In this document: positions 1-64,000 of the stretch, piece by piece | How the letters are laid out: every line of letters starts with the position of its first letter | Numbering within the stretch: the stretch's first letter is position 1 | Source: Pristiophorus japonicus | Taxonomy: Eukaryota | NCBI RefSeq assembly: GCF_044704955.1 | Contig: NC_091984.1 | Span: forward strand, 145,824,001-145,888,000 | Reading direction: 5' to 3' | DNA: 64,000 bases | Made by a program: the position numbers and the translations under genes | Notes under the pieces: model-generated | Told to the model about the DNA's origin: nothing | What the model saw: the letters and a program-made list of their open reading frames with translations, nothing else | Databases searched by the model: none

Positions 1-86
1 ACCACATAAACTGATTCCTCTTTATCCACCCTGTTCGTTACATCCTCAAAGAACTCCAGAAAATTTGTCAAACATGACTTCCCCTT
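1..86 (-). mobile_element. CR1 LINE RT fragment, left part of the element split by the LTR insertion
   Basis: Joins seamlessly to 3051+ across the CCCTT TSD (catgacttcccctt|cataaatccatgctgactc); minus strand reads ...SQHGFMKGKSCLTNFLEFFEDV. Confidence 0.85.
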
Positions 87-3045
87 TGTTATGTATTGTC
101 CAGGTACATTAAATGTATAAGTGCAATGGTGCGCCATAGAGGACACTGTGGTGGGAGACTGGAAAGTACCTGCAAGACAGAGTCTAAAAGTCTGCCCACC
201 ACACCTGAGAGGCACTCTGGAGTCAGACAATAAAGGACTAAGGTCACAGCAGTTACTACAACACCAGACTGTGTGGAGTCAGTGATTTGAGTGCGACATA
301 CATCACATTGGCGACAAGGACACGGACGAACTTCATTCATCATGCAACTATGGCTACTCTGGGCTCGTTAAAGGATTTTACAATGGGAAATGATTGGGAG
401 GCCTTTACGGAAAGGCTCGAGTACTACTTCACAGCAAACGACCTGACGGGGCACATGGACGCACTGAGAGAAGCGTAAGGCAATATTACTTTCCAGCTGT
501 GGCTATGAGGTTTACTGTCTTGTCAGGGATTTGCTGGCACCCGGGAGTGCCAGGGACAAGTCATATGAGAAGCCGGTGGGACTCATTCGTGACCAACTTA
601 CGTGACCAAAGGAGAGCATCTTCACAGCCCGGTACAAATTCTATCACCACTGCAGACCTGAAGGCCAGGATGTCACCAAATATGCTACGGACCTCAGGAG
701 ACTCGCGGCGCGATGTGATTTTGGCACACACCTTGAAGACGCGTTGCGAGACATTTTTGTTTTGGGGATTGGCCATGAGGGTCTCTTTCTCAAGCTGCTA
801 TCCACGGAACCTACAGTCACCCTGAAGCGAGCCATCATCACCAGCAGGGCATTTATGGCCTCGACTTGCAGCACCAAACAGATGATCCACACAGTCTCGA
901 ACCCGGCAGGCACTGTCCACAGGATAGCGCCCACCATGGACAAACTGCAGAACGTGGCTCTGCCTGGGGCAGAGAGCACGGACCTCGAGGTCCTGGAACT
1001 CAGAGTCCGCTGAGGGGGGCTAATCGAGTAGCACCATGCTGGCGCTGTGGAGGAAGCCATGGGGCTCACCGGTGCAGGTTTGCGGAGTATACGTGCAATA
1101 CCTGCCACACGAAAGGCCACCTTCAGCGTATGTTTAAAAGAGACACGACTCACCGTGTGGCTGAGGAGATGGTGGAGGGTCCATTTTCCAGCGAGGAGCA
1201 GGCAGAAGGAGACAAGGCGTTGTTTGGACTGTACACGTGTACTGATGGTTCGGCCCCGGTGATTATGGAGGTCAAGATTAACGGAGTCCCTGTGAGTATG
1301 GAAGTAGATACTGGCTCGGGTCCATCGTTGATGAGTCAGGAAACTTTTGAAAAACTGTGGGTTAACCCAGCTGCACGACCCAAGCTGGTCCCGGTCATGG
1401 CAAAGCTGCGTACCTACACCAAGGAACTGATACCTGTTCTTGGCAGAGCAGATGTGCAGGTATCTCACGGGGACGAGACGCACGGTTTACCTTTGTGGGT
1501 CATTGCAGGTGATGGGCCGTGCTTCTCAGCAGAAGGTGGATGGGAAAGGTCCGTGGGAGCTGGGAAGACTTCACTCCTCCACAGACCGCTGTCCCCCGGG
1601 TCCCCAAAGAGCAGCACCGACCGAGCTGGAGAAGAAGTAAGCAGTTCATCAGCAGCCTCAATTCCACAGGCCACAGCAACCCTGCAGCCCCAACCCTGGA
1701 AGAGCAGCTTTTCAACCCGGCTGCAGGAGTGGCGGCAGGTGCTGGAGCAGGAGCGGAGGCTCAGGAGAGGCGGCACCAGCAGCAGGAATGGAGGCTGCAG
1801 CGGCGGCGGAGGCTACGGAGGCGGCAGCTATGACTTGGGAGAACGCGATTTCTTGGACAGATAAAGGAGCCAGAGCAGATGCAGGAGTCAGAACAGAGGA
1901 AACGGCCAGGTTCAAGATCATGCTTTGGCTGTTTTCTTTCCTTCTTTCTTCGTTATTTCTTCTTTTCCAGAGAGTAAAATGGCAGGCCAGCGAGCTCAAG
2001 ATGGTGGCAGCAGAGCTCTGCAAAGAACAAAGGCAAGCAGTACAACTAAAATGGCGGCGCCCAAGGGAAGCCTCTTGGAAACCACAAGATGGCATCTTAA
2101 AAGGGAAATTCACCCGGGAATCTTAAAAGGGCCTTACACCATTGGCGGTCCCCACAAAGAGACTTTTGTAAGGCAAGAGCGAGTCTAAATGAGCAATGTG
2201 AATGTCGGATGACAGATTTATGATAAGAATTAATATTTTAATGCTGAATGGTTACTGTGTTTAAAATAATGGATATGAATTACGATTTATGATAAGAGTT
2301 AATATTTTAATTCTGAATGGTTACTGTGTTTAAAATTATGGATATGAATTACGAAAAGAGTTAATACCATGAGGTTCAGGTAAAAGGGATATGGACCCGT
2401 GACTAACATGACCAATGGGCTAATGCGATTTTCGATTTAGCTGATTCATGCAATGGTTCAGCGGCTGCTAAGGCGACTATTTCAGCGCAGCCCATTACCT
2501 CGGGCAAAAAGGGGCTGTGTACAGCCACCGTACTTCACCCAGGTAACTGTTCAGTGTACCTGCAACCTTTTGACATAACATCTGTACCACATATTATATG
2601 TACCATACAAATGTACCATCTATGTATACCTACTTTCTGTTGGAGGTGATGCTCGTGTGCTTTATCCACCATGTAAGGACTGCAAATACCACATGTGTAC
2701 ACCGAGTCCTCCACATGGGGAGAAGAGGGAAGTGGATGGTCATGGACTCACACTCACAAATCAACCAGGACGAACAAGGCCGAGGTCACCGGCAATGGCT
2801 TTTGGAACTGGAGGGGAGAGTGAGTTGTTATGTATTGTCCAGGTACATTAAATGTATAAGTACAATGGTGAGCCACAGAGGGCGCTGTGGTTGGAGACCT
2901 GAAAGTACCTGCAAGACATAGTATAAAAGGCTGCCCACCACACCTGAGAGGCACTCTGGAGTCAGACAATAAAGGACTAAGGTCACAGCAGTTACTACAA
3001 ACCAGACCGTGTGGAGTCAGTGATTTGAGTGCTACATACATCACA
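87..3045 (+). mobile_element. Non-autonomous Gypsy-like LTR retrotransposon, copy A1 (gag, CCHC and protease remnants; no RT/IN)
   Basis: LTRs 87-307 and 2826-3045 (TGTTATG...CATCACA); 5-bp TSD CCCTT at 82-86 and 3046-3050; PBS-like TTGGCGAC at 308; purine tract before the 3' LTR; gag start MATLGSLKDF..WEAFTERLEYYF; zinc knuckles CWRCGGSH..C and CNTCHTKGHL; protease MEVDTGSG. Confidence 0.93.
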
Positions 3046-3050
3046 CCCTT

Positions 3051-4620
3051 CATAAATCCATGCTGACTCTGCCTGACTGAATTTTGCTTTTCCAAATGTC
3101 CTGCTACTACTTCTTTAATAATGGACTCCAACATTTTCCCAAGCACAGTTATGTTAGGCTAACTGGTCTATAGTTTCCTGCTTTTTGTCTGCCTCCTTTT
3201 TTAAATAGGGGCGTTACATTTGTAGTTTTCCAAACTGCTGGGACCTCCCAAGAATCCAGGGAATTCTCAGTGTCCTATCATGTAATGTGTATTCCTTTGC
3301 CTTGTTAGACTTCCCCAAATGCATTACTTCACAGTTCTCGGAATTGAAATCCATTTGCCACTGTTCTGCCCACCTGACTAGTCCATTGATATCTTCCTGC
3401 TGTCTACAGCTTTCTTCCTCACTATCAATCGCACAGCTAATTTTTGTATCATCTGCAAACTTCTTAATCATGTCCCCTACATTGAAGTCTAAATCATTGG
3501 TGTATATTACAATGCACAAGGGACTTAGTACTGAGCCCTGCGGAACCCCACTCGAAACAGCCTTCCAGTGACTAAAATACCCGTTGACCATTTCCCTTTG
3601 CTTCCTGCCACTGAGCCAATTTTGGATCCAACTTGCCACTTTCCCTTGGATCCCATGGGCTTTTTACTTTTCTGCCATGTAAGACCTTGCCAAAAGCCTT
3701 GCAAAAATCTATGTATACTACATCAAAGGTGCAACACTCATCGACCCTCCTTGTTATCTCCACAAAGAATTCAATCAAGTTAGTCACGCATAACATTCCC
3801 TTAACAAATCCATGCTGACTGTCCTTGATTAATCCATCCCTTTCTATATGACAATTTATCCTCTCCCTCGGAATTGTTTCCAATAATTTTCCCACCACCG
3901 AGGTTACGCTGACTGGTCTGTTATTACTCGGTCTATCTCTTTCCCCTTTTTAAACAAAGGCACCATGTTAGCAGCCCTCCAGTCCTCTGACACCTCACCT
4001 GTAAACAGGGTAGATTGAAAAATGATGGTCAGAGCCTCTGCTATTTCCTCCCTTGCTTCTATTCACAACCTGGGATACATTACATGCTAAACCCCTTAAT
4101 ACTTCTTCACTCACTATGTTTATCTCATCGAATATTTCACACTTGTCCTCCTTAATTACAATGTCTGCATCGTCCCTCTCTTCTGTGAAGGTAGATACAA
4201 AGTATTCATTTAGAACTATTCCCACATCTTCCGCTTCCAGACACAGGTTACCTTTTTGGTCTCCAATAGGCCACACTCTTTTTTTAGTTATCCTCTTGGT
4301 CTTTATGTATTTATAAAACATCTTTGAGCTTTCCCTGATTATACTTGACAATATTTTTTCATACCCTCTCTTTGCATTCCTAATTTCCTTTTTAATTTCA
4401 CCCCTGCACTTTCTATACTTCTCTGGGCTTTCTGCAGTATTTAGCTCTGGGTATCTGACATAAGGTTCCCTTTTTTGCCTTAACCTACCCTGTATGCCCT
4501 TTGACATTCAGGGGCTTTAGATTTGGCAGTCCCACCCTTTTCCTTTGTGGGAACATACTTGCTCTGAACCCTCACTATCTCCCCCTTGAATGCCTCCCAC
4601 TGCTCTGACACTGATTTACC
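3051..4620 (-). mobile_element. CR1 LINE ORF2 fragments (degenerate)
   Basis: ORFs with [34 protein letters not shown]. Confidence 0.9.
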
Positions 4621-4626
4621 TTCAAC

Positions 4627-5350
4627 AGAAGAACATAAGAACTAGGAAAAGGAGTAGGCCATATGGCCCCTCGAGCCTGCTCCTCCATTCAATAAAATTA
4701 TGGCTGATCTGATCATGGACTCAGCTCCACCTCCCCGTCCGTTCCTGATAACCCCTTATCCCCTTATCATTTAAGAAACTGTCTAATTCTGTCTTAAATT
4801 TATTCAATGTCCCAGCTTCCACAGCTCTCTGAGGCAATGAATTGCACAGATTTACAACCTTCTCAGAGAAGTAATTTCTCCTCATCTCTGTTGTAAATGG
4901 GCGGCCCCTTATTCTATGATCATGTCTTCTAGTTCTAGTGGAAACATCCTTTCTGCATCCACCTTGTCAAGCCTATTCATAATCTTATATGTTTCCATAA
5001 GATCACCTCTCATTCTTTTGCTTTCCAATGGGTAGAGGCCCAACATACTCAACCTTTCCTCATAAGTCAACCCCCTCATTTCCAGAATCAACCGAGTGAA
5101 TCTCCTCTGAATTGCCTCCAAAGCAAGTATATCCTTTCGTAAATATGGAAACCAAAACTGCACGCAATATTCCAGGTGTGGCCTCACCAATACCCTGTAT
5201 AGCTGCAGCAAGACTTCCTTGCTTTTATACTCCATTCCCTTTGCAATAAAGGCCAAGATTCCATTGGCCTTCCTGGTCACTTGCTGTACTTGCATACTAC
5301 CCTATTGTGTTTCATGCACAAGTACCCCCAGGTCCCGCTGTACTGCAACC
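4627..5350 (-). mobile_element. CR1 LINE 3' end
   Basis: LYRVLVRPHLEYCVQFW...MRGDLMETYKI plus typical shark CR1 3' UTR (gaacataagaa...ggagtaggcc). Confidence 0.9.
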
Positions 5351-5449
5351 TACCCAATCTTGCCTCATAACTAGATTTGGGAGTGCCACCCTTTTCCTTT
5401 GTGGGAACACATTGCTCTGAACCCTCACTATCTCCCCCTTGAATGCCTC

Positions 5450-6208
5450 TCTCAGGTGGGCGTTAATGATCCCATGCCATTATTTTGAAGAAGAGCAGGG
5501 GAGTTCTCCCCGGTGTCCCGGCCAATATTTATTCCTCAATCAACATGACAAAAACAGATTGGGGACGAAATTTCCCCGCTGTGTGAAAGGGATGTGACAG
5601 TGTTTTCCCTGGGGGGGGGTGGGCCTACCCGATCCCGCGGGATTTAGCAGAGACGTGAAATGGATAGTGCCCCGTGAGCCGTGTCCGCGCCCCGTGAGCC
5701 GTGTCCACGTCCCGTGAGCCGTGTCCGCGCCAGGCCTGTGGGTCACGAACCGGGCCGCACTTCGCTCGCGGGGCGAAACTTACTGGGAGATGCGCACCGC
5801 CGCGCCCCGCCATTTGTTTTTGCCGAATTACCCGTCGGGCCTTTCTGTGCCGATGTGGTGGGGTCGGTGCCTTCATGGTGCAGCCTGACACTCGCCCCCG
5901 AGCCCACCCCCAGGGGAAGTGCAGCACACCACATTGCGCTCCACTTCCTGTCAGGGGCCGTGACCCCAATTTTGCTTCCGGGGCAGGAATTTGGCGTGGG
6001 AAAATTAGCCGCCCCAAACCGGGGCGATACGCAATTTGGGCCCATTATCTGGTCATAGTCATACGTGGGAGCTTGCTGTGTACAAACTGTCTGTCGTGTC
6101 TTCTCCATTACCGCAGTGACTACACTTTAAAAGTACTTCATTGGCTGTAAAGCGCTTTGGGACGTCCTGAGGTGGTGAAAGGCGCTATATAAATGCAAGT
6201 CTTTCTTT
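5450..6208 (+). mobile_element. DeuSINE (SacSINE1-like), interrupted by a MITE at 5561-6043
   Basis: Deu-domain-like ttttgaagaagagcaggggagttctccccggtgtcc and tail gtgaaaggcgctatataaatgcaagt; homologous to the uninterrupted copy at 60065-60410. Confidence 0.75.
5561..6043. mobile_element. MITE, probably PIF/Harbinger-type
   Basis: Interrupts the SINE at cagatt|attatctgg (3-bp ATT duplication); imperfect TIRs GGGGACGAAATT / AATTTGGGCCC. Confidence 0.6.
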
Positions 6209-7629
6209 CCAATTCAGCTCGACATCTTTGAAACCCAAACCCGCAGACAGTGACGGACAGGTAAAGACCCTGTGGTCCATGCAGCCCGTCCCACACAATT
6301 GTGATATCTTGTGTATCACAGTATAGACTCTCCACCCCACCCAAAACTACCTGATCTCCTGGGAGAGGCGAAAAACCAGGGAAAAAACCCATTGGGGGAA
6401 ATAAATCTGGGAAACTCCTCTCCGACGCCCCACCCATCCCCCACACCAGGCGATGGAAACTAGTCCAGGAGGTGACTGTGGCCCTGAATTCCCTGCAGTA
6501 ACTACCTTCTGTAAGTGGTGATCTCCGCACCGGCCACAAACAGGTCCTGCTCTCGCTTATGTACAGCTCATGGATTTAAAATTACAAGCTTTCCCCACAG
6601 TGTCAAGTGCTGCAAATACTGTGTTACATTATCAGGGTTATATTCTCACTGTCTGTCATTGTCACAACACTCGCTATATAAATGCAAGTTGTTGTTATGT
6701 TTAGGGGCCGCTGTATCTGGCTCAGGCTTCTTATCCATCCCTCCTTCCCTTCCCCCTCCATTGGGGGCCGTGCCTTCAGCTGCCTGGGTCCTAAATCTCT
6801 GCTCCCTAAACCTCTCTGCCACTCCACCCCTCTCCTCTTTGAAGACCTCCCTTCAAACCCAATCTGTGATTGAGGGTTTTGATCACCCTCCCAGCCCCTC
6901 CCCCTTTGGCTCAGCACCGCTTTGACCAGATTACGCCTGTGTCAGCTGCCTTGGGATGTTGTTCTAATGTTCCAGTTACGATAGCAATGCGGGTTGTTGC
7001 TGCTGTACCTGGCGGCAGAATGTCTCTGTGTGGATATACCCCGTGCACCGATCTCCGCGGTGAGGCCTCCCACAGTGGAATGGCCTGCCGATGCTCGCTG
7101 CAGTGCGGGGTGGCTGCTGACCCGCCAATCGGTCTGAGACACCGCCTCACGAGCGGACGAGGAGATACACGCTGAGATCCACCATCAAATGACACGTGGG
7201 GAACTGGAAATGATTCTGCAAACCTGACTGAAGGTTTGGAACAAACGGGTCTTACAAACCAATCAATTGAGTGACACAGAAATTGTCCAAAAATTTGGTC
7301 TTTTCAGAACCAACATCGCCCCCTTTTGGTATGAAGGCAGCACTGACAATTTCCCTCACAATTTGACTGAGCTGCAATTTTCAATGTCTCCTTACGTGGC
7401 TCGCTGTCAATCTTTATTCTATAACGCTCCTGTGAAGCGCTCGGGGAGTTTTATTGTGTTAAAGGTGCTGTATAAAAGTTGCTGTTGTTGTTTGTTCTGA
7501 GTTAGCTGTTCCAACTGAGATCGGGATATGACTCACAGCTCAGACTGTGCGGCATCCAGTGATGCAATGTTGTATCGTGGGCTCAAGCCCCACTCCAGGG
7601 ACCTGAGTGTAAAATAAAGACATACACTA

Positions 7630-8506
7630 CTGTGCAGTCCTGAGGGAGTGCTGCACTGTCAGAGGGGCAGTACTGAGGGAGTGCCGTACTGTCAGAGGGA
7701 CAGTACTGAGGGAGTGCCACACTTTCAGAGGGGCAACTGAGGGAGTGCCGCACTGTCAGAGGGGCAGTACGGAGGGAGTGCTGCACTGTCAGAGGGGCAG
7801 TACTGAGGGAGTGCCGCACTGTCGGAGGGGCAGTACTGAGGGAGTGCCATACTGTCAGAGGGGCAATACTGAGGGAGTGCCACACTGTCAGAGGGACAGT
7901 ACTGAGGGAGTGCTGCACTGTCAGAGGGGTAGTACTGAGGGAGTGCCACACTGTCAGAGGGGCAACTGAGGGAGTGCCGCACTGTCAGAGGGGCAGTACT
8001 GAGGGAGTGCTGCACTGTCACAGGGGCAGTACTGAGGGAGTGTTGCACTGTCGGAGAAGCAATATTGAGGGAGTGTTGCACTGTCAGAGGGGCAATACTG
8101 AGGGAGTGCTGCACTGTCAGAGGGGCAGTACTGAGGGAGTGCCGCACTGTCAGAGGGGCAATACTGAGGGAGTGCCACACTGTCGGAGGGGCAGTACTGA
8201 GGGAGTGCCGTACTGTCAGAGGGGCAATACTGAGGGAGTGCCACACTGTCAGAGGGACAGTACTGAGGGAGTGCTGCACTGTCACAGGGGCAGTACTGAG
8301 GGAGTGTTGCACTGTCGGAGAAGCAATATTGAGGGAGTGTTGCACTGTCAGAGGGGCAATACTGACGGAGTGCTGCACTGTCAGAGGGGCAGTACTGAGG
8401 GAGTGCCGCACTGTCAGAGGGGCAATATTGAGGGAGTGTTGCACTGTTGGAGGGGCAATACTGAGGGAGTGCCACACTGTCAGAGGGGCAGTACTGAGGG
8501 AGTGCC
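7630..8506 (+). repeat. 33-bp minisatellite (gtactgagggagtgccgcactgtcagaggggca)n derived from a SINE head
   Basis: About 26 tandem units, directly preceded by a B-box-like SINE 5' region at 7577-7640. Confidence 0.9.
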
Positions 8507-9522
8507 TGTCGACGGTTTTCTCGGGCTTACCGAAAACGCACCTCCTACTACAAGTTCTGGACGATAGGGATTATATGGACAGATGAGACTCAGACACACG
8601 TTTTTCGGGCTCAACCGTATTGTGTTTAATAAGATTAACAACACCACTCATAAACAGTGCAAAACAGTACAACCCTGGCTTGTCCAATTAGCCCTGCCGT
8701 GCTAAGTTACCACGGTTTAATAAAAGAACCCTCTCATGAAATAAACTAACACAGGACCCTCCCAGCACTAAACCCCTTGGGTTTGGTTGGGACTTACAAT
8801 CAACCCCTCACACAGCTAAGTGGTCTTGTGGATGTGTAGGCGCAGGCAATATGCTCACCCTGATTGCCCGTTGTCTTGCTTGCAGCTTCTTCCTGAACGT
8901 CTCGCTCCTGGGCTTTTTCCTGGGCTTTTTCCTGAGCTTTTTCCTGGGCTTTTTCCTGGGCTTTTTCCTGACCTTTTTCCGGGGCTTTCTTCCTCCTGAG
9001 CTTGAGCTTGTTGCAAAGTGGCTCCTTATATCCCCAAAACCCACCTCCTTTCCTCCCACCAATACTGACCGATGGATTGACTCCGGTGATCTGTCTGGAC
9101 TCCCCGCCCCGTGGCCTGGAGTGACTCGTAGCCTTTGAAATGTTTGTGAAAAATGATATTTTGTTTTCCCGCTCCCAGGCCTTGCATCTGGAGAGACAAT
9201 GGGTGCTGATTACTGGATGTCTGTCGTTTCCTGAGTTGATGGTCCCCATTAGCAGGTAATGGGTTTCGATCACAAACCGATCTTGCTTAACCGGCTTATC
9301 TTCTGGAAGGCAATGGGCCGGCCATTTCCTGCCTTGCACCAGTTTGGGTTGGGACTGAGTGGTGACTGTGCTTTAATAATGTGAAGGCACAGTGTCTCTG
9401 AGTTACCTCTCGGAGTATTGTTCCCAGTAATCACTTTAGATGGTGATGACATCAATGGGCCTGGGTTCCCTGCCACCCAGCCTGTCAGTGTGAAATGTCC
9501 GGTTGTATATTAATGCACCTCA
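8507..9522 (-). mobile_element. Probable solo LTR (~1 kb)
   Basis: TG...CA ends flanked by GTGCC (8502-8506 and 9523-9527); minus-strand TATA-like GATATAAG near 9030 and ATTAAA near 8628; internal 12-bp repeat cctgggcttttt. Confidence 0.5.
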
Positions 9523-9624
9523 GTGCCATCCCCACAAGCTCCCTAAACAGTACAGTTCTTTCTTGGGGATTTGGATTTAAGGATTTAAAGTATTGTTGAT
9601 AGAAATGGCCAGAAAGCTGGTGCC

Positions 9625-12560
9625 TCGGGGAAATAATGGTATGTTCCTCACCTCTTCCACTCCACCCCCCGCTCACCAGGGACAATAATGGTATGTTCCT
9701 CACGTCTCACTCCTCTATGCCCCTGCAGACCATAATGCTATGTTCCTCACCTCTCCCTTTCCCCCTGGGGACAGTAATGGTATGTTCCTCAACTCTCTGT
9801 CCCCTCTTCCCCCCTGGGGATGACAATGGTAAGTTCCTCACCTATCTCTCCTCTCCCTCCCCGCCCCCCCGCCTGGACTATAATGGTTTGTTCCTCATCT
9901 CCGCTCCTCAAAGGGACAATAATGGTATGTTTCTCTCCCTCTCTCGCCCCACTGCCCCCCCCCCAAAGCACAAGCCTTTGGCCCTTTGCATTGAAGGGCA
10001 GTGTGCCCCTCCCTTGCTCCCCTCCTGCCCCCCTCCCCTGATCCTCCCCACACCCTTGTGCCTTTGTGCTTTCAGATGATGAGCCAGCATGTCAGCAGCC
10101 TGTCCCTCAGCCTCCCACTGACAGCGACGAGGGAGAGGAGGAGGAGGAAGGAGAGAAGACCCCCCCCACCATCACTGCACTGTAAGTCCTCTCAGCAAGC
10201 TGCCCCCGGCTCTGGCGAGACCACGTCGCTGGAGGAGACAATGTTCCTGGGGTTGGTGGAGGGTGATGTTCTGGGACCCAGCAGCTGCAGCAACGTCACG
10301 GGGCAAGGAAAGCTCGCGGACCTGCTCCCCAGGGGGCCATTTCACACCCCAGTTCTGTTCAGTACCACTCGGATGTGGACCTCGATGTGGAGGCTTTGGG
10401 CAGATGGAAGGCGGGCCATGCACAGCGAGCTTCTGGGTGCAATGGCAATGGTGCCCCAGAGCCAGGATGCCCCAGAACCAGGGTGCCCCTGAGCCAAGGT
10501 GCCCCAGAGCCAGGGTGCCCAACGGCGATGGTACCCCAGAGCGAGGATGCCCCAGAGCCAGGATGCCCCAGCGCCAGTGCCCAAGAGCCAGGGTGCCCCA
10601 GAGCCAGGGTGCTCCAGATCCAGGGTGCCCCAAGCCAGGGTGCCCCAGAGCCAAAGTGCCCAAGGGCGAGGGTGCCCCAGGGCGAGGATGCCCCAGAGCC
10701 AGGGTGCCCCAGCACCAGTGCCCCAGAGCCAGGGTGCACCAGAGCCAGGGTGCCCCAGAGCCAGGGTGCCCCAGATCCAGGGTGCCCCAGAGCCAGGGTG
10801 CCCTTGATGGGGGTTTGGAGGAGTCGGCCTCCAGCATTGCCCGTGTCTCCCAGCACACCTTCCAGTCCATCCTTGTCAGCTTGCAATGCATGGTGGGCTC
10901 GCAGAGAGAGAGTGGGGACCGAAAGCTCCCGCCACGTGTCATGGGGAGGGAGCAGCAGCTATTGCAGCACAGGCCGGAGCAACGCAACGGCTTACTGCTG
11001 TAATGGGCTCAGTGCTTGGTGGCATACAGACTGGTCCCCTCTCGTGCATGTCGGTCTGCTCTCATGCACGCTCAGTCTGCTCCCGTGCTCGCTCGGTCTG
11101 TTCCCGTGCACACTCGATCCACTCCCATGCACACTCGATCCACTCTCGTGCACACTCGGTCCGCTCCGTGCACGCTCGGTCTGTTCCCGTGCATGCTCAG
11201 ATCGATGCCATGCAAGCGCTGACTGCTGCCATCATTTCTGGGTTCCCTGCAGTCCAACGGGGAGGTCACGGTGCCGAAGCAGGCCAGCAATCTGTGCTCG
11301 ATGAGATTGGTCCGGATGCTGAGGCGCTGCCCCTGGGGAGTGGCAGTGGGTGTGTAGAAATGGAAGGTGCTGCCTTCTCTCAGGATGACAGCATTCCGGC
11401 TCCCACCACTGCCACTTCACCATTGCAGTTGGCAATGTCTGCAACCCAGCCATCCGAGACTGCTGCCACCCAGGATGAGGTGGTGCAGTCTGCAGCCGGG
11501 CCTTCCAGGCCCAGGGCTGTCCAGGGCGTCCTGCTAGGCCATCTGCAGTCTCTGTGTGGCAGACCAAGCAGCCTCCCAGCAGCCTTGCTGCAGGCACTGG
11601 GACCCCATTGAGGAGGAGCAGTATGATTGGGAGGGGGAGAAGGGAGCACGAGCGGAATATTTACAGAAAGACCAGTGGGACAGTTTTGATGACATCATCA
11701 GCTCAGTAAGTTGTCAATATATTCTTGCTGCTAGTTGGGCTTTCTCAGTGTTGAGTATCAAACGGTTCTTTGTAAAGATGTTGTTGTTGGTTGTGGGAAG
11801 TTCTGGTTGATGTTGGGGGTTTAATCAATGGGTAATTTGAGGTTGAGTTTCTGTGCTGTGTTCCATTGGCCATGTGCAGGGTGATCGGGTCTGTGCTGTG
11901 CCCATCGCCCTTTGTTGGTGCAGCGCAATCACCGTCTGATCTCTGGTTTACTGGAACCTCTGCACAATGAGGGTCACACACGGCCCTCACACACCCCACA
12001 TTGGCTCGGCCCTCCTCCGTGGCTGCTGCCCACCTCCGCAACCTCCCCCTCTGCACCCTCCTCCTCATCAGCACCCTCCCCCTCCTCACTCTCCTCCTCA
12101 CACTCCTCCTCCACCTCCTCCTCCTCCTCCTCCTCCTCCTCCCCCTCCTCACTTTCCCCCTCACCCCCCACTCCCTCTCCGTCCCCCTGAGGTGGCCCTG
12201 CAATCCCCGAGGACAATGTCTGGGCCCTCTGAATGAGCATGTTGTGCACCATGCAGCACACGATGAGGAAACGGGATCCTCGATCAGGGGGGGTCCTACA
12301 GGGCACCTCCTGAGCAGTTACGGCAGTGGAGGCATGTTTCACCCTCCCCCCTGTCGATAGTCTGCTCGATGAGGTTGCTGGAGGCAGCACGGCTCCCATT
12401 GTACACGTGCTGAGCACGAATGTTGGGTTTGCGGAGGGGTGTCACCGACCAGGTGGTGGACGAGTGGATAACCCTTGACCCTGAGCAGCCAGCCGCGAGC
12501 TCCATGTGGCGGTTGGAAGAGCCAAAGTGTGTCCCGCCATGTTTGAGGTGGTGACACGGG
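9625..12560. mobile_element. Degenerate PIF/Harbinger transposon: low-complexity Myb/SANT-type ORF region on + (about 10077-11610) converging on a HARBI1-like transposase on - (about 12100-12560)
   Basis: Minus-strand fragments GWLL..KGYPL, VTPLRKP..YN, NLIEQTI, GGAL, IVCCMVHN and an acidic tail match the HARBI1 DDE C-terminus; the + ORF is assigned only by its position and composition. Confidence 0.7.
10452..10803 (+). repeat. 16-bp-unit tandem repeat (gtgccccagagccagg)n
   Basis: About 20 degenerate copies visible directly. Confidence 0.85.
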
Positions 12561-12747
12561 CTGAGCGCTGATTCTAACGCCGGGCGGTCGGTGCCTCCTC
12601 AAACGGCAAAATTCACCGTCCACAGATACTGCCTGATCTGCTGAGTATTTCCAGCATTTTCTGTCTTCCCAGAGGCCTTTCTTTGCCATCTGAGGCCTTG
12701 CAAATGTCTAGCATCACTCCCTACACACTGAAAAATCTTTTACATCT

Positions 12748-13088
12748 TTTTTTTAAAATTCGTAGCCAATCTTTCCAATTCTTTGTCAAATCACAAACGC
12801 CAGAGGTCACCTTGCACACATCAAGGATCACTCTGCGCCAATGCTCTTAGCCAAAAGGCCGAGAGCCACTGCACTGTTCCTGGAAGTACTACACTACCAG
12901 GTTCGTGCCATGGAGGTGGATGGGTCAGGCCCCCCACACACCTCCGTGGAGGTGGATGGGTCAAACCACCCCACCCACCTCCTATTTCCAAAAAGTTTGC
13001 AGAACCACCTTCCTGATCCAGGGAGAACCACTTTGGGGTCATGGTTACTCCCCTGTCAGGTCAGTTACGCATGATCTTAGCCAAAAGG
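12748..13088 (-). mobile_element. U2/U1 snRNA-chimeric SINE, near full-length (copy S1)
   Basis: Minus strand: ccttttggctaagatca (U2 5'), actgacctgacaggggagtaaccatgaccccaaagtggttctccc (U1 5'), Sm-like ctttttgg, U2 3' acctggtagtgtagtacttccaggaacagtgca, second ctcggccttttggctaaga, tail, poly(A). Confidence 0.88.
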
Positions 13089-13097
13089 AAACCTTTT

Positions 13098-13333
13098 TTT
13101 TTTATTTATTTTTTTTATTTAATTCGTAGCCAATCGTTCCAATTCTTTGTCAAATCACAAACGCCAGAGGTCACCTTGCACACGCCAAGGATCACTCTGC
13201 GCCAATGCTCTTAGCCAAAAGGCCTAGAGCCACTGCACCGTTCCTGGAAGTACTGCAATACCAGGTTCGTGCCATGGAGGTGGATGGGTCAGGTCCCCCA
13301 CACACCTCCGTGGAGGTGGATGGGTCAAGCCAC
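13098..13333 (-). mobile_element. U2/U1-chimeric SINE, 5'-truncated (copy S2)
   Basis: Same 3' part and A-rich tail; 17-bp TSD ccaaaaggaaacctttt at 13081-13097 and 13334-13350. Confidence 0.88.
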
Positions 13334-13356
13334 CCAAAAGGAAACCTTTTACATCT

Positions 13357-14724
13357 TTTTTTTTTTTTTTTTTTTTTTATTTCAAAATATACTTTATTCA
13401 TAAAAAAGAATCTGTACAGTACATTCGATGGCATTTCATTACATTTCGCTGCGGTCAGCAATCCCATACAATACATCTGGGTGCCGACGGCAGTTTCGTT
13501 CGTTACATTTCTCGTTTTTCTGTTCAACTGCGATTCAGTACAATAAACAGGGTACATTGTGGTACATTTACACAAATTTCATTTCATGTGTTACATTACA
13601 GAGCCCGGAATGGGTGATGGTACATTTACATTTTTTTTCCTTTTCAAACTTGCATTTCATAACACACCTTACATTGTACATGGCACTACATTGATGTTTA
13701 CAGGTTTGGTGCTCTATGTACACAAAGTGTAAATTTCAAATACAAATACAGCCCGAGGGAGTTTGGTGCTGATTTCTGCCCCCGGGTTTTCCGTGGCGGA
13801 AGGGTTTTAGACTGTGGCCCTACCCCACCGTGCCTTTGCGGCGACTGCACCAATTTTCAGTGCGTCCCTCAGCACGTATTCCTGGATCTTGGATTGCGCC
13901 AGTCTGCAACATGCGGACGTGGTCATCTCCTTGTTCTGGAAGACCAGCAAGTTTCGGCAAGACCAAAGGGCGTCTTTGACCGAGTTGATGGCCCTCCAGC
14001 AGCAGGTGATGTCTGTCTCGGTGTGTGTCCCTGGGAACAGCCCGTAGAGCACAGAGTCCTGTGTTACGGAGCTGCTTGGGATGAACCTCGACAACAACCA
14101 CTGCATCTCTTTCCAGACCTGCGTCGCAAAGGCGCAATCCTGAAGGAGGTGGGTGACAGTCTCGTCCGCCCCGCAGCCGGCCCGGGGGCACCGTGCCGTG
14201 CTGCTGAGGCGTCGGCTGTGCATGAACACTCTGACGGGTAGGGCCCCCCTCACCGCCAACCAAGCTGCGTCTTGGTGCTTGTGTGTAAGCTTTGGCGATG
14301 AGACGTTCTGCCAAACAAGTTCGACAGTCCGCTCAGGGAACCACCCGACAGGGTCCACCGTCTCCTTCTTTCGTAGGGTGTCCAGGACCTTACGTGCTGA
14401 CCACTGTTTGATGGCCTTGTGGTCAAAGGGGTTTCTTTTGAAGAACTTTTCCACAAAGGACAGGTGGACAGGCATGGTCCAACTGGTGGGGGCGTTTCGC
14501 GGCAGCGTGGCCAGACCCATCCTTCTCAACAAAGGGGACAGGTAGAACCTCAGCACGTAGTGACACTTGGTGTTTGCGTACTGGGGGGCTGTGCATAGCT
14601 TGATGCAGCCGCACACAAAGGTGGCCATCAGGATGAGGGCCACGTTCGGAACGTCCTTTCCTCCACTGTCCAGAGATTTGTACATCGTGTCTCTGCGGAC
14701 ACGGTCCATTTTGGATCTCCAGAC
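13357..14724 (-). mobile_element. Tx1-clade (L1-group) non-LTR retrotransposon, 5'-truncated, with an intact 300-aa ORF2 C-terminus
   Basis: ORF 13807-14709 with zf-RVT motif WLAVRGALP..CPRAGCGADETVTHLLQDC; 3' UTR with AATAAA and long poly(A); TSD aaccttttacatct at 13343-13356 and 14725-14738. Confidence 0.88.
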
Positions 14725-15139
14725 AACCTTTTACATCTATTGCAGCAAGCAACTACTTCAATAAAATACCCAATCGAAAAGCTTAACTCCAAACTTGCCT
14801 GAATGATGTGTGCATCCCTTTAAGTGGTACGGTCAATGCTTCTGTGAGTCTGCTTACACGCTGGGTTTATCCGGTGTGGTTTAGGATCCAGCACTGAACT
14901 CCGTGCTCGGGTCAAAGTTCACCATGGTGAAGGTCAGTGTTGCACACCGACTGACGTCACAACTCCGCCATTTTACTTTGAAGGGCGATATTCCATAACA
15001 GCAGCACTGCAGGGCCTGGGAAAATGGAGAACACCGTGGAACCCACCACCCGCTGGCAAAAGTGCAGAGGCCACCCTCTTTGACCCACTTTTTGCCGGCA
15101 ATGTGTGGTGTAAAGCGCTTGAATTTTTGCGCAAAGCAA

Positions 15140-15600
15140 TAATGGAAGATCACGACCAATGCATCCAGTATCTCTTTAGCCACCTCTTTTAAAACCTTAG
15201 CATCTAGGTTATCAGCTATATGGGATTTATCAAATTTTACTCTCAATAATTTCTCCAGTACTGCTCCTTTACTAATACTAATTGCTTTAATTTCCTCATT
15301 CTCATTAGACCCTTGTTTCCCCACTATTTCCAGGATGCTTTTTGTATCTTTTTCTGTGAAGGCAGATACAATGTATTTGTTTAATATCCTTACCATGTTC
15401 ATATACCCCATTATAATTTCTCCTGTCTCTGCCTGTAAGGGACCCACGTTTACTTTCGCTGAGCTCTTCGTTTTTCTTGAACTATAGAAGCTTTTATAAT
15501 CCACGTGTATGTCCCTTGCTAGTTTACTGTCACATTGTATTGTGCCGGGGTCAATTCCCTGATCGTCCTTTGCTGAATTCTGAAATCCTCCCAAATCTCA
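15140..15600 (-). mobile_element. CR1 LINE fragment
   Basis: NVGPLQAETGEIIMG...VLKEVAKEILDALVVIF. Confidence 0.8.
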
Positions 15601-15700
15601 GGCTGACATTTTTGTCATCCAGAAATTCTCCTTCACCTGCGAAGTTCTGTTCTAACCATGGTTGTGTGCTTTCACTCTCTACATATGTCCGGTCAAAAGC

Positions 15701-16858
15701 CTGTTCCCAGCTCTCACACTCTATCTATGACCATCCACACTCTGTTCCCAGCTCTCACACTCTATCTATGACCATCCACACTCTGTTCCCAGCTCTCACA
15801 CTCTATCTATGGCCATCCACAGTCTGTTCCCAGCTCTCACTGTCTATCAATGACCATCCACACTCTGTTCCCAGCTCTCACTGTCTATCTATGACCATCC
15901 ACACTCTGTTCCCAGCTCTCACTGTCTATCTATGACCATCCACAGTCTGTTCCCAGCTCTCACACTCTATCTATGACCATCCACAGTCTGTTCCCAGCTC
16001 TCACACTCTATCTATGACCATCCACAGTCTGTTCCCAGCTCTCACACTCTATCTATGACCATCCACACTCTGTTCCCAGCTCTCACACTCTATCTATGAC
16101 CATCCACAGTCTGTTCCCAGCTCTCACTGTCTATCTATGACCATCCACAGTCTGTTCCCAGCTCTCACACTCTATCTATGGCCATCCACAGTCTGTTCCC
16201 AGCTCTCACTGTCTATCTATGACCATCCACACTCTGTTCCCAGCTCTCACACTCTATCTATGACCATCCACAGTCTGTTCCCAGCTCTCACACTCTATCT
16301 ATGACCATCCACAGTCTGTTCCCAGCTCTCACACTCTATCTATGACCATCCACACTCTGTTCCCAGCTCTCACACTCTATCTATGACCATCCACAGTCTG
16401 TTCCCAGCTCTCACACTATCTATGACCATCCACACTCTGTTCCCAGCTCTCACTGTCTATCTATGACCATCCACAGTCTGTTCCCAGCTCTCACACTCTA
16501 TCTATGGCCATCCACACTCTGTTCCCAGCTCTCACACTCTATCTATGACCATCCACACTCTGTTCCCAGCTCTCACTGTCTATCTATGACCATCCACACT
16601 CTGTTCCCAGCTCTCACACTCTATCTATGACCATCCACAGTCTGTTCCCAGCTCTCACACTCTATCTATGGCCATCCACACTCTGTTCCCAGCTCTCACA
16701 CTCTATCTATGACCATCCACACTCTGTTCCCAGCTCTCACACTCTATCTATGACCATCCACACTCTGTTCCCAGCTCTCACTGTCTATCTATGACCATCC
16801 ACACTCTGTTCCCAGCTCTCACACTCTATCTATGACCATCCATAATCTGTTCCCACCT
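15701..16858 (+). repeat. 41-bp minisatellite (ctgttcccagctctcacactctatctatgaccatccacact)n
   Basis: About 28 near-identical tandem units, period 41. Confidence 0.95.
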
Positions 16859-16899
16859 CACACTCCAGCAGTGCATGAGGCAAAACGTTTTAAAGGATT

Positions 16900-17270
16900 G
16901 CCCCTGGCCAACCTGAACTCACATCTTTCTCCAATTTCGCTCCGATCTCCCCTCATGCTCTCTCCGCCAACTTCCTGACCGTGTGACCACTTCCTGCTCC
17001 CTCGACCCTATTCCCACTAAACAGCTGACCACCCAACTTCCTTTTCTGGCTCACTTGTCAGCTGATGTGGTTAATGGTTCTCACCTCAGGTACTTTCCTC
17101 TCCTTGAAATCTGTGGCTTTCACCACTCTCCTCAAAAAACCGACCCTTGATCCCTCCCTTCCCGCCCCATCCTTGCAAACTACCGTCCCATCTCCAACCT
17201 CCCTTTCCTGTCCAAAGTCTTTGAACGTGATGTCATCTCCCAAATCCGTGCCCACCTTTCCCAGAACTCC
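16900..17270 (+). mobile_element. L2 LINE RT fragment
   Basis: LLKKPTLDPS and nucleotide pattern aactaccgtcccatctccaacctccctttcctgtccaaa (NYRPISNLPFLSK). Confidence 0.75.
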
Positions 17271-18689
17271 GGAAGATGATTTTTTGATATCATCGTTGCT
17301 AGATTTGGAATGAAGTGTCTGTGCTTCACTGTCGGTGTAATAGACAAGTTTGTGCGATTGTGAAAGTGAGCAGTGCTGGGGGGAATTGTGAAGTCATTCA
17401 CTTTGGTAGGAAAAATAGAAAATGCAAATTGTTGTTTAATGGTGAGGAACGATGAAATGTTGTTGGTCAGGGGGACTTGGGTCCGTATACATGAAATGCA
17501 GCAATGCAACATGCAGATACAGTGAACAATTAGGAAGGTCAATGATAAGTTAGCATTTATTGCTAGATGGGTGGAGGACAAGTGTAAGGAAGACGTGCTG
17601 CAATTGTACAGGGCCTTGGTGAGACCACTGTAGGATGATGGTTTCGTCCTGGATTAATTTGTAGCAGCCAAGAACAATTAGTTAACACTACCAGCTTCTT
17701 CTCAGAGTTCGACACTGGAAAATAATGACAAGACACCAATAATATAGTTTCCACTTAGTGAGGAGTCTTTACTGAGTCTGATCAACCCGTTACAACATTA
17801 CATCTATCAGTCTGTCCCTTGAACTAATTCGCTACGTTATAGTTACCAGTTCTTCAGTTCCCTGCGTGCTCACGACCGTCCCTGTGGTCAGCTGACGTGC
17901 CGTGATGTGGGTCTTCTGATGACTGACCGGGTCTCCCTTCTTTGACAGCAGCCGTGTTCCCACCCATCTTTGCTGAGCCTCTGCCTCAGTTTCCCTGAGC
18001 ACTCACGATCGACCCGATGGTCTGACAGGTTCATGGAGCACAGCTCTGATGACTGACCACGTCACCCCTCTCTGACTACTGTGGGCTGCTGTTACATCAT
18101 CTGTGTGTTTTGTGCCTGCTTTTTCTCAGGTGTTGTTTCCATGGTTACTGCCACTCATCGAATCCTTCCTTTGATCCATCGATGATCTATCTTCTGTGAG
18201 CAGACATTTAGCACTTTGGAAACTGGCCTATTGTCTAGTCTAGTGCTATCATTGACCTCACTGTGCTCAGTATTGGTGTTTACATTTCTACAAAGGTTTG
18301 GTCGCTATCAGTGTTTACATGTCCACAAAAGGTTTATTAAAGTTAATATTTTTTCCGTTGTGTTGGGGTTTCCCTTATGGTTACAGTTTGTGTGGTTTTA
18401 CATTTCCACAAAAGGTTTCTTACAGTCCTATTGTGTTGGGGTTTCTCTACAGATTAACATTGAGCATTTTAAACAGCAGTCTCCAGGATTTCTTACAATT
18501 ACTGAAAGTCAGTATTTACAGCTTTCATGTTTTAAGCATTTTATACAGAATGTTTAAAAAGGTTAATCACAGAGTTTGGTTTCCTGGGCCTTACATTGGG
18601 TTCAAGCCCGACACCACACCTGGAGTACTGTGTACAGTTTTGGTCTCCGTAACTGAGGAAGGATATACTTGCCTTAGAGGGGCTGCAAC

Positions 18690-19312
18690 AATGGTTCGAG
18701 GATCTCCTCAACCAAGGATCTGTCTTTGACGTGAGTGTCCTTGACTCCATCCCACAGCAAGCTGCCCACCACCACCTCAGCACAATCCCAGCCCGGCATG
18801 AGGATGAAAAGGCCATCCGACAACTGAAGAACAACAAGGCCTCAGGAGCAGATGGAATCCTTGCCGAAGTACTAAAGCATGATGAAGAAGTACTCTTGAC
18901 GCAAATCCATGACCTTATCTCTCTTACCTGGAAGGAGGAGAGCACGCCTGGGGATCTCAGAGACGCCATAATCATAATCATCTTCAAGAAAGCAGACAAA
19001 TCCGATTGCGGTAATTACAGAGGAGTTTCCCTGCTGTCTGTCACTGCAAAGAGTATCGCAAGAATCCTCCTCAATCGTCTCCTCCCAATGGCTGAAGAGC
19101 TCCTTCCAGTGTCACAATGTGGATTGTGCCCACTAAAGGACACAACAGACATGGTCCTCACCACACATCAATTTCAAGTGAGATGCAGGGAGCAGCATCA
19201 ACCTCTGTACATGGCCTTCTTTGACTTCACAAAGGCCTTCGACTCTGTCAACCATGAGGGATTATAGAGTGACCTTCTCAAATTTGGCTGTCCAAAAAAT
19301 TTGTCACCATCC
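18690..19312 (+). mobile_element. RTE-clade LINE RT fragment
   Basis: KASGADGILAEVLK..GDLRDA..KSDCGNYRGVSLLSV..SQCG..YMAFFDFTKAFDSV. Confidence 0.8.
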
Positions 19313-19319
19313 TGTCCTG

Positions 19320-20052
19320 AATATACTCAAAGACTGAGCCTCCACAGCCCTCTGGGTAGAGAATTCCAGAGATTCACCACCCTCTGAGTGAAGAAGTTTC
19401 TCCTCATCTCAGTCCTAAATGGCCAACCCCTTATTCTAAGACTGTGACCCCTGGTTCTCGACTCCCCAGCCAGAGGAAACATCCTCCCTGCATCTACCCT
19501 GTCAAGCCCTGTCAGACCTTTGTATGTTCCAATGAGATCACCTCTCATTCATTCAAACTCAAGAGAATATAAGCCCAGTCTACTCAATCTCTCCTCATAG
19601 GACAATCTCCACATTCCAGGAATCAGTCTGGTGAACCTTTGTTGCAGTCCCTCAATGGCAAGTATATCCTTCCTTAGGTAAGGAGAACAAAACTGATTCA
19701 CCAGGGCCTAATATAATTGTAGTAAGATGTCTTTACTCTTATGCTCAAATCCTCTTGTAATCAAGGCCAACATACCATGTGCTTTCTTAATTACTTGCTG
19801 TCCCTGCATATTAACTTTCAGTGATTGTTGTACAAGGACAGCCATATCCCTCGAAACACCAACAATTCCCAATCTTACCATTTAAAACATACTCTGCTTT
19901 TCTATTTTTCCTACCAAAGTGGATAACTTCACATTTCTCCACTTTATATTCCTTCCGCTATGTCTTGCCTGTTCACTTAGTCTGTCTATATCCCCTGGTA
20001 GTCTCTTTACATCCTCCTCACAACTTACATTCCCAGCAAGCTTTGTATCATC
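19320..20052 (-). mobile_element. CR1 LINE 3' portion
   Basis: MRGDLIGTYK..RMFPLAGESRTRGHSLRIRG..FFTQRVVNLWNSLP. Confidence 0.85.
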
Positions 20053-20590
20053 AGATTGATGAGAATCAGGAGATAGATTCCTGGGATGAGTGGGTTGTCC
20101 TGTGAGGAGAGATTGAGTAGATTGGGACGAGACTCTCTGAGCTTGAGAACAATGTGTGGTGATCTCATTGAAACACTTAAGATTCTGAGGGGGGTTGACA
20201 GTATAGATGCTGAGAGGTTGTTTCCCTGACTGGAGAGTCTAGAATTAGGAGGCATAGTCTCAGGATAAGGGGTAGGCCCTTTAAGACTGAGAGGAGCAGG
20301 AATTTCTTCAGTCAGAGGGTTATAAAACGTTGCAATTTTCTACCTAGAGGTCTATGGATGCTCAGTCGTTGAGTATATTCAAGGCTGAGATTGATAGATG
20401 TAAGGAGGCCATTTCGGCCCATCATGTCCACGCCGGCCGACCAAGAACTATCCAGCCTAAAAATAGATAGCGCGGGAAGGTGGAGTTGAGGTCCAACTTC
20501 AGCCATGATCTTATAGACCAGTGGAGCAGGCTTGAGGGGCTGTATGGCCTACTCCTGCTGCTATTTCTGTTGTCCTTAGCTTATGTTCCT
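20053..20590 (+). mobile_element. CR1 LINE 3' end fragments
   Basis: gatctcattgaaac...gagtctagaattaggaggcatagtctcagg and CR1 3' UTR tail. Confidence 0.75.
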
Positions 20591-21177
20591 ATGATTCTAA
20601 CAGTGCTCCAAGCAAATGGCCAGGAAGTCCTTTAATTTTATGAGGACTGGCAACTGGAATAAGTCAGCGGGCAAACATGATAGGGCAGTGGTATTTGGAA
20701 TGTACAAAATGTGGTCTCCAATACTTTCATTATTTGCATTGGTCAATATGTAAAAAGGGCACCAAGTATTGTATCATTCAGGTAGTCCCCAGACTGTGTC
20801 AGAATCAAAGAATTTTGTGAGATTGGGACAATGTTTAAAGGGGTGTCAAGGACAGTAGTCATTTAGGGCGTCCCCAAATGAGGTCACTATTTAGGCTCTC
20901 AGCGACAGTGAGTCAGCGTATAAAGGGATGCCGAGGACAGTAGACAGTCAGGGAGTCCTTGAACTGTATCAGTGTTAACAGGGGTTTATGAGAGTGTCTC
21001 AGTTTATAAAGGTGTACCAAGTATTTCAGAAATTCAGGGCAACCCCAGGCAGTGTCTCTATCACAAGACTTTACAGGAATTGTGCAGGAAATTGGAATTG
21101 AGGTAGAAGATCAGCCATGATCCTCTTGAGTGGCAGAGCAGGCTCGATCAGTTGAATAGCATGCTCCTGCTCCTATT

Positions 21178-23432
21178 ATGGTAGAATTCTTTATTACGAT
21201 GGAGAGTGAGACAGTTAATTCAGAGACTCGGGTCCTGAACTTAAGGAAAGGTAACTTCGATGGTATGAGACTTGAATTGGCTAGAATAGACTGGCGAGTG
21301 ACACTTAAAGGGTTGACAGTGGATAGGAAATGGCAAACATTTAAAGATCACATGGATGAACTTCAACAATTGTACATCCCTGTCTGGAATAAAAAATAAA
21401 AGGGGGAAGGTGGATCAAGTGTGGCTAACAAGGGAAATTAAGGACAGTGTTAAATCCAAGGAAGAGGCATATAAATTAGTCAGAAAAAGCAACAAACCTG
21501 AGGACTGGGAGAATTTTATAATACAGCAGAGGAGGACAAAGGGCTTAATTAGGAGGAGGAAAATAGAGTCTGAGAGGAAGCTTGCTGGGAACATAAAAAC
21601 TGACTGCAAAAGCTTCTTTAGATATGTGAAGAGAAGAAGATTAGTGAAAACGAACATAGGTCCCTTGCTGTCAGATTCAGGTGAATTATAATGTGGAACA
21701 AAGAAATGGCGGACAAGTTAAACAAATACTTTGGTTCTGTCTTCACGAAGGAAGACACAAATAATCTGCCAGAAATACTAGGGGACTGGGGGTCTAGTGA
21801 GAAGGAGGAACTGAAGGAAATCCTTATGAGACGGGAAATTGTGTTCGGGAAATTGATGAGATTGAAGGCCGATAAGTCCCCGGGGCCTGACAGTCTGTAT
21901 CCCAGAGTACTTAAGGAAGTAGCCCTAGAAATAGTGGATGCATTGGTGATCATTTTCCAACAGTCTATCGACTCTGGATCGGTTTCCATGGACTGGAGGG
22001 TAGTAAATATAATACCATTTTTTAAGAAAGGAGGGAGATTGAACATGGGTAATTATAGACTGGTTAGCCTGACATCAGTAGTGGGGAAATGTTGGAATCA
22101 ATTATTAAAGATGAATTAGCAGCACATTTGGAAAACAGTGATGGGATCAGTCCAAGTCAGCATGGATATATGAAAGGGAAATCCTGATTGACAAATCTTC
22201 TTGAATTTTTTGAGGATATAAGTAGTAGAGTGGACAAGGGAGAACCAGTGGATGTGGTGTATTTGGACTTTCGAAAGGCTTTTGACAAGGTCCCACACAA
22301 GAGATTGGTGTGCAAAATTAAAGCACATGGTATTGGGGGTAATGTACTGACTTGGATAGAAAACTTATTGGCAGACAGGAAGCAGAGAGTCGGGATAAAC
22401 GGGTATTTTTCAGAATGGCAGGTAGTGACTAGTGGGGTGCCGCAGGGCTCAGTGCTGGGACCCCAGCTATTTACAATATATATAAATGATTTGGATGAGG
22501 GAATTGAGTGTAATATCTCCAAGTTTGCAGATGACACTAAGCTGGGTGGTGGTGTGAGCTGTGAGGAGGATGCTAAAAGGCTGCAGGGTGACTTGGACAG
22601 GTTAGGTGAGTGGGCAAACGCATGGCAGATGCAGTATAATGGATAAATGTGAGGTTATCCACTTTGGTGGCAAAAACACGAAGGCAGAATATTATCTGAA
22701 TGGCGTGGCGGCAGAGTAGGAAAAGGGGAGGTACAATGAGACCTGGGTGTCATGGTACATCAGTCATTGAATGTTGGGATGCAGGTACAGCAGGTGGTGT
22801 AGAAGGCAAATAGTATGATGGCCTTCATAGCTAGGGGATTTGAGTACAGGAACAGGGAGGTCTTACTGCAGTTGTACAGGGCTTTGGTAAGGCCTCAGCT
22901 GGAATATTGTGTAAGTTTTGGTCTCCTAATCTGAGGAAGGATGTTCTTGCTATTGAGGGAGTGCAGCGAAGGTACACCAGACTGATTCCCGGGATGGCAG
23001 GACTGACATATGAGGAGAGACTGGATTGACTGGGCCTGTATTCACTGGAGTTTAGAAGGATGAGAGGGGATCTCATAGAAACATATAAAATTCTGACGGG
23101 ACTGGACAGGTTAGATGCGGGAAGAATGTTCCCAATGTTGGGGAAGTCCAGAACCAGGGGACATAGTCGAAGGATAAGGGGTAAGCCATTTAGGACTGAG
23201 ATGAGGAGAATCTTCTTCACTCAGAGAGTTGTTAACCTGTGGAATTCTCTACCGCAGAGAGTTGTTGATGCCAGTTCATTGTATATATTCAAGAGGGAGT
23301 TAGATATGGCCCTTATGGCTAAAGGGATCAAGGGGTATGAAGAGAAAGCAGGAAAGGGGTACTGAGGTGAATGATCAGCCATGATCTTATCGAATGGCCT
23401 ACTCCTGCACCTATTTTCTATGTTTCTATTTC
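21178..23432 (+). mobile_element. CR1 LINE, about 2.2 kb of ORF2 plus 3' UTR, frameshifted
   Basis: Consecutive ORFs with [49 protein letters not shown]; ends in (ttctatgt)n. Confidence 0.93.
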
Positions 23433-23452
23433 TTATACTCTTATTATAAATA

Positions 23453-24250
23453 CAACAACAAAAACGTACCTTTATATAGCATCTTTAAAGTAGTAAAACA
23501 ACACAAGGCACTTCACAAGAGCGTTATCAAACAACATTTGACACTGAGCCACATAAGGAGATATTCGGGCCGATAGCCAAATGCTTAATCAAGGAGGTAG
23601 GTTTTAACGAGAGTCTTAAAGGAGGAAAGAGACGGAGCCAGGCAGAGAGGTACAGGGCGGGATTTCCAGAGCCTAGGGCTTCAGCATCTTCAGGCACGGC
23701 AACCAATAGTGGAGCCCTTATAATGGGAGGTGCACAAGAGGCCAGAATTGGAAGAGCACGGCTATCTGCGAGGATTGTAGGGCTAGAGGATATTACAGAG
23801 ATAGAGAGGGCCAAAGCTATGGAGGGATTTGAAGATCAGGATGAGAATTTTAAAATCCAGGCAATGCTTAACAAGTATCCAATGTAGGTCAGCGAGTACA
23901 GGGGCGGTGGGTGAACGGCACTTTGAGAAAATTAGAAAACGGGCAGTAGCCCTTTGGATGACATCAAGTTTACATAGAGTAGAATGTGGGAAGCCGGCCA
24001 GGAGAGCACAGGAATAGTCAAGTCTAGAGGTAACAAAGGCATGGATGGGGATGTGTTGAGGCAGGGGCAGAGACGGGCGATGTTACAGAGGTGCAAATAG
24101 GCAGTCTTAGTGATGGCACGTGTTCAGAAGCTCATCACGTGTCAACTATGACACCAAAGTTGCAAACTTTCTGGTTCAGCTCAGTCAGTTGCAAGGGAGA
24201 GGGGTGGAATTGGTGGCTAGGGAACGGATTTTGTGATGGGAACAAAGACA
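23453..24250 (-). mobile_element. L2 LINE 3' portion
   Basis: caacaac...ctttatatagc..taaaacaacacaaggcacttcac tail and L2-type 3' body. Confidence 0.7.
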
Positions 24251-24780
24251 ATGGGTGAGAAATTATTTATATCCAGGAATGGGCGGTATCATTTGAAAAG
24301 TTGGAGAATTAGCGGCAGGTGCTAATGCTTTAGACTGTACGCAAAATTCATGCTGACCACTCAAATAAATGATTGGAGCGCTAATTCAAGTCTTTACGCC
24401 CAAGCTCATTGGCATTACACTCAAAAGGTGGACCAATATCACGTGCAGTTTAATTGACAGTCATCATTTTCACCGGCTGGTTCCAGTTCTTAAAGGGGAG
24501 GTTGACTGATTCTGCAGAAGCTCATTCTCAGCATTGCTGGCTGTGCAGCTGCCTCAGCAAGGAGCAGGACAAGGACAAGGAGCCAGAGGACAGAAGCAGC
24601 TGTACTCATGGCAGATCCACGTCCCAGAGAGAGAGCCTGCACATTCTGCAATGAAGCATTCGAGGCATTGGCGTTCACTATGTTTATCCCGTCCAATATT
24701 TCACTCTCTTCCTCCTTATCTTCAATGTCGGCATGGTCCCCCTCTTTTTGAAGATCGACTCAAATTATTCATTAAGTACC

Positions 24781-27700
24781 TGTAAAGTCCTATCCCCTCA
24801 GTACAGATTCACACGAGGCATGTCGTGAAGTCAAGGTCTCTCTGGACCTGCACCTTTATTTCACAGCTCTGGAATGCTGCACTTGCCTGAGACCTGTCCT
24901 TATATACCTGTCTCTTGCAAGTGCACCCCTGGTGGTTACAGGTCATATCTTATTACAGTCATGTATAGCATGTTAGGATACAGTTGTATATAATAATGTA
25001 AGATACATGACATCACCCTCCCCCAAGGTCTTATTGTCTTTATAGGTTCAATCTCTCAGGTGGTCGACTCTCTCGCGTGGAGCTTCTGAGTTGTGGTTCA
25101 GTTGTTTGCCTTGGTGTCTGTTTTTCTTTGGGTGTGGTTGCTGGTATCTCACCTGGGCTGTCTGTTTCGATTGGTGTGATTGTTGTTGACTCGCCTGGGC
25201 TGTCTGTTGGGATTGCCCTTTCCTCAGGTTGTTCCCTCTGTCTGTTCACCAGGTGTGGTGCGAGTTCCACATTGTAGTCTGCCTCTGGTTCCACAGTGTT
25301 GTTGGTAAATCTGCTTTTGACTTGGTCTACATGCCTCTGGCAGGTTTTGCCATTGTCCATTTATACTACCAGTAGCCTGTTTCCTTCCTTGCCCGTTACT
25401 GTCCCTGCAAGCCATTTGAGACCCCTGCCGTAGTTGAGGACAAACACTTTGTCCCCTATCTCATTCCATCTCCTCCTTGAATTTCTGTCATGGTACTCAG
25501 CCAGCTTACGGCGCTTTGCCTCAATGATTTCGTGCATGTCTGGGAGGATTAATGAGAGCCTTGTTTATCAAGTCCTTTTCATCAACAGTTGCGCAGGGAG
25601 CATCCCAGTCAATGAGTGCGGACGAGATCTGTATGCCAGAAGCAGTCACGACAGGCGACCCTGCAGCATGGGACCTTGGATTTTAAGCATGCCTTGTTTA
25701 ATGATTTGCACTGCTCTCTCTGCCTGGCCGTTGGAGGCCGGCTTGAATGGTGCCATCTTGACGTGATTTATGCCGTGGTCAATTATAAAATCTTGGAATT
25801 CTGCGCTGGTGAAGCACGGACCATTGTCACTGACCAATATGTCAGGGATTCCGTGCGTTGCAAACATGGTTGCGAGGCTCTCCACAGTGGTGGAGGTTGT
25901 GCTCGAGTTTAAAATGGTGCATTCGATCCACTTTGAAAATGCATCTACAACTACGAGGAACATTTTGCCCATGAATCGGCCCGCAAAGTCTACGTGCACC
26001 CGCGACCACGCTTTGGTAGGCCAGGGGCTCACGGGAGCCTCCCTTGGGGCATTGCTGAGTTGGGCACAAATGATGCACCTTCGGACACAGAGCTCCAAGT
26101 CCGCGTCAATACAAGGCCACCAGACGTGGGATCTGGCTATGGCCTTCATGAGAATGATCCCCGGGTGCTCGCGGTGGAGCTCTCGGACAAATGCCTCTCT
26201 GCCTCGCAGAGGCATGATGACTCGGCTGCCGCACATCAGGCAGTCTGCTTGTAGGGACAGCTCATGCATGCGCCTGTGAAAGGGTTTTAATTCCTCGGGG
26301 CAGGCATCGCGAGCCTCTGCCCAGTCACCGGTTAGGACATATCTTTTTACTAAGGATAACGTGGGGTCGCTGGCCGTCCAGGCTTTGATTTGGTGAGCCA
26401 TCATGGGCGAACCTGTGGACTCAAAGGCATTGATTGCCTTGACTATCTCACAGTCCTGTTCGTCAGACCCTTCCGTGGTCGCCAGGGGTAGCCTGCTGAG
26501 CGCGTCGGCACAGTTGTCTGTGCCTGGTCTGTGCCTTATGGTATAGTCGTAGGACGCCAGCATGAGTGCCCACCGTTGAATTCGTGCTGAGGTGTTGGTG
26601 TTTATTGTCTTGCTCTTGGATAGGAGGGACGTGAGGGGCTTGTGGTCGGTTTCTAACGCGAACTTGGCCCCGAAAAGGTATTGGTGCATCTTTTTGACAC
26701 CGTACACGCACGCGAGCACCTCCTTCTCTACCATTCCGTACCCGCACTCCGCCCGCGCAAGAGACCTGGAGGCATAAGCTATGAGTTGTAATTTGCCCGC
26801 ACTATTGACATGTTGTAAAAGGCACCTGACTCAATACGCTGATGCATCGCATGTGAGAACTAGCTTTTTACCTGGATCAAAGAAAGTCAAAACACTGTTG
26901 GAACACAGAAGGTTGCGTACCTTATTGAAGGCGCGTTCCTGGGCGTCCCCCCAAAACTTATCGCACCCCTTCCTCAGTAGCACATGGAGAGGCTCCAGCA
27001 GCGTGCTTAAGTTCTGCATAAAGTTCCCAAAGTAATTTAGTATCCCGAGAAAGGCACGCAGTTCTGAGACATTACGGGGCCTGGGTGCCAGGCGAATTGC
27101 TTCTGTTTTGGACTCTGTTCGGCGGATTCCATCAGTGGCAATCCTTCTGCCCAAAAATTCAACCTCGGGTGCGAGAAACAGGCACTTGGATTTCTTGACT
27201 CGTAGGCCTACCTGATCCAACCGCTTTAGTACTTCCTCCAAATTACAGAGATGGGAGTCGGTGTCCCTGCCCGTGATAAGTATGTCGTCTTGAAATACAA
27301 CCGTCCCCGGGATGGACTTGAGCAGACTCTCCATGTTGTGCTGGAATATGGCAGCTGCCGACCTGATGCCGAATGGGCATCGATTGCACATGAAAAGGCC
27401 TTGATGTGTGTTGATGGTGGTGAGTAGCTTGGATTCCTCGGTCAATTCTTGTGTCTTTTACGCAGATGTGAGGTCTAGTTTTGAGAAAAGTTTACCTCCA
27501 GCCAATGTGGCAAATAAGTCCTCCGCTCTGGGCAGCGGGTACTGGTCCTGTCGGGAGACTCTGTTTATGGTGGATTTGTAGTCCCCACAGATTTGTACGG
27601 ATCCATCAGACTTCATGACTGGGACGATGGGACTTGCCCAGTCGCTAAATTCCACAGGTGATATAATGCCTTCCCGCAGAAGCCTGTCTAGTTCGTGTTC

Positions 27701-29097
27701 AATCTTTTCCCTCATCACATAGGATACAGCTCTGGCCTTGTGATGGACCGGTCTAGCATCGTGTGTGATGTAGATTTTGACTTTGGCCCCTTTGAAAATG
27801 CCCACACCTGGCTGAAAGAGATGTTCAAATCGCTTTATAACTGTTGAGCAGGAGGTCCATTCCTCTAATGACATGGCGTGGATATCATCCCATTTCCAGT
27901 TTAGTTTTGCCAGCCAGCTTCTCCCCAGCAGTGCTGGGGGGTCTCCGGGGACAATCCACAGGGGAAGTCGGTTCACTGTCCCTTTGTGTATGACAGAGAG
28001 CATGGCGCTGCCGAGGAATTGTACGATTTCTTTGGTATAAGTCCTTAGTGTGGTGTCGACCCTTGTGAGTTTTGGTCTGTCTCTTTTATGTGGCCACAGT
28101 TTTCAAATTGTTGAGCGCCCATGAGAGATTGTGTCGCTTCCGTATCCAGCTCCATGTTGACAGGTATCCCGTTGAGTAGGACCCTCATCAATATAGGAGG
28201 CGTCCTGTTGTAGGAGCAGCGGCCATTGATTGTGTTGATCCACTGTACATCGGTGTCCCGGGTACTGTCCCCACCGTCTTCTGGTCCGCTTTCCGACCCA
28301 TCTGATTCGTATACCAGCCGAGTTGCCATTATTTTGCACATGCGGGCCAAATGCCCTGTATATTCACAGTTCCTGCAAACAGTCTGCTGAAATCGACATC
28401 CCATTGACGAGTGCCCACCCCCGCACCTCCAGCACAGACCGGTTCCATTGTTCAAAGTGTTGCCAAAGAATGAGCTGTGTCTGGCTGATCTCTCTTGAGC
28501 TTCTCTCAGTTTGTAGTTGATTGCTCGCATTGTGGGTTGATGAGGTGTGAACGGCCGTTCCTGTGGCCCTTGATGGCTTCTGGCGCCAATGATTGCTGTC
28601 GAGAGCCTGTTCGCCCGGTTTTGTCTGTGTGTGGAGGTAGCAGCTTGTTTAGTGCTGTGAACAACTTCTTCCGATATTTCGTTAGTTGTCGTACCTGCAT
28701 TGTAAATCAACCTCGTTTCTTCTTCCCCGACCAAGAATGTCTGTGCAACCAGTGCTGCTGCCTCTAAGGTCAGGTTCTTGGTCTTTATGAGCTTTCTGAA
28801 TATGCCTGCGTGGCCTATTCCTTCAATGAAAAAGTCTCTCAGCATTTCTCTCCTCAGTTCATCGGAGAACTCACATAAACTAGCCAACCTCCGAAGTTCT
28901 GCCATGAAGTCGGGTATGCTCTGGCCCACACAGTGTCTGTAGTTGTAGAACCTGTGTCTGGCCATGTGTAGGCTGCTCGCTGGCTTCAGGTGGTCTCTTA
29001 CCAGTGTGCTCAATTCTTCAAATGACTTGCTTGCTGGTTTCTCGGGTGCCAGCAGATCTTTCATTAAAGCGTATGTTTTCGAGCCACAGCTGGTCAA
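24781..29097 (-). mobile_element. Gypsy LTR retrotransposon (gag-PR-RT-RH-IN, 3' LTR 24781-25012), 5' end missing
   Basis: gag CCHC CWRCGGGH; PR MELDTEA; RT WASPIVPV, FSKLDL, PFGI, FQDDILI; RH LTCDASAY, LETDHKPL; IN HPG..C..C, VHVDFAG, SDNGPCF, NGQAER; PPT next to the LTR at 25013. Confidence 0.93.
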
Positions 29098-32000
29098 GAC
29101 TGGTTTTCGTCATAAATCTGGGTGAGATGGGGCAGATGGTATCACTGCACCGGTGGCCATGGCTACCTTCCCCCGACCCATTACTGCGGTTCAGAGTGCA
29201 CCCATCACGGTCTCAAATGTTTGGGGAGAGACCGACGGCTCGGTCTTTTGGGCTGGGACTGTGGGATTCTTTCCTACCCTGTCCTTCCAGGGATTCCTAC
29301 AGTCCATTCTCCAATGCCCATTCTTCCTGCACCCAAAGCAGTTACACTTGGTTTCGGAAGGGTTACCCCCTTCCTGGTGCCAATCTTTCTTTCCCTGACT
29401 GGGTTTTAACTCATGTACCTTTCCCTTGGGTGGGTGCTCTTCCCCCCTGCAGTTCCGATATGCCATGGTCAGTTGCCTGATCACTGTTTCCTCGGTGGCT
29501 TGGGGGTTCCTCGGGTCAAACCAAAGCTCTGCTCTGACTTTGATCCGGGGTAGGCTGTTCGCCACTATGCTCCGGAGCCATTGTGCCCGTTCGCCCGGTG
29601 TAAGGTTTGTCCGGTCGAGAGCCATACTGCAGGTTCGCTGATACACAGGCCACAGCCTGTCAGCGAAAGCCTGAGGGGTTTCTCCCACAAGCTGCACTGT
29701 CCTCTCCACTCGGGAGAAGGGACTTCCCTCATTTAGACCCATGGTCTCCAGAACTTCATCCCGGACATCCTCATATGTACCCCTGCCCTTTCTGCACTCC
29801 GCCAAAAGGGACTGGTACAGCTTGCTGTCCAGGGAGAAAAGGAGCAGTTTTACCTGCTCTGAGTCATCACATCCGCTAATCTCGGCTGCCTGTTCCACTT
29901 CCATGAAGTGGACGGAAGGGTCTCCCTTATGTGTAAGCTTACTCAGGTGGCTTACCATAGCCCTCAACTGTTGGGTAGTGTGGGGAACCACGAATTGGCT
30001 CTCAAGAACCACCGGTGCTCCACCCACAGGCGCGCTGAACTTTTGCTGCCGGACCGGACACATTGGTCCCGGCTCCGACCCTTTCAGTTCTGGCTCACCC
30101 TTCTCTCCCTGCTGCCAAACCGAGTTAAACCCCGGCACCACAGGTGGTGGTGGTCCGTACTCCCTGCCTGCCTGAGCAATTGTCCCTTGTCCCTCCTTCC
30201 TGCTGCCCAACCGAGTTGTTCCCCGGCGCCACAGGGGGTGACTGAACAGTTTTCTCCTCCTCTTCCAGGTCTGCCCAGGTCGTACCCAGACTTATGAGGC
30301 ACACCATGCCTCTTGCCCTGGACAGAGCATGGTTTAAACTTTCAATTTGCTGCTGGCAGGGACTGTGATAGCCCGACTCAAACCCCTTAGTGCTGGTTAC
30401 TCTGTAGGCTGCCTGGATGTCTTTGACGCTCTCCTCCTGCTCTTTCATTTGTCTATTAAGGCGAGAGTTCTCTTCTTGCAGTATCAATTCATTTTTCCTG
30501 GCCTCGGTGACCTGACACTGCATTTCATCCAACCTATTTCTGAACTTCTTCCCTGTGCAAAGCCTTTCCTCGTTGTGCTCATGTAACTCTCTCATTAACC
30601 TTTCCCCTATGATTGTTTCTGCACTAGACTGTTCCTCTGCCTCTTTCAGTTCAGCCATTAGTTTCTCCACTGTGGAATCTAAGAGTTGGACCTGTTTATG
30701 CAGACATACTAGCCAAATTGCCTTTTCCACTGCCTTTTTGTGAGTTTTACCCTCTGTCCAATGGGCTGCAGCATCCCCTGGATGCTCAGCACGCAACAGA
30801 TCGCATACCCACTTCTTTGTTACATTTACTCTTTTGACCACATAGGAAGCAATCCTCTCTTCCATTTGACTTCTTTTCTCACAACCAAAGTCTGTCTCCT
30901 CACACCCCTTTTGCCGCAGTCCTGCCACGGTCGCCATTATGTAGGGGGTAGTGTTTTGGTCAGGTTTCTCTGACTCCTTGGCATTTTCGAGGCGCCCCAC
31001 ACCCTGGATTCTAGACTGTGGACTGATTTGGGGGTTGTGAGAAACTGAGACAGAGTCAATTGGGTAGGATGCAAAACTGGTTTTATTGTGTTCAAACAGA
31101 GTAAAAAGGCACGTTTTTAATAATCACAATAATCAGGTATAAATAGGGAGAAATGGCAACTCAAATAATCTATATTTGGGAAGAACACATTACACATATA
31201 ACAGATTTTTAAAAACACAGTCGTCCCACCTCCCAAAATACTTATGCACTAAACCTGGAAGGGGAAAACACACACGAACATCAACAGGTAGGAACAGTAA
31301 GAAAAACCCAACCTCCCAGACCCACTAGCTAGCTTGGTTAGAACTCTGGGGTTTCAGGGACCATGCTCACCAATTCCCTTTTGACAGTTCCCACTCCGGG
31401 GTTCGCCTTAGTTGTCCTGGTCCAGTTCCAAACTCTGGCGTTCGCCTTAGTTGCCCGAGTTCTGTACCCCGGACCTCGTTGGGGACTTCAACCTGCGTCA
31501 CTTCTTCAGTTGGGCTGAGTCCGCTGATGTGGTAAGGTGCGTATTGGACTTGTGGGGTGAGTATTCACTTTTCCTTGGTCAGGGTAGTCTTAAAAGTTTT
31601 GTTAGGTAATGTTTTACCCCTTGGTAGTGTAGGACCAGCTTGTAGAGTGGAAAAATCTTCGGTTTTTCTTCGGTTTGTCGGGTTGGTTCCGGTTGACTGT
31701 TTGATTGGTCGCGATGGCCCGAAACTTTCCGATAGTCGCTTTGAAAACCTGTTTACTGTCGTGGTGCTGTCCTTCTGGGTTTTAGAGATTCCTTTCGCCG
31801 GTGTTTCGGGGTCCCACTTTTCGAGGCTGGTGTTAAACTTATGCAACGAGACTGCTACCTCAATAGTATCTCTAGAAGCACCCCAAACTGCCAGAACAGA
31901 CCTGCAATTACACTAAAACATCTTCATGCCAAATCAGTTCTTGGGTTTTGTTTGAACTGTTCTGTCCATTGATTTTCAAATGTCTCCTTTGTCAGTGTTT

Positions 32001-32611
32001 TTGGTGGGCTAGTCAGCAGTAGCTCAATTAGGGTGTGATAATGTGCTATCACTGGTTTTGCATTGTTTTAGGATTGTCCCATTTTCTGGCCATCAAGTTG
32101 GGCCCATGCTTTCCATAGTGGTTGATTGGGTAATTGGCTTCTTGCATATTTTGGATGAGTTCTTTAGTTTAGATAATGGCTGGTAATTTGATTATCTCTT
32201 AGGGGGTGAATTGGTGCTGCATAGTTCCCCCCAGATAGTCTGGGATCCTTAATACACGAATTAGCTTCACAGAGGTTAGCCCCCACCTTCTGTATTCGGT
32301 AACTCTTTTTCGCAGCCAAAATGTTGCAAAATCTTAAAATTGATATGCTCCTTCCCAGAGATGTTTAGGGGATCTCAGGCATCTGTAATTTAGCTCCATT
32401 TTGAATTCCCTTTTTAAAAAGTCCAAACACTGGGGCGGGGGTAGGGGGAGGGGGTGCGGAGGGTTCCATGAGGTTGGCCCCCTTTTGCCTTTTTCCTTAT
32501 AAAACTTAGATCTCCACTTGAAAAATCCAAAGTTAATTTTTAACAGTCCAAGAGGAGCTTTTCTTTAATTTTCAGGGAGAGAGACTCATGGGAATTTTTG
32601 GGAACCCTTCA
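29098..32611 (-). mobile_element. 5' part of a second LTR element: long LTR (about 31017-32611) and frameshifted gag with CCHC
   Basis: ORFs 30125-31000 (coiled-coil-rich) and 29191-30210 (CFGCRKNGHWRMDC); TG at 31017 and CA at 32611 abutting CR1. Confidence 0.65.
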
Positions 32612-34670
32612 CTATGGCAGCTCAACATTCCTGGTTACGGGGTTTTCAGACAGGATAGAGAGGGGGATAAAAAAGGAGAAGGTCGCAGTTCTGAAACAAT
32701 TTAAAGAAACAATTACAGCTGTGAGGAGGGATGATATGTCGGAAGGATCATCAAATGAGGCCATATAGGTCGAATTGAAGAACGAAAAAGGGGTAATCAC
32801 ACTGCTGGGAGTGTACTATAGACCCGCAAACAGTCAGAGGGAGAGAGAAGAGCAAATATGTGGGCACATTTCTGACACGTGCAAAAACTATAGGGCAGTA
32901 ATAACAGGGGATTTCAAATACCCCAATATTAACTGGGATAAAATTAGTCTGAAAGGTATAGAGGGTGCGGAATTCCTAAAATGCATTCAGGAGAATTTTT
33001 TTTGCCAGTATGTAACAAGCCCAACAAGGGAGGGGACGGTTCTGGACTTGGTTTTGGGGGATGAAGAGGTGCAGGTGGAAGGGGTATCAGTGGGAGAGCA
33101 TTTTGGTGCTAGTGATCCCAATTCAGTTAGATTTAGGATAGTTATGGAAAAAGACAAAGATAGACCAGGAATAAAAGTTCTCAATTGGGAAAAAGCAATT
33201 TTGCTGAGTTGAGATGAGATTGGGCGAAAGTGGACTGGAAACGACTACTTGAAGGTAAATCAGTGCCAGAGCAGTGGGAGGCATTCAAGGGGGAAATCCT
33301 GCGGTTTCAGAGTAAGTCTGTTCTCTTCAAGAAAAAGAGTGGAACTAACAAATCTCGAGGCCCCTGGATGTCAAGGGAAATACAGTGTAGGATAAAGTAA
33401 AAAAGGGAGGCTTATGACAGATACCGAGGGCTCAATACTGCAAGAACTTTAGAGGAGTATAGAAAGTGTAGGGGTGCAATTAAAAAGGAAATTAGGAAAG
33501 AGAGAGCATGAAAATATTTTGGCAAGTAAAATCAAGGAAAACCCAAAGATGCTTTATAAATACATTATGAGCAAGTGGATAATTAAAGAAAGAGTAGGGC
33601 CTATTTGAGACCATAAAGGTAATCTGTGTGTGGAGGCATAAGACATGGGTATGGTTCTTAATGAATACTTTGCGTCTGTTTTCACAAAAGAGAGGGGTGA
33701 TGCAGACATTGCAATCAGGGAGGAGCTGTGTGAAATATTAGATGAAATAAACATAGTGAGAGAGGAAGTATTAAGGGGTTTAGCAGCTTTGAAAGTGGAT
33801 AAATGCCCAGGCCTGGATAAAATGTATCCCAGGCTGTTAAGAGAATCAAAAGAGGAAATAGCAGAGGCTCTGACCAACATTTTCCAATCCCCTTGGCTGC
33901 TGGTGTGGTGCCAGAGGACTGGAGGATTGCTAATGTTGTACCTTTGTTTAAAAAGGAGAAAGCGATAGACCAAATAATTACAGGCATGTCAGCCTAACCT
34001 CGGTGGTGGGAAAATTATTGGAAAAAATCCGAAGAGATAGGAAAAATCTTCATTGAGAAAAACGCAGATTAATCAAGGGATTGCTAAGGGAAGATCGTGT
34101 CTGACTAACTGAATTGAATTAATCGAGGAAGCAATAAGGAGGGTCGATGAGGGCACTGCATATAATGTAGTGTATATGGCTTTCAGCAAGACTTTTGATA
34201 AGGTGCCACAAAGCAGACTGGTCACAAAACTAAAAGCCCATAGGATCTAGGACAAAGTGGCAAGTTGGATCCAAAATTGGCTCAGGGGCAGGAAGCAAAG
34301 GGTAATGTTTGATGGGTGTTTTTGTAACTGGAAGACTGTATCCAGTGGGGTTCTGCAGGGCTCAGTACGAGGTCCCTTGCTTTTTTTGGTATATGGGGGT
34401 ATGATTAACAAGTTTGCAGATGATATTAAAATCAGCCGTGTGGCTGATAATGAAGAAGAAAGCTGTAGACTGCAGGAAAAAACAATGAAATGGTCAGGTG
34501 GGCAGAACAGTGGCAAATAGAATTTAATCCAGAGTAGTGTGAGGTAATGCATTTGGGGAGGGCTAACAAGGCAAGGGAATACACATTAAATGTTAGGATA
34601 CTAAGAGGTGTAGAGGAACAAAGGGACCTGGGTTTGCATGTCCACAGATCCCTGAAGATAGCAGGCCAGG
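32612..34670 (+). mobile_element. CR1 LINE ORF2 (endonuclease plus RT), degenerate
   Basis: LLGVYYRPANS, GDFKYPNINW, PTREGTVLDLVL, SDPNSVRF, KCPGLD, KFADDIK. Confidence 0.9.
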
Positions 34671-34820
34671 TAATGGGTTTTTACGACAATCCGGCAGTTT
34701 CATGGTCACCATTACTGACACTAGCTTTTTATTCCAGATTTATTTAATTAACTGAGTTTAAATTCCCCAGCTGCCATGGTGGGATTTGAACTCATGTCCC
34801 TGGATCATTAATCCAGGCCA
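34670..34820 (-). mobile_element. tRNA-derived SINE 5' part
   Basis: Minus-strand B-box-like gagttcaaatcccaccatggcagctgggg. Confidence 0.55.
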
Positions 34821-35109
34821 TAGTAGTCCATAGTTCTTTCAAAGAGCCAGCACAGGTTTGATAGGTTGAATGGCCTCCCTCTGTGCTGTGAGTTGCTGTG
34901 ATTAAGGAGCAGAGCTCCAGCTAGCATCGGCAATGTGGATTCAAGGGTTGAAAGCAGGGGTTTGGGTGCAGTCCATATAGATGTACCACAAGGGGGCGCT
35001 ACAGCATCGATTGATCCAATTATTGGCAGCGGGGAAACCGGGGATGGAAATAGTTTCAATAAAATGTATGCTGCGACTTTTAAAGTGGTCAACACCACCA
35101 GCACGATCA

Positions 35110-35896
35110 TAGAATCACAGAAAATTACAGCACGGAAGGAGGCCATTTCGGCCCATCATGTCCGCGCCGGCCAACAAAGAGCTACCCAGCCGAATCCCAC
35201 TTTCCAGCTCTGGGTCCGTAGCCCTGTGGATTATGGCACTTTAAGGGCACATCCAAGTACTTTTTAAATGTGGTGAGGGTTTCTGCCTCTACCACCCTTT
35301 CAGGCAGTGAGTTCCAGACCCCCACCACCCTCTTGATGAAGAATTGTTTCCTCATCTCCCCTCTAAACCTTCCACCAATTACTTTAAATCTATGCCCCCT
35401 GGTTGTTGACCCCTCTGCTAAGGGAAATGGGTCCATTCTATCTACTCTATCTCGGCCCCTCATCATTTTATACACCTCAATAAGGTCTCGCCTCAGCCTC
35501 CTTTGCTCCAAGGAAAACACACCCAACAAATCCAATCTTTCCTCATAGCTAAAATTCTCCAGTCCTGGCAACATCCTTGTGAATTTCCTCTCCAGCCTCT
35601 CTCATGTAATCACATCTTTCCTGTAATGTGGTGACCAGAACTGCACGCAGTACTCCAGATGTAGTCTAACTAGTGTTTTATGCAGTTCAAGGATAACCTC
35701 ACTGATCTTGTATTCTATGCCTCGGCCAATAAAGGCACCTATTCCTTATGCCTTTTTAACCACTTTATCGACCTGGCCTGCTACCTTCAGGGATCTGTGG
35801 ACATGTACTCTAAGGTCCCTCCGTTCCTCCACCCCTCTCAGTACCCTCCCATTTATTGTGCATTCCCTTGCCTTGTTTCCCCTCCCCAAATGCATT
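35110..35896 (-). mobile_element. CR1 LINE 3' end
   Basis: MLPGLENFSYEERL..SLEQRRLRRDLIEVYKMM..VWNSLP. Confidence 0.88.
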
Positions 35897-35987
35897 AGAA
35901 CAAGGCTGGTGAGGGCATCAAGGCTCTGATGCGACTGATAAAAGTCAAGATGAGGTTGCGGAGAGGTACACAGCTGCTGCTGGATAC

Positions 35988-38890
35988 AATGAACAGGTGG
36001 AGGCCATTCAGCCCCTCGAGCCTGTTCCCCCATTCAATCAGATCACGGCTCACCTGTATCTGAACTCCATCTACCCGCCTTGGTTTCACAAGTTCCAAGG
36101 CCTATACTATAGAGTTTAGAAGAATGAGAGGGGATCTCATTGAAACATACAAAATTCGAATAGGGCTTGACATGGTACATGTAGGGAGTCTAGAACCAGG
36201 GAAAAGGAGGGAGGGGAGGAGAGGAGGAGAGGGGCGAGGGGAGGGGGAGGGGGGTGGGAAAGGGATGGGAGGGGAAAGAGGCATGAAGGAAGGGGAGGAG
36301 GGAGGGAGTGCGAGGGATGGGGAGTGGGGGAAGGAGGGATTGGGAGGGGAGGAGTGGTGGAGGAAAGGGTGGAGAGGGTGATGGGGGGAGATGAGGGAGG
36401 GAGAGGGAGTGTGGAGGGAAAGGGATGGGAGGGAAGGGAGAAGTGAGGAATGGGGAGATGGGGGAGGGAGGGAGGGCAAGGGATGGGCGAGTGGGGGAGG
36501 GTGGGGTTGAGAGGGGGCGACTGGCTCGAGACGGGGAGCCTACTGTGGGAAAGGGAGGGGTGGAGGGGGGGAGACAGAAAGCAGAAAGCAAACTATAATC
36601 AGTTAGCCTAACATCTGTGGTTGGGAAAATGCTGGAGTCCATTATTAAGGAAGCTGTAGCAGGACATTTGAAAAAGCATCATTCAATCAAACAGAGTCAG
36701 TATGGTTTCAGGAAAGGGAAATCATGTTCGAAAAATTTGCTAGAAATCTTTGAGGATGTAACGAGCAGGGTGGATAAAGGGGAACCAGTGGATGTGGTGT
36801 ATTTGGATTTCCAGAAGGTATTCGATAAGGTACCACATAAAAGGCACAAGATAAAAGTTCATGGAGTTGGGGGTAATATATTCGCATGGATAGAGGATTG
36901 GCTAACTAACAGAAAACAGAGAGTCGGGATAAATGGGTCATTTTCCAGTTGGCAAACAGTAACTTGTGGGGTGCCACAAGGATCAGTGCTGGGGCCTCAA
37001 CTATTTACAATCTAGATTAATGATTAGATGAAGGGACCGAGTGTAACATAGTCAAGTTTGCTGATGATACGAAGATGGGTGGGAAAGCAAATTGTGAGGA
37101 GGATACAAAAAATCTGCAAAGGGATATAGAAAGGCTAAGTGAGCGAGGAAAAATTTGGCAGATGTAGTAAAAGGCGGGAAAATGTGTGGTTATCCACTTT
37201 GGCAGAAAGAGTAGAAAAGCAAATAAATTTTTAAATGGAAACAAATTGCAAAGTGCTGCAGTACAGAGGGACCTGTCTGTCCTTGTGCATGAAGCACAAA
37301 AAGATGGTATTCAGGTACAGCAAGTAATCAGGAAGGCAAATGGAATGTTGGTCTTTATTGCAAAGGGGATAGAGTATAAAAGCAGAGAAGTCCTGCTACA
37401 ACTGTACAAGGTATTGGTGAGGCCACACCTAGAGTACTGCATACAGGTTTGATCTCCATCTTTAAGGAAGGATGTATTTGCATTGGAAGCAGTTCAGAGA
37501 AGGTTCACTCGGTTGATTCCGGAGCTGAGGAGGTTCACTTATGAAGATAGGTTGAGCAGGTTGGGCCTATACACATTGGAGTTCAGAAGAATGAGAGGTG
37601 ATCTTATTGAAACTTATAAGATAATCAGGGGGTTCGACAAGGTGGATGCAGTGAAGATATTTCCACTCATCGGGAAAACTAAAACTAGAGGACATAGTCT
37701 CAGAATATGGGGTGCCCATTTAAAATTGAGATGAGGAAGAATTTTGTCTCTCAGAGGGATGTAAATCTGTGGAATTCTCTGCACCAGAGAGATGTGGTGG
37801 CTGGGTCATTGAATATATTTAAGGCAGAGATAGACAGATTTTTGAGCGATCAGGGAGTGAAAGGTTATGGGGAGCGGGCGGGAAATTGGAGCTGAGTCCA
37901 TGATCAGATCATTCATGATCTTATTAAATGGCGGAGCAGGCTCGAGGGGCCAAATGGCCTACTCCTTTTCCTATTTCTTATGTGGTGCTGGGTAACAGTC
38001 TCACACACACACACACACACCAACAGACAGTGCTGGGTAAGACACACTAACATGCAGGGACATGTACACGGTGATACACTGACTGCTCCTCTCCCTAAGC
38101 TGAGGCCTCACTCGGTACAGTTTTGTGCTGCTGCCACGAGCTACACGTTAACGAGAGAGAATGCAACGTTGTGACTGTGGCCTCTGCCCCCAGATTGCCC
38201 CCAGCAGTCAGCACCGAGTGCACAGTGCGATCCCAACACCCACAGTGTGCGGAGTGAGAACCAATGCTCAGACTGAGAGGGTTTAATCCCAGCAGCTTTT
38301 AGTGTCTCTAAATTTAATCTTGTGCACTCCAGGGGTTCGAGGTATAACTAATCGTTTTAAAATGATTGATAATTGGCTTTGAATCAAATCTCCTGCTGAC
38401 CTGCCATTGATTGACAGCCCACCCAGCCAATCAGGACAGACACTTACTGAAATGCAGCCAATCCAGCTGAGGGGGAGGTGGGACAATTCCAAAGCACTCG
38501 CCAGACACAGACTGAATATTCTTCACGTTTATTGCCTTTTACAGATTCACATTTACAGAAACAAGACTTGAATAAACAGCCCAGCGAGAGCGAGCTGGAG
38601 ACATTCACAGGGAGAATGCAGCTTTATTAAAACAGTTGTGGGGATTTTCTCCACACCGTGAGAATCCTGCCCCTTCAAACGGGGACAAAACCTTGAATTG
38701 TAATAGCAGGGTGAGCAGGGAGGGGGTCTGCTTACTGAAGCGACACTTCACAGTTTAACATTAGTTTTACTCTGCTGACAGTCTTCAGCATCTTCGAGAG
38801 GTTTTACTTGGCAGCACGAGTCAACACTGTCCCATCAAACACTCCCAGCGCAGGTACAGCACGGGTTAGATACAGAGTAAAGTTTCCTCC
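35988..38890 (-). other. Inverted paralogous copy of 61335-64000 (Ig C 3' flank)
   Basis: 38050-38890 is the reverse complement of 61335-62200 in unique sequence; flanking CR1 junctions are shared as well. Confidence 0.9.
36105..37980 (+). mobile_element. CR1 LINE fragments with a G/A-rich tract (36200-36570)
   Basis: [41 protein letters not shown]; 3' UTR. Confidence 0.88.
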
Positions 38891-40139
38891 GGTTCTGGTC
38901 AATGCATATCCCGTCTGCTGCTGGAAGTGTGACTGGAGATGTCTTCAGTTCACGTTGTTTATCGCCATATTCTCAAATTGTATCACTCACTTCTTTCCCT
39001 GTCTCCACACCCCGAGTCATCGCCATTTCTGAAGCGGGAGTTACATTCATCTAAATCCATGTTCAGTGTGAGTGTAAACTCCAGAGTATCAAATGGTCTG
39101 TGATTGTATTCTTGCAGTCCTTACAGTCCCCGGCAAGTCACTGTAAGCTGTTACTAATTGTGTGAATCCGTGCCCACTGTATTACTGCCCTTCTGCCGGC
39201 TCTGGGAACTTGCTGTTTGCCCTGCACTCAGTATTTGTTGCTGATTTCCGGTTAGTGTCAGAAATTCAGAAATATCACCTGCTCCCTTTTCTCTCTCCCT
39301 TTGGAATATGTGTATTGTTATTATAATGCTCTTTTAACCTACAACTAAAGAACCCAGTGATGTTGTACCTTGTGTGTGTCAGGGTGATGTCTCTCAGTGA
39401 GAATGGGAGGATTCACACAGTGGCCTGTTGTCAGTTTATGTAGTGGCAGATCTGTGGCAGAGACAGGGAGCCGGGCTGTGCTGGGAGAATCGGGCTGGCC
39501 TTCCCCTGCTGACTTTCTCTGCCTCCCTTCTCTCCCTCACCTTTAACTGGGACTGACAGTAACTGTACTCCATGACAAGTCACACGGTTTGAACTGACAT
39601 TGATTTATATTACTCGGTATTCTCGGGAACGGAAGTAAGTATCTGCTGAGAGCCGGCGATGGGCCAACACTGTTAGTGTGTCAGTCACAAGTGTTACATC
39701 ACACTGTAGTTCTGGGAAATGAAAGGGAATCTGTGTTGTGTGGGTCGCCGTTCACAGTTCCGTGTTGTCAAGGAGCTCCTGAAACCAAGTCCAGGAGAAA
39801 GTCCACTTGTGGTTCATGGCCGCAAAAAATCCATGATTATAAATTTGCCGTCAGGTATAAAACACATTGCAATGTGAATATTCGGAAGATTGCACGGACA
39901 GTCAATCCTGAAACAGACGGGATGGAGAGTGGATCAAATATACACATTAAAGTAAAGCAGTAATGGTATTATTTTTATTTTGAGCTGATAACATTGGTGC
40001 TTAGATTCGATGAGTGTTGGACATTGCTTTCTGAGTCTCGATCCTTGTACAACCCTGGAAAATAGAAACATGTGTCTTTGTTCGCAATCGTTTTATAACC
40101 AGATGAATTGTTAATGAAGTGTCACCACAGTTTAAAATA

Positions 40140-40870
40140 AGAACATAAGAAATAGGAGCAGGAGCAGGAGTAGCCCGTACGGCCCCTCGAGCCTGATCTG
40201 CCATTTAATACGATCATGGCTGATCCAATCATGGATTCAGGTCCACTTCCCTGTCTGCTCCCCATAACCCCTTATTCCCTTATCATTTAAGAAACTCTAT
40301 TTCTGTCTTAAATTTGTTCAATATCCCAGCTTCCACAGCTCCCTGAGGCAACAAATTCCACAAATCCACAACCCTCTGAGAGAAGAAATTTCTCCTCATC
40401 TCAGTTTTAAATGGGCGGCCCTTATTCTAAGATTATGCCCTCTAGTTCTAGTCTCTCCCATCAGAGGAAACATCCTCTCTGCATCCACCCTGTCAAGCCC
40501 CCTCATAATCTTATACGTTTTGATAAGATCACCTCTTATTCTTCTGAATTCCAATGAGTAGAGGCCCAACCTACTGAACCTTTCCTCATAAGTGAACCCC
40601 CTCATTTCCGGAATCAACCTAGTGAACCTCCTCTGAATTGCCTCCAAAGCAAGTATATCCTTTTGTAAATATGGAAACCAAAACTGCATGCAGTATTCCA
40701 GTTATGGCCTCACTAATACTCTGCACAACTATAGCAAGACTTCCCTACTTTTATACTCCTTCCTGTTTGAAATAAAGGCCAATATTCCATTGGCCTTCAT
40801 GATCACTTGCTGTACCAGTATACTAAGCTTTTGTGTTTCATGCACAAGTACCCCCAAGTTCCGCTGTACT
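40140..40870 (-). mobile_element. CR1 LINE 3' end
   Basis: QFWFPYLQKDILALEAIQRRFTRLIP..RGDLIKTYKI; same subfamily as 4627-5350. Confidence 0.9.
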
Positions 40871-41446
40871 TAAATATAACTCTGTTTAAGTAGGGCAGGC
40901 CAAAATTAATAACTCACTGAAACTCTGCTCGAATTGTTGCATAAATTAGTGGTTTGACGAATAATGGTTTGGGTGACTTAATTTAGAAATTTTTTCATGC
41001 TGCCGACTTTAGATCAATAAATTATTGACAAGTTTTGCTCATTGCAAAATATCAGTAACATTGCAAAATATTACCTGCTGATATTTGCTGGCACCGTCAA
41101 GGGGTCACAATACTGAAAGATGTTGCCGAGCAACACTGTGGGTGCATTCACCAGGTGGACTGCAGCGATTGAAGAAGTGGCCCCACCCCCACCTTCTCAA
41201 GGGCAACTAGACGGGATTCCCCATCTATTGTCCCCAATTCCGGGGTCCTCATCTTTTTATCTGTTATTTCCCACGATACTTCTGTATCCATGGCAACACC
41301 CCCACCCCCATAATCAATAGACTCAACTTATATTCTCCTAAAATCACCTGATACAATTTGCTTCTAAAAGTCTATTGTGTAACCTCAGTTGTACAGGAAT
41401 ACAGTTACTTATTCCATCTCAGTTCCCTTACTGTGCTCAGGCTCTC

Positions 41447-41634
41447 NNNNNNNNNNNNNNNNNNNNNNNNNNNNNNNNNNNNNNNNNNNNNNNNNNNNNN
41501 NNNNNNNNNNNNNNNNNNNNNNNNNNNNNNNNNNNNNNNNNNNNNNNNNNNNNNNNNNNNNNNNNNNNNNNNNNNNNNNNNNNNNNNNNNNNNNNNNNNN
41601 NNNNNNNNNNNNNNNNNNNNNNNNNNNNNNNNNN
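41447..41634. other. Assembly gap (188 N)
   Basis: Run of N. Confidence 1.
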
Positions 41635-43682
41635 TTGTCTCTGTCCCTTCCTCTCTCTATAGATCTCCAATTATCGTTCTGTCCCTTCCTCTCTCCAACT
41701 CTCTCGTTCCGTATGTCTCGCTTTCTCTATCTCAACAACAACTTGTATTTATATAGTGCCTGTAACGCAGTAAAACACCCCAAGGCCCTTCACAGCAGTG
41801 TTATAAGACAAAACAGATAAATTTGACATGAGCCACATAAGGAGATGTCAGGGCAGGTGACCAAAAGCTGGGTGAGAGAGGTCGTTTTTATCTTTTCTTT
41901 CTCCTTCCCTCTCTTCATCTATCAATCTCTGGCTTTTTCTCTCTCTATCTGTCTCTCCCCCTCAATACACATTAACCCATAATATGCCTTAGCAATATCA
42001 AGCTGATAACCGGTTATCTGACCAACTATCCCACACATCAAAGGCATCTGAGTCAAACAGTCCTGAATAGCGCATCTAATGTGGATTGATTTGGAAGCCC
42101 GGGTACATATAGTGTCCATACTCCCTGCAATGTACTCTTGGACAGCCCTCCACACCAGGGCGATCAATTCTCCACAGTGATCATGGGTCACAGGAAGATT
42201 ACACATGGGTCCAATTCACAGGTAAGACTTTTGCAGTCATTGACCGCAATCGTTGTGTATGAGTCTCGGTATGTAGCTTCCTGTCCTGTGTGGAACCACA
42301 TCCTCTATAGTCACTTTCAATGGTCTATGCTGTGAACAAGGGATCACTAACATTACCTCGCTCTGAAGTTTGCTGCATTGTCAGAGGTGTCAAAGCGAGC
42401 TAGGGATTGTGACTCTGGTTGCATGGTGTTTGGATGGTCCATTTGATCCTGGGTTAATATATCAAGGGAAGGTTGTGTTGTTGCTGCTTACTGATCACCT
42501 TCTCCCCCTTGTGGTCATTGCTGCACTTTCCCCACATGGTGTTGCACTGTTGAAGTCGCAGATGAGAAAAACCTGCCTTTGTGAGCGAGGCAAAGTCTGT
42601 TGACCATGTGAGCTCTGTGATCTATTTAGCACTCAAATCACTGACTCCACACAGTCTGGTGTTGTAGTAACTGCTGTGACCTTAGTCCTTTATTGTTTAA
42701 CTCCAGAGTGTCTCTCAGGTGTGGTGGGCAGCCTTTTATACTCTGTCTTGCAGGTACTTTCAGCTCTCCCATCACAGTGCCATCTGTGGCACACCATTGT
42801 AACCATACATTTAATGTACCTGGACAATACATAACATCTCACTCCCCCCCCAATTCCAAAAGCCTTTGCCGGTAACCTCGGCATTGTTCGTCCTGGTTGA
42901 TTTGTGAGTATAAGTCCATGACCATCCACTTCACTCTTCTTCCCATGTAGAGATTATGCTTGCGATCCAGTGCAAGCATGTGGTATTTGCAGTCCTTACA
43001 TGGGTGATGAAGTACACGAGCATAACCTCCAACAGAAAGCAGGTATACATAGACAGTACATTTGTATGGTACATATAGATGCATTGAAGAATTATAACAA
43101 AAGGTTGCAGGTACACTGAACAGTTATTTAATCCCAGCTCCACTGGGTGAGGTACAGTGGGGCCATAGAGCCCCTTTTTGCCTGAGGTAATGGGCTGCGC
43201 TGAGACAGGGTATCGCAACTAGTGCATTGCCTCTGTTCTCACAAAGTAGTCACCTTTGTGGCTCATCTGCAGCCGCTGAACCATTACATGAATCACCTAA
43301 AATCGGAAATCGCATTAGTCCATTAGTCATGTTAGTCACAGATCCATTAGCCCTTTTACTTGTACCTTGTGGTAATAACTCTTTTCGTAAATCATATCGA
43401 TCATTTTAAACACAGTAATCATTTCAGCTTCAAAATATTAACTTGTGTCATAAATCACGTCATCATACAAATCACATTACTCATTTAGACTCGCTCTTGC
43501 CTTACAAGGGCCAAGGGCCCTTTTAAGACTCCAGGGTTCATTTCCCTTTTAAGACACCATCTTGTTTTTCCCACGAGACTTCCACTGGGCTCCGTCATTT
43601 TAGGTGCTCTGCTTGCCTTTCTCTGGAGAACTCTGCTGCCACGAGGCTCGCCACCATCTTGAGCTCGCTGTGCCCTTTTACA

Positions 43683-44290
43683 TTGAAACAACTCCGCCAA
43701 CAGTTGCAGCCAATTACAGAAAAGGAGGTTCCAAGCCAAAAGAGACGTAGCGTACCTGAAGAAATGGTAGGTGGTGGGTGGGGGGGCCTGATCCATCCAC
43801 CTCCATGGCACGAACCTGGTATTGCAGTGCTTCCAGGAACGGTGCAGTGGCTCTAGGCCTTTTGGCTAAGAGCATTGGCGCAGAGTGATCCTTGATGTGT
43901 GCAAGGTGACCTCTGGCGTTTGTGATTTGACAAAGAATTGGAACGATTGGCTACAAATTAAAAAAAAAATACCTGAAGAAATGGTACAGAAAAGGCGTCG
44001 GTTAAACACTCATTTTGTTGAGGAGGAACTTCCTGCAATTACTGAACCAATTGAGGATGTGAATGGCTTGACTGCACTGCTGAGCGAGTTGGGGAAGAAA
44101 AATGTGAATCCCGTTTCTGCTCTATCTATTTTGCAAGCGCAGAGGATGCCATCTGCATTTCCAAAAGGTGGAGAATTCAGAGGCTTCTGGCATGACATGT
44201 TACTTTCTTCGTGCAGTTGTGGATGGGGTTGAGTTTAAAGAAGGAATAGGTGTCAGCAAAAATAAATGGCCAAGAACAATTGTGCTGAAG
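43683..44290 (+). pseudogene. Captured ADAD1/ADAD2-like (dsRNA-binding domain) mRNA fragment, antisense to the LTR element and split by a SINE
   Basis: KNVNPVSAL..QAQRM /frameshift/ YFLRAVVDGVEFKEGIGVSK resembles the ADAD1 dsRBD as recalled ([36 protein letters not shown]); the frame runs through once the SINE is removed. Confidence 0.65.
43770..43969 (+). mobile_element. U2/U1-chimeric SINE, 5'-truncated (copy S3)
   Basis: U2 3' motif acctggtattgcagtgcttccaggaacggtgca, family tail, poly(A); 17-bp TSD tacctgaagaaatggta at 43753-43769 and 43970-43986. Confidence 0.9.
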
Positions 44291-44560
44291 CCGAAACCGC
44301 GGGACGCTTGGGTGTCCTTGATCACTCACACCTCGGAGATCTGCCCGTACCTGGAGAGCACTTCTTCCAGGGCCGGCTCGTCTGTGTTGAGATTTAGACC
44401 GCCGATGAACAGATTTCCTTCTCCGGACCCTTTTGCGAGGTTGGTTTGCTGGGTGTTTTCTCTGCTGAATTCTAGCCTGCTGCTGCCTATCAGTTCACTC
44501 TCGACTCTCTCTCGGGATCTACCACACTTGACCGTACCCGCGAACAATAACACACCGGCC
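44283..44560 (-). pseudogene. CIRBP: Captured CIRBP/RBM3-like mRNA 5' fragment (putative 5' UTR plus N-terminal half of the RRM)
   Basis: [46 protein letters not shown] versus CIRBP [49 protein letters not shown] (RNP2 and RNP1); the upstream boundary is approximate. Confidence 0.8.
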
Positions 44561-46399
44561 CCCGCACCGCTGCATCCACAGGAGCCGGCCTCTGCCCGCG
44601 GGCCAACGGTGCCTGCTGGAGCAGCCCGTCGAAGCCCTTCTTTCTCCTCCAGCTCAGTCGGCGCTGCTCTTTGGGAATCCGGGGAACAGTGGTCTGTGGA
44701 GGAATGAAGTCTTCCCAGCTCCCACGGACCTTCCCCATCCACCTCCTGCTGAGTAGCACCGGCCCATCGCCTGCAATGATCCACAAAGATAAACCGCGCG
44801 TCTCGCCCCCGTGATATACCTGCACATCGGCTCTGCCAAGAACAGGTATCAGTTCCTTGGTGTAGGTGCACAGCTTTGCCGTGACCGGGACCAGCTTGGG
44901 TCGTGCAGCTGGGTTGATCCACAGTTTATCAAAAGTTTCCTGACTCATCATCGACTGACCCGATCCAGTGTCCACTTCCATACTCATTGGGACTCCGTTA
45001 ATCTTGACTTCCAAAACCACTGGGGCTGAATCGTTGGTACAAGTATACAGTCCAAACGCCTCATCTTCTTCAAGTCGAGGTCATAAATGCCCGGCTGATG
45101 ATGATGGCTTGCTGCAGGCTGACTGTAGGTTCAGTGGATAGCAGCTTGTGAAGGAGACCCTCATGGCCAATCCCCATAACAAAAACATCTCGCAACGCCT
45201 CTTCAAGGTGTGTGCCTAAATCACATGGCACCGCGAGTCTCCTGATGTCCGCAGCATATTTGGTGACATCCTGGCCCTCAGGTCTGCAGTGGTGGTAGAA
45301 TTTGTGCCTGGCCGTGAGGATGCTCTCCTTCAGTTTCAGTTGGTCACGAATAAGTTCAATCAGCTCCTCATATGACTTGTCCTTGGTGCTCGCGGGTGCC
45401 AGCAAATACCTGACGAGACAGTAAACCTCATCGCCACAACTGGACAGCAATATCGCCTTACGCTTCTCTCTCAGTGCGTTCGTGTCCCTCGTCAGGTCGT
45501 TTGCTATAAAGTAGTACTCGAGCCTTTCCATAAAGGCCTCCCAATCATTACCCACTGTAAAATCCTTTAGCGAGCCCAGAGTAGCCATGGTTGTGTGAAG
45601 CTCATCCGTGCCCTCATCACCAATGTGATGTATGTAGCACTCAAATCGCTGACTCCACACGGTCTGGTGTTGATATAACTGCTGTGACCTTAGTCCTTTA
45701 TTGTGTAACTCCAGAGTGTCTCTCAGATGTGGTGGGCAGCCTTTTATACTCTTGCAGGTACTTTCAGGTCTCCCACCACAGCGCCCTCTGTGGCGCACCA
45801 TTGTAACCTTACATTTAATGTACCTGGACAATGCAGAACAAGCTCTTCACCTGGTGGATTGTAAACATAGACTGCTGCTGCTTGGACCAGTTGACCCCTT
45901 CTAACATGCTGTCTGAAGCGCTGTCGTCCCCAGTCTTTCGTCACGGCCCCCAGTTTGAGAATAAAATTTGACAACTGCGACCAGCGGCTGGTAATGTGCT
46001 CCTTTCTGATCCTGGACACAAACCCAGCCAGCAGTGCTCACCCTCCGTGCTCTCCATTTTACACTGATCACATTCCAGGCCTGCTTCATGCTCACTGCTG
46101 CCCATTCATTATCTCTCTCCCAGTTTACAATCCAACACTTATCACTTGTTTGTCGCTTTCTCAGGTTTTATTTTCATTACTTAATTTGTTCTTCCGTCAC
46201 AGTAATGCTGCTTATTTTAATTATGTATATTTTTTTGTAATTATGACCAAATATGATGTCGCGTTCCATTTGCTGGTGTAATGAAACGGCCGGTAATTTA
46301 ATGCGAGCTGCTCCTGTTTGCACCACACTTCCCATCAAGTTGTGGCGACGGAGCGAGAGCAGCTCCCAGTAAATTCCCAGAGTCTTTGATTCACAGCAT

Positions 46400-48560
46400 C
46401 AGATATTCACACAACAGTACAGCAGAGAAGGGGCCATTCGGCCCATCGATCTGCGCTGGCTCTTACAAAGAGCAATCCAGTTGTCCCACTCCCCTGCTCT
46501 TTCCCCATATCCATGCAACATTTTCTCCTTCAAATATTTATCCAGTTCCCTTCACAAGTTTACCGTTGAATCTGTCTCCACCAACCTCAGGCATTGCATT
46601 CCAAATCCCAAGCCGTTGGTAAAAAAGCCTGTCCCCATGTCGCCTCTCATTTTGTGAACAAGTGTGTAACAATTACAATGCTCCAGTCCTCTGGCACCAC
46701 CCTTGTGTGTAATGCGGATTGAAAGATTGCAGCAAGCCCCCTGCAATTTCTACCCTGACTTCCGTCAGCAACCTAGGAAGCTTCCCACCCACACCGGGTG
46801 ACTCCCCCACTGTAAGTAATGCCCGCCTTTCTTACTTCCTGTTCATCTATTTTATCTCACCTGCTTAATATCCTTATTTACCAGAGTGTTGGCAAAGTCT
46901 GCTTCTTTGGTAAACATTGATACAAGTTGCTCATTTAGTACATCAGCCATGCCTGCTGCCTCCACCAATAGATCTTCATTTCAGTCCCTAATCGGCCCCA
47001 CCACCCCTCTGACAACCCTTTTACTGTTAATATGCCGATAGAAGACTTTGGATTTATTTATATCTCAGACGCCAATATAATGGTGTCCTGTGGCTTTGCC
47101 CCTCTTATTCTCCTTTGTACTTCCCCTCTGTACTTTTTATTATTCTGCCTGATTCTCCCTTGTATTATCAAGCTGACCTCTGTCATATGCCCCATTTTTC
47201 TGCTTCATCCTACTCTCTAACTCCTCTTCATCCCCAGGGAGATCTGGCTTTGGCTGCCGTCCCTTCCCCCTGTGGGATTGTACATAGTCTGTACCGGGAC
47301 CATCTTCTCTTTAAATGCCACCAATTTCTCCAGTATGTTTCTGACTGTCAGTCTATGACTCCAATTTATCCAGGCCAGATCTCTCCCCAATTCCCTGAAA
47401 TTAGCCCAACTCCAGTTAAGTATTTTTATTATAGATTGTTCCTCTTTCATCAAATCTAATCTAAACCTTCCTCTATAATGATGGCTATTCCCGGGATGTT
47501 CCCCACTGTGACATGCTCCACTTAACCCAATCCATGTCCCAGGGCTAGGTCCAGCAGTGCCTCCTTGCTCGTTGGGCAGGAAATATATTGTACAAGAAAA
47601 TTCTCCTGCACACACATTAAAAAGTCTTCCCCTTCTCTGCCTTTTATCCAATCACTGTCCCAGTCAATATTGGAAAGTGAAATTCTCCCATTCCCACTGC
47701 TCGACAGTACTTAGTCATTTCTGGGGGAATCTGCTCCTCTATCTCCTTCCCAATATTTGGTGGCCTGTGAAATACACCAAGTAGTGTAATAGCTACTTTA
47801 TTCTTCCTTAACTCCAAACAACTAGTTTCTGTCTGTGACCCCTCGAGAACATCCTCTCTTCCCAGCACTGTAATATTTTCCTCATTCCAAACTGCCACCC
47901 ATTCCCCATTCTCCATCCCCTTCCTTACCCAATACCTTCTGCATTGAAACATTCAACATCCAATCCTTCCCTTTTTTGAGCCAAGTCCCAGTTATCAGCA
48001 CAAGCATTGTAATCCCACTTGTCATTTGCGATTGCAGCTCATCAAACATATTAACCACATTTTATGCAACTGCAGACATGCACTCCAAACCCAACTTGGA
48101 ATTCTTTCATAGTTGTTATGATGCCACCAATTCTGTATTATTTCTAACTCTCTCTTTCTAACTCTCCCGGTCCTCTGTTCACAATGTTTCTACTTTTTAA
48201 TACTCCTTCTTGTTGCCCAGCTCCCCAGACTAATTAGTTTAAACCCTCCCCCACAGCACTAGCGAACCTGTCCAAAAGGATATTGGTCACAGCTTTGTTC
48301 AGTTGCAATCTGCCCAACTTGCACAGGTCCTTCCTGCCACAGAACTGGCCCCAATGTCCCAGGAATCTGAAGCACTCCCTCCTGCACCACCTCTCTAGCC
48401 ACGTATTAACCTGCCATATTTCTACTCTAACTAGCGTGTGTCACTGGATCAGAGATTACTACCTTTGAGATCCTGCTATATAAATCCTTCCCTTGTTCCA
48501 TAAGCTCTGACTGCAAGATGTCTACCCTTTTCCTCCCTATGTCGCTGGTTCTGACATGGA
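46400..48560 (-). mobile_element. Old degenerate CR1 LINE pieces (endonuclease region and 3' end)
   Basis: LELRKNKVAITLLGVFHRPPN..MGEF; WANFRELGRDLAWINW. Confidence 0.7.
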
Positions 48561-48860
48561 CCACTGCTTCTGGCTCTTCATCTCCCCCAAGTGCACACCC
48601 TCACCCCACCTCAGCACTTTTGGAACATTCTCCATGATGTCTCTGCCCCTTGCACCAGGGAGTACATACCATATACTTTAACTCACACCCTTCACATGTT
48701 TCACTGCAATTCCATGTTACAATCGCTCTCCAGTAGACAGATCCAGCAGGAATAAAGCATCAAGTTCCCATCCGGATTCTGCAGTAAAGCTGTACATTTC
48801 ACCCAAACACTCTGAAAGGCCTAATGTGTTGTACCCTTTCTGTTTGTTTCCCATTTACAG

Positions 48861-49774
48861 CTAACGTGATGACGATTGTGATCCTGTCCCGGGGAAAGTG
48901 TGATCTCTCCGGATGTGTCACTCGCTACCTGGTGGCCATGGCAACAGCTGATCTACTGGTCATTATCGTTGACGTGATACTGTATTGGATTAATGATTAT
49001 TATTTCCCTCCTACCTTCCTGTTGATCACCCCTGTGTGCTCTGTCCAACGTGCCCTAAAAGATGCCGTCACAGACATTTCTGTCTGGTTAACCGTCGCTG
49101 TCACTTTCGATCGATTTGTTACCATTTGTTGTCAGAAGCTGAGGACTAAATATTGCACCAAGAAAACGGCCGCCATGGTGATAGGAACCGTGTCTCTGCT
49201 GTTCTGTTTAAAACCATTCCCTGGTACTTTGTAATGGAACCCTACTATACAATCGACAACATATCCTGGGGCTGCCGTGGTAAACTAGAGCATTATCCTG
49301 CAACTGCTTGGGTAGCATTTAGCTGGATTCCCCGCTGTGTCACCCCACTGCTCCCGATATTGCTGATATTGTTGCTCAATGCTCTGACTGTACGACACAT
49401 TTTGATGGCCAGCAGAGTCTGCAGGAGGCTGAGGGGCAGCAGGAATGATGTGAATCACAAAGATCCAGAGATGGAGAAGTGAAGGAAATCCATCATCTTG
49501 CTCTTCGCTATATCCGGCAACTTCATCCTGCTCTGGGTGGTGAACGTGATAGTTTTTTTACTCACCTGAATTACAAAAAATTATTATTCAACAGGTGTCA
49601 AAGACCCGCTGTTGATCACCGATCAAACCGCCTACATGCTCCTGCTCTTGAGTAGCTAGCTGCACAAACACGGGTATTTATGCAGTGACCCAGACTAAAT
49701 TCCGAGAGGAGCTGAAGAATGGGGCGAAATATCCACTGAATCAAATATTGAGATTAGTTAAACATGCACAATAA
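48861..49774 (+). pseudogene. GPR139/GPR142-like class A GPCR pseudogene, main coding exon
   Basis: Acceptor ccatttacag at 48860; ANVMTIVILSRGKC..YLVAMATADLLV..SVWLTVAVTFDRFVTIC..LLNALTVRHIL..SCTNTGIYAVTQTKFREELK; frameshifts near 49210 and 49657; stops at 49480 and 49567. Confidence 0.85.
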
Positions 49775-49826
49775 CAGGACAATGACCAGCATTAGACTTC
49801 TCTCTCTTAGACCGTCCCCCAGAGTT

Positions 49827-52800
49827 GAGGTGACTTGCTTCCACACTGAAATGGAGTATTTAAATAAACACTCGACACCAGGTCTGTGTTCGAAGATTCA
49901 AGCCGTCTTTATATTGCACCGGTGGGGAGGTGACCTGCTCCGGGTCTAACCAGGTCACTGTCCAACGATACATCAGTTTCAACAGCTTTTTATACACTTA
50001 AACATCTATGCTCAACCTCACGATTCATTGGCACCATTTGATTCGTTCAAAACCCATGTGCACAGTGGCTGATTGGTTACCTATTTTTATGCCTAGCTCG
50101 CATAACATTCAAAGTTTGTCTGAAGTTTGTGCTTTGTACATTTGAAGCCGTTACTGCTCCTTAGACTAGCCGTTTGCCAACCACATCCCGTGCTTGTGCT
50201 TCAGACGTTATTTTACAGGATTCTTTGTAGCTTAAGCCTGTCTGCGGTTTATTTGTATATGTCCTTTCAGCCATTGAAGGTAGTTTGCAGCTTGCATTTT
50301 TAACCCCTTAATTCCTGAAGGTTGCAATGTCCCACTTCAGTCCCCCCTTTTGGTACTTGGGTACCCGGCCCAAGTATACGAACCTAATTCTGCTCCATCC
50401 TGTGTCCCCTGCCCCATTCTGTGGTGATCAGCCACAGGTTTGGGGGGCCCGGGACGTAACCTACGTCTCAGAATATTTCAGGGTGCTCGGCTAGTAATTT
50501 CCGCTGTTCGTTAATCAACGACTTTGCTTTCCTTTTCCTGCATGCCAGAAATAACGCAATTCCCCATCCCACTGCTAATCCTAACTGTATAACCACCAGT
50601 ACATGAGAAGCTATAGAAATCCATGGATGGATATCCACATTCATTCCCCAATCCCATACATGATTCCACCACTGAGTGTCCTTTAGGGTTTCTTCGATGT
50701 CCTTCGAATGCTTTATGGTATCTTCCAAAATCTCCTGATAATGTACTTTTACTTTCTCAGTGGCCTTTTCCAATTGTATCAAATGTTCTTCGAGACGGGG
50801 AATGCTCTGCCAGCTGGGTATCTCGAATTGTTTCATTTCATCATTCCATTCTGGGTTGTTTAAAGTCCTCCTTTTGTGGGAATAGGTATCGATGGCCTAT
50901 CTGGACCACAGCTTTGGACGTAAAACAGAAATTAAGTTGTGGGATCGCACATATGACATTACCATGCTTGTACTCATTTACCTTGGTAGGGATGCAGTAC
51001 GTCCCATCATCCCGGGCTGCCACCTCAGTCCCTCCCTGACTAAGGGGGCTGATTTCCAGCGTGTAATTAACCGTCTGATTGACCCCGCACGCTGTACGTT
51101 GCCCTCCTTCTATGGTGTGTGCACACACTATCACATCTGAATATTGCGTGCAGCTGTCGATGTGCACCCCTTGGAAAGGGCCACTTATTTTCATCACATG
51201 GGGGGGGGGATATCGTAAAATAAAACCCAGGATTGACCTTGTATCTCGCCAATGTTCCATACTGTCAATTGGCCCAATTAACTATCCAAATTCATTATAT
51301 CTTCCCTTTGGCAGTTACATGTTTAACTCTATTCTTTCAGTGATATTTACTTGCCGATGCAAATAAATACTTAATGACATCCGTGCCCCAAGTCTCACAG
51401 TTTGGACTGGGGTAAAACAAACATTCCCGTTGCGATGGGACAAGTCAGGTTGGTACCGTACTGGTATTCCCGGTATAAGGTGCTGACACAATATTGATAC
51501 TTCCCTCTTTATACGGATCCTACAGGAAAATGCTGTCCTTCATGCTGCAGTTCCATGTTATCCCATCCCAATTAAACCTGCCTGCAGAGGCTGCAAGTTC
51601 TACCAGGTTGTAGAGGCAAATGTCCTGAGCTTGAGCACACCCAATTCAGCCTGGGGCTACACATATTTTTCCTATCCACCCGGGTTACATCTCCGGTCTT
51701 CATTGTATCCTACTACATTTTCTCAGGCATGATTGGGTAATACCCTACTATCTCTAACAGGGTGATGTCATTCTGTTCCTGTAAATGGCACTCGTGCCAC
51801 CGGGTACATCTGTACCAACCTTCTGACTTGCCACAGAGTCTCAGTAAGTTGATAAGTCGAACTTGCCCTCAGATCTCGATCAGTTACCCAGAAAGGGAGC
51901 TTTCCCTCTGCAATATGCTGCAGTTTACCTTGGGCTTGTTCCACTAACCAAGATCCATACATTACTTCCAGCCGTTTCATTGAAGATGATTTGTTCACCT
52001 TCTATAATCTGGTTTACCCCCTTTTTAGCATAAACCAGTTGCAACATATTAATCAGGCCTCACTGCCTTCTGTTATGATTCTCCCCAATAGTCTCGACAC
52101 CATTCTTGTCAAGGTACGATCAAGCCCATCACACCCCCTAAATTCAGTGCTGGTTGTACTGGCCCTCTCCCAAAATCCCTTGATCATTCTCCCATGTAGC
52201 CATGCTGTTTTAGGCTTGCACCACCCAGGTAGTCCCACTTTGGTCAGACTCAATATTACAGGTACCCACTTTGTGATGCACATCATGGTACAATATCATC
52301 TGAGTTGAGATTACCATTAGCCCAGTTGTTGGCCCTGGAATGTGTTTATGACAGACAATTTGCCTTTCCCACAAATCTGTTTATTCATTGGAGAAGGATC
52401 CTTGAGATGAGTTTAAAAAAAAACTCTACTGCTTTTACAACTCCTGTCCTTGCACACCTTGATATACTGGACGGTTAGAGTGGGATGATTACCATGCTCT
52501 GTAAATGTACCCTTATCCTATACCCTCGGCCATCCCTACTTCCACCATTCACAATTTGTCTCTTACTACATTGTGGGATTGGCGGGGTTTGCGAGGTATG
52601 TCTGTGTACAGGAGGTGGATCCAGATCTGGGACCCGAGGAGATTCTTCCACGTCCGTGTCCTGTCCACTTCCCTTTGGATCATACTGTACCTGATTAGGT
52701 GGGCGTATCCCTTCTTCCTCATCCCCCTGGAGAGGACGAAACCCACTCCCCATGTTCATAACCATTTCCTCTTGTCTCAGTACCTGTTGGTGAACTGAAA

Positions 52801-54307
52801 AAATGTAATCTGGTTAATATAAAACCATTTAATTTTCCTAGTTAACCGGGCTGCATATACCATGCGACTAACTTTATCAACAATATTATACGGTCCCTTG
52901 TTCCGGGGTTCAAAACTTCCACCCTGACATAGTTTTGTTCTATTACCTGGCCCCCCACCTCCCACTCCTGAGATTTACTCAGGGCCACATGTACTCGGTT
53001 ACGGTGGTGTGCCATCCTGATCCCTCAGGCGCAATCCACGAACCCGTTTCTTCCCGATGGTCACCAACTTAAAACAAAAGAAACAGAGAATCTCTGGTGA
53101 TTCTGCTTAAGAGCCTGAGGGGTTAATTTGTAATATGATCCAAAATTCCTTCTACCCCAGGAGCAAATATTCTCTTCAAATTAAGAAAATCTCCAATATT
53201 CAAAAGGTCTTGCCCACTGAATTAAAACAGAGTTTCGAAAGCCGACAAACACAGACACAATCAATGTCAACCTTCGTCCCACAGCTTGCAGCCTTTCCAG
53301 TTTAACCTCTCTGTGTGTTACACTTAAAGTAAGCTTAAAATAAACATTCAGAAACACAACTCTGCACACAATCGCATTTCATGTTTTTCTTCCCAGATAC
53401 ACATTGGTCAGAATTTTTTAAACCATACCAATTATTGATGTGAAATGCCTTATGTTCGAAACTAAAGTCTCTCCACACAATTTACAACAACCAGAATTTT
53501 ATCGGCCAGAATAAAAGTCTGATTTTTAATAGGTTAATTAATCTCAGTAATTCCAATCTTAAACTCTCCAATGCCACTTGGAAAAGGGGGAGGAGCCACA
53601 ATCACATGAAGGAGTATGCCTTCCCAAAAACTTTAAACACAGAAAAACACCAGAACAGTGAAGAAAAACATAATCTTCCCTTTTCTCCTTTTTATTGACT
53701 CATAACTATTCATTATTCCTTAAACCAGTTTCAATTTCTGATCCCCGTACACTCCAAATGCACCTCTGATTACCTTTTAAATGTGGTGAGGGTTTTTGCC
53801 TCTACCACCCTTTCAGGCAGTGAGTTATAGATCCCCACCACCCTCTGGGTGAAGAGATCTTCTCTAATCCTCCCCCCTTCTATGTTGTCATCCTGACGTG
53901 TGCTGTCACCATCACACCTTCTGTCGGTTTATTTCGTCACTTCTCAGTCAATAGTCTAGTCCGTCTACTTAATTCTCAATACGCGCTGGTCAATAAATGA
54001 GGACTTTCTCCTCTTTTTGTTTCTTTTCCGACTCCCACCACTTCCTTTGTGCCACAGGTGCATCGTCTGGTTTCCAATTTAGTTTAATCTTTATTTCAAT
54101 TAGTTTTCAATTTTTATCTGTTAGGTACAATGTCAGAGACCGCTCTAGTCCCAATTCGAGTTTCTCACTTCCCATGGGTAGATGTTGTCAGCTGTACATT
54201 CCTTAATTACTCGCCCTGAGTGAGACCGATACTTGCAACCCTATCCTCTTGGTTGTCAGTGGTACGCCCCGAACTTACTCCTCACAATTGAGACCGATAC
54301 TTGTAGC
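49827..54307 (-). mobile_element. Degenerate env-bearing retroviral-like element: 3' LTR about 49827-50339, env about 50468-52300, integrase C-terminus 52777-52965
   Basis: PPT aaaaggggggac next to the LTR; TM anchor WWNHVWDWG..HPWISIASHVLVVIQLGLAVGWG; Cys-rich ectodomain; GPY motif FEPRNKGPYNIVDKVS. Confidence 0.7.
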
Positions 54308-55361
54308 ATTTACTTCTCGGCCTTTTGGCTAAGATCTGCATAACTAACCTGACCAGCCACCATGACGTCCGGGTGGTTCCTCCCTGGTCAGGAAGGTATA
54401 TGCTTACATTTTTGTAAACAGGAGGTGGGTGGGATTGGTGACCCATCCACCTCCACGGAGGTGTGTGGGGGACCTGACCCATCCACCTCCATGGCACGAA
54501 CCTGGTATTGCAGTACTTCCAGGAACGGTGCAGTGGCTCTAGGCCTTTTGGCTAAGAGCATTGGCGCAGAGTGATCCTTGACTGGTGCAGGGTGACCTCT
54601 GGCGTTTGACAAAGAATTGTAACGATTGGATAACGATTGGACATGAATTTAAAAAAAAAAAAAAAAATTTACTTCTCGGCCTTTTGGCTAAGATCTGCAT
54701 AACTAACCTGACCAGCCACCATGACTTCCGGGTGGTTTCTCCCTGGTCAGGAAGGTATATGCTTACATTTTTGTAAACAGGAGGTGGGTGGGATTGGTGA
54801 CCCATCCACCTCCACGGAGGTGTGTGGGGGACCTGACCCATCCACCTCCATGGCACGAACCTGGTATTGCAGTACTTCCAGGAACGGTGCAGTGGCTCTA
54901 GGCCTTTTGGCTAAGAGCATTAGCGCAGAGTGATCCTTGACTGGTGCAGGGTGACCTCTGGCGTTTGACAAAGAATTGTAACGATTGGATAACGATTGGA
55001 CATGAATTTAAAAAAAAAAAAAAAAAAATACTTCTCGGCCTTTTGGCTAAGATCTGCATAACTAACCTGACCAGCCACCATGACCTCCGGGTGGTTTCTC
55101 CCTGGTCAGGAAGGTATATGCTTACATTTTTGTAAACAGGAGGTGGGTGGGATGGCTTGACCCATCCACCTCCACAGAGGTGTGTGGGGGACCTGACCCA
55201 TCCACCTCCATGGCACGAACCTGGTATTGCAGTACTTCCAGGAATGGTGCAGTGGCTCTAGGCCTTTTGGCTAAGAGTATTGGCGCAGAGTGATCCTTGA
55301 CTGGTGCAGGGTGACCTCTGGCGTTTGACAAAGAATTGGACACGAATTAAAAAAAAAAAAA
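54308..55361 (+). mobile_element. Head-to-tail trimer of full-length U2/U1-chimeric SINE (units start about 54308, 54668 and 55029; period 359)
   Basis: Each unit starts with cttctcggccttttggctaagatc (identical to U2 nt 5-28), contains the U2 3' stem-loop IV and ends in an A-run. Confidence 0.92.
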
Positions 55362-55371
55362 TCTGACCAGA

Positions 55372-56314
55372 ATGCACAATTTGATACGGAATGACAAGAA
55401 AATTGAGGAAGCTCTGTCAAAGCAAAGCAGAGACATCCACCAATTTAGAGTCGAAATGAGTTACAAGAAGGGGCAACTAGTGAGAATTGCAGACGAAGTC
55501 ACCTCTTTGACAGTACACCACTGGTGGGATGTGTTTACCGGATGGTCCCCAAAAGCTACAGCAGTACTGAAGCTTGCTATACACCCCATAGTAATCGTAG
55601 GCATGGTTATGCTTGTATTATTAATAATCCTTTGTGGAATGTGGATAAAATTAAAAAATGTAATTAGTCAAGTAATGGGCCTGCTCTCTGAAATAGAAAG
55701 AAAAGGTGTATGCATGAAAGGAAGGTTAAGTCGCTTAGAGGAAAAGGTTGATGAAGACGAATATCTCCAAATGCGACCCTATCCTGAAGGGTATAAACCC
55801 CCTTTTGTTCAAGAAGAGAATATTGTGTTGATCTAAAAAAAAAGATCAACAAGGAGGGAATTGTGGAAGAAAGAATCGATGAATCTATGGCTTATGGAAA
55901 AGGGAAGGGTTAAATTCTGGTTTTGCTATGCTTAAAGAAATAATAGGACTAGAAAAATAGCTACGCTTTTTAGCCTTGAAACTTAGAGATGCAATTAAAT
56001 GACCATCTGGTATTAAAAGGGAGTCTCCTGTTATCAGATTGTGAACAGGGAGAAACTATGCAAGGACAGATAGAGTGTGTACCTCCCGAGACGACCTTTG
56101 TACTCGCGGGACTAATGAATAAGATTCCTTTTATATTTCTGTATTCAATTTCTGTATAAAGATAGAGACAATTTGCTTGTACAGGAGAGTTTTCTGCCTT
56201 GGTACGGTCCAAGCAGGCTCTCCGAGATATCTCGCTTTTTAAAATATAATTCTCTCGAAGTGCAATTCTGAAAGTCTCCGCCTGTGTTAATTTAAGCTAA
56301 ATATTTCCTTGACA
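55372..56314 (+). mobile_element. 3' end of a second env-bearing retroviral-like element (env TM 55372-55836, PPT, LTR 55862-56314)
   Basis: HHWWDVFTGWSPKATAVLKLAIHPIVIVGMVMLVLLIILCGMW; aacaaggagggaat|TG...CA; inserted into a Gypsy integrase. Confidence 0.75.
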
Positions 56315-57325
56315 GTGACAATGGCCCGTGCTTCACAAGCACTGAATTCCAGGACTTCATGGCAGGCAATGGAATTAACCATGTCAGAGCGGCACCGTTC
56401 AAGCCGGCCTCAAACGACCAGGCAGAACGAGCAGTGCAGATAATCAAACAGGGGATGCTCAGAATCCAAGGGGGTTCCCTGCAAAGGCGATTATCACGCC
56501 TCCCGTTGGCCTATAGATCCCGACCACACTCGCTCACAGGGGTTCCACCCGCAGAGCTGCTAATGAAAAGGACGCTCAAAACCCGGCTATCCCTTATACA
56601 CCCAACCATGAAAGAAATTGTCGAGAGCAGGCGCCAGCCACAATATGACTACCATGACAGGAATGCGAGGGCGCGATGTATTGATCTAAATGATCCTGTT
56701 TTTGTCCTCAACTACGCAGCAGGGCCCAAATGGCTCGCAGGCACTGTGATTGCCAAAGAGGGAAGTAGGATTCTGGTAGTTAAACTTACCAATGGACAAA
56801 TCTGCCGCAAACACGTGGATCAAACAAAAAGGAGGTTCAGCAACCCCATAGAAGAAGCAGAGGAAGAACACGATGTAGAGTTCACTCCACCACAGGTGAC
56901 CGAACACCAGAACCAAAGGGAGGAGAGCCCAATCACTGTGGGCAGTCTGGATAGGCCTGAGGCACCGCAAACAGCAGACACTCAGGCCAGCGGCCAACAA
57001 CCGGAGCCCCAGCTCAGGCGCTCTACAAGAGTGCGTAAACCACCAGAGAGACTCAACCTGTGATCCCAATAAGACTTTGGCGGGGAGGTGATGTCATGTA
57101 TTCAACCAGCATTGTAACCCATGTATAATCTGACCTAAGTTGTACACTGTGAGAACAATGACCACGAGGGGGAGACACTCCGAACCTGGGCCTTCAGGTG
57201 TAAAAGGGGAAGCTCCACCACCTTCATCACTTGAGTGCTAAGGAATAAAGGACAGTTCACAGACTGACCTTCACTCAAGCATGGGCCTCATGTGCATTTA
57301 TACTGTATAGTAAGGACGTATCACA
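56315..57325 (+). mobile_element. Gypsy integrase C-terminus plus 3' LTR (57092-57325)
   Basis: DNGPCFTSTEFQDF..PASNDQAERAVQ..LRRSTRVRKPPERLNL; PPT ggggaggtga then TGTCATG; related to 24781-29097. Confidence 0.9.
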
Positions 57326-57599
57326 CCCCACAGTTATATATAATATATAATAATGGACACACAGCCCCACCTCCTGTACGGTTTTACAATGACTGACACA
57401 CAGCTCGATGGGAGTGACGGCAGGAATATTCAGCTGGAAGCTGCAGTGAATTGGGAAAGGTGGAGTGGGTCAGAGAGGAGTTGGAGCTGTGTCTTCATCA
57501 CTGACAATCTCACAGCTCTACTCTGTACATTCAGACAGCACGGAGACACTGGGTGGTTCCTGTGTCCTCAATCCAAATAATCTCACAAACCCCCCACTA

Positions 57600-58325
57600 T
57601 TGAGAGGGCCACAACTTATAAAACCCAAAGCATAAACATGAAAGGAAAGTGAACAAGTGAAATGGTCATCCTCTTTCCCTGCCCACCCCACACTCCAGGA
57701 CCTGTGGTGCCCAACCGTCGCAAAAGGCCTCAGGCCTATCCTGGGCTCCGTCCCCAGCGCCACCCGGGTGCGGACAAAGCCGCCGAAGGGAGGCAGGCAG
57801 GCAGTGCGTCCACTCCATGGGCCCCGTCTAACTGGGACAACTGGGACCTGTGGATGGCCACCTTGGCCAGGCCCAGGAGCAGGCCCACGGGAAGGCCCTC
57901 CAACCTGCCCACTCCACCTGCCCACTCCCCCCGCACCAGGTGACCAGGCCCAGGAATGTGGGACTGAAGTGGAGCCAGAAATCGAGGAGCAGCCCCTTCA
58001 AATAGTGGAAGAGGGGCTGCATCCTCTCACACTCCACGTACACACGGGTCACGGACTGAGGAAACAGGTTTCTAAAGCCCCTGAAACTCGTTATCTTACA
58101 ATGATCTCCGAGGAAGGCCTGTGTCAGCAACACAAACATCTCGCTTGCAGACGGAGCCCGTTGTTCAAGGGGCACAAAGAGGTGAGCCCTGTGTGACGGG
58201 GACTTTCATTCTCCAGCAATTCCGTGGCCCCAGGGTTACCGTCTGATGGGGCGGGAAGGGCAGCTGGGAGATTTGTCCCAAACACGTCGGATCCCCAACT
58301 CTCCCGGGCACTGCCACAGGAAACT
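57600..58325 (-). mobile_element. Degenerate Tx1-like LINE 3' fragment
   Basis: VYVECERMQPLFHYLKGLLLDFWLHFSPT..LLLGLAKVAIHRS. Confidence 0.65.
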
Positions 58326-58593
58326 CGGACAGAGAGAGAGAGGGAGGGAGTGAGTGAGGGAGGGGGAGTGAGTGAGGGAGGGAGGTGGAGAGTGAGGATG
58401 GTAGAGGGAGAGTGAGGGAGGGGGAGAGGGAGAAAAATTGAGGGGGAAAGAGTGCGAGAGGCAGTCAGAGAGAAGCAAAATGAGAGAGTGAGAAAGAGAG
58501 ATAAAGTGAGGGAGACAGTGAGACGCTGAGAAAGACACACACACACACACAGACAGAGAGAGGGGGAGAGAGACTGAGTGAGCCAGGGACGGA

Positions 58594-58632
58594 GTATATT
58601 GTACAGCCACTGCACTGGAAGCTGTCACTGTG
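58594..58632 (+). promoter_or_regulatory. 23-bp-spacer recombination signal sequence 5' of J
   Basis: Nonamer gtatattgt (58594-58602, 6/9 to GGTTTTTGT), exactly 23-bp spacer, perfect heptamer CACTGTG (58626-58632). Confidence 0.8.
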
Positions 58633-58667
58633 GCTCACTTTCAGTAAAGGAACCAAGTTCAGACTGA
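58633..58667 (+). pseudogene. IGKJ: Ig light-chain J segment, shark kappa-type, with FGxG mutated
   Basis: LTFSKGTKFRL followed by phase-1 donor A|GTAAGT; compare shark kappa TFGKGTKLRLS. Confidence 0.85.
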
Positions 58668-58789
58668 GTAAGTAAACCCCAATGCTCCGTTATTAACACT
58701 TTAAATACTGAATCTTTCTAAGACACAAATGCTGAATATGCGAAGGTGTTAGTTTACAAATGATTACACTCGAGCCTCCCGTCTTTCCT

Positions 58790-59185
58790 CATCTAAATCT
58801 ATCAGCATAACCCTCTATTCCCTTCTCCCTCATATCCCTGTCTAGCCTCCCCTTAAATACATCGATTCTATTCACTTCAATCACTCCCTGTGGTAGCCAG
58901 TTCCACATTCTCACCACTCGCTGCGTGAAGAATTTTCTCCTGAATTCCCGATTGGATTTCTTGCTGACTATCTTATATTGATGGCCTCTCGTTCTGCTCT
59001 TCCCCACAAGTGGAAACACTCTCTCTGTATCCACTATATCAAAACCTTTCCTCATGTTAAAGACATCCATCAGGTCACCCCTCAGCCTCAAGAGAAAAGA
59101 GCCCCAGCCTGTTCATCCTTTCCTGATATGTACACCCTCGCATTTCTGGTCCCATCCTTGTAAACCTTCTCTGCACCCTCTCCTG
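58790..59185 (-). mobile_element. CR1 3' fragment in the J-C intron
   Basis: RLRGDLMDVF..SRTRGHQYKI..FFTQRVVRMWN. Confidence 0.8.
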
Positions 59186-59754
59186 TGCCTGTGTATGGGT
59201 TATATAATATGGTGGGGAGCTGCGGTGAATGAAAGGGTTAATTGAAGAGTGCTGTGTATGACAGGGAGCCCGGCTGTATTCCTTTACCCACACTCCCCCT
59301 TCACCCAGCAAAGTATAAATAACGAACTGTTACCCACCGTGTGGAGGAGATCTGGACGGTGACACACTGCGGTCCCATCCCTGCACCATCCCCGGAAATC
59401 GCTCCCGAGCCTCCTGCCTGTCTCAGTGTGACAGACACGGTGTGTGAGACATGGGCAGAGTGTGGGTGTGAGTGAGTGAGCTCGCTGGGGGCAGTCTGTG
59501 CTCCTGTCACAGTCTCTGATATAACTGAGCTCAGCCTCAGCACACTGACACTCCCGAGGTCCCGCCTCCCCCAGCTCCAACTCTGATCTGTCCAGCCCCC
59601 GCTCACCTCCTGTCCAACTTCTGATCACAAACAGGGGCAGCAGGGCTCGCAATCCAGCGGCTGCAGTGCTCCAGGGTTGTGGGGAGACTCTCAGTTGCTG
59701 TTTCTGTGGCTCGAGTTCAGGCCGATATTTATCCCTCAACCTACATCGCTTAAA

Positions 59755-60064
59755 AATAGAAAATAGGAGCAGTAGTAGGCCATTCGGCCCTTCGAGTCTG
59801 CACCGCCATTCAATATGATCATGGCTGTTCCTCTATCTCAACACCATATTACCGCTTTTTCCCCATATCCCTTGATGCCTTTTGTTTCTGGAAATCCATC
59901 TATTTGCCTCTTAAATATATTCAGTGACTTGGCCTCCACAGCCTTCTGTGGTAGAGAATTCCACAGGTTCACCACCCTCTGAGTGAAAACATTTCTCTTC
60001 ATCTCATTTGTAAATTTCCAATCGCGTATCCTGAGACTGTGACTCATTGTTCTAGACTTCCCAG
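59755..60064 (-). mobile_element. CR1 3' end in the J-C intron
   Basis: HSLRIR..FTQRVVNLWNSLPQ..GIKGYGEKA plus 3' UTR. Confidence 0.8.
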
Positions 60065-60412
60065 CCCCGCACTGTCGGAGGTGCCGTCTTTCGGATGAGA
60101 CGTTAAACTGAGGCCCCGTCTGCTCTCTCAGGTGGATGTAAAATACCCCATGCCACTATTTTGAAGAAGAGCAGGGGAGTTCTCCCCGGTGTCCTGATCA
60201 ATGTTTCTCTCTCAACCAACATGACAAAAGAACAGATTATCAGATTGTTATCACATCGCAGTTTGTGGGAGCTTGCTGTGCACAGATTGGCTGCCGTGTT
60301 TCCCACATTACAACAGTGACTATACTCCAAAAGTACTTCATTGGCTGTAAAGCGCTTTGAGATGTCCGGTGGTTGTGAAAGGTGCAATATAAATGCAAGA
60401 CTATCTTTTTTT
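60065..60412 (+). mobile_element. DeuSINE (SacSINE1-like)
   Basis: gcactgtcggaggtgccgtctttcggatgagacgttaaac..gaagaagagcaggggagttctcccc..tataaatgcaag. Confidence 0.8.
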
Positions 60413-60650
60413 TTAAATCACCTTAACATCAAACACATTTATATTTTGATTAAACTGATCAAGCGACGCAAAGAAGATGAAGAATTAGTGTTACTCACCT
60501 CTAATGGTTAATCACCAGCCAGGAGTTAATTAACCCAGCTCTCCGTTATCAGATGTAAATTATCCCCACACGGAAACACCCACAGTGACACACACACACA
60601 CACACACACACTAATATACACCTATTAAACATCCTTCTCCTCCCTTTCAG

Positions 60651-60965
60651 GCCGAGGGAAGACACCACCCACGCTGACCCTGCTGCCCCCCTCCCCGGAG
60701 GAGGTCACGACCAAGGGCACTGCCACCCTGGTGTGCCTCGCCGATCACTTCTACCCCGATGCGGTGGAGGTGGAGTGGAAGAAGGACGGGGCGACCTTTT
60801 CGCCCGGGGTCCAGACCAGCTTCGGACAACACCTACAGTGTCAGCAGCCTGCTGACCCCCTCTGGCTCCGACTGGGAGTCCAACGCCAGCTTCTCCTGCA
60901 GCCTCACCCACGAGAGCCTCTCCTCTCCCCTCAGCAAGGGCATCAGGAGAGCAGAATGCGCGTAG
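60651..60965 (+). pseudogene. IGKC: Ig light-chain constant exon, shark kappa-type, frameshifted
   Basis: Acceptor ccctttcag; PTLTLLPPSPEEVTTKGTATLVCLADHFYPDAVEVEWKKDG..GVQTS /frameshift/ ASDNTYSVSSLLT.SGSDWESNASFSCSLTHESLSSPLSKGIRRAECA*; splice phase matches the J donor. Confidence 0.92.
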
Positions 60966-61124
60966 TGTGTCAGGGACAGTCCGCGGGGAGATGCAACTTT
61001 AAATAGAACAGGGGGTGAGCCGGGAGGGCAAAGGTCATTGTCAGCACTGCATTTCTACTCTCTTCCTTCTCGGGACTGGGTCAGGGAAAGCATCTGAGGG
61101 TCAGGGGGTAAGGCACGTTATTGG

Positions 61125-61400
61125 GGCAGTGTCGAGGGAGCTTTACTCTGTATCTAACCCGTGCTGTACCTGCCCTGGGAGGGTTTGATGGGGCAGTGTA
61201 GAGGGAGCTTTACTCTGTATCTAACCCGTGCTGTACCTGCCCTGGGAGGGTTTGATAGGGCAGTGTGGAGGGAGCTTTACTCTGTATCTAACCCGTGCTG
61301 TACCTGCCCTGGGAGTGTTTGATGGGACAGTGTCGAGGGAGCTATACTCTGTGTCTAACCCGTGCTGTACCTGCCCTGGGAGTGTTTGATGGGACAGTGT
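61125..61400 (+). repeat. 67-bp tandem repeat (gagggagctttactctgtatctaacccgtgctgtacctgccctggg...), about 4 copies
   Basis: Units start at 61134, 61201, 61268 and 61335. Confidence 0.9.
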
Positions 61401-61595
61401 TGACTCATGCTGCCAAGTAAAACCTCTCGAAGATGCTGAAGAGTTTCAGCAGAGTAAAACTAATGTTAAACTGCGAAGTGCCGCTTCAGTAAGCAGACCC
61501 CCTCCCTGCTCACCCTGCTGTTACAATTCAAGGTTTTGTCCCCGTTTAAAGGGACAGGATTCTCACGGTGTGGAGAAAATCCCCACAACTTTTTT

Positions 61596-61696
61596 AATAA
61601 AGCTGCATTCTCCCTGTGAATGTCCCCAGCTCGATCTCGCTGGGCTGTTTATTCAAGTCTTGTTTCTGTAAATGTGAATCTGTAAAAGGCAATAAA
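61596..61696 (+). terminator. Candidate polyadenylation signals of the Ig C transcript
   Basis: AATAAA at 61596 and 61691, both also present in the inverted paralog. Confidence 0.45.
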
Positions 61697-62329
61697 CGTG
61701 AAGAATATTCAGTCTGTGTCTGGCGAGTGCTTTGGAAATGTCCCACCTCCCCCTCAGCTGGATTGGCTGCATTTCAGTAAGTGTCTGTCCTGATTGGCTG
61801 GGTGAGCTGTCAATCAAGGGCACGTCAGCAGGAGATTTGATTCAAAGCCAATTATCAATCATTTTGAAACGATCAATTTGACCTTGAACCCCTGGAGTGC
61901 ACAAGATTAAACACAGAGACACTAAAAGCTGCTGGGATTAAACCCTCCCAGTCTGAGCATTGGCTCTCACTCTGCACACTGGGGGTGTTGGGGCAGCCCC
62001 TGATGGTGGGATCGCACTGTGCACTCTGTGCTGATTGCTGGGGGCAATCTGGAGGCAGGAGGCCACAGTCACAATATTGCATTCTCTCTCCTTAACGTGT
62101 GGCTCGTGGCAGCAGCACAAAACTGTACCGAGTGAGGCCTCAGCTTAGGGAGAGGAGCAGTCAGTGTATCACCATGTACATGTTCCTGAGTGTTAGTGTG
62201 GCTTACCCAGCACCGCCTGTAGGTGTGTGTGTATGTGTATGACTGTTCCCCAGTACTGTCTGTCGGGGTGTGTGTGTGTGTTTATGTGTGTGAGTGACTG
62301 TTACCCAGTACTCTCTGTTGGTGTGTGTT

Positions 62330-63235
62330 CAGAACATAAGAAATAGGAGCAGGACTAGACCATTGCTCCCTCGAGCCTGCTCCGCCATTCACTAAGATAA
62401 TGGCTTATCTGATCATGGTCTCATCTCCACTTCCCCGCCCGTTCTCCAGAATCTTTCACTCCCTTATTGCTCAATAATCTATCTATCGCTGCCTTAAATA
62501 TATCCAATGTCCCAGCCTCCACAGCTCTCTGGGACAGAGAATTCCACAGATTTACAACGCTCTGAGAGAAGAAATTCTTCCTCAACTCAATTTTAAATGG
62601 GCGGCCCCGAATTCTGAGACTATGTCCCCTAGTTTTAGTTTCCCTATGAGTGGAAATATCCTCTCTGCATCCACCTTTTCGAGCCCCCTCATTATCTTAT
62701 ATGTTGTGATACGATCATCTCTCATTCTTCTGAACTCCAATATGTGTTGGCCCAACCTGCTCAAACTATCTTCATAAGTCAACCTCCTCAGCTCCGAAAT
62801 CGACCTCATGAACGTTTTCTGAACAGCCTCCAATTCAAATACATCCTTCATTAAATACGGAGACCAAAATTGTACGCAGTACTCTCGGTTTGGTCTCAGC
62901 AATACCCTGTACAGTTGTAGCAGGTCTTCCCTGCTTTTATATTCTATCCCCCTTGCAATAAAGGCCAACATTCCATTTGCCTTCCTGATCACTTGTTGTA
63001 CCTGCATACTAAACTTTTGTGTTTCATGCACAAGGACCCTCAGTTCCAACTGTTCTACAGCACTTTGCAATCTTTCTCGATTTAACTTCTAATTTATTTT
63101 TCTATTATTTCTGCCAAAGTAGATAACCTCACATCTTCCCACATTATACTCCATCTGCCAAATTTTTGCCCACGCACTTAGCCTGTCTAAATCCCTTTGC
63201 AGATTTTGTGTCCTCATAATTTGCTTTCCGCGCAT
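62330..63235 (-). mobile_element. CR1 LINE 3' portion
   Basis: QVQQVIRKANGMLAFIARGIEYKS..EYCVQFWSPY; paralogous to 37075-37980. Confidence 0.88.
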
Positions 63236-63484
63236 TGTCGTGTATTCAACTGTCATTGTAACCCATGTATAAACTGACCTAAGTTGTACACCATGAGAAC
63301 ATTGACCACTAGGTGGTGAATTGTGGGAGACACTCCTAACCTGGACTTTCAGGTATAAAAGTGGAAGCTCCACCCACCTTCATCACTTCAGTGCTGGCTA
63401 ATAAAAGTTACTGGTCACAGACTGACTTTCTCTCAAGTATGGGCCTCGTGTGCATTTATACTGTATAGTAAGGACATATTAACA
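63236..63484 (+). mobile_element. Solo Gypsy LTR (same family as 57092-57325)
   Basis: tgtcgtgtattcaac..gtaacccatgtata..ctgacctaagttgtacac..taaggacatattaaca. Confidence 0.85.
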
Positions 63485-63489
63485 ATGAT

Positions 63490-63885
63490 CAGGAGGATGC
63501 CATTCAGCCTCTCGAGCCTGCTCCGCCATTCAATGAGATCATGGCTGATCTTCTACCTCAACTCCACTTTCCTGCACTGTCCCCATATCCCTCGATTCCC
63601 TTAATATCCACAAATCTATCGATCTCCGTCTTGAATATCGTCAAAGACTGAGCCTCCACAGCCCTCTGGGGTAGAGAATTCCAGAGATTCACCACCCTTT
63701 GAGTGAAGAGATTTCTCCACATCTCAGACCTAAATGGCCGACCTCTTATTCTGAGACTGTGACCCCTGGTTCTAGACTCCCCAGCCAGAGGAAACATCCT
63801 CCCTGCATCTACCCTGTCAAGCCCTGTCAGAATTGTGTATGTTTCAATGAAATCCCCTCTCATTCTTCTAAACTCGAGAGATTAT
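63490..63885 (-). mobile_element. CR1 LINE 3' end
   Basis: MRGDFIETYTILTGLDRVDAGRMFPLAGESRTRGHSLRIRG. Confidence 0.88.
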
Positions 63886-64000
63886 AGGCCTTGGAACTTG
63901 TGGAACCAAGGCGGGTAGATGGAGTTCAGATACAGATGAGCCGTGATCTGATTGAATGGGGGAACAGGCTCGAGGGGATGAATGGCCTCCTCCTGTTCAT

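Follow-up and report, generated by a model that had tools for sequence, protein, structure and literature searches.

The window analysed here is a stretch of 64,000 nucleotides placed on C8 of the 5.9 Gb genome of the shark Pristiophorus japonicus. Three retroelement copies, namely two SINEs (S1 and S2) and a fragment of a Tx1-clade LINE, are stacked in it between copies of one short target sequence, T. Along the minus strand, on which all features of this locus lie, the order is flank, T, Keno LINE fragment, poly(A), T, S2, poly(A), a second target-site duplication (TSD), S1, poly(A) and T. This agrees with the preliminary description, in which a 14-mer was seen to bracket a SINE block and then the Tx1 element on the minus strand. 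The 14-mer occurs exactly three times in the window (12734-12747, 13343-13356 and 14725-14738), as reported there; the count stays at three when one mismatch is tolerated, and shuffled windows contain 0.06 copies on average, with none of 100 shuffles reaching three. The locus belongs to a segmental duplication that is present in multiple copies on C8, and two minisatellites, a 41-bp and a 33-bp array, lie close by at 15590-16994 and 7604-8591.

The 3'-side copy of T (12733-12747) is 15 bp long as the TSD of S1, holds the 14-mer and carries a C>T change private to this copy, C being present in both TSD copies of all four S1-only paralogues described below. S1, with a short poly(A), occupies 12748-13089, is 5'-truncated by ~12 nt and was the first to insert at the site. 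S2, a 5'-truncated member of the youngest SINE subfamily with its poly(A), lies at 13098-13333 between two copies of a 17-bp TSD (13081-13097 on the 3' side and 13334-13350 on the 5' side), in which four T's could equally belong to the tail and 1 nt is possibly microhomology. The 3'-side copy overlaps the head of S1 and takes in its first 9 nt, and the S2 nick lies 6 nt from the nick used by S1 and Keno; both points had been noticed earlier and are upheld. The middle copy of T (13342-13356) represents the regenerated target, apparently re-used by the 5'-truncated Keno copy which, with its poly(A), spans 13357-14724. The 5'-side copy of T (14725-14738) serves as a 14-bp Keno TSD, its last 2 nt being microhomology with Keno. 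Two further sites in the window, both on the plus strand, hold a separate 5'-truncated copy of the S1/S2 SINE family with its own unrelated 17-bp TSD (43753-43986) and three head-to-tail SINEs of the subfamily found in U2 arrays (54309-55361). The members of this triplet are joined poly(A)-to-head without a clear TSD, possibly by template jumping.

The SINE is a mosaic of ~345 nt. It opens with a U2 5' head, which is followed by a piece from the U1 5' end, the 3' half of U2, another U2 5' stem-loop, an unrelated tail and poly(A). In S1 these parts are represented by a remnant of the U2 5' head (13074-13089), the U1-derived segment (13012-13065), the U2 3'-half-derived segment (12869-12948) and the second, internal U2 5' stem-loop motif (12845-12864). 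The U1 piece corresponds to nt 3-57 of the U1 of the same genome, with 44 of 55 columns identical, a score reached by none of 1000 shuffles. A 30-nt pattern from the SINE tail has 4,028 exact matches genome-wide. S2 matches 29 other loci at a rounded identity of 100%, with no mismatch to its nearest copies, while the nearest copies of S1 are 97-98% identical. The element is short, non-coding, poly(A)-tailed and multi-copy, with a common structure, a median TSD of 16 bp, a head derived from U1/U2 snRNA and a target preference common to it and a Tx1 family (Keno), which is the description of a SINEU-type element. Rfam scans returned similarity to U1 and U2 only, with no tRNA, 7SL or 5S head, and it is therefore not a classical Pol III SINE. 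Internal T runs are present. Short words in the tail, which we took to resemble U4/U6, were dropped as a lead, Rfam at E<=10 giving no match to either RNA.

The 5' ends of 283 distinct SINE copies from the fetched loci are bimodal, with 184 falling within nt 1-20 and 64 within nt 111-130. The second cluster lies just 3' of a T run resembling an Sm site and coincides with the 5' arm of a hairpin of 13 bp; an Sm ring or the hairpin could stall reverse transcription there, or a shorter source transcript could be used. A sister SINE comprises a U2 that is almost complete, apart from an 8-nt deletion, together with a related tail. It retains the Keno site and is a dispersed Keno target in its own right. 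It also has the second U2 5' motif (L151/L315, L192 and L250), L192 being the undeleted form, and it appears ancestral to the mosaic SINE. Six segmental copies of one sister-SINE site (L091-L096, C8 143-148 Mb) carry differing SINE variants, 83% against 92-93% identical to the young reference, which suggests independent or replacing insertions.

The Tx1 fragment in the window is, judged by its sequence, the 3' end of a young, U2-targeting Keno element. It covers nt ~4377-5722 of a full-length element of 5,722 nt and is 99.3% identical to intact copies, including one in a U2 array. The preliminary description gave the ORF2 end as 300 aa and still open; the C-terminus (13807-14724), with a zf-RVT domain, is indeed open over 305 aa, of which 304 are identical to an intact full-length copy. 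Intact copies encode an ORF1 of 569 aa with zf-CCHC and an ORF2 of 1,145 aa with an APE endonuclease (Exo_endo_phos), a reverse transcriptase (RVT_1) and zf-RVT. The 3' end of Keno has 150 exact copies in the genome. Its relatives carry TX1-type names, and pairwise identity of the reverse transcriptase to named Takifugu and Danio entries, which we take to be Keno, is 39% and 37%. Keno is said to have been introduced by Kojima and Fujiwara in 2004 as a U2-specific family of the Tx1 clade. The 3' junction of the shark element lies at U2 nt 37/38 and its 3' flank equals the published Keno target, whose 3' junction is placed 37 nt into U2 (PMC6136364; PMC4640811).

Keno has a slightly diverged U2 head of its own. 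This head is homologous to that of the SINE, as each element opens with the first 28-29 nt of U2, a shared feature overlooked in the preliminary description. Keno insertions are also seen at position 37/38 of Keno's own U2 head and of the SINE head. Just behind the U2 head, the Keno 5' UTR contains a motif at nt ~58-65 (L070) that we presume to be an octamer. Three Keno copies (L264, L268 and L288) have an inverted 5' part, as twin priming predicts. Thus the shark element shares with published Keno the APE endonuclease and reverse transcriptase, the poly(A), the U2 37/38 junction and the flank. However, it differs in its relaxed specificity, most examined copies lying outside U2, in its diverged U2 head, which is itself a target, and in the SINE family that depends on it.

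The order of events can be read from near-identical paralogues of the locus. Two of these are empty, with a single T, four have only S1, flanked by two perfect 15-bp TSDs, and all three elements are present in the window. The stack thus formed stepwise and not by transduction of one block. The claim that S2 postdates S1 is borne out by the S1-only paralogues and by the overlap of the S2 TSD with the S1 head. Because S2 and Keno differ by 0-0.7% from their relatives while the paralogue flanks differ by 2-3%, both are later arrivals. Re-cutting of regenerated targets, also proposed earlier, is in line with the empty and S1-only paralogues and with the nested TSDs seen in many stacks. The four S1-only paralogues form one recent clade, and the first step may have happened more than once: since the flank sites leave the paralogue tree split (4 vs 4) and the window S1 has no private change in common with the paralogue S1, S1 may have inserted twice, independently, at an identical junction. 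At the right-hand junction, public contigs show loose ends in X8 and X5 that look like an empty site; the target is a multi-copy repeat, so this is not proof of an orthologous empty allele.

A single event is very improbable as the origin of the stack, whether Keno carried the block along by 3' transduction or one integration primed repeatedly at a junction left unsealed. Tandems joined poly(A)-to-head without a TSD do exist (the window triplet and L240), some composites travel as a unit (L086), and single-event formation may account for some of the TSD-less tandems. At the window locus, a single transduced block is refuted by the four paralogues with S1 alone and the two empty ones, and no Tx1+SINE block that moved as one unit, the finding that had been named as contrary to the earlier proposal, emerged among them. 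The elements also differ in age, with S1 97-98% identical to its nearest copies against 100% for S2 and 99.3% for Keno, and the ages of stack members in general differ in a fixed direction.

The preliminary description proposed, from the shared TSD, that the Tx1 family mobilises the SINE. This proposal gains support from the U2 37/38 site common to both, from other identical target nucleotides, and from their motifs, TSDs and youth. The sequence-based case for Keno as the SINE partner is much stronger than the shared TSD alone had made it, and Keno is very probably the mobilising partner. In the C19 array, 17 units have the same U2 upstream flank, and these hold 11 full-length Keno copies, five SINEs and one intact U2; array copies of either element begin at U2 +1 and have their 3' end at U2 nt 37/38. 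Two further arrays have SINEs in 5 of 29 and 4 of 28 units, and the SINE at +1 is found behind two U2 flank types (the C19 type and the C9 type, L098). The U2 site is intact in 283 copies in the genome. Junctions of poly(A) to U2 nt 38 number 86, and the 75 examined belong to the SINE (44), to Keno with at least 94% identity (13), to more divergent Keno-like elements (13), to the sister SINE (3) and to others (2). Twenty of the 44 SINE junctions lie in U2-gene-type sequence and 24 in the sister SINE. These junctions are not independent observations, since arrays homogenise and L091-L096 are segmental copies; L086, an apparent composite that moved as one unit, weakens their independence further.

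Outside U2, both families share exact sites, namely two smaller clusters and a site in a Gypsy-type pol region (10 loci, of which four are led by or hold Keno). Among the first 30 filled copies of this Gypsy hot site, 27 contain SINEs, one contains a Keno-like element and two have a bare poly(A) tract. Bare poly(A) with a TSD at family sites (L383, L398 and L303) represents extreme 5' truncation. Two more recurrent exact SINE sites were observed, one (L037, L038, L334, L347, L357 and L361) in what we take to be a Harbinger-type transposase region and the other (L113, L122, L127, L136, L253, L257, L308 and L333) presumably in the tail of a common repeat. Comparison of target logos, TSD lengths and ages in sampled SINE and Keno copies, as suggested in the preliminary description, reveals similar motifs and TSDs and very young copies in both families, and neither different target preferences nor non-overlapping ages. 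The off-U2 nick motif of both is a loose RY/AW (the slash marks the nick), correlated at r=0.64 between the SINE and young Keno, although this motif is weak (~3 bits) and in part forced by alignment on poly(A). Median TSD lengths are 16 for the SINE and 14 for young Keno, based on TSD calls for 85 of the 153 upstream-most SINE copies and for 12 of the 30 young Keno copies. The loose motif recurs in divergent Keno-like Tx1 copies (r=0.58), and older SINE subfamilies may for this reason have used other Keno relatives.

The 14-mer does not represent a family target. The host repeat has 23 older dispersed copies, all of them empty at the site, the target part of this repeat is unmatched at all fetched SINE and Keno loci, and the 14-mer is incidental because TSD sequences vary between stacks.

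It is improbable that another LINE with poly(A) recognition (another Tx1 or L1) moved the SINE, the shared TSD then reflecting two machines that re-cut one good site. In its favour, the tails of SINE and Keno are unrelated, the loose motif also occurs in the divergent Keno-like copies, and the S2 nick, TTTT/A on the primer strand, resembles what we take to be the L1 consensus. However, the SINE occupies U2 37/38 and the Gypsy site alongside Keno, and its logo is RY/AW and not A-rich. A poly(A) run is present just upstream in only 3 of 209 upstream-most family elements, and none of these elements has another recognisable family there. The absence of 3' homology noted earlier was confirmed by shuffle scores: the SINE tail has no homology to the Keno 3' UTR (197 of 500 shuffles score as high), and against the whole of Keno 13 of 200 shuffles score as high, so that the tail cannot be classed as LINE-derived. 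Because the tails are unrelated, the simplest inference is that Keno ORF2 primes on the SINE poly(A), with the shared U2 head as another candidate recognition signal.

Stacking is family-wide. Among 88 unselected SINE loci, taken from the first 100 tail matches on C1, 18 abut a family member on the same strand, while no locus has a family copy at a distance of 85-1200 nt or on the opposite strand. The 57 best-match loci include six abutting stacks, two with a copy 85-1200 nt off and one with an opposite-strand copy. With duplicates removed, 13 of the 39 young Keno copies lie immediately upstream of a SINE, compared with 2 of the 43 that are more divergent (p=0.001), a contrast that age alone may explain in part. 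The 84 adjacent pairs comprise 50 with the same nick, 12 with a shifted nick and 22 without a nick call. The upstream member is the younger in 41 pairs, the older in 9 and tied in 13 (p=6e-6), and the head of the downstream element often lies within the upstream TSD. Duplicate rows were left out (L243, L244, L121, L151-L154, L165, L169, L381 and L382). The largest stack observed comprises nine SINEs at the Gypsy hot site (G000:C4:75031169-75034283, L077), and another of about seven on C13 (L080:3358-9020) combines Keno, two SINE subfamilies and the sister SINE.

The Gypsy site, as a 29-nt exact match, is filled in 74 copies and empty in 5,371, an occupancy of 1.4%, with the reservation that empty copies may be younger than the SINE bursts. 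Stacks account for nine of 30 filled copies, where a Poisson distribution predicts 0.7%; the observed rate is about 40 times that based on occupancy. Regeneration of the target sequence alone is insufficient for such a rate, since 5,371 copies of the same sequence are empty. Re-hits were counted for 12 of 47 residents with a U2 head and for 3 of 38 without one (p=0.045); in the pooled set the figures are 29 of 109 and 10 of 71 (p=0.063), and headless Keno-like copies were re-hit in 9 of 38. We favour, at about even odds, a contribution of the resident U2-headed element over hidden site quality alone.

A somewhat less probable account of the re-hit step keeps Keno as the partner and assigns the resident no part. 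A quality of the site upstream of the nick would survive insertion, made up of a longer-range sequence or shape preference together with germ-line chromatin or a nearby start site. This fits the entry of re-hits into the 5' TSD, which is the copy that keeps the upstream flank, the strong hot sites in unrelated repeats and the re-hits of headless residents, and double insertion at preferred sites has been published for R1, P and jockey (10.1101/158386). However, the same 29-nt site is empty in 5,371 copies, the 88 unselected loci have no nearby or opposite-strand family copy, and U2-headed residents are re-hit about three times as often. Pairing of the resident head with a full-length incoming head was considered and dropped: full-length upstream elements amount to 13/19, against 47/85 of 3'-most residents by hand count, with no clear excess.

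Taken as a whole, the model of a stepwise, Keno-made stack has a probability of about 0.8. The target would have been hit three times in sequence, by S1 first and later by S2 and the truncated Keno, and the Keno enzyme, its ORF2 priming on the SINE poly(A), likely made all three insertions. New copies enter the 5' TSD copy of an older element, so that stacks grow upstream, and a resident U2-headed element would most likely help to attract or complete new insertions. A SINE that replaces the start of a U2 gene would be transcribed from the external U2 promoter and serve as a source gene. Such transcription is somewhat more likely than not, as suggested by position: SINE copies at +1 of the array units keep the flank of the intact U2 gene, and a dispersed copy in the window has no mismatch to array copies over its last 200 nt, which makes the array copies plausible source genes. 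The C19-type U2 flank (300 nt) has no octamer and no clear PSE; no convincing PSE is common to the U1 and U2 upstream regions, where an octamer is found upstream of two U1 types only. A tentative extension is that SINE and LINE form a living pair parasitising the U2 genes as target and as promoter alike, in which the promoter-less SINE is transcribed only where Keno has placed it at U2 +1 and the 5' TSDs of U2-headed copies become new landing pads, a self-reinforcing loop that could build stacks of up to nine.

SINEU elements with a Tx1 partner are already known from crocodilians, in which SINEU-1/2/3 are described together with Tx1-Mar (PMC4494074). Their U1/U2-derived heads were added in series before a poly(A) tail, they lack tail homology to the LINE, and the partner was inferred from targets common to the Keno-related Tx1 group. 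Crocodilian Tx1 elements have snRNA heads as well, and tandem SINEU-3 insertions sandwich a TSD. SINEU is reported there only in crocodilians, with Mariner-N4 as the target in 13-90% of copies, partner families 85-87% identical to their consensus, and SINEU transcription stated as an open question (PMC4494074). The shark SINE has in common with SINEU the snRNA head, the poly(A), the tail unlike that of the LINE, a Tx1 partner indicated by shared targets and the TSD-sandwiching tandems. However, the shark partner is a genuine U2-targeting Keno, intact and very young; its SINE inserts into U2 genes at +1, and stacks that mix SINE and LINE contain up to 7-9 members. The likeness to SINEU is one of structure and description, and we infer that the shark SINE arose independently.

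Tandems of R1, P element and jockey at one target, with a TSD copy between them and differing 5' truncations, are described by McGurk and Barbash (10.1101/158386). TSD-separated tandems with different 5' truncations are thus found in both flies and shark, whereas the shark stacks mix two kinds of elements, their order is obtained from paralogues and age, and the re-hit rate is ~40x that expected. The literature searched (Repbase, Dfam and subscription papers being outside its scope) yielded no report of a shark SINEU or of a SINE driven by Keno. The present results add the paralogue series that fixes the insertion order, and measurements of how far stacking exceeds expectation and in which direction it proceeds.

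As far as the literature searched goes, these results extend SINEU-type elements beyond crocodilians. Two gaps set out in Kojima 2015, namely the transcription of a promoter-less SINE and a partner known from old elements only, become direct experiments, because the shark partner is intact and recently active and SINEs lie at the U2 start in arrays. The bias towards re-hitting occupied sites bears on how target-specific retrotransposons with relaxed specificity choose their sites, and on the use of such insertions as homoplasy-free markers.

Follow-up and report, generated by a model that had tools for sequence, protein, structure and literature searches.

The sawshark Pristiophorus japonicus carries, in the 64,000-nt stretch analysed here (GCF_044704955.1, NC_091984.1, positions 145,824,001 to 145,888,000, forward strand; hereafter "the window"), what is probably an elasmobranch family of SINEU-type, non-autonomous poly(A) retroposons, moved by an APE-type LINE that was probably a Keno-like Tx1 element. 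A probability of roughly three in four is assigned to this reading. The RNA of the family would be a mosaic of spliceosomal snRNA pieces. It would begin with U2 nt 1 to about 35, continue with the 5' end and stem-loop (SL) I of U1 (about nt 1-60) and with the 3' half of U2 from the Sm site to the 3' end, in which an SL III-like hairpin is duplicated, and close with a second U2 SL I and an unrelated tail of about 90 nt followed by A's.

Copies and mode of insertion

Searches with one unit (blastn) and with profiles (nhmmer) recovered exactly six copies of this retroposon of about 340 nt in the 64-kb window, where the first-pass annotation had located them, and no older fragments. They represent four insertion loci with distinct flanks and are laid out as a stacked pair on the minus strand, a lone 5'-truncated copy and a head-to-tail trimer.

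12747-13093, minus strand: c1, subfamily A, near full length (blastn, Rfam U1 match); its 5' end, up to 13093, reads GGTTTCCTTTTGGCTAAGATC
12747-12754, minus strand: A8 tail of c1
13006-13067, minus strand: best U1-like segment of c1 (RF00003)
13094-13335, minus strand: c2, subfamily A, 5'-truncated in the first SL III-like hairpin (about unit position 132)
43770-43969, plus strand: c3, subfamily A, 5'-truncated at about unit position 150, A10 tail
54309-54667, plus strand: trimer copy 1, subfamily B, full length (Rfam U2, 51.8 bits against a gathering score of 46)
54668-55028, plus strand: trimer copy 2, subfamily B, A19 tail, 99.1% identity to copy 1
55029-55361, plus strand: trimer copy 3, subfamily B, tail 20 nt shorter, A13, 97.2% identity to copies 1 and 2

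The units are non-coding, 333-360 nt long, and end in tails of A8-A19. Module junctions are the same in every copy, and shared diagnostic indels define subfamilies A and B, which differ in head and tail; a B unit is 85% identical to c1 (blastn). The sole N run of the window (41447-41634) lies outside all copies, 2.1 kb from the nearest. The 31-mers of the unit are present in sequencing runs of P. japonicus from three studies and in one run of a second organism, and a scan of metagenome contigs with a tail-specific pattern gave 0 matches.

The copies were made by target-primed reverse transcription, as shown by their poly(A), 5' truncation and perfect target-site duplications (TSDs) of 10-17 bp. 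Truncation affects two copies, c2 and c3, and had been recognised in the first-pass annotation. The TSD length given there, 14-17 bp, applies to two of the four insertion loci, those of c3 and c2, and not to c1, with a perfect TSD of 10-11 bp, or to the trimer, which has none. The TSD of c3, TACCTGAAGAAATGGTA, is a perfect 17-bp repeat (43753-43769 and 43970-43986). Copy c2 has landed at the 5' end of c1, between perfect repeats of (AAAA)GGTTTCCTTTT, 11-15 bp (plus-strand coordinates 13083-13097 and 13336-13350). In the trimer, nothing but poly(A) links the units; copies 1 and 2 agree in their 5' TTT and in their tail.

The snRNA-mosaic elements are a retroposed family, as originally proposed, and not the product of local duplication: poly(A), 5' truncations, perfect TSDs, four loci, identical junctions and two subfamilies all agree with this. 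The dispersed copies did not arise by segmental duplication, since their flanks differ and TSDs are present; within the 64-kb window, neither an empty site nor a second copy of any flank was found. From the 97-99% identity within the trimer and the perfect TSDs, the family looks young, in keeping with the recent activity suggested earlier.

Insertion sites and the candidate enzymatic partner

The sites of insertion and a LINE stacked with c1 bear on the enzyme that moved the family.

54299-54308, plus strand: 5' flank of the trimer, ACTTGTAGCA
55362-55369, plus strand: 3' flank of the trimer, TCTGACCA
13356-14727, minus strand: 5'-truncated poly(A) LINE of L1/Tx1 type (Pfam zf-RVT, 5.8e-10)

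The cut made in U2 by the LINEs Keno and Utopia leaves nt 39 at the start of the 3' flank (PMC4640811). With the U2 site taken from that study and from the Rfam U2 consensus, the joined flanks of the trimer, TGTAGCA|TCTG, are identical to U2 nt 32-42 at 10 of 11 positions, with the break at U2 38|39. Compared with U2 positions 29-46, this site has 12 of 18 matches (P 2.3e-4, with all window positions as background). The upstream flank of c3, GTAGCG (43747-43752), is followed by T, giving GTAGCG|T in the register of the trimer site; the motif GTAGYRT has a frequency of 1.3e-4 per position in the window. The U2 likeness of the c3 site (P 0.15) and of the site common to the LINE and c1 (P 0.06) is weaker, and among the four insertion sites only that of the trimer is individually significant. 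Judged by these four sites, the family looks like one that tends to land where the sequence resembles the U2 site of U2-targeting LINEs. The trimer junction, and in part that of c3, mimics the U2 38|39 cut site of Keno (Tx1 clade, APE endonuclease) and Utopia (PMC4640811), and tandem insertion at one site is common to these LINEs and the shark element. Unlike them, the shark element is non-coding and inserted outside U2 genes.

What remains of the stacked LINE is the C-terminus of ORF2, open over 307 aa and containing a zf-RVT domain, followed by a 3' UTR of 450 nt and a tail of A23; c1 lies directly after this tail. Both are flanked by the same (A)GATGTAAAAG, the exact 10-mer recurring at plus-strand positions 12737-12746, 13346-13355 and 14728-14737. 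This LINE is young and has the same site and TSD as c1. Copy c1 may have nicked within the poly(A) of the LINE, in which case only the second nick would coincide. Homologues of the LINE show 70-76% identity in many sharks and rays and 37-45% identity in amphibian LINEs with APE, RT and zf-RVT domains; the ESM Atlas holds only zf-RVT clusters for it, and protein searches return shark and amphibian LINE proteins without a family name. The SINE tail has no similarity beyond the A run to the 3' UTR of this one LINE, and homology of the tail to a partner's 3' UTR, the hallmark of stringent-type SINEs, is thus not seen for the stacked LINE. No Keno-type LINE was identified in the window.

The enzyme would have been provided in trans by an APE-type poly(A) LINE of the L1/Tx1 superfamily. 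The most likely partner would be a Keno-like Tx1 element with a relaxed preference for the U2 site GUAGUA|UCUG; such a preference would account for both the pile-up at one site and the head-to-tail arrays. It appears rather unlikely that the partner was instead a generic poly(A)-dependent L1-type enzyme without U2-like site preference, with stacking and trimer resulting from the suitability of poly(A) tails as TTTT/A nick sites, or with the trimer enlarged by unequal crossing-over. This explanation draws on the TSD of c2, which begins T|AAAA, on the abutment of c1 and the A23 tail, on the A runs that alone join the near-identical trimer copies, and on the three sites that are individually non-significant for U2 likeness. 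It is at odds with the outer flanks of the trimer, which, rather than being A-rich, agree with the U2 cut site at 10/11 in exact register, and with the nick of c3, an un-L1-like G|T with GTAG in the same register. Moreover, published work reports Tx1, and no full L1, from chondrichthyans.

The U2 and probable U1 modules

The modules of a full-length unit are best followed in trimer copy 1.

54309-54311, plus strand: three extra T
54312-54336, plus strand: U2 head
54337-54397, plus strand: degenerate U1-like segment
54407-54418, plus strand: Sm-like site with a T5 run (54409-54413)
54421-54454 and 54457-54490, plus strand: two SL III-like hairpins
54491-54538, plus strand: U2 SL IV and 3' end
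54538-54558, plus strand: second U2 SL I
54559-54650, plus strand: unique tail
54651-54667, plus strand: A17

The U2 modules named in the first-pass annotation are confirmed by Rfam U2 (RF00004), which scores 51.8-54.1 bits in all three full B copies, above its gathering score. The alignment covers SL I, the Sm region, an SL III-like stem and SL IV with the 3' end; the head corresponds to model positions 1-28. U2 positions of about 29-85 are absent or replaced, and the U1-like segment is left unaligned by the U2 model as a 56-nt insertion. The second U2 SL I (model positions 7-26, 20/20) comes after the U2 3' end. A functional U2 gene would be collinear with U2 and contain the branch-point-binding GUAGUA and SL IIa/IIb; the copies do not represent such a gene, because the region of about 29-85 is missing or replaced and because they have poly(A) and TSDs. 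The internal U2/U1 junction of the element was considered as a Keno site; the U2 head of c1 seems to reach about nt 35, near but not at 38|39.

The U1 segment, also claimed earlier, held up in part when the Infernal/Rfam check was run. Rfam U1 (RF00003) matches c1 at 12949-13067 (minus strand) with 30.6 bits (E 9e-6) and the 5' segment alone, 13006-13067 (minus strand), with 24.3 bits (E 4.5e-5), so that significance is reached in this copy (E of about 1e-5) at scores far below the gathering score of 69.5. The match is confined to c1, the single full copy of subfamily A; the trimer copies (subfamily B) have no Rfam match to U1. When the segment of c1 is isolated (67 nt), U1 is the only significant family among 4227 (E 4.5e-5). 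The alignment begins at U1 position 1, and both SL I helices are kept through changed pairs. The element is composed of U2 pieces plus a probable U1 piece. Sub-threshold Rfam matches to Prion_pknot and to miRNAs on GGTGG-rich hairpins were taken as chance.

That the element is derived from U2 only, the segment in question being a diverged U2 SL IIa/IIb or an unrelated hairpin whose likeness to U1 is accidental, is considered unlikely. In its favour are the sub-gathering U1 match in a single copy and the lack of one in the trimer; Infernal can also place ACUGACCU of c1 at U2 39-46, although that U2 alignment is weak (19 bits). The U2 model nevertheless treats the segment as an unaligned insertion, and U1 is its sole significant family, aligned from the first position with the helices preserved by changed pairs. 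Were it U2-only, the element would be a SINEU-3-like rearranged U2 and no U1+U2 mosaic.

Transcription, origin and relation to SINEU

Transcription would not be by Pol III. The retroposon copies have no Rfam match to tRNA, 7SL or 5S heads, and the T5 run of trimer copy 1 (54409-54413) is present at the equivalent place in c1, both of which make Pol III unlikely. The classical Pol III SINE combination of an internal promoter and no internal terminator is thus not what the copies show. The mosaic may have been built up as one snRNA piece after another was added at the 5' end, through template switching or through co-transcription from snRNA genes; the same routes have been proposed for crocodilian SINEU-1 (PMC4494074).

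A more specific life cycle can be put forward only tentatively and is, on balance, doubtful. Master copies might lie inside U2 genes (once also a U1 gene) at or near the Keno cut site and use the snRNA Pol II promoter, acquiring a fresh head of U2 nt 1 to about 35 in each round. The partner's relaxed U2-site preference would then spread copies among sites that resemble U2, for example GTAGCA|TCTG. Such a cycle would account for the serial snRNA heads as well as for the lack of an internal promoter. If true, this would be a promoter-capture life cycle of a non-autonomous retroposon, recently active in a living shark lineage.

A single expressed gene for a chimeric, snRNA-like RNA (a variant of the Sm class) could have given rise to the copies as processed pseudogenes, with no self-propagating SINE lineage, but this is improbable. 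In its favour, the Sm-like site and snRNA hairpins are kept, folding is far better than in shuffled sequences (z-score -4.2 for c1 and -7.4 for a sister of trimer copy 1), and a master with an external snRNA promoter is plausible because an internal one is missing. Against it, subfamilies A and B differ in head and tail, neither the non-snRNA tail nor the templated, A-rich end resembles the 3' end of an snRNA, and no snRNA-like chimeric gene was found by Rfam within the 64-kb window. In practice, such pseudogenes and a SINE with few master copies differ only in degree.

The SINEU retroposons of crocodilians have serial U1/U2 heads, poly(A), internal oligo-T, tandem copies and links to Tx1 (Kojima 2015, PMC4494074). 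Their tandem copies sandwich TSDs, their partners are Keno-related Tx1 elements, and their transcription and head acquisition were left unresolved (PMC4494074). In the literature searched, snRNA-headed SINEs are described from crocodilians only, as the first-pass annotation stated, and SINEU are the sole SINE-like retroposons with Pol II snRNA heads. The new SINE class that it proposed was not upheld, as the design of the shark family matches SINEU (Kojima 2015, PMC4494074). Each comprises short retroposons with poly(A) and a 5' part composed of U1 and U2 fragments in series, the U1 part being a probable one in the shark; each has a family in which two U2 pieces are combined with an internal deletion, and each carries internal oligo-T, which speaks against Pol III. 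Frequent 5' truncation, tandem copies and stacking with LINEs are likewise common to them, and Keno-related Tx1 LINEs are the proposed drivers in both. Unlike SINEU, the shark family has an elasmobranch host, a duplicated SL III-like hairpin and the module order U2-U1-U2(3' half)-U2 with a tail not known to be related. The two are likened by design. Its target resembles the U2 gene site, whereas that of crocodilian SINEU is Mariner-N4_AMi.

The L1-mediated snRNA chimeras (U6-L1 and others) and mammalian snRNA retropseudogenes resemble the shark element in that template switching has fused snRNA to other RNA and the product was inserted with a TSD and poly(A). These chimeras are one-off products with variable junctions, whereas the shark copies share junctions and form subfamilies, which indicates that the mosaic itself is the replicating unit.

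The shark family is a fresh case of the SINEU-type design, and the U2-like site of the trimer, the GTAGCG|T of c3 and the TSD common to the LINE and c1 are also new here. For annotation, it serves as a warning that Rfam U2 matches in shark genomes can be such retroposons and not U2 genes. Its 97-99% identity, perfect TSDs and sites recalling the Keno U2 target make it tractable for finding the master copies, the transcription starts and the LINE partner. A young elasmobranch family of SINEU design would show that this route arose, or persisted, in a second vertebrate class.

Copies and subfamilies of the retroposon

The retroposon, a poly(A)-tailed unit of about 340 nt, occurs in the window in exactly six copies, as determined by blastn with one unit and by two nhmmer profiles. 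This confirms the six copies of an snRNA-derived unit reported in the first-pass annotation.

Retroposon copies in the window (blastn/nhmmer)
12747-13093, minus strand: c1, subfamily A
13094-13335, minus strand: c2, subfamily A
43770-43969, plus strand: c3, subfamily A
54309-54667, 54668-55028 and 55029-55361, plus strand: head-to-tail trimer, subfamily B

No copy comes closer than 2.1 kb to the sole N run in the window (41447-41634); the long span of the finding is an envelope around dispersed copies and is independent of continuity across this run.

Alignment of the copies yields two subfamilies. The members of subfamily A (c1, c2 and c3) are 95-96% alike and have in common the insert TTTGTGA and the tail GGAACGATTGGCTACGAATT, and the trimer copies, which represent subfamily B, are 97-99% alike. 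Across the 3' two thirds, A and B are 92-94% identical. Every copy has the same module junctions; what is copied is therefore the mosaic as a whole, and the copies are not independent template-switch chimeras.

The surrounding DNA contains further features. The product of an open stretch at 60629-61003 (+) contains an immunoglobulin C1-set domain (Pfam 2e-10) and a motif like that of light-chain constant regions; the window probably sits in an Ig light-chain cluster. An ORF series with RVT_1, RNase H and integrase domains at 25646-31000 (-) represents an LTR-retrotransposon pol region. Immediately 3' of the trimer is an open stretch of 161 aa (55351-55833, +) that contains a hydrophobic segment; it resembles an env TM region by eye only and has no convincing Pfam match. 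An integrase-core remnant (rve, E 3e-4) comes next, at 56296-57060 (+).

Modules derived from U2 and probably U1

All three trimer copies are called U2 by Rfam at the gathering threshold (51.8-54.1 bits versus a gathering score of 46). The alignment covers U2 positions 1-28, the Sm region, a single stem resembling stem-loop (SL) III, and SL IV through to the 3' end, with the second SL III-like hairpin appearing as an insertion. U2 positions ~29-85, including the branch-point-binding GUAGUA, are absent, and the trimer copies are therefore not U2 genes. In every copy, the U2 3' end is followed by a further U2 SL I that matches the model perfectly (positions 7-26), then by a tail of ~90 nt, for which the Rfam search gave no match, and finally by an A run. 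Compared with shuffled sequences, the RNA folds far better (z -7.4 and -4.2), and it forms the hairpins expected of an snRNA. The U2-derived modules recognised at first reading are borne out, and the U2 origin of the retroposon is firm.

The U1 segment proposed at the same time is the weaker claim. Copy c1 matches the U1 model with 30.6 bits (E 9e-6) over 12949-13067(-), and its isolated 5' segment, 13006-13067(-), with 24.3 bits (E 4.5e-5), the gathering score of 69.5 being far higher. Among 4227 families, U1 is the only significant one for the isolated segment; its alignment begins at U1 position 1, with both stem-loop I helices preserved. The trimer copies gave no U1 match, even when the segment was searched alone. 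The U1-like and Sm segment (columns 38-128; 54337-54420 versus 13000-13070) is 70.6% identical between A and B, compared with 91-100% for the other modules; the trimer version is therefore degenerate or replaced. Module replacement, as in the SINEU-2 subfamilies, or local decay could account for this low identity. A U1 origin of the segment is probable, and the Sm site with the following hairpin could stem from either U1 or U2.

Sub-threshold Rfam matches to Prion_pknot (31 bits versus a gathering score of 39) at 12908-12959 and 13272-13323 (+) and at 54443-54494 (-) lie antisense to the paired SL III-like hairpins and are taken as a by-product of GGTGG repeats.

Insertion marks, target sites and candidate partner

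The target-site duplication (TSD) of c3 is perfect over 17 bp, and that of c2, which is situated at the 5' end of c1, measures 11-15 bp. The TSD of c1 is (A)GATGTAAAAG. A LINE with a poly(A) tail and a truncated 5' end lies directly upstream (13356-14727, -), and a third occurrence of the 10-mer GATGTAAAAG is found at its 5' end; the LINE and c1 therefore share both target and TSD. If the LINE inserted first, the c1 nick may lie in its A23 tail, in which case only the second nick coincides. No TSD was found at the trimer, and its copies are joined by A17 and A19 only; such an array could have arisen through serial insertion at a single site or through unequal crossing-over.

Keno (Tx1 clade) and Utopia, LINEs that cut U2 genes, leave a 3' flank whose first base is U2 nt 39; families with relaxed specificity insert at U2-like sites, e.g., TGTAGTATCTG (PMC4640811). 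In the Rfam U2 consensus, the cut site is GUAGUA/UCUG (slash, cut).

Insertion sites compared with U2 29-46 (P versus window background)
Trimer: ACTTGTAGCA/TCTGACCA, 12/18, core 10/11, P 2.3e-4
c3: GTAGCG/T, same register, 7/18, P 0.15
LINE/c1: GCAATA/GATG, 8/18, P 0.06
c2: best of five registers, 10/18, P 0.006 for this register, uncorrected for the choice among five

The motif GTAGYRT has a frequency of 1.3e-4 per position in the window. The case that these four sites make for a Keno-like endonuclease biased to the U2 site is good but not conclusive. Upstream of the trimer, its 5' flank contains TGAGACCGATACTTG twice (54222-54240 and 54288-54306), at a spacing of about 66 bp, and the U2-like TTGTAGCA comes from the second copy.

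The LINE has an open 307-aa reading frame with a zf-RVT domain. Predicted proteins from many sharks and rays share 70-76% identity with its product, and amphibian LINE proteins with APE endonuclease, RT and zf-RVT domains share 37-45%. Chondrichthyans are reported to harbour Tx1 and to lack full L1 (whale-shark genome paper), and this literature suggests a Tx1 assignment. The SINE tail has no similarity to the 3' UTR of this LINE; recognition would have to go via poly(A). The partner of the retroposon is probably an APE-type poly(A) LINE, presumably a Keno-like Tx1 element. Next to the LINE, a 238-aa open stretch (14884-15597, -) resembles by eye the EN-RT linker of CR1/L2-type LINEs and has no Pfam match.

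Occurrence and comparison with crocodilian SINEU

Three studies of one organism contribute seven runs that contain sampled 31-mers of the unit (query 54667-55026), and one run of a second organism contains 0.29 (29%) of them; all matching runs are contigs, and none is recorded as RNA. The share in the second organism hints at a family in common with a related species.

The crocodilian SINEU families have serial U1 and U2 heads and poly(A) tails; one consists of two U2 pieces, and an internal oligo-T argues against Pol III (Kojima 2015, PMC4494074). Their TSDs are sandwiched by tandem copies, they stack with Tx1 LINEs, and their proposed partners are Keno-related Tx1 LINEs, some with U1 or U2 heads of their own. 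The same study found no SINEU outside crocodilians, and no subsequent record for sharks or another taxon turned up in the literature searched. As described, that design agrees with the present one point for point. Of the snRNA-derived SINE class proposed in the first-pass annotation, the novelty of the design does not stand, since it has been published for crocodilian SINEU, but the retroposon is a real, young snRNA-mosaic family of the SINEU type, and its host is an elasmobranch rather than a crocodilian.

Follow-up and report, generated by a model that had tools for sequence, protein, structure and literature searches.

We have found that A2, a decayed LTR element of the squalomorph shark Pristiophorus japonicus, carries pieces of two host mRNAs in the place of its pol gene; one of these pieces, ADAD1-like, lies in antisense and is circularly permuted. 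A related copy, A1, holds at the same place an older coding sequence of the RBM3/CIRBP type. Both copies lie in the window analysed here, a 64,000-nt stretch of genomic DNA. The best reading of these structures, to which we give a probability of roughly 60%, is LTR-mediated retroposition by template switching, with one lap made on a circular ADAD template, followed by amplification of the product.

A1 occupies positions 87-3045 of the + strand (2.96 kb) between two copies of the TSD CCCTT (82-86 on the left, 3046-3050 on the right). Its 5′ LTR (87-307, TG..CA) is 94.1% identical to the 3′ LTR (2825-3045). Between the LTRs lie a decayed and frameshifted region with gag, zinc knuckles and an aspartyl protease (351-1636), a protease tail ending in ..PSWRRSK at the purine run GGAGAAGAAG (1628-1637), the slot (1637-1973) and a 3′ internal non-coding region common to A2 (1974-2824), which ends in the PPT GGAGGGGAGAG (2810-2820). 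A2 occupies 42616-45840 of the − strand (3.2 kb) and is flanked by the TSD AGCTC (42611-42615 and 45841-45845). From its 5′ LTR (45624-45840, TG..CA) it runs through gag (45591-45073), the protease (45020 to ∼44740) and the protease tail, all within 44642-45623, to a purine run, GGAGGAGAAAGAAGGG (44650-44635); beyond the slot come the 3′ internal region (42837-43681), homologous to A1 1974-2824, with a PPT-like run at 42842-42851, and the 3′ LTR (42616-42836), which is 92.2% identical to the 5′ LTR. TGG follows the 5′ LTR and the purine-run PPT adjoins the 3′ LTR; a tRNA-gene search of the window for the primer tRNA found none.

In a blastn comparison A1 is collinear with the reverse complement of A2 over four blocks: 87-871 with 45840-45068 (87% identity), 1205-1636 with 45071-44642 (88%), 1974-2285 with 43681-43385 (75%) and 2284-3045 with 43456-42616 (80%). 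The zinc-knuckle segment (A1 872-1204) is deleted in A2 at 45068-45071. The preliminary description had both copies as TSD-flanked, collinear and devoid of reverse transcriptase and integrase, and placed breaks of homology around the slot; the TSDs, the LTR ends and a Pfam scan bear out the first claim, and the second holds as well, the blastn blocks stopping at 1636/44642 and resuming at 1974/43681. For A1 there is an uninterrupted paralogous empty site in the window (36713-36717), and for A2 a contig of the DNA run joins 42610 to 45841, an exact empty site that is either an allele or a paralogous site. The 7.8% divergence of the A2 LTRs argues against A2 being a young polymorphic insertion.

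In the ORFs of A1 and A2 Pfam detects only an aspartyl protease (Asp_protease_2) and a weak zinc knuckle, and the same scan found no reverse transcriptase, RNase H or integrase. The window also holds a related autonomous element at 25.6-29.1 kb, which carries RVT_1, RT_RNaseH and rve and to which the family is 41% identical in gag and 37-44% identical in NC-protease; the gag of the family is assigned to Retrotrans_gag at 0.96 (Atlas). A1 and A2 are members of a very abundant, non-autonomous Ty3/Gypsy-like LTR family that has gag and protease only.

The slot of A2 has four parts: a 155-nt stretch, 200 nt of CIRBP-like sequence, 395 nt of ADAD1-like sequence and a 200-nt U2-derived SINE. The preliminary description had named a CIRBP/RBM3-like piece in sense and an ADAD-like piece in antisense; both identifications stand, while the 155-nt stretch, the SINE and the permutation of the ADAD piece were missing from that account.

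The CIRBP-like piece (44287-44486, − strand, sense) comprises ∼65 nt of 5′UTR and the first ∼45 codons, with one in-frame stop. Compared with the PDB it matches CIRBP residues 4-36 (E=1.3e-8) and RBM3 (E=3.3e-8). Runs X5 and X6 show very high coverage exactly across 44235-44492, and a loose end lies at 44486; the parent of this piece is a highly expressed CIRBP-like mRNA. The GC-rich 155-nt stretch (44487-44641, − strand) is open in the protease frame; it occurs in multiple copies in DNA, and the run with the CIRBP mRNA has almost none of it. It has no significant match in the A1 slot (z=1.9) and none in the rest of the window, and the junction ORF (44329-44700) gave no match in a word-indexed search of proteins. 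To see whether the stretch is what is left of the beginning of the reverse transcriptase, we aligned it in the pol frame to the protease-reverse transcriptase linker of the related autonomous element; a score of 19, where shuffled sequences averaged 21, does not support this.

The ADAD1-like piece lies on the + strand, antisense to the element, and consists of two parts in an order reversed relative to the parent. The first, V, begins with a segment (43678-43769; ..ITLKQLRQQLQPITEKEVPSQKRRSVPEEMV) that follows the dsRBD in the parent; tblastn places in it residues 188-203 of protein P0005, 219-247 of P0004 and 185-213 of P0006. V ends with QKRRRLN at a non-colinear internal joint (43987-44010, the joint codon being act at 44008-44010), and the second part, U (44011-44289), runs from HFVEEELPAITEP.. 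through the dsRBD to ..AKNNCAE with three frameshifts. An exhaustive HMMER search against 1.84 billion representatives gave a single match, a 602-aa protein with dsrm and A_deamin domains named ADAD1-like, and the piece is 91% identical to the dsRBD core of the ADAD1-like protein of P. japonicus itself. The frameshifted dsRBD pieces went undetected by Pfam, and against the PDB only the first dsRBD of PKR came up (E=0.15). Contigs of run X5 restore the frame by an added AC after 44123 and by the loss of one nucleotide each at 44263 and at 44267. With one in-frame stop and three frameshifts, the A2 cargo is decayed and shows no sign of function.

The evidence for permutation comes from the two outer ends of the ADAD piece, which are neighbours in the parent mRNA. 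Residue 187 of P0005 ends at 44289 and residue 188 begins at 43677, at opposite ends of the piece, and a contig found in X5 (depth 575) and in X1 connects 44289 with 43678 across one additional A and reads ..CAE/ITLKQL.., like the orthologs. The 395 nt of the piece plus this one nucleotide make 396 nt. The piece includes, seamlessly joined, a 22-26-aa segment that is found in two of nine orthologs and missing from the other seven, and the internal joint of V and U falls at the end of this optional segment. For the one-lap permuted structure a circular template is the best explanation, and we think that this template was a back-spliced circRNA copied in plus-strand synthesis, which would also explain why the piece is antisense. 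The joint of V and U also falls within a common LNA motif (upstream ..SLNAAHFVEEE, downstream ..RRRLNA..), and a linear template with a jump between microhomologous stretches would fit the joint too. We infer the back-splice, and the loss of introns from the ADAD and CIRBP pieces, from indels among orthologs only.

V is interrupted by the SINE (43770-43969, + strand), which is 5′-truncated, has a poly(A) tail and is flanked by a 17-bp TSD, tacctgaagaaatggta, at 43753-43769 and 43970-43986. Its derivation from U2 snRNA is given by Rfam U2 matches in sister copies at 54309-55257, and an alignment of six copies rules out that the TSD is part of the SINE itself. The SINE is a later insertion of the LINE type into the slot. 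One might ask whether the gene pieces arrived in the same way, as ordinary LINE-mediated retrocopies inserted into an A2 that was already integrated, the SINE being exactly such an insertion. We regard this as highly improbable. Only the SINE has both a poly(A) and a TSD of its own; at 43678, 44287-44290 and 44641 the gene pieces show neither a poly(A) nor a TSD nor a LINE recognition site. The CIRBP and ADAD pieces are, moreover, 3′-truncated and joined tail to tail, they substitute for A1-type sequence without interrupting it, and they are multi-copy.

Host cDNA takes the place of internal element sequence, the collinear blocks stopping and resuming around the slot with pol absent, and in this the preliminary description, which had put the host mRNA pieces where pol used to be, was right. 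The CIRBP-like and ADAD-like pieces are fused directly at 44287-44290, as it also stated. Microhomologies of 3-4 nt were scored at two junctions: GTAA (− strand, 43681-43678) is common to the 3′ region of the element and the ADAD parent, and TTC (44289-44287), which is partly inferred, is common to the CIRBP and ADAD pieces. Single cargo positions are covered by 14-22 distinct X1 contigs, all of them different from the private changes of A2, and the A2 cargo is multi-copy in the genome. Since pol is replaced, the gene pieces lack poly(A) and TSD, two junctions have microhomologies of 3-4 nt and the cargo is multi-copy, the slot bears the signature of LTR-mediated capture.

Repair at the DNA level would yield an identical end product. 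A double-strand break or deletion in a genomic A1-type master copy would have been patched by end joining that captured free CIRBP and ADAD cDNA fragments in random orientation, and the patched copy would then have been transcribed and amplified. Such patching would account for the antisense ADAD piece with no need of a plus-strand switch, the short microhomologies suit end joining equally with template switching, and a filler such as the 155-nt stretch is typical of patch repair. Still, the one-lap permuted piece would require a circular or self-joined cDNA in this case as well, a random break would not be expected to exchange the entire earlier cargo at its two boundaries, and the documented animal cases have been put down to template switching (PMC5131818). 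We consider repair capture unlikely.

The A1 slot gives the longer history of the family. It is an older, decayed retrocopy of the RBM3/CIRBP type, joined in sense to the protease tail, whose pol frame it continues (..KQFISSLNS.. TLEEQLF .. GGGGYGGGSYDLGERDF..); relative to the parent it starts at approximately codon 6 and reaches the Gly-rich C-terminus, followed by a short tail. The identification comes from tblastn with the P. japonicus chimeric proteins P0012-14, which match the slot with E-values from 8e-28 to 8e-21; for P0012 (E=8e-28) residues 1-65 fall at 1540-1740 and residues 102-142 at 1763-1876. These proteins combine the protease tail with RBM3 residues 5-36 and 59-80 (the residues matched when P0012 is compared with RBM3 in the PDB) and a Gly-rich tail. 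The fusion is annotated in P. japonicus as ‘RNA-binding protein 3-like’; because copies of the element are annotated as such genes, transposon chimeras are probably included among the RBM3/CIRBP genes counted in sharks, making those counts too high. The preliminary description took the slots of A1 and A2 as unrelated, which is correct at the nucleotide level, but the A1 slot also holds coding sequence of the RBM3/CIRBP type and both cargo states thus involve one gene family.

This bears on the proposal, made in the preliminary description, that the family repeatedly loads transcripts at a fixed hotspot, the place that pol once occupied, in the manner of Pack elements. The same coordinates do hold two different cargo states; in both copies a polypurine run of 10-16 nt, similar to the 3′ PPT, lies right at the protease-side junction; and a fixed switch-back site was described for BLASTOPIA by Tan et al. 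(PMC5131818). With both junctions next to such a run a hotspot is possible but unproven. Only two states were examined, however, and with RBM3/CIRBP sequence in both of them descent or homology-assisted switching accounts for the common site: the slot boundaries shared by A1 and A2 may come from the rebuilding of A2 on an A1-type template or from switching helped by homology. In the contigs the A1 type is vastly more common than the A2 type (by summed contig depths, which give a rough order only and are not copy numbers), as would fit one old capture and one rebuilt subfamily. Repeated loading at a fixed site appears doubtful to us.

Under the preferred reading, template switching with one lap on a circular template, the pol of the family would long ago have been replaced by an RBM3/CIRBP-type cDNA, in frame with the protease tail at the purine run, giving the A1 type. 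A2 would represent a minor subfamily in which additional template switches of the reverse transcriptase, made inside the particle, remodelled the slot. In this rebuilding the 155-nt piece would have been taken in, together with sense sequence from a CIRBP-like mRNA, namely its 5′UTR and first ∼45 codons; by way of TTC the enzyme would have switched to the ADAD1-like template, of which exactly one circumference (395/396 nt) was copied, antisense and permuted; and a switch through GTAA would have led back to the 3′ region of the element. The strand assigned to each of these switches is likewise a part of the model. The chimera, with both LTRs retained, would have been amplified in trans, and A2 itself would have integrated with a 5-bp TSD, received the U2-SINE later and decayed. 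It is conceivable, if rather improbable, that the polypurine run CTGGAGGAGAAAGAAGGG at the protease end, being like the 3′ PPT, serves as an internal site of plus-strand priming or pausing and that the family is a serial capturer whose cargo is swapped there repeatedly. If this were true, plus-strand synthesis could go once around a circRNA and yield antisense, permuted inserts, a defined mechanism for the retro-insertion of circRNAs, which is still unexplained.

The replacement of pol by pieces of host mRNA is a known way for retroelements to acquire genes, and A1 and A2 are both dead copies. The capture of v-onc genes in acutely transforming retroviruses starts from read-through transcripts, while Pack-MULE and Pack-CACTA elements belong to the DNA transposons and copy genomic DNA, introns included. 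With all of these our family has in common that a mobile element dependent on a helper has fragments of host genes aboard; unlike them, the cargo of A1 and A2 has no evident selective function. Direct LTRs, gag and protease set A1 and A2 apart from Pack-type DNA transposons, and the term ‘Pack-type’ is for this family an analogy only.

Maize Bs1 (PMC13317346) is a pol-less LTR element with segments of several host genes obtained in separate acquisitions. A1 and A2 are likewise pol-less LTR elements with segments of host genes; Bs1, in contrast, is a low-copy plant element whose hybrid ORF is expressed, whereas the ORFs described here are broken. A further parallel is given by the chimeras of Tan et al. 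(2016, Genome Res, PMC5131818), in which pol is replaced by retrocopies with microsimilarity at the junctions, several genes may be combined and the chimeras are re-amplified as non-autonomous elements. As in those chimeras, the retrocopies in the shark elements stand in place of a part of the internal ORF with both LTRs kept, lack poly(A) and TSD, have short microsimilarity at one junction and probably at a second, and were later amplified non-autonomously. The differences are the shark host, the great abundance of the carrier family, the presence of one old RBM3-type cargo, and a piece that is antisense and circularly permuted. The family is a further case of LTR-mediated gene capture, from a cartilaginous fish and with cargo of more than one round, and a clean permuted insert of one circumference bears on the reverse transcription of circular RNAs into genomes. 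Dong et al. (2016, Cell Res, PMC4897178) reported that circRNA-derived pseudogenes are enriched for flanking LTRs. The ADAD piece resembles these pseudogenes in its non-colinear coding segments, its lack of poly(A) and its association with LTRs; it differs from them in being a copy of exactly one circumference, antisense, within an intact paired-LTR element, and with a back-splice that is putative.

Repeat scanning and a blastn comparison of A1 with the reverse complement of A2 delimit two collinear elements, A1 at 87-3045 on the plus strand and A2 at 42616-45840 on the minus strand. Both have TG..CA LTRs (94.1% identical within the pair in A1 and 92.2% in A2) and 5-bp TSDs, CCCTT for A1 and AGCTC for A2. 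The insertion host of A1 is an older repeat (1-86 and 3046-3196); a paralog of this repeat at 36566-36798 has the intact target with a single CCCTT and, being uninterrupted at 36713-36717, provides a direct empty site for A1. At A2, one contig of the DNA run X1 (depth 63, shorter side 70 letters) joins the flanks exactly, 42610/45841, with one TSD copy kept; it represents an empty allele or else a paralogous site, and such an exact junction is odd beside the 7.8% LTR divergence of A2.

The preliminary description had both copies devoid of RT and IN and homologous on either side of an internal slot. Pfam indeed detects an aspartyl protease only, and blastn places the end of homology at A1 1636 / A2 44642 and its restart at A1 1974 / A2 43681; A2 additionally lacks the zinc-knuckle part (A1 872-1204). 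The A-family gag resembles Retrotrans_gag (Atlas 0.96). On the minus strand at about 25600-29100 lies a decayed autonomous Ty3/Gypsy-type element (gag zinc knuckle, protease, RVT_1, RNase H, integrase), with which the A family shares 37-44% identity in gag and protease. This likeness to an element with RT, RNase H and integrase argues that the A family is a pol-less Ty3/Gypsy-like lineage; the autonomous element is a distant relative and not the helper. Three spaced AAGATGG/AAAATGGCGGC-like motifs (caagatggtggc, aaaatggcggcgc, caagatggcatc) occur at the start of the shared 3′ internal region (1990-2100 in A1, 43560-43665 in A2). A1 is frameshifted, the A2 cargo carries an in-frame stop, three frameshifts and a nested SINE, and nothing indicates a function for either copy.

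In element orientation, the A2 slot (43682-44641) begins with a GC-rich 155-nt stretch (44641-44487, minus strand), open in the protease frame, with no match elsewhere in the window and no significant match to the A1 slot; its origin as an RT-start remnant was considered and found unsupported. The CIRBP-like piece follows at 44486-44287 (minus strand, sense to the element), with a leader of about 65 nt and a coding part of 32 residues, a stop and 13 further residues. The first portion aligns with human CIRBP residues 4-36 (E=1.3e-8) and with RBM3, in agreement with the initial assignment. X5 and X6, which are probably RNA runs, cover precisely 44235-44492 at very high depth; past 44486 the coverage drops sharply and the contigs continue with different letters. 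The N in ‘EGN’ and the P in ‘DEP’ are private to A2, all other contigs having K and Q.

The A1 slot, which had been taken as unrelated to that of A2, turned out to be of RBM3/CIRBP type as well. A search with the A2 protease-tail ORF yielded P. japonicus proteins (P0012-14; ‘RNA-binding protein 3-like’ or uncharacterized in UniRef) that start with the protease tail of the element (MGKVRGSWEDFIPPQ..PSWRKKK), go on as QFIGSLNSHTDEQT.EEQF.. and then have a Gly-rich ..SGERDY..HRDYD tail. P0012 matches PDB RBM3 residues 5-36 and 59-80, and the proteins map by tblastn to A1 1540-1740 and 1763-1876 (E=8e-28); the A1 slot is thus an old cDNA of RBM3/CIRBP type, joined in frame to the protease at a purine run. 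Composed of protease tail and decayed RBM3-type sequence, these proteins probably represent transposon copies that annotation has taken for genes. Descent of the A2 CIRBP piece from an A1-type slot is ruled out by its 5′UTR and start region, both missing from the A1 type, by its residues (YGQISEV versus YRPIAEV) and by its likeness of at least 85% to the present-day mRNA.

The second gene piece (44289-43678) is antisense to the element and contains a frameshifted dsRBD core. Among 1.84 billion representatives this core has a single relative, a 602-aa ADAD1-like protein with dsrm and A_deamin domains; a further search found elasmobranch ADAD1/2-like proteins only, the closest (91% identical in the core) from P. 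japonicus itself, so that the earlier ‘ADAD-like’ label was correct. Every ortholog runs ..HFVEEELPAITEP..dsRBD..AKNNCAE-ITLKQLRQQLQ..; the cargo has segment V (ITLKQL..QKRRRLN) ahead of segment U (HFVEEE..AKNNCAE). Residue 187 of the ortholog P0005 ends at 44289 and residue 188 starts at 43677. A contig found in both X5 and X1 connects 44289 with 43678 through a single additional A; it reads ..CAE|ITLKQL.., as the parent does in its normal linear order, and its X5 depth (575) equals that of the remainder of the transcript. The piece is circularly permuted. Once the SINE and one copy of its TSD are subtracted it measures 395 nt, or 396 nt (132 codons) with the missing base, and is thus one full circumference of a circle, plus or minus the microhomologies at the junctions. 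Within the piece, the V-U joint (44008-44010) lies at the end of a 22-26-aa segment found in only two of nine orthologs, U starts at a site of length difference between orthologs, and both look as exon boundaries do in gene models. These candidate boundaries, together with the length, point to a back-spliced circRNA as the template. The V-U joint also falls within a shared ‘LNA’ motif, so that a microhomology-guided jump along a linear template is a live alternative. A circRNA copied during plus-strand synthesis would also yield the antisense orientation.

Inside the ADAD piece lies a 5′-truncated U2-snRNA-derived SINE (43770-43969) that ends in poly(A) and is flanked by a 17-bp TSD, a later LINE-type event. 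Such hallmarks had been proposed as the sign of ordinary LINE-mediated retrocopies; on inspection, the CIRBP and ADAD pieces lack both poly(A) and TSD, and the nested SINE alone bears them. The same SINE family is present as a head-to-tail trimer of ∼360-bp units at 54308-55361 (Rfam U2, 52-54 bits) and as two copies on the minus strand (12747-12945 and 13111-13309). A zf-RVT ORF (C-terminal part of a LINE reverse transcriptase; 13810-14709, minus strand) adjoins the copies at 12.7-13.3 kb. The window also contains minisatellite arrays with units of 41 bp (15590-16994), 33 bp (7604-8591), 67 bp (61057-61458) and 16 bp (10439-10816), and an N run at 41447-41634.

Element homology reaches 43681 and ADAD-parent homology begins at 43678, with GTAA common to both; at the CIRBP/ADAD fusion, the last bases of the ADAD match and the TTC codon of GFGF share 44289-44287. 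The protease-side junction abuts a 10-16-nt polypurine run in A1 and A2 (GGAGAAGAAG; GGAGGAGAAAGAAGGG), resembling the 3′ PPT (GGAGGGGAGAG). Since this PPT-like run is found in both copies, a loading hotspot at the slot is conceivable. The proposal of a fixed hotspot repeatedly loading arbitrary transcripts is not established, the two slot states both involving the RBM3/CIRBP family; either descent or homology-assisted switching with the abundant CIRBP mRNA can account for the common slot boundaries.

Contig depth is not copy number, and we used only rank order and contig multiplicity. Summed X1 depth descends from LTR/gag/protease through the 3′ internal region, then the 155-nt stretch together with the CIRBP piece, and then the ADAD piece, to the flanks, and 14-22 distinct X1 contigs cover single cargo positions; the cargo is multi-copy, with the A2 type a small minority. 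One X1 contig joining 43671 to 44315 via 22 diverged CIRBP-like letters (short side 29 letters) skips the ADAD piece and weakly suggests copies without it, perhaps a CIRBP-only subfamily or derivatives that arose by deletion.

All observations fit LTR-mediated retroposition, the main rival for the mechanism being repair-mediated cDNA capture in a master copy. LTR-mediated retroposition has been described for flies, mosquito, zebrafish, chicken and mammals, with one family reported to have a fixed switch-back site and with chimeras re-amplified as non-autonomous elements (PMC5131818). Maize Bs1 is the plant counterpart (PMC13317346), and mouse has circRNA-derived pseudogenes whose flanks are rich in LTRs (PMC4897178).
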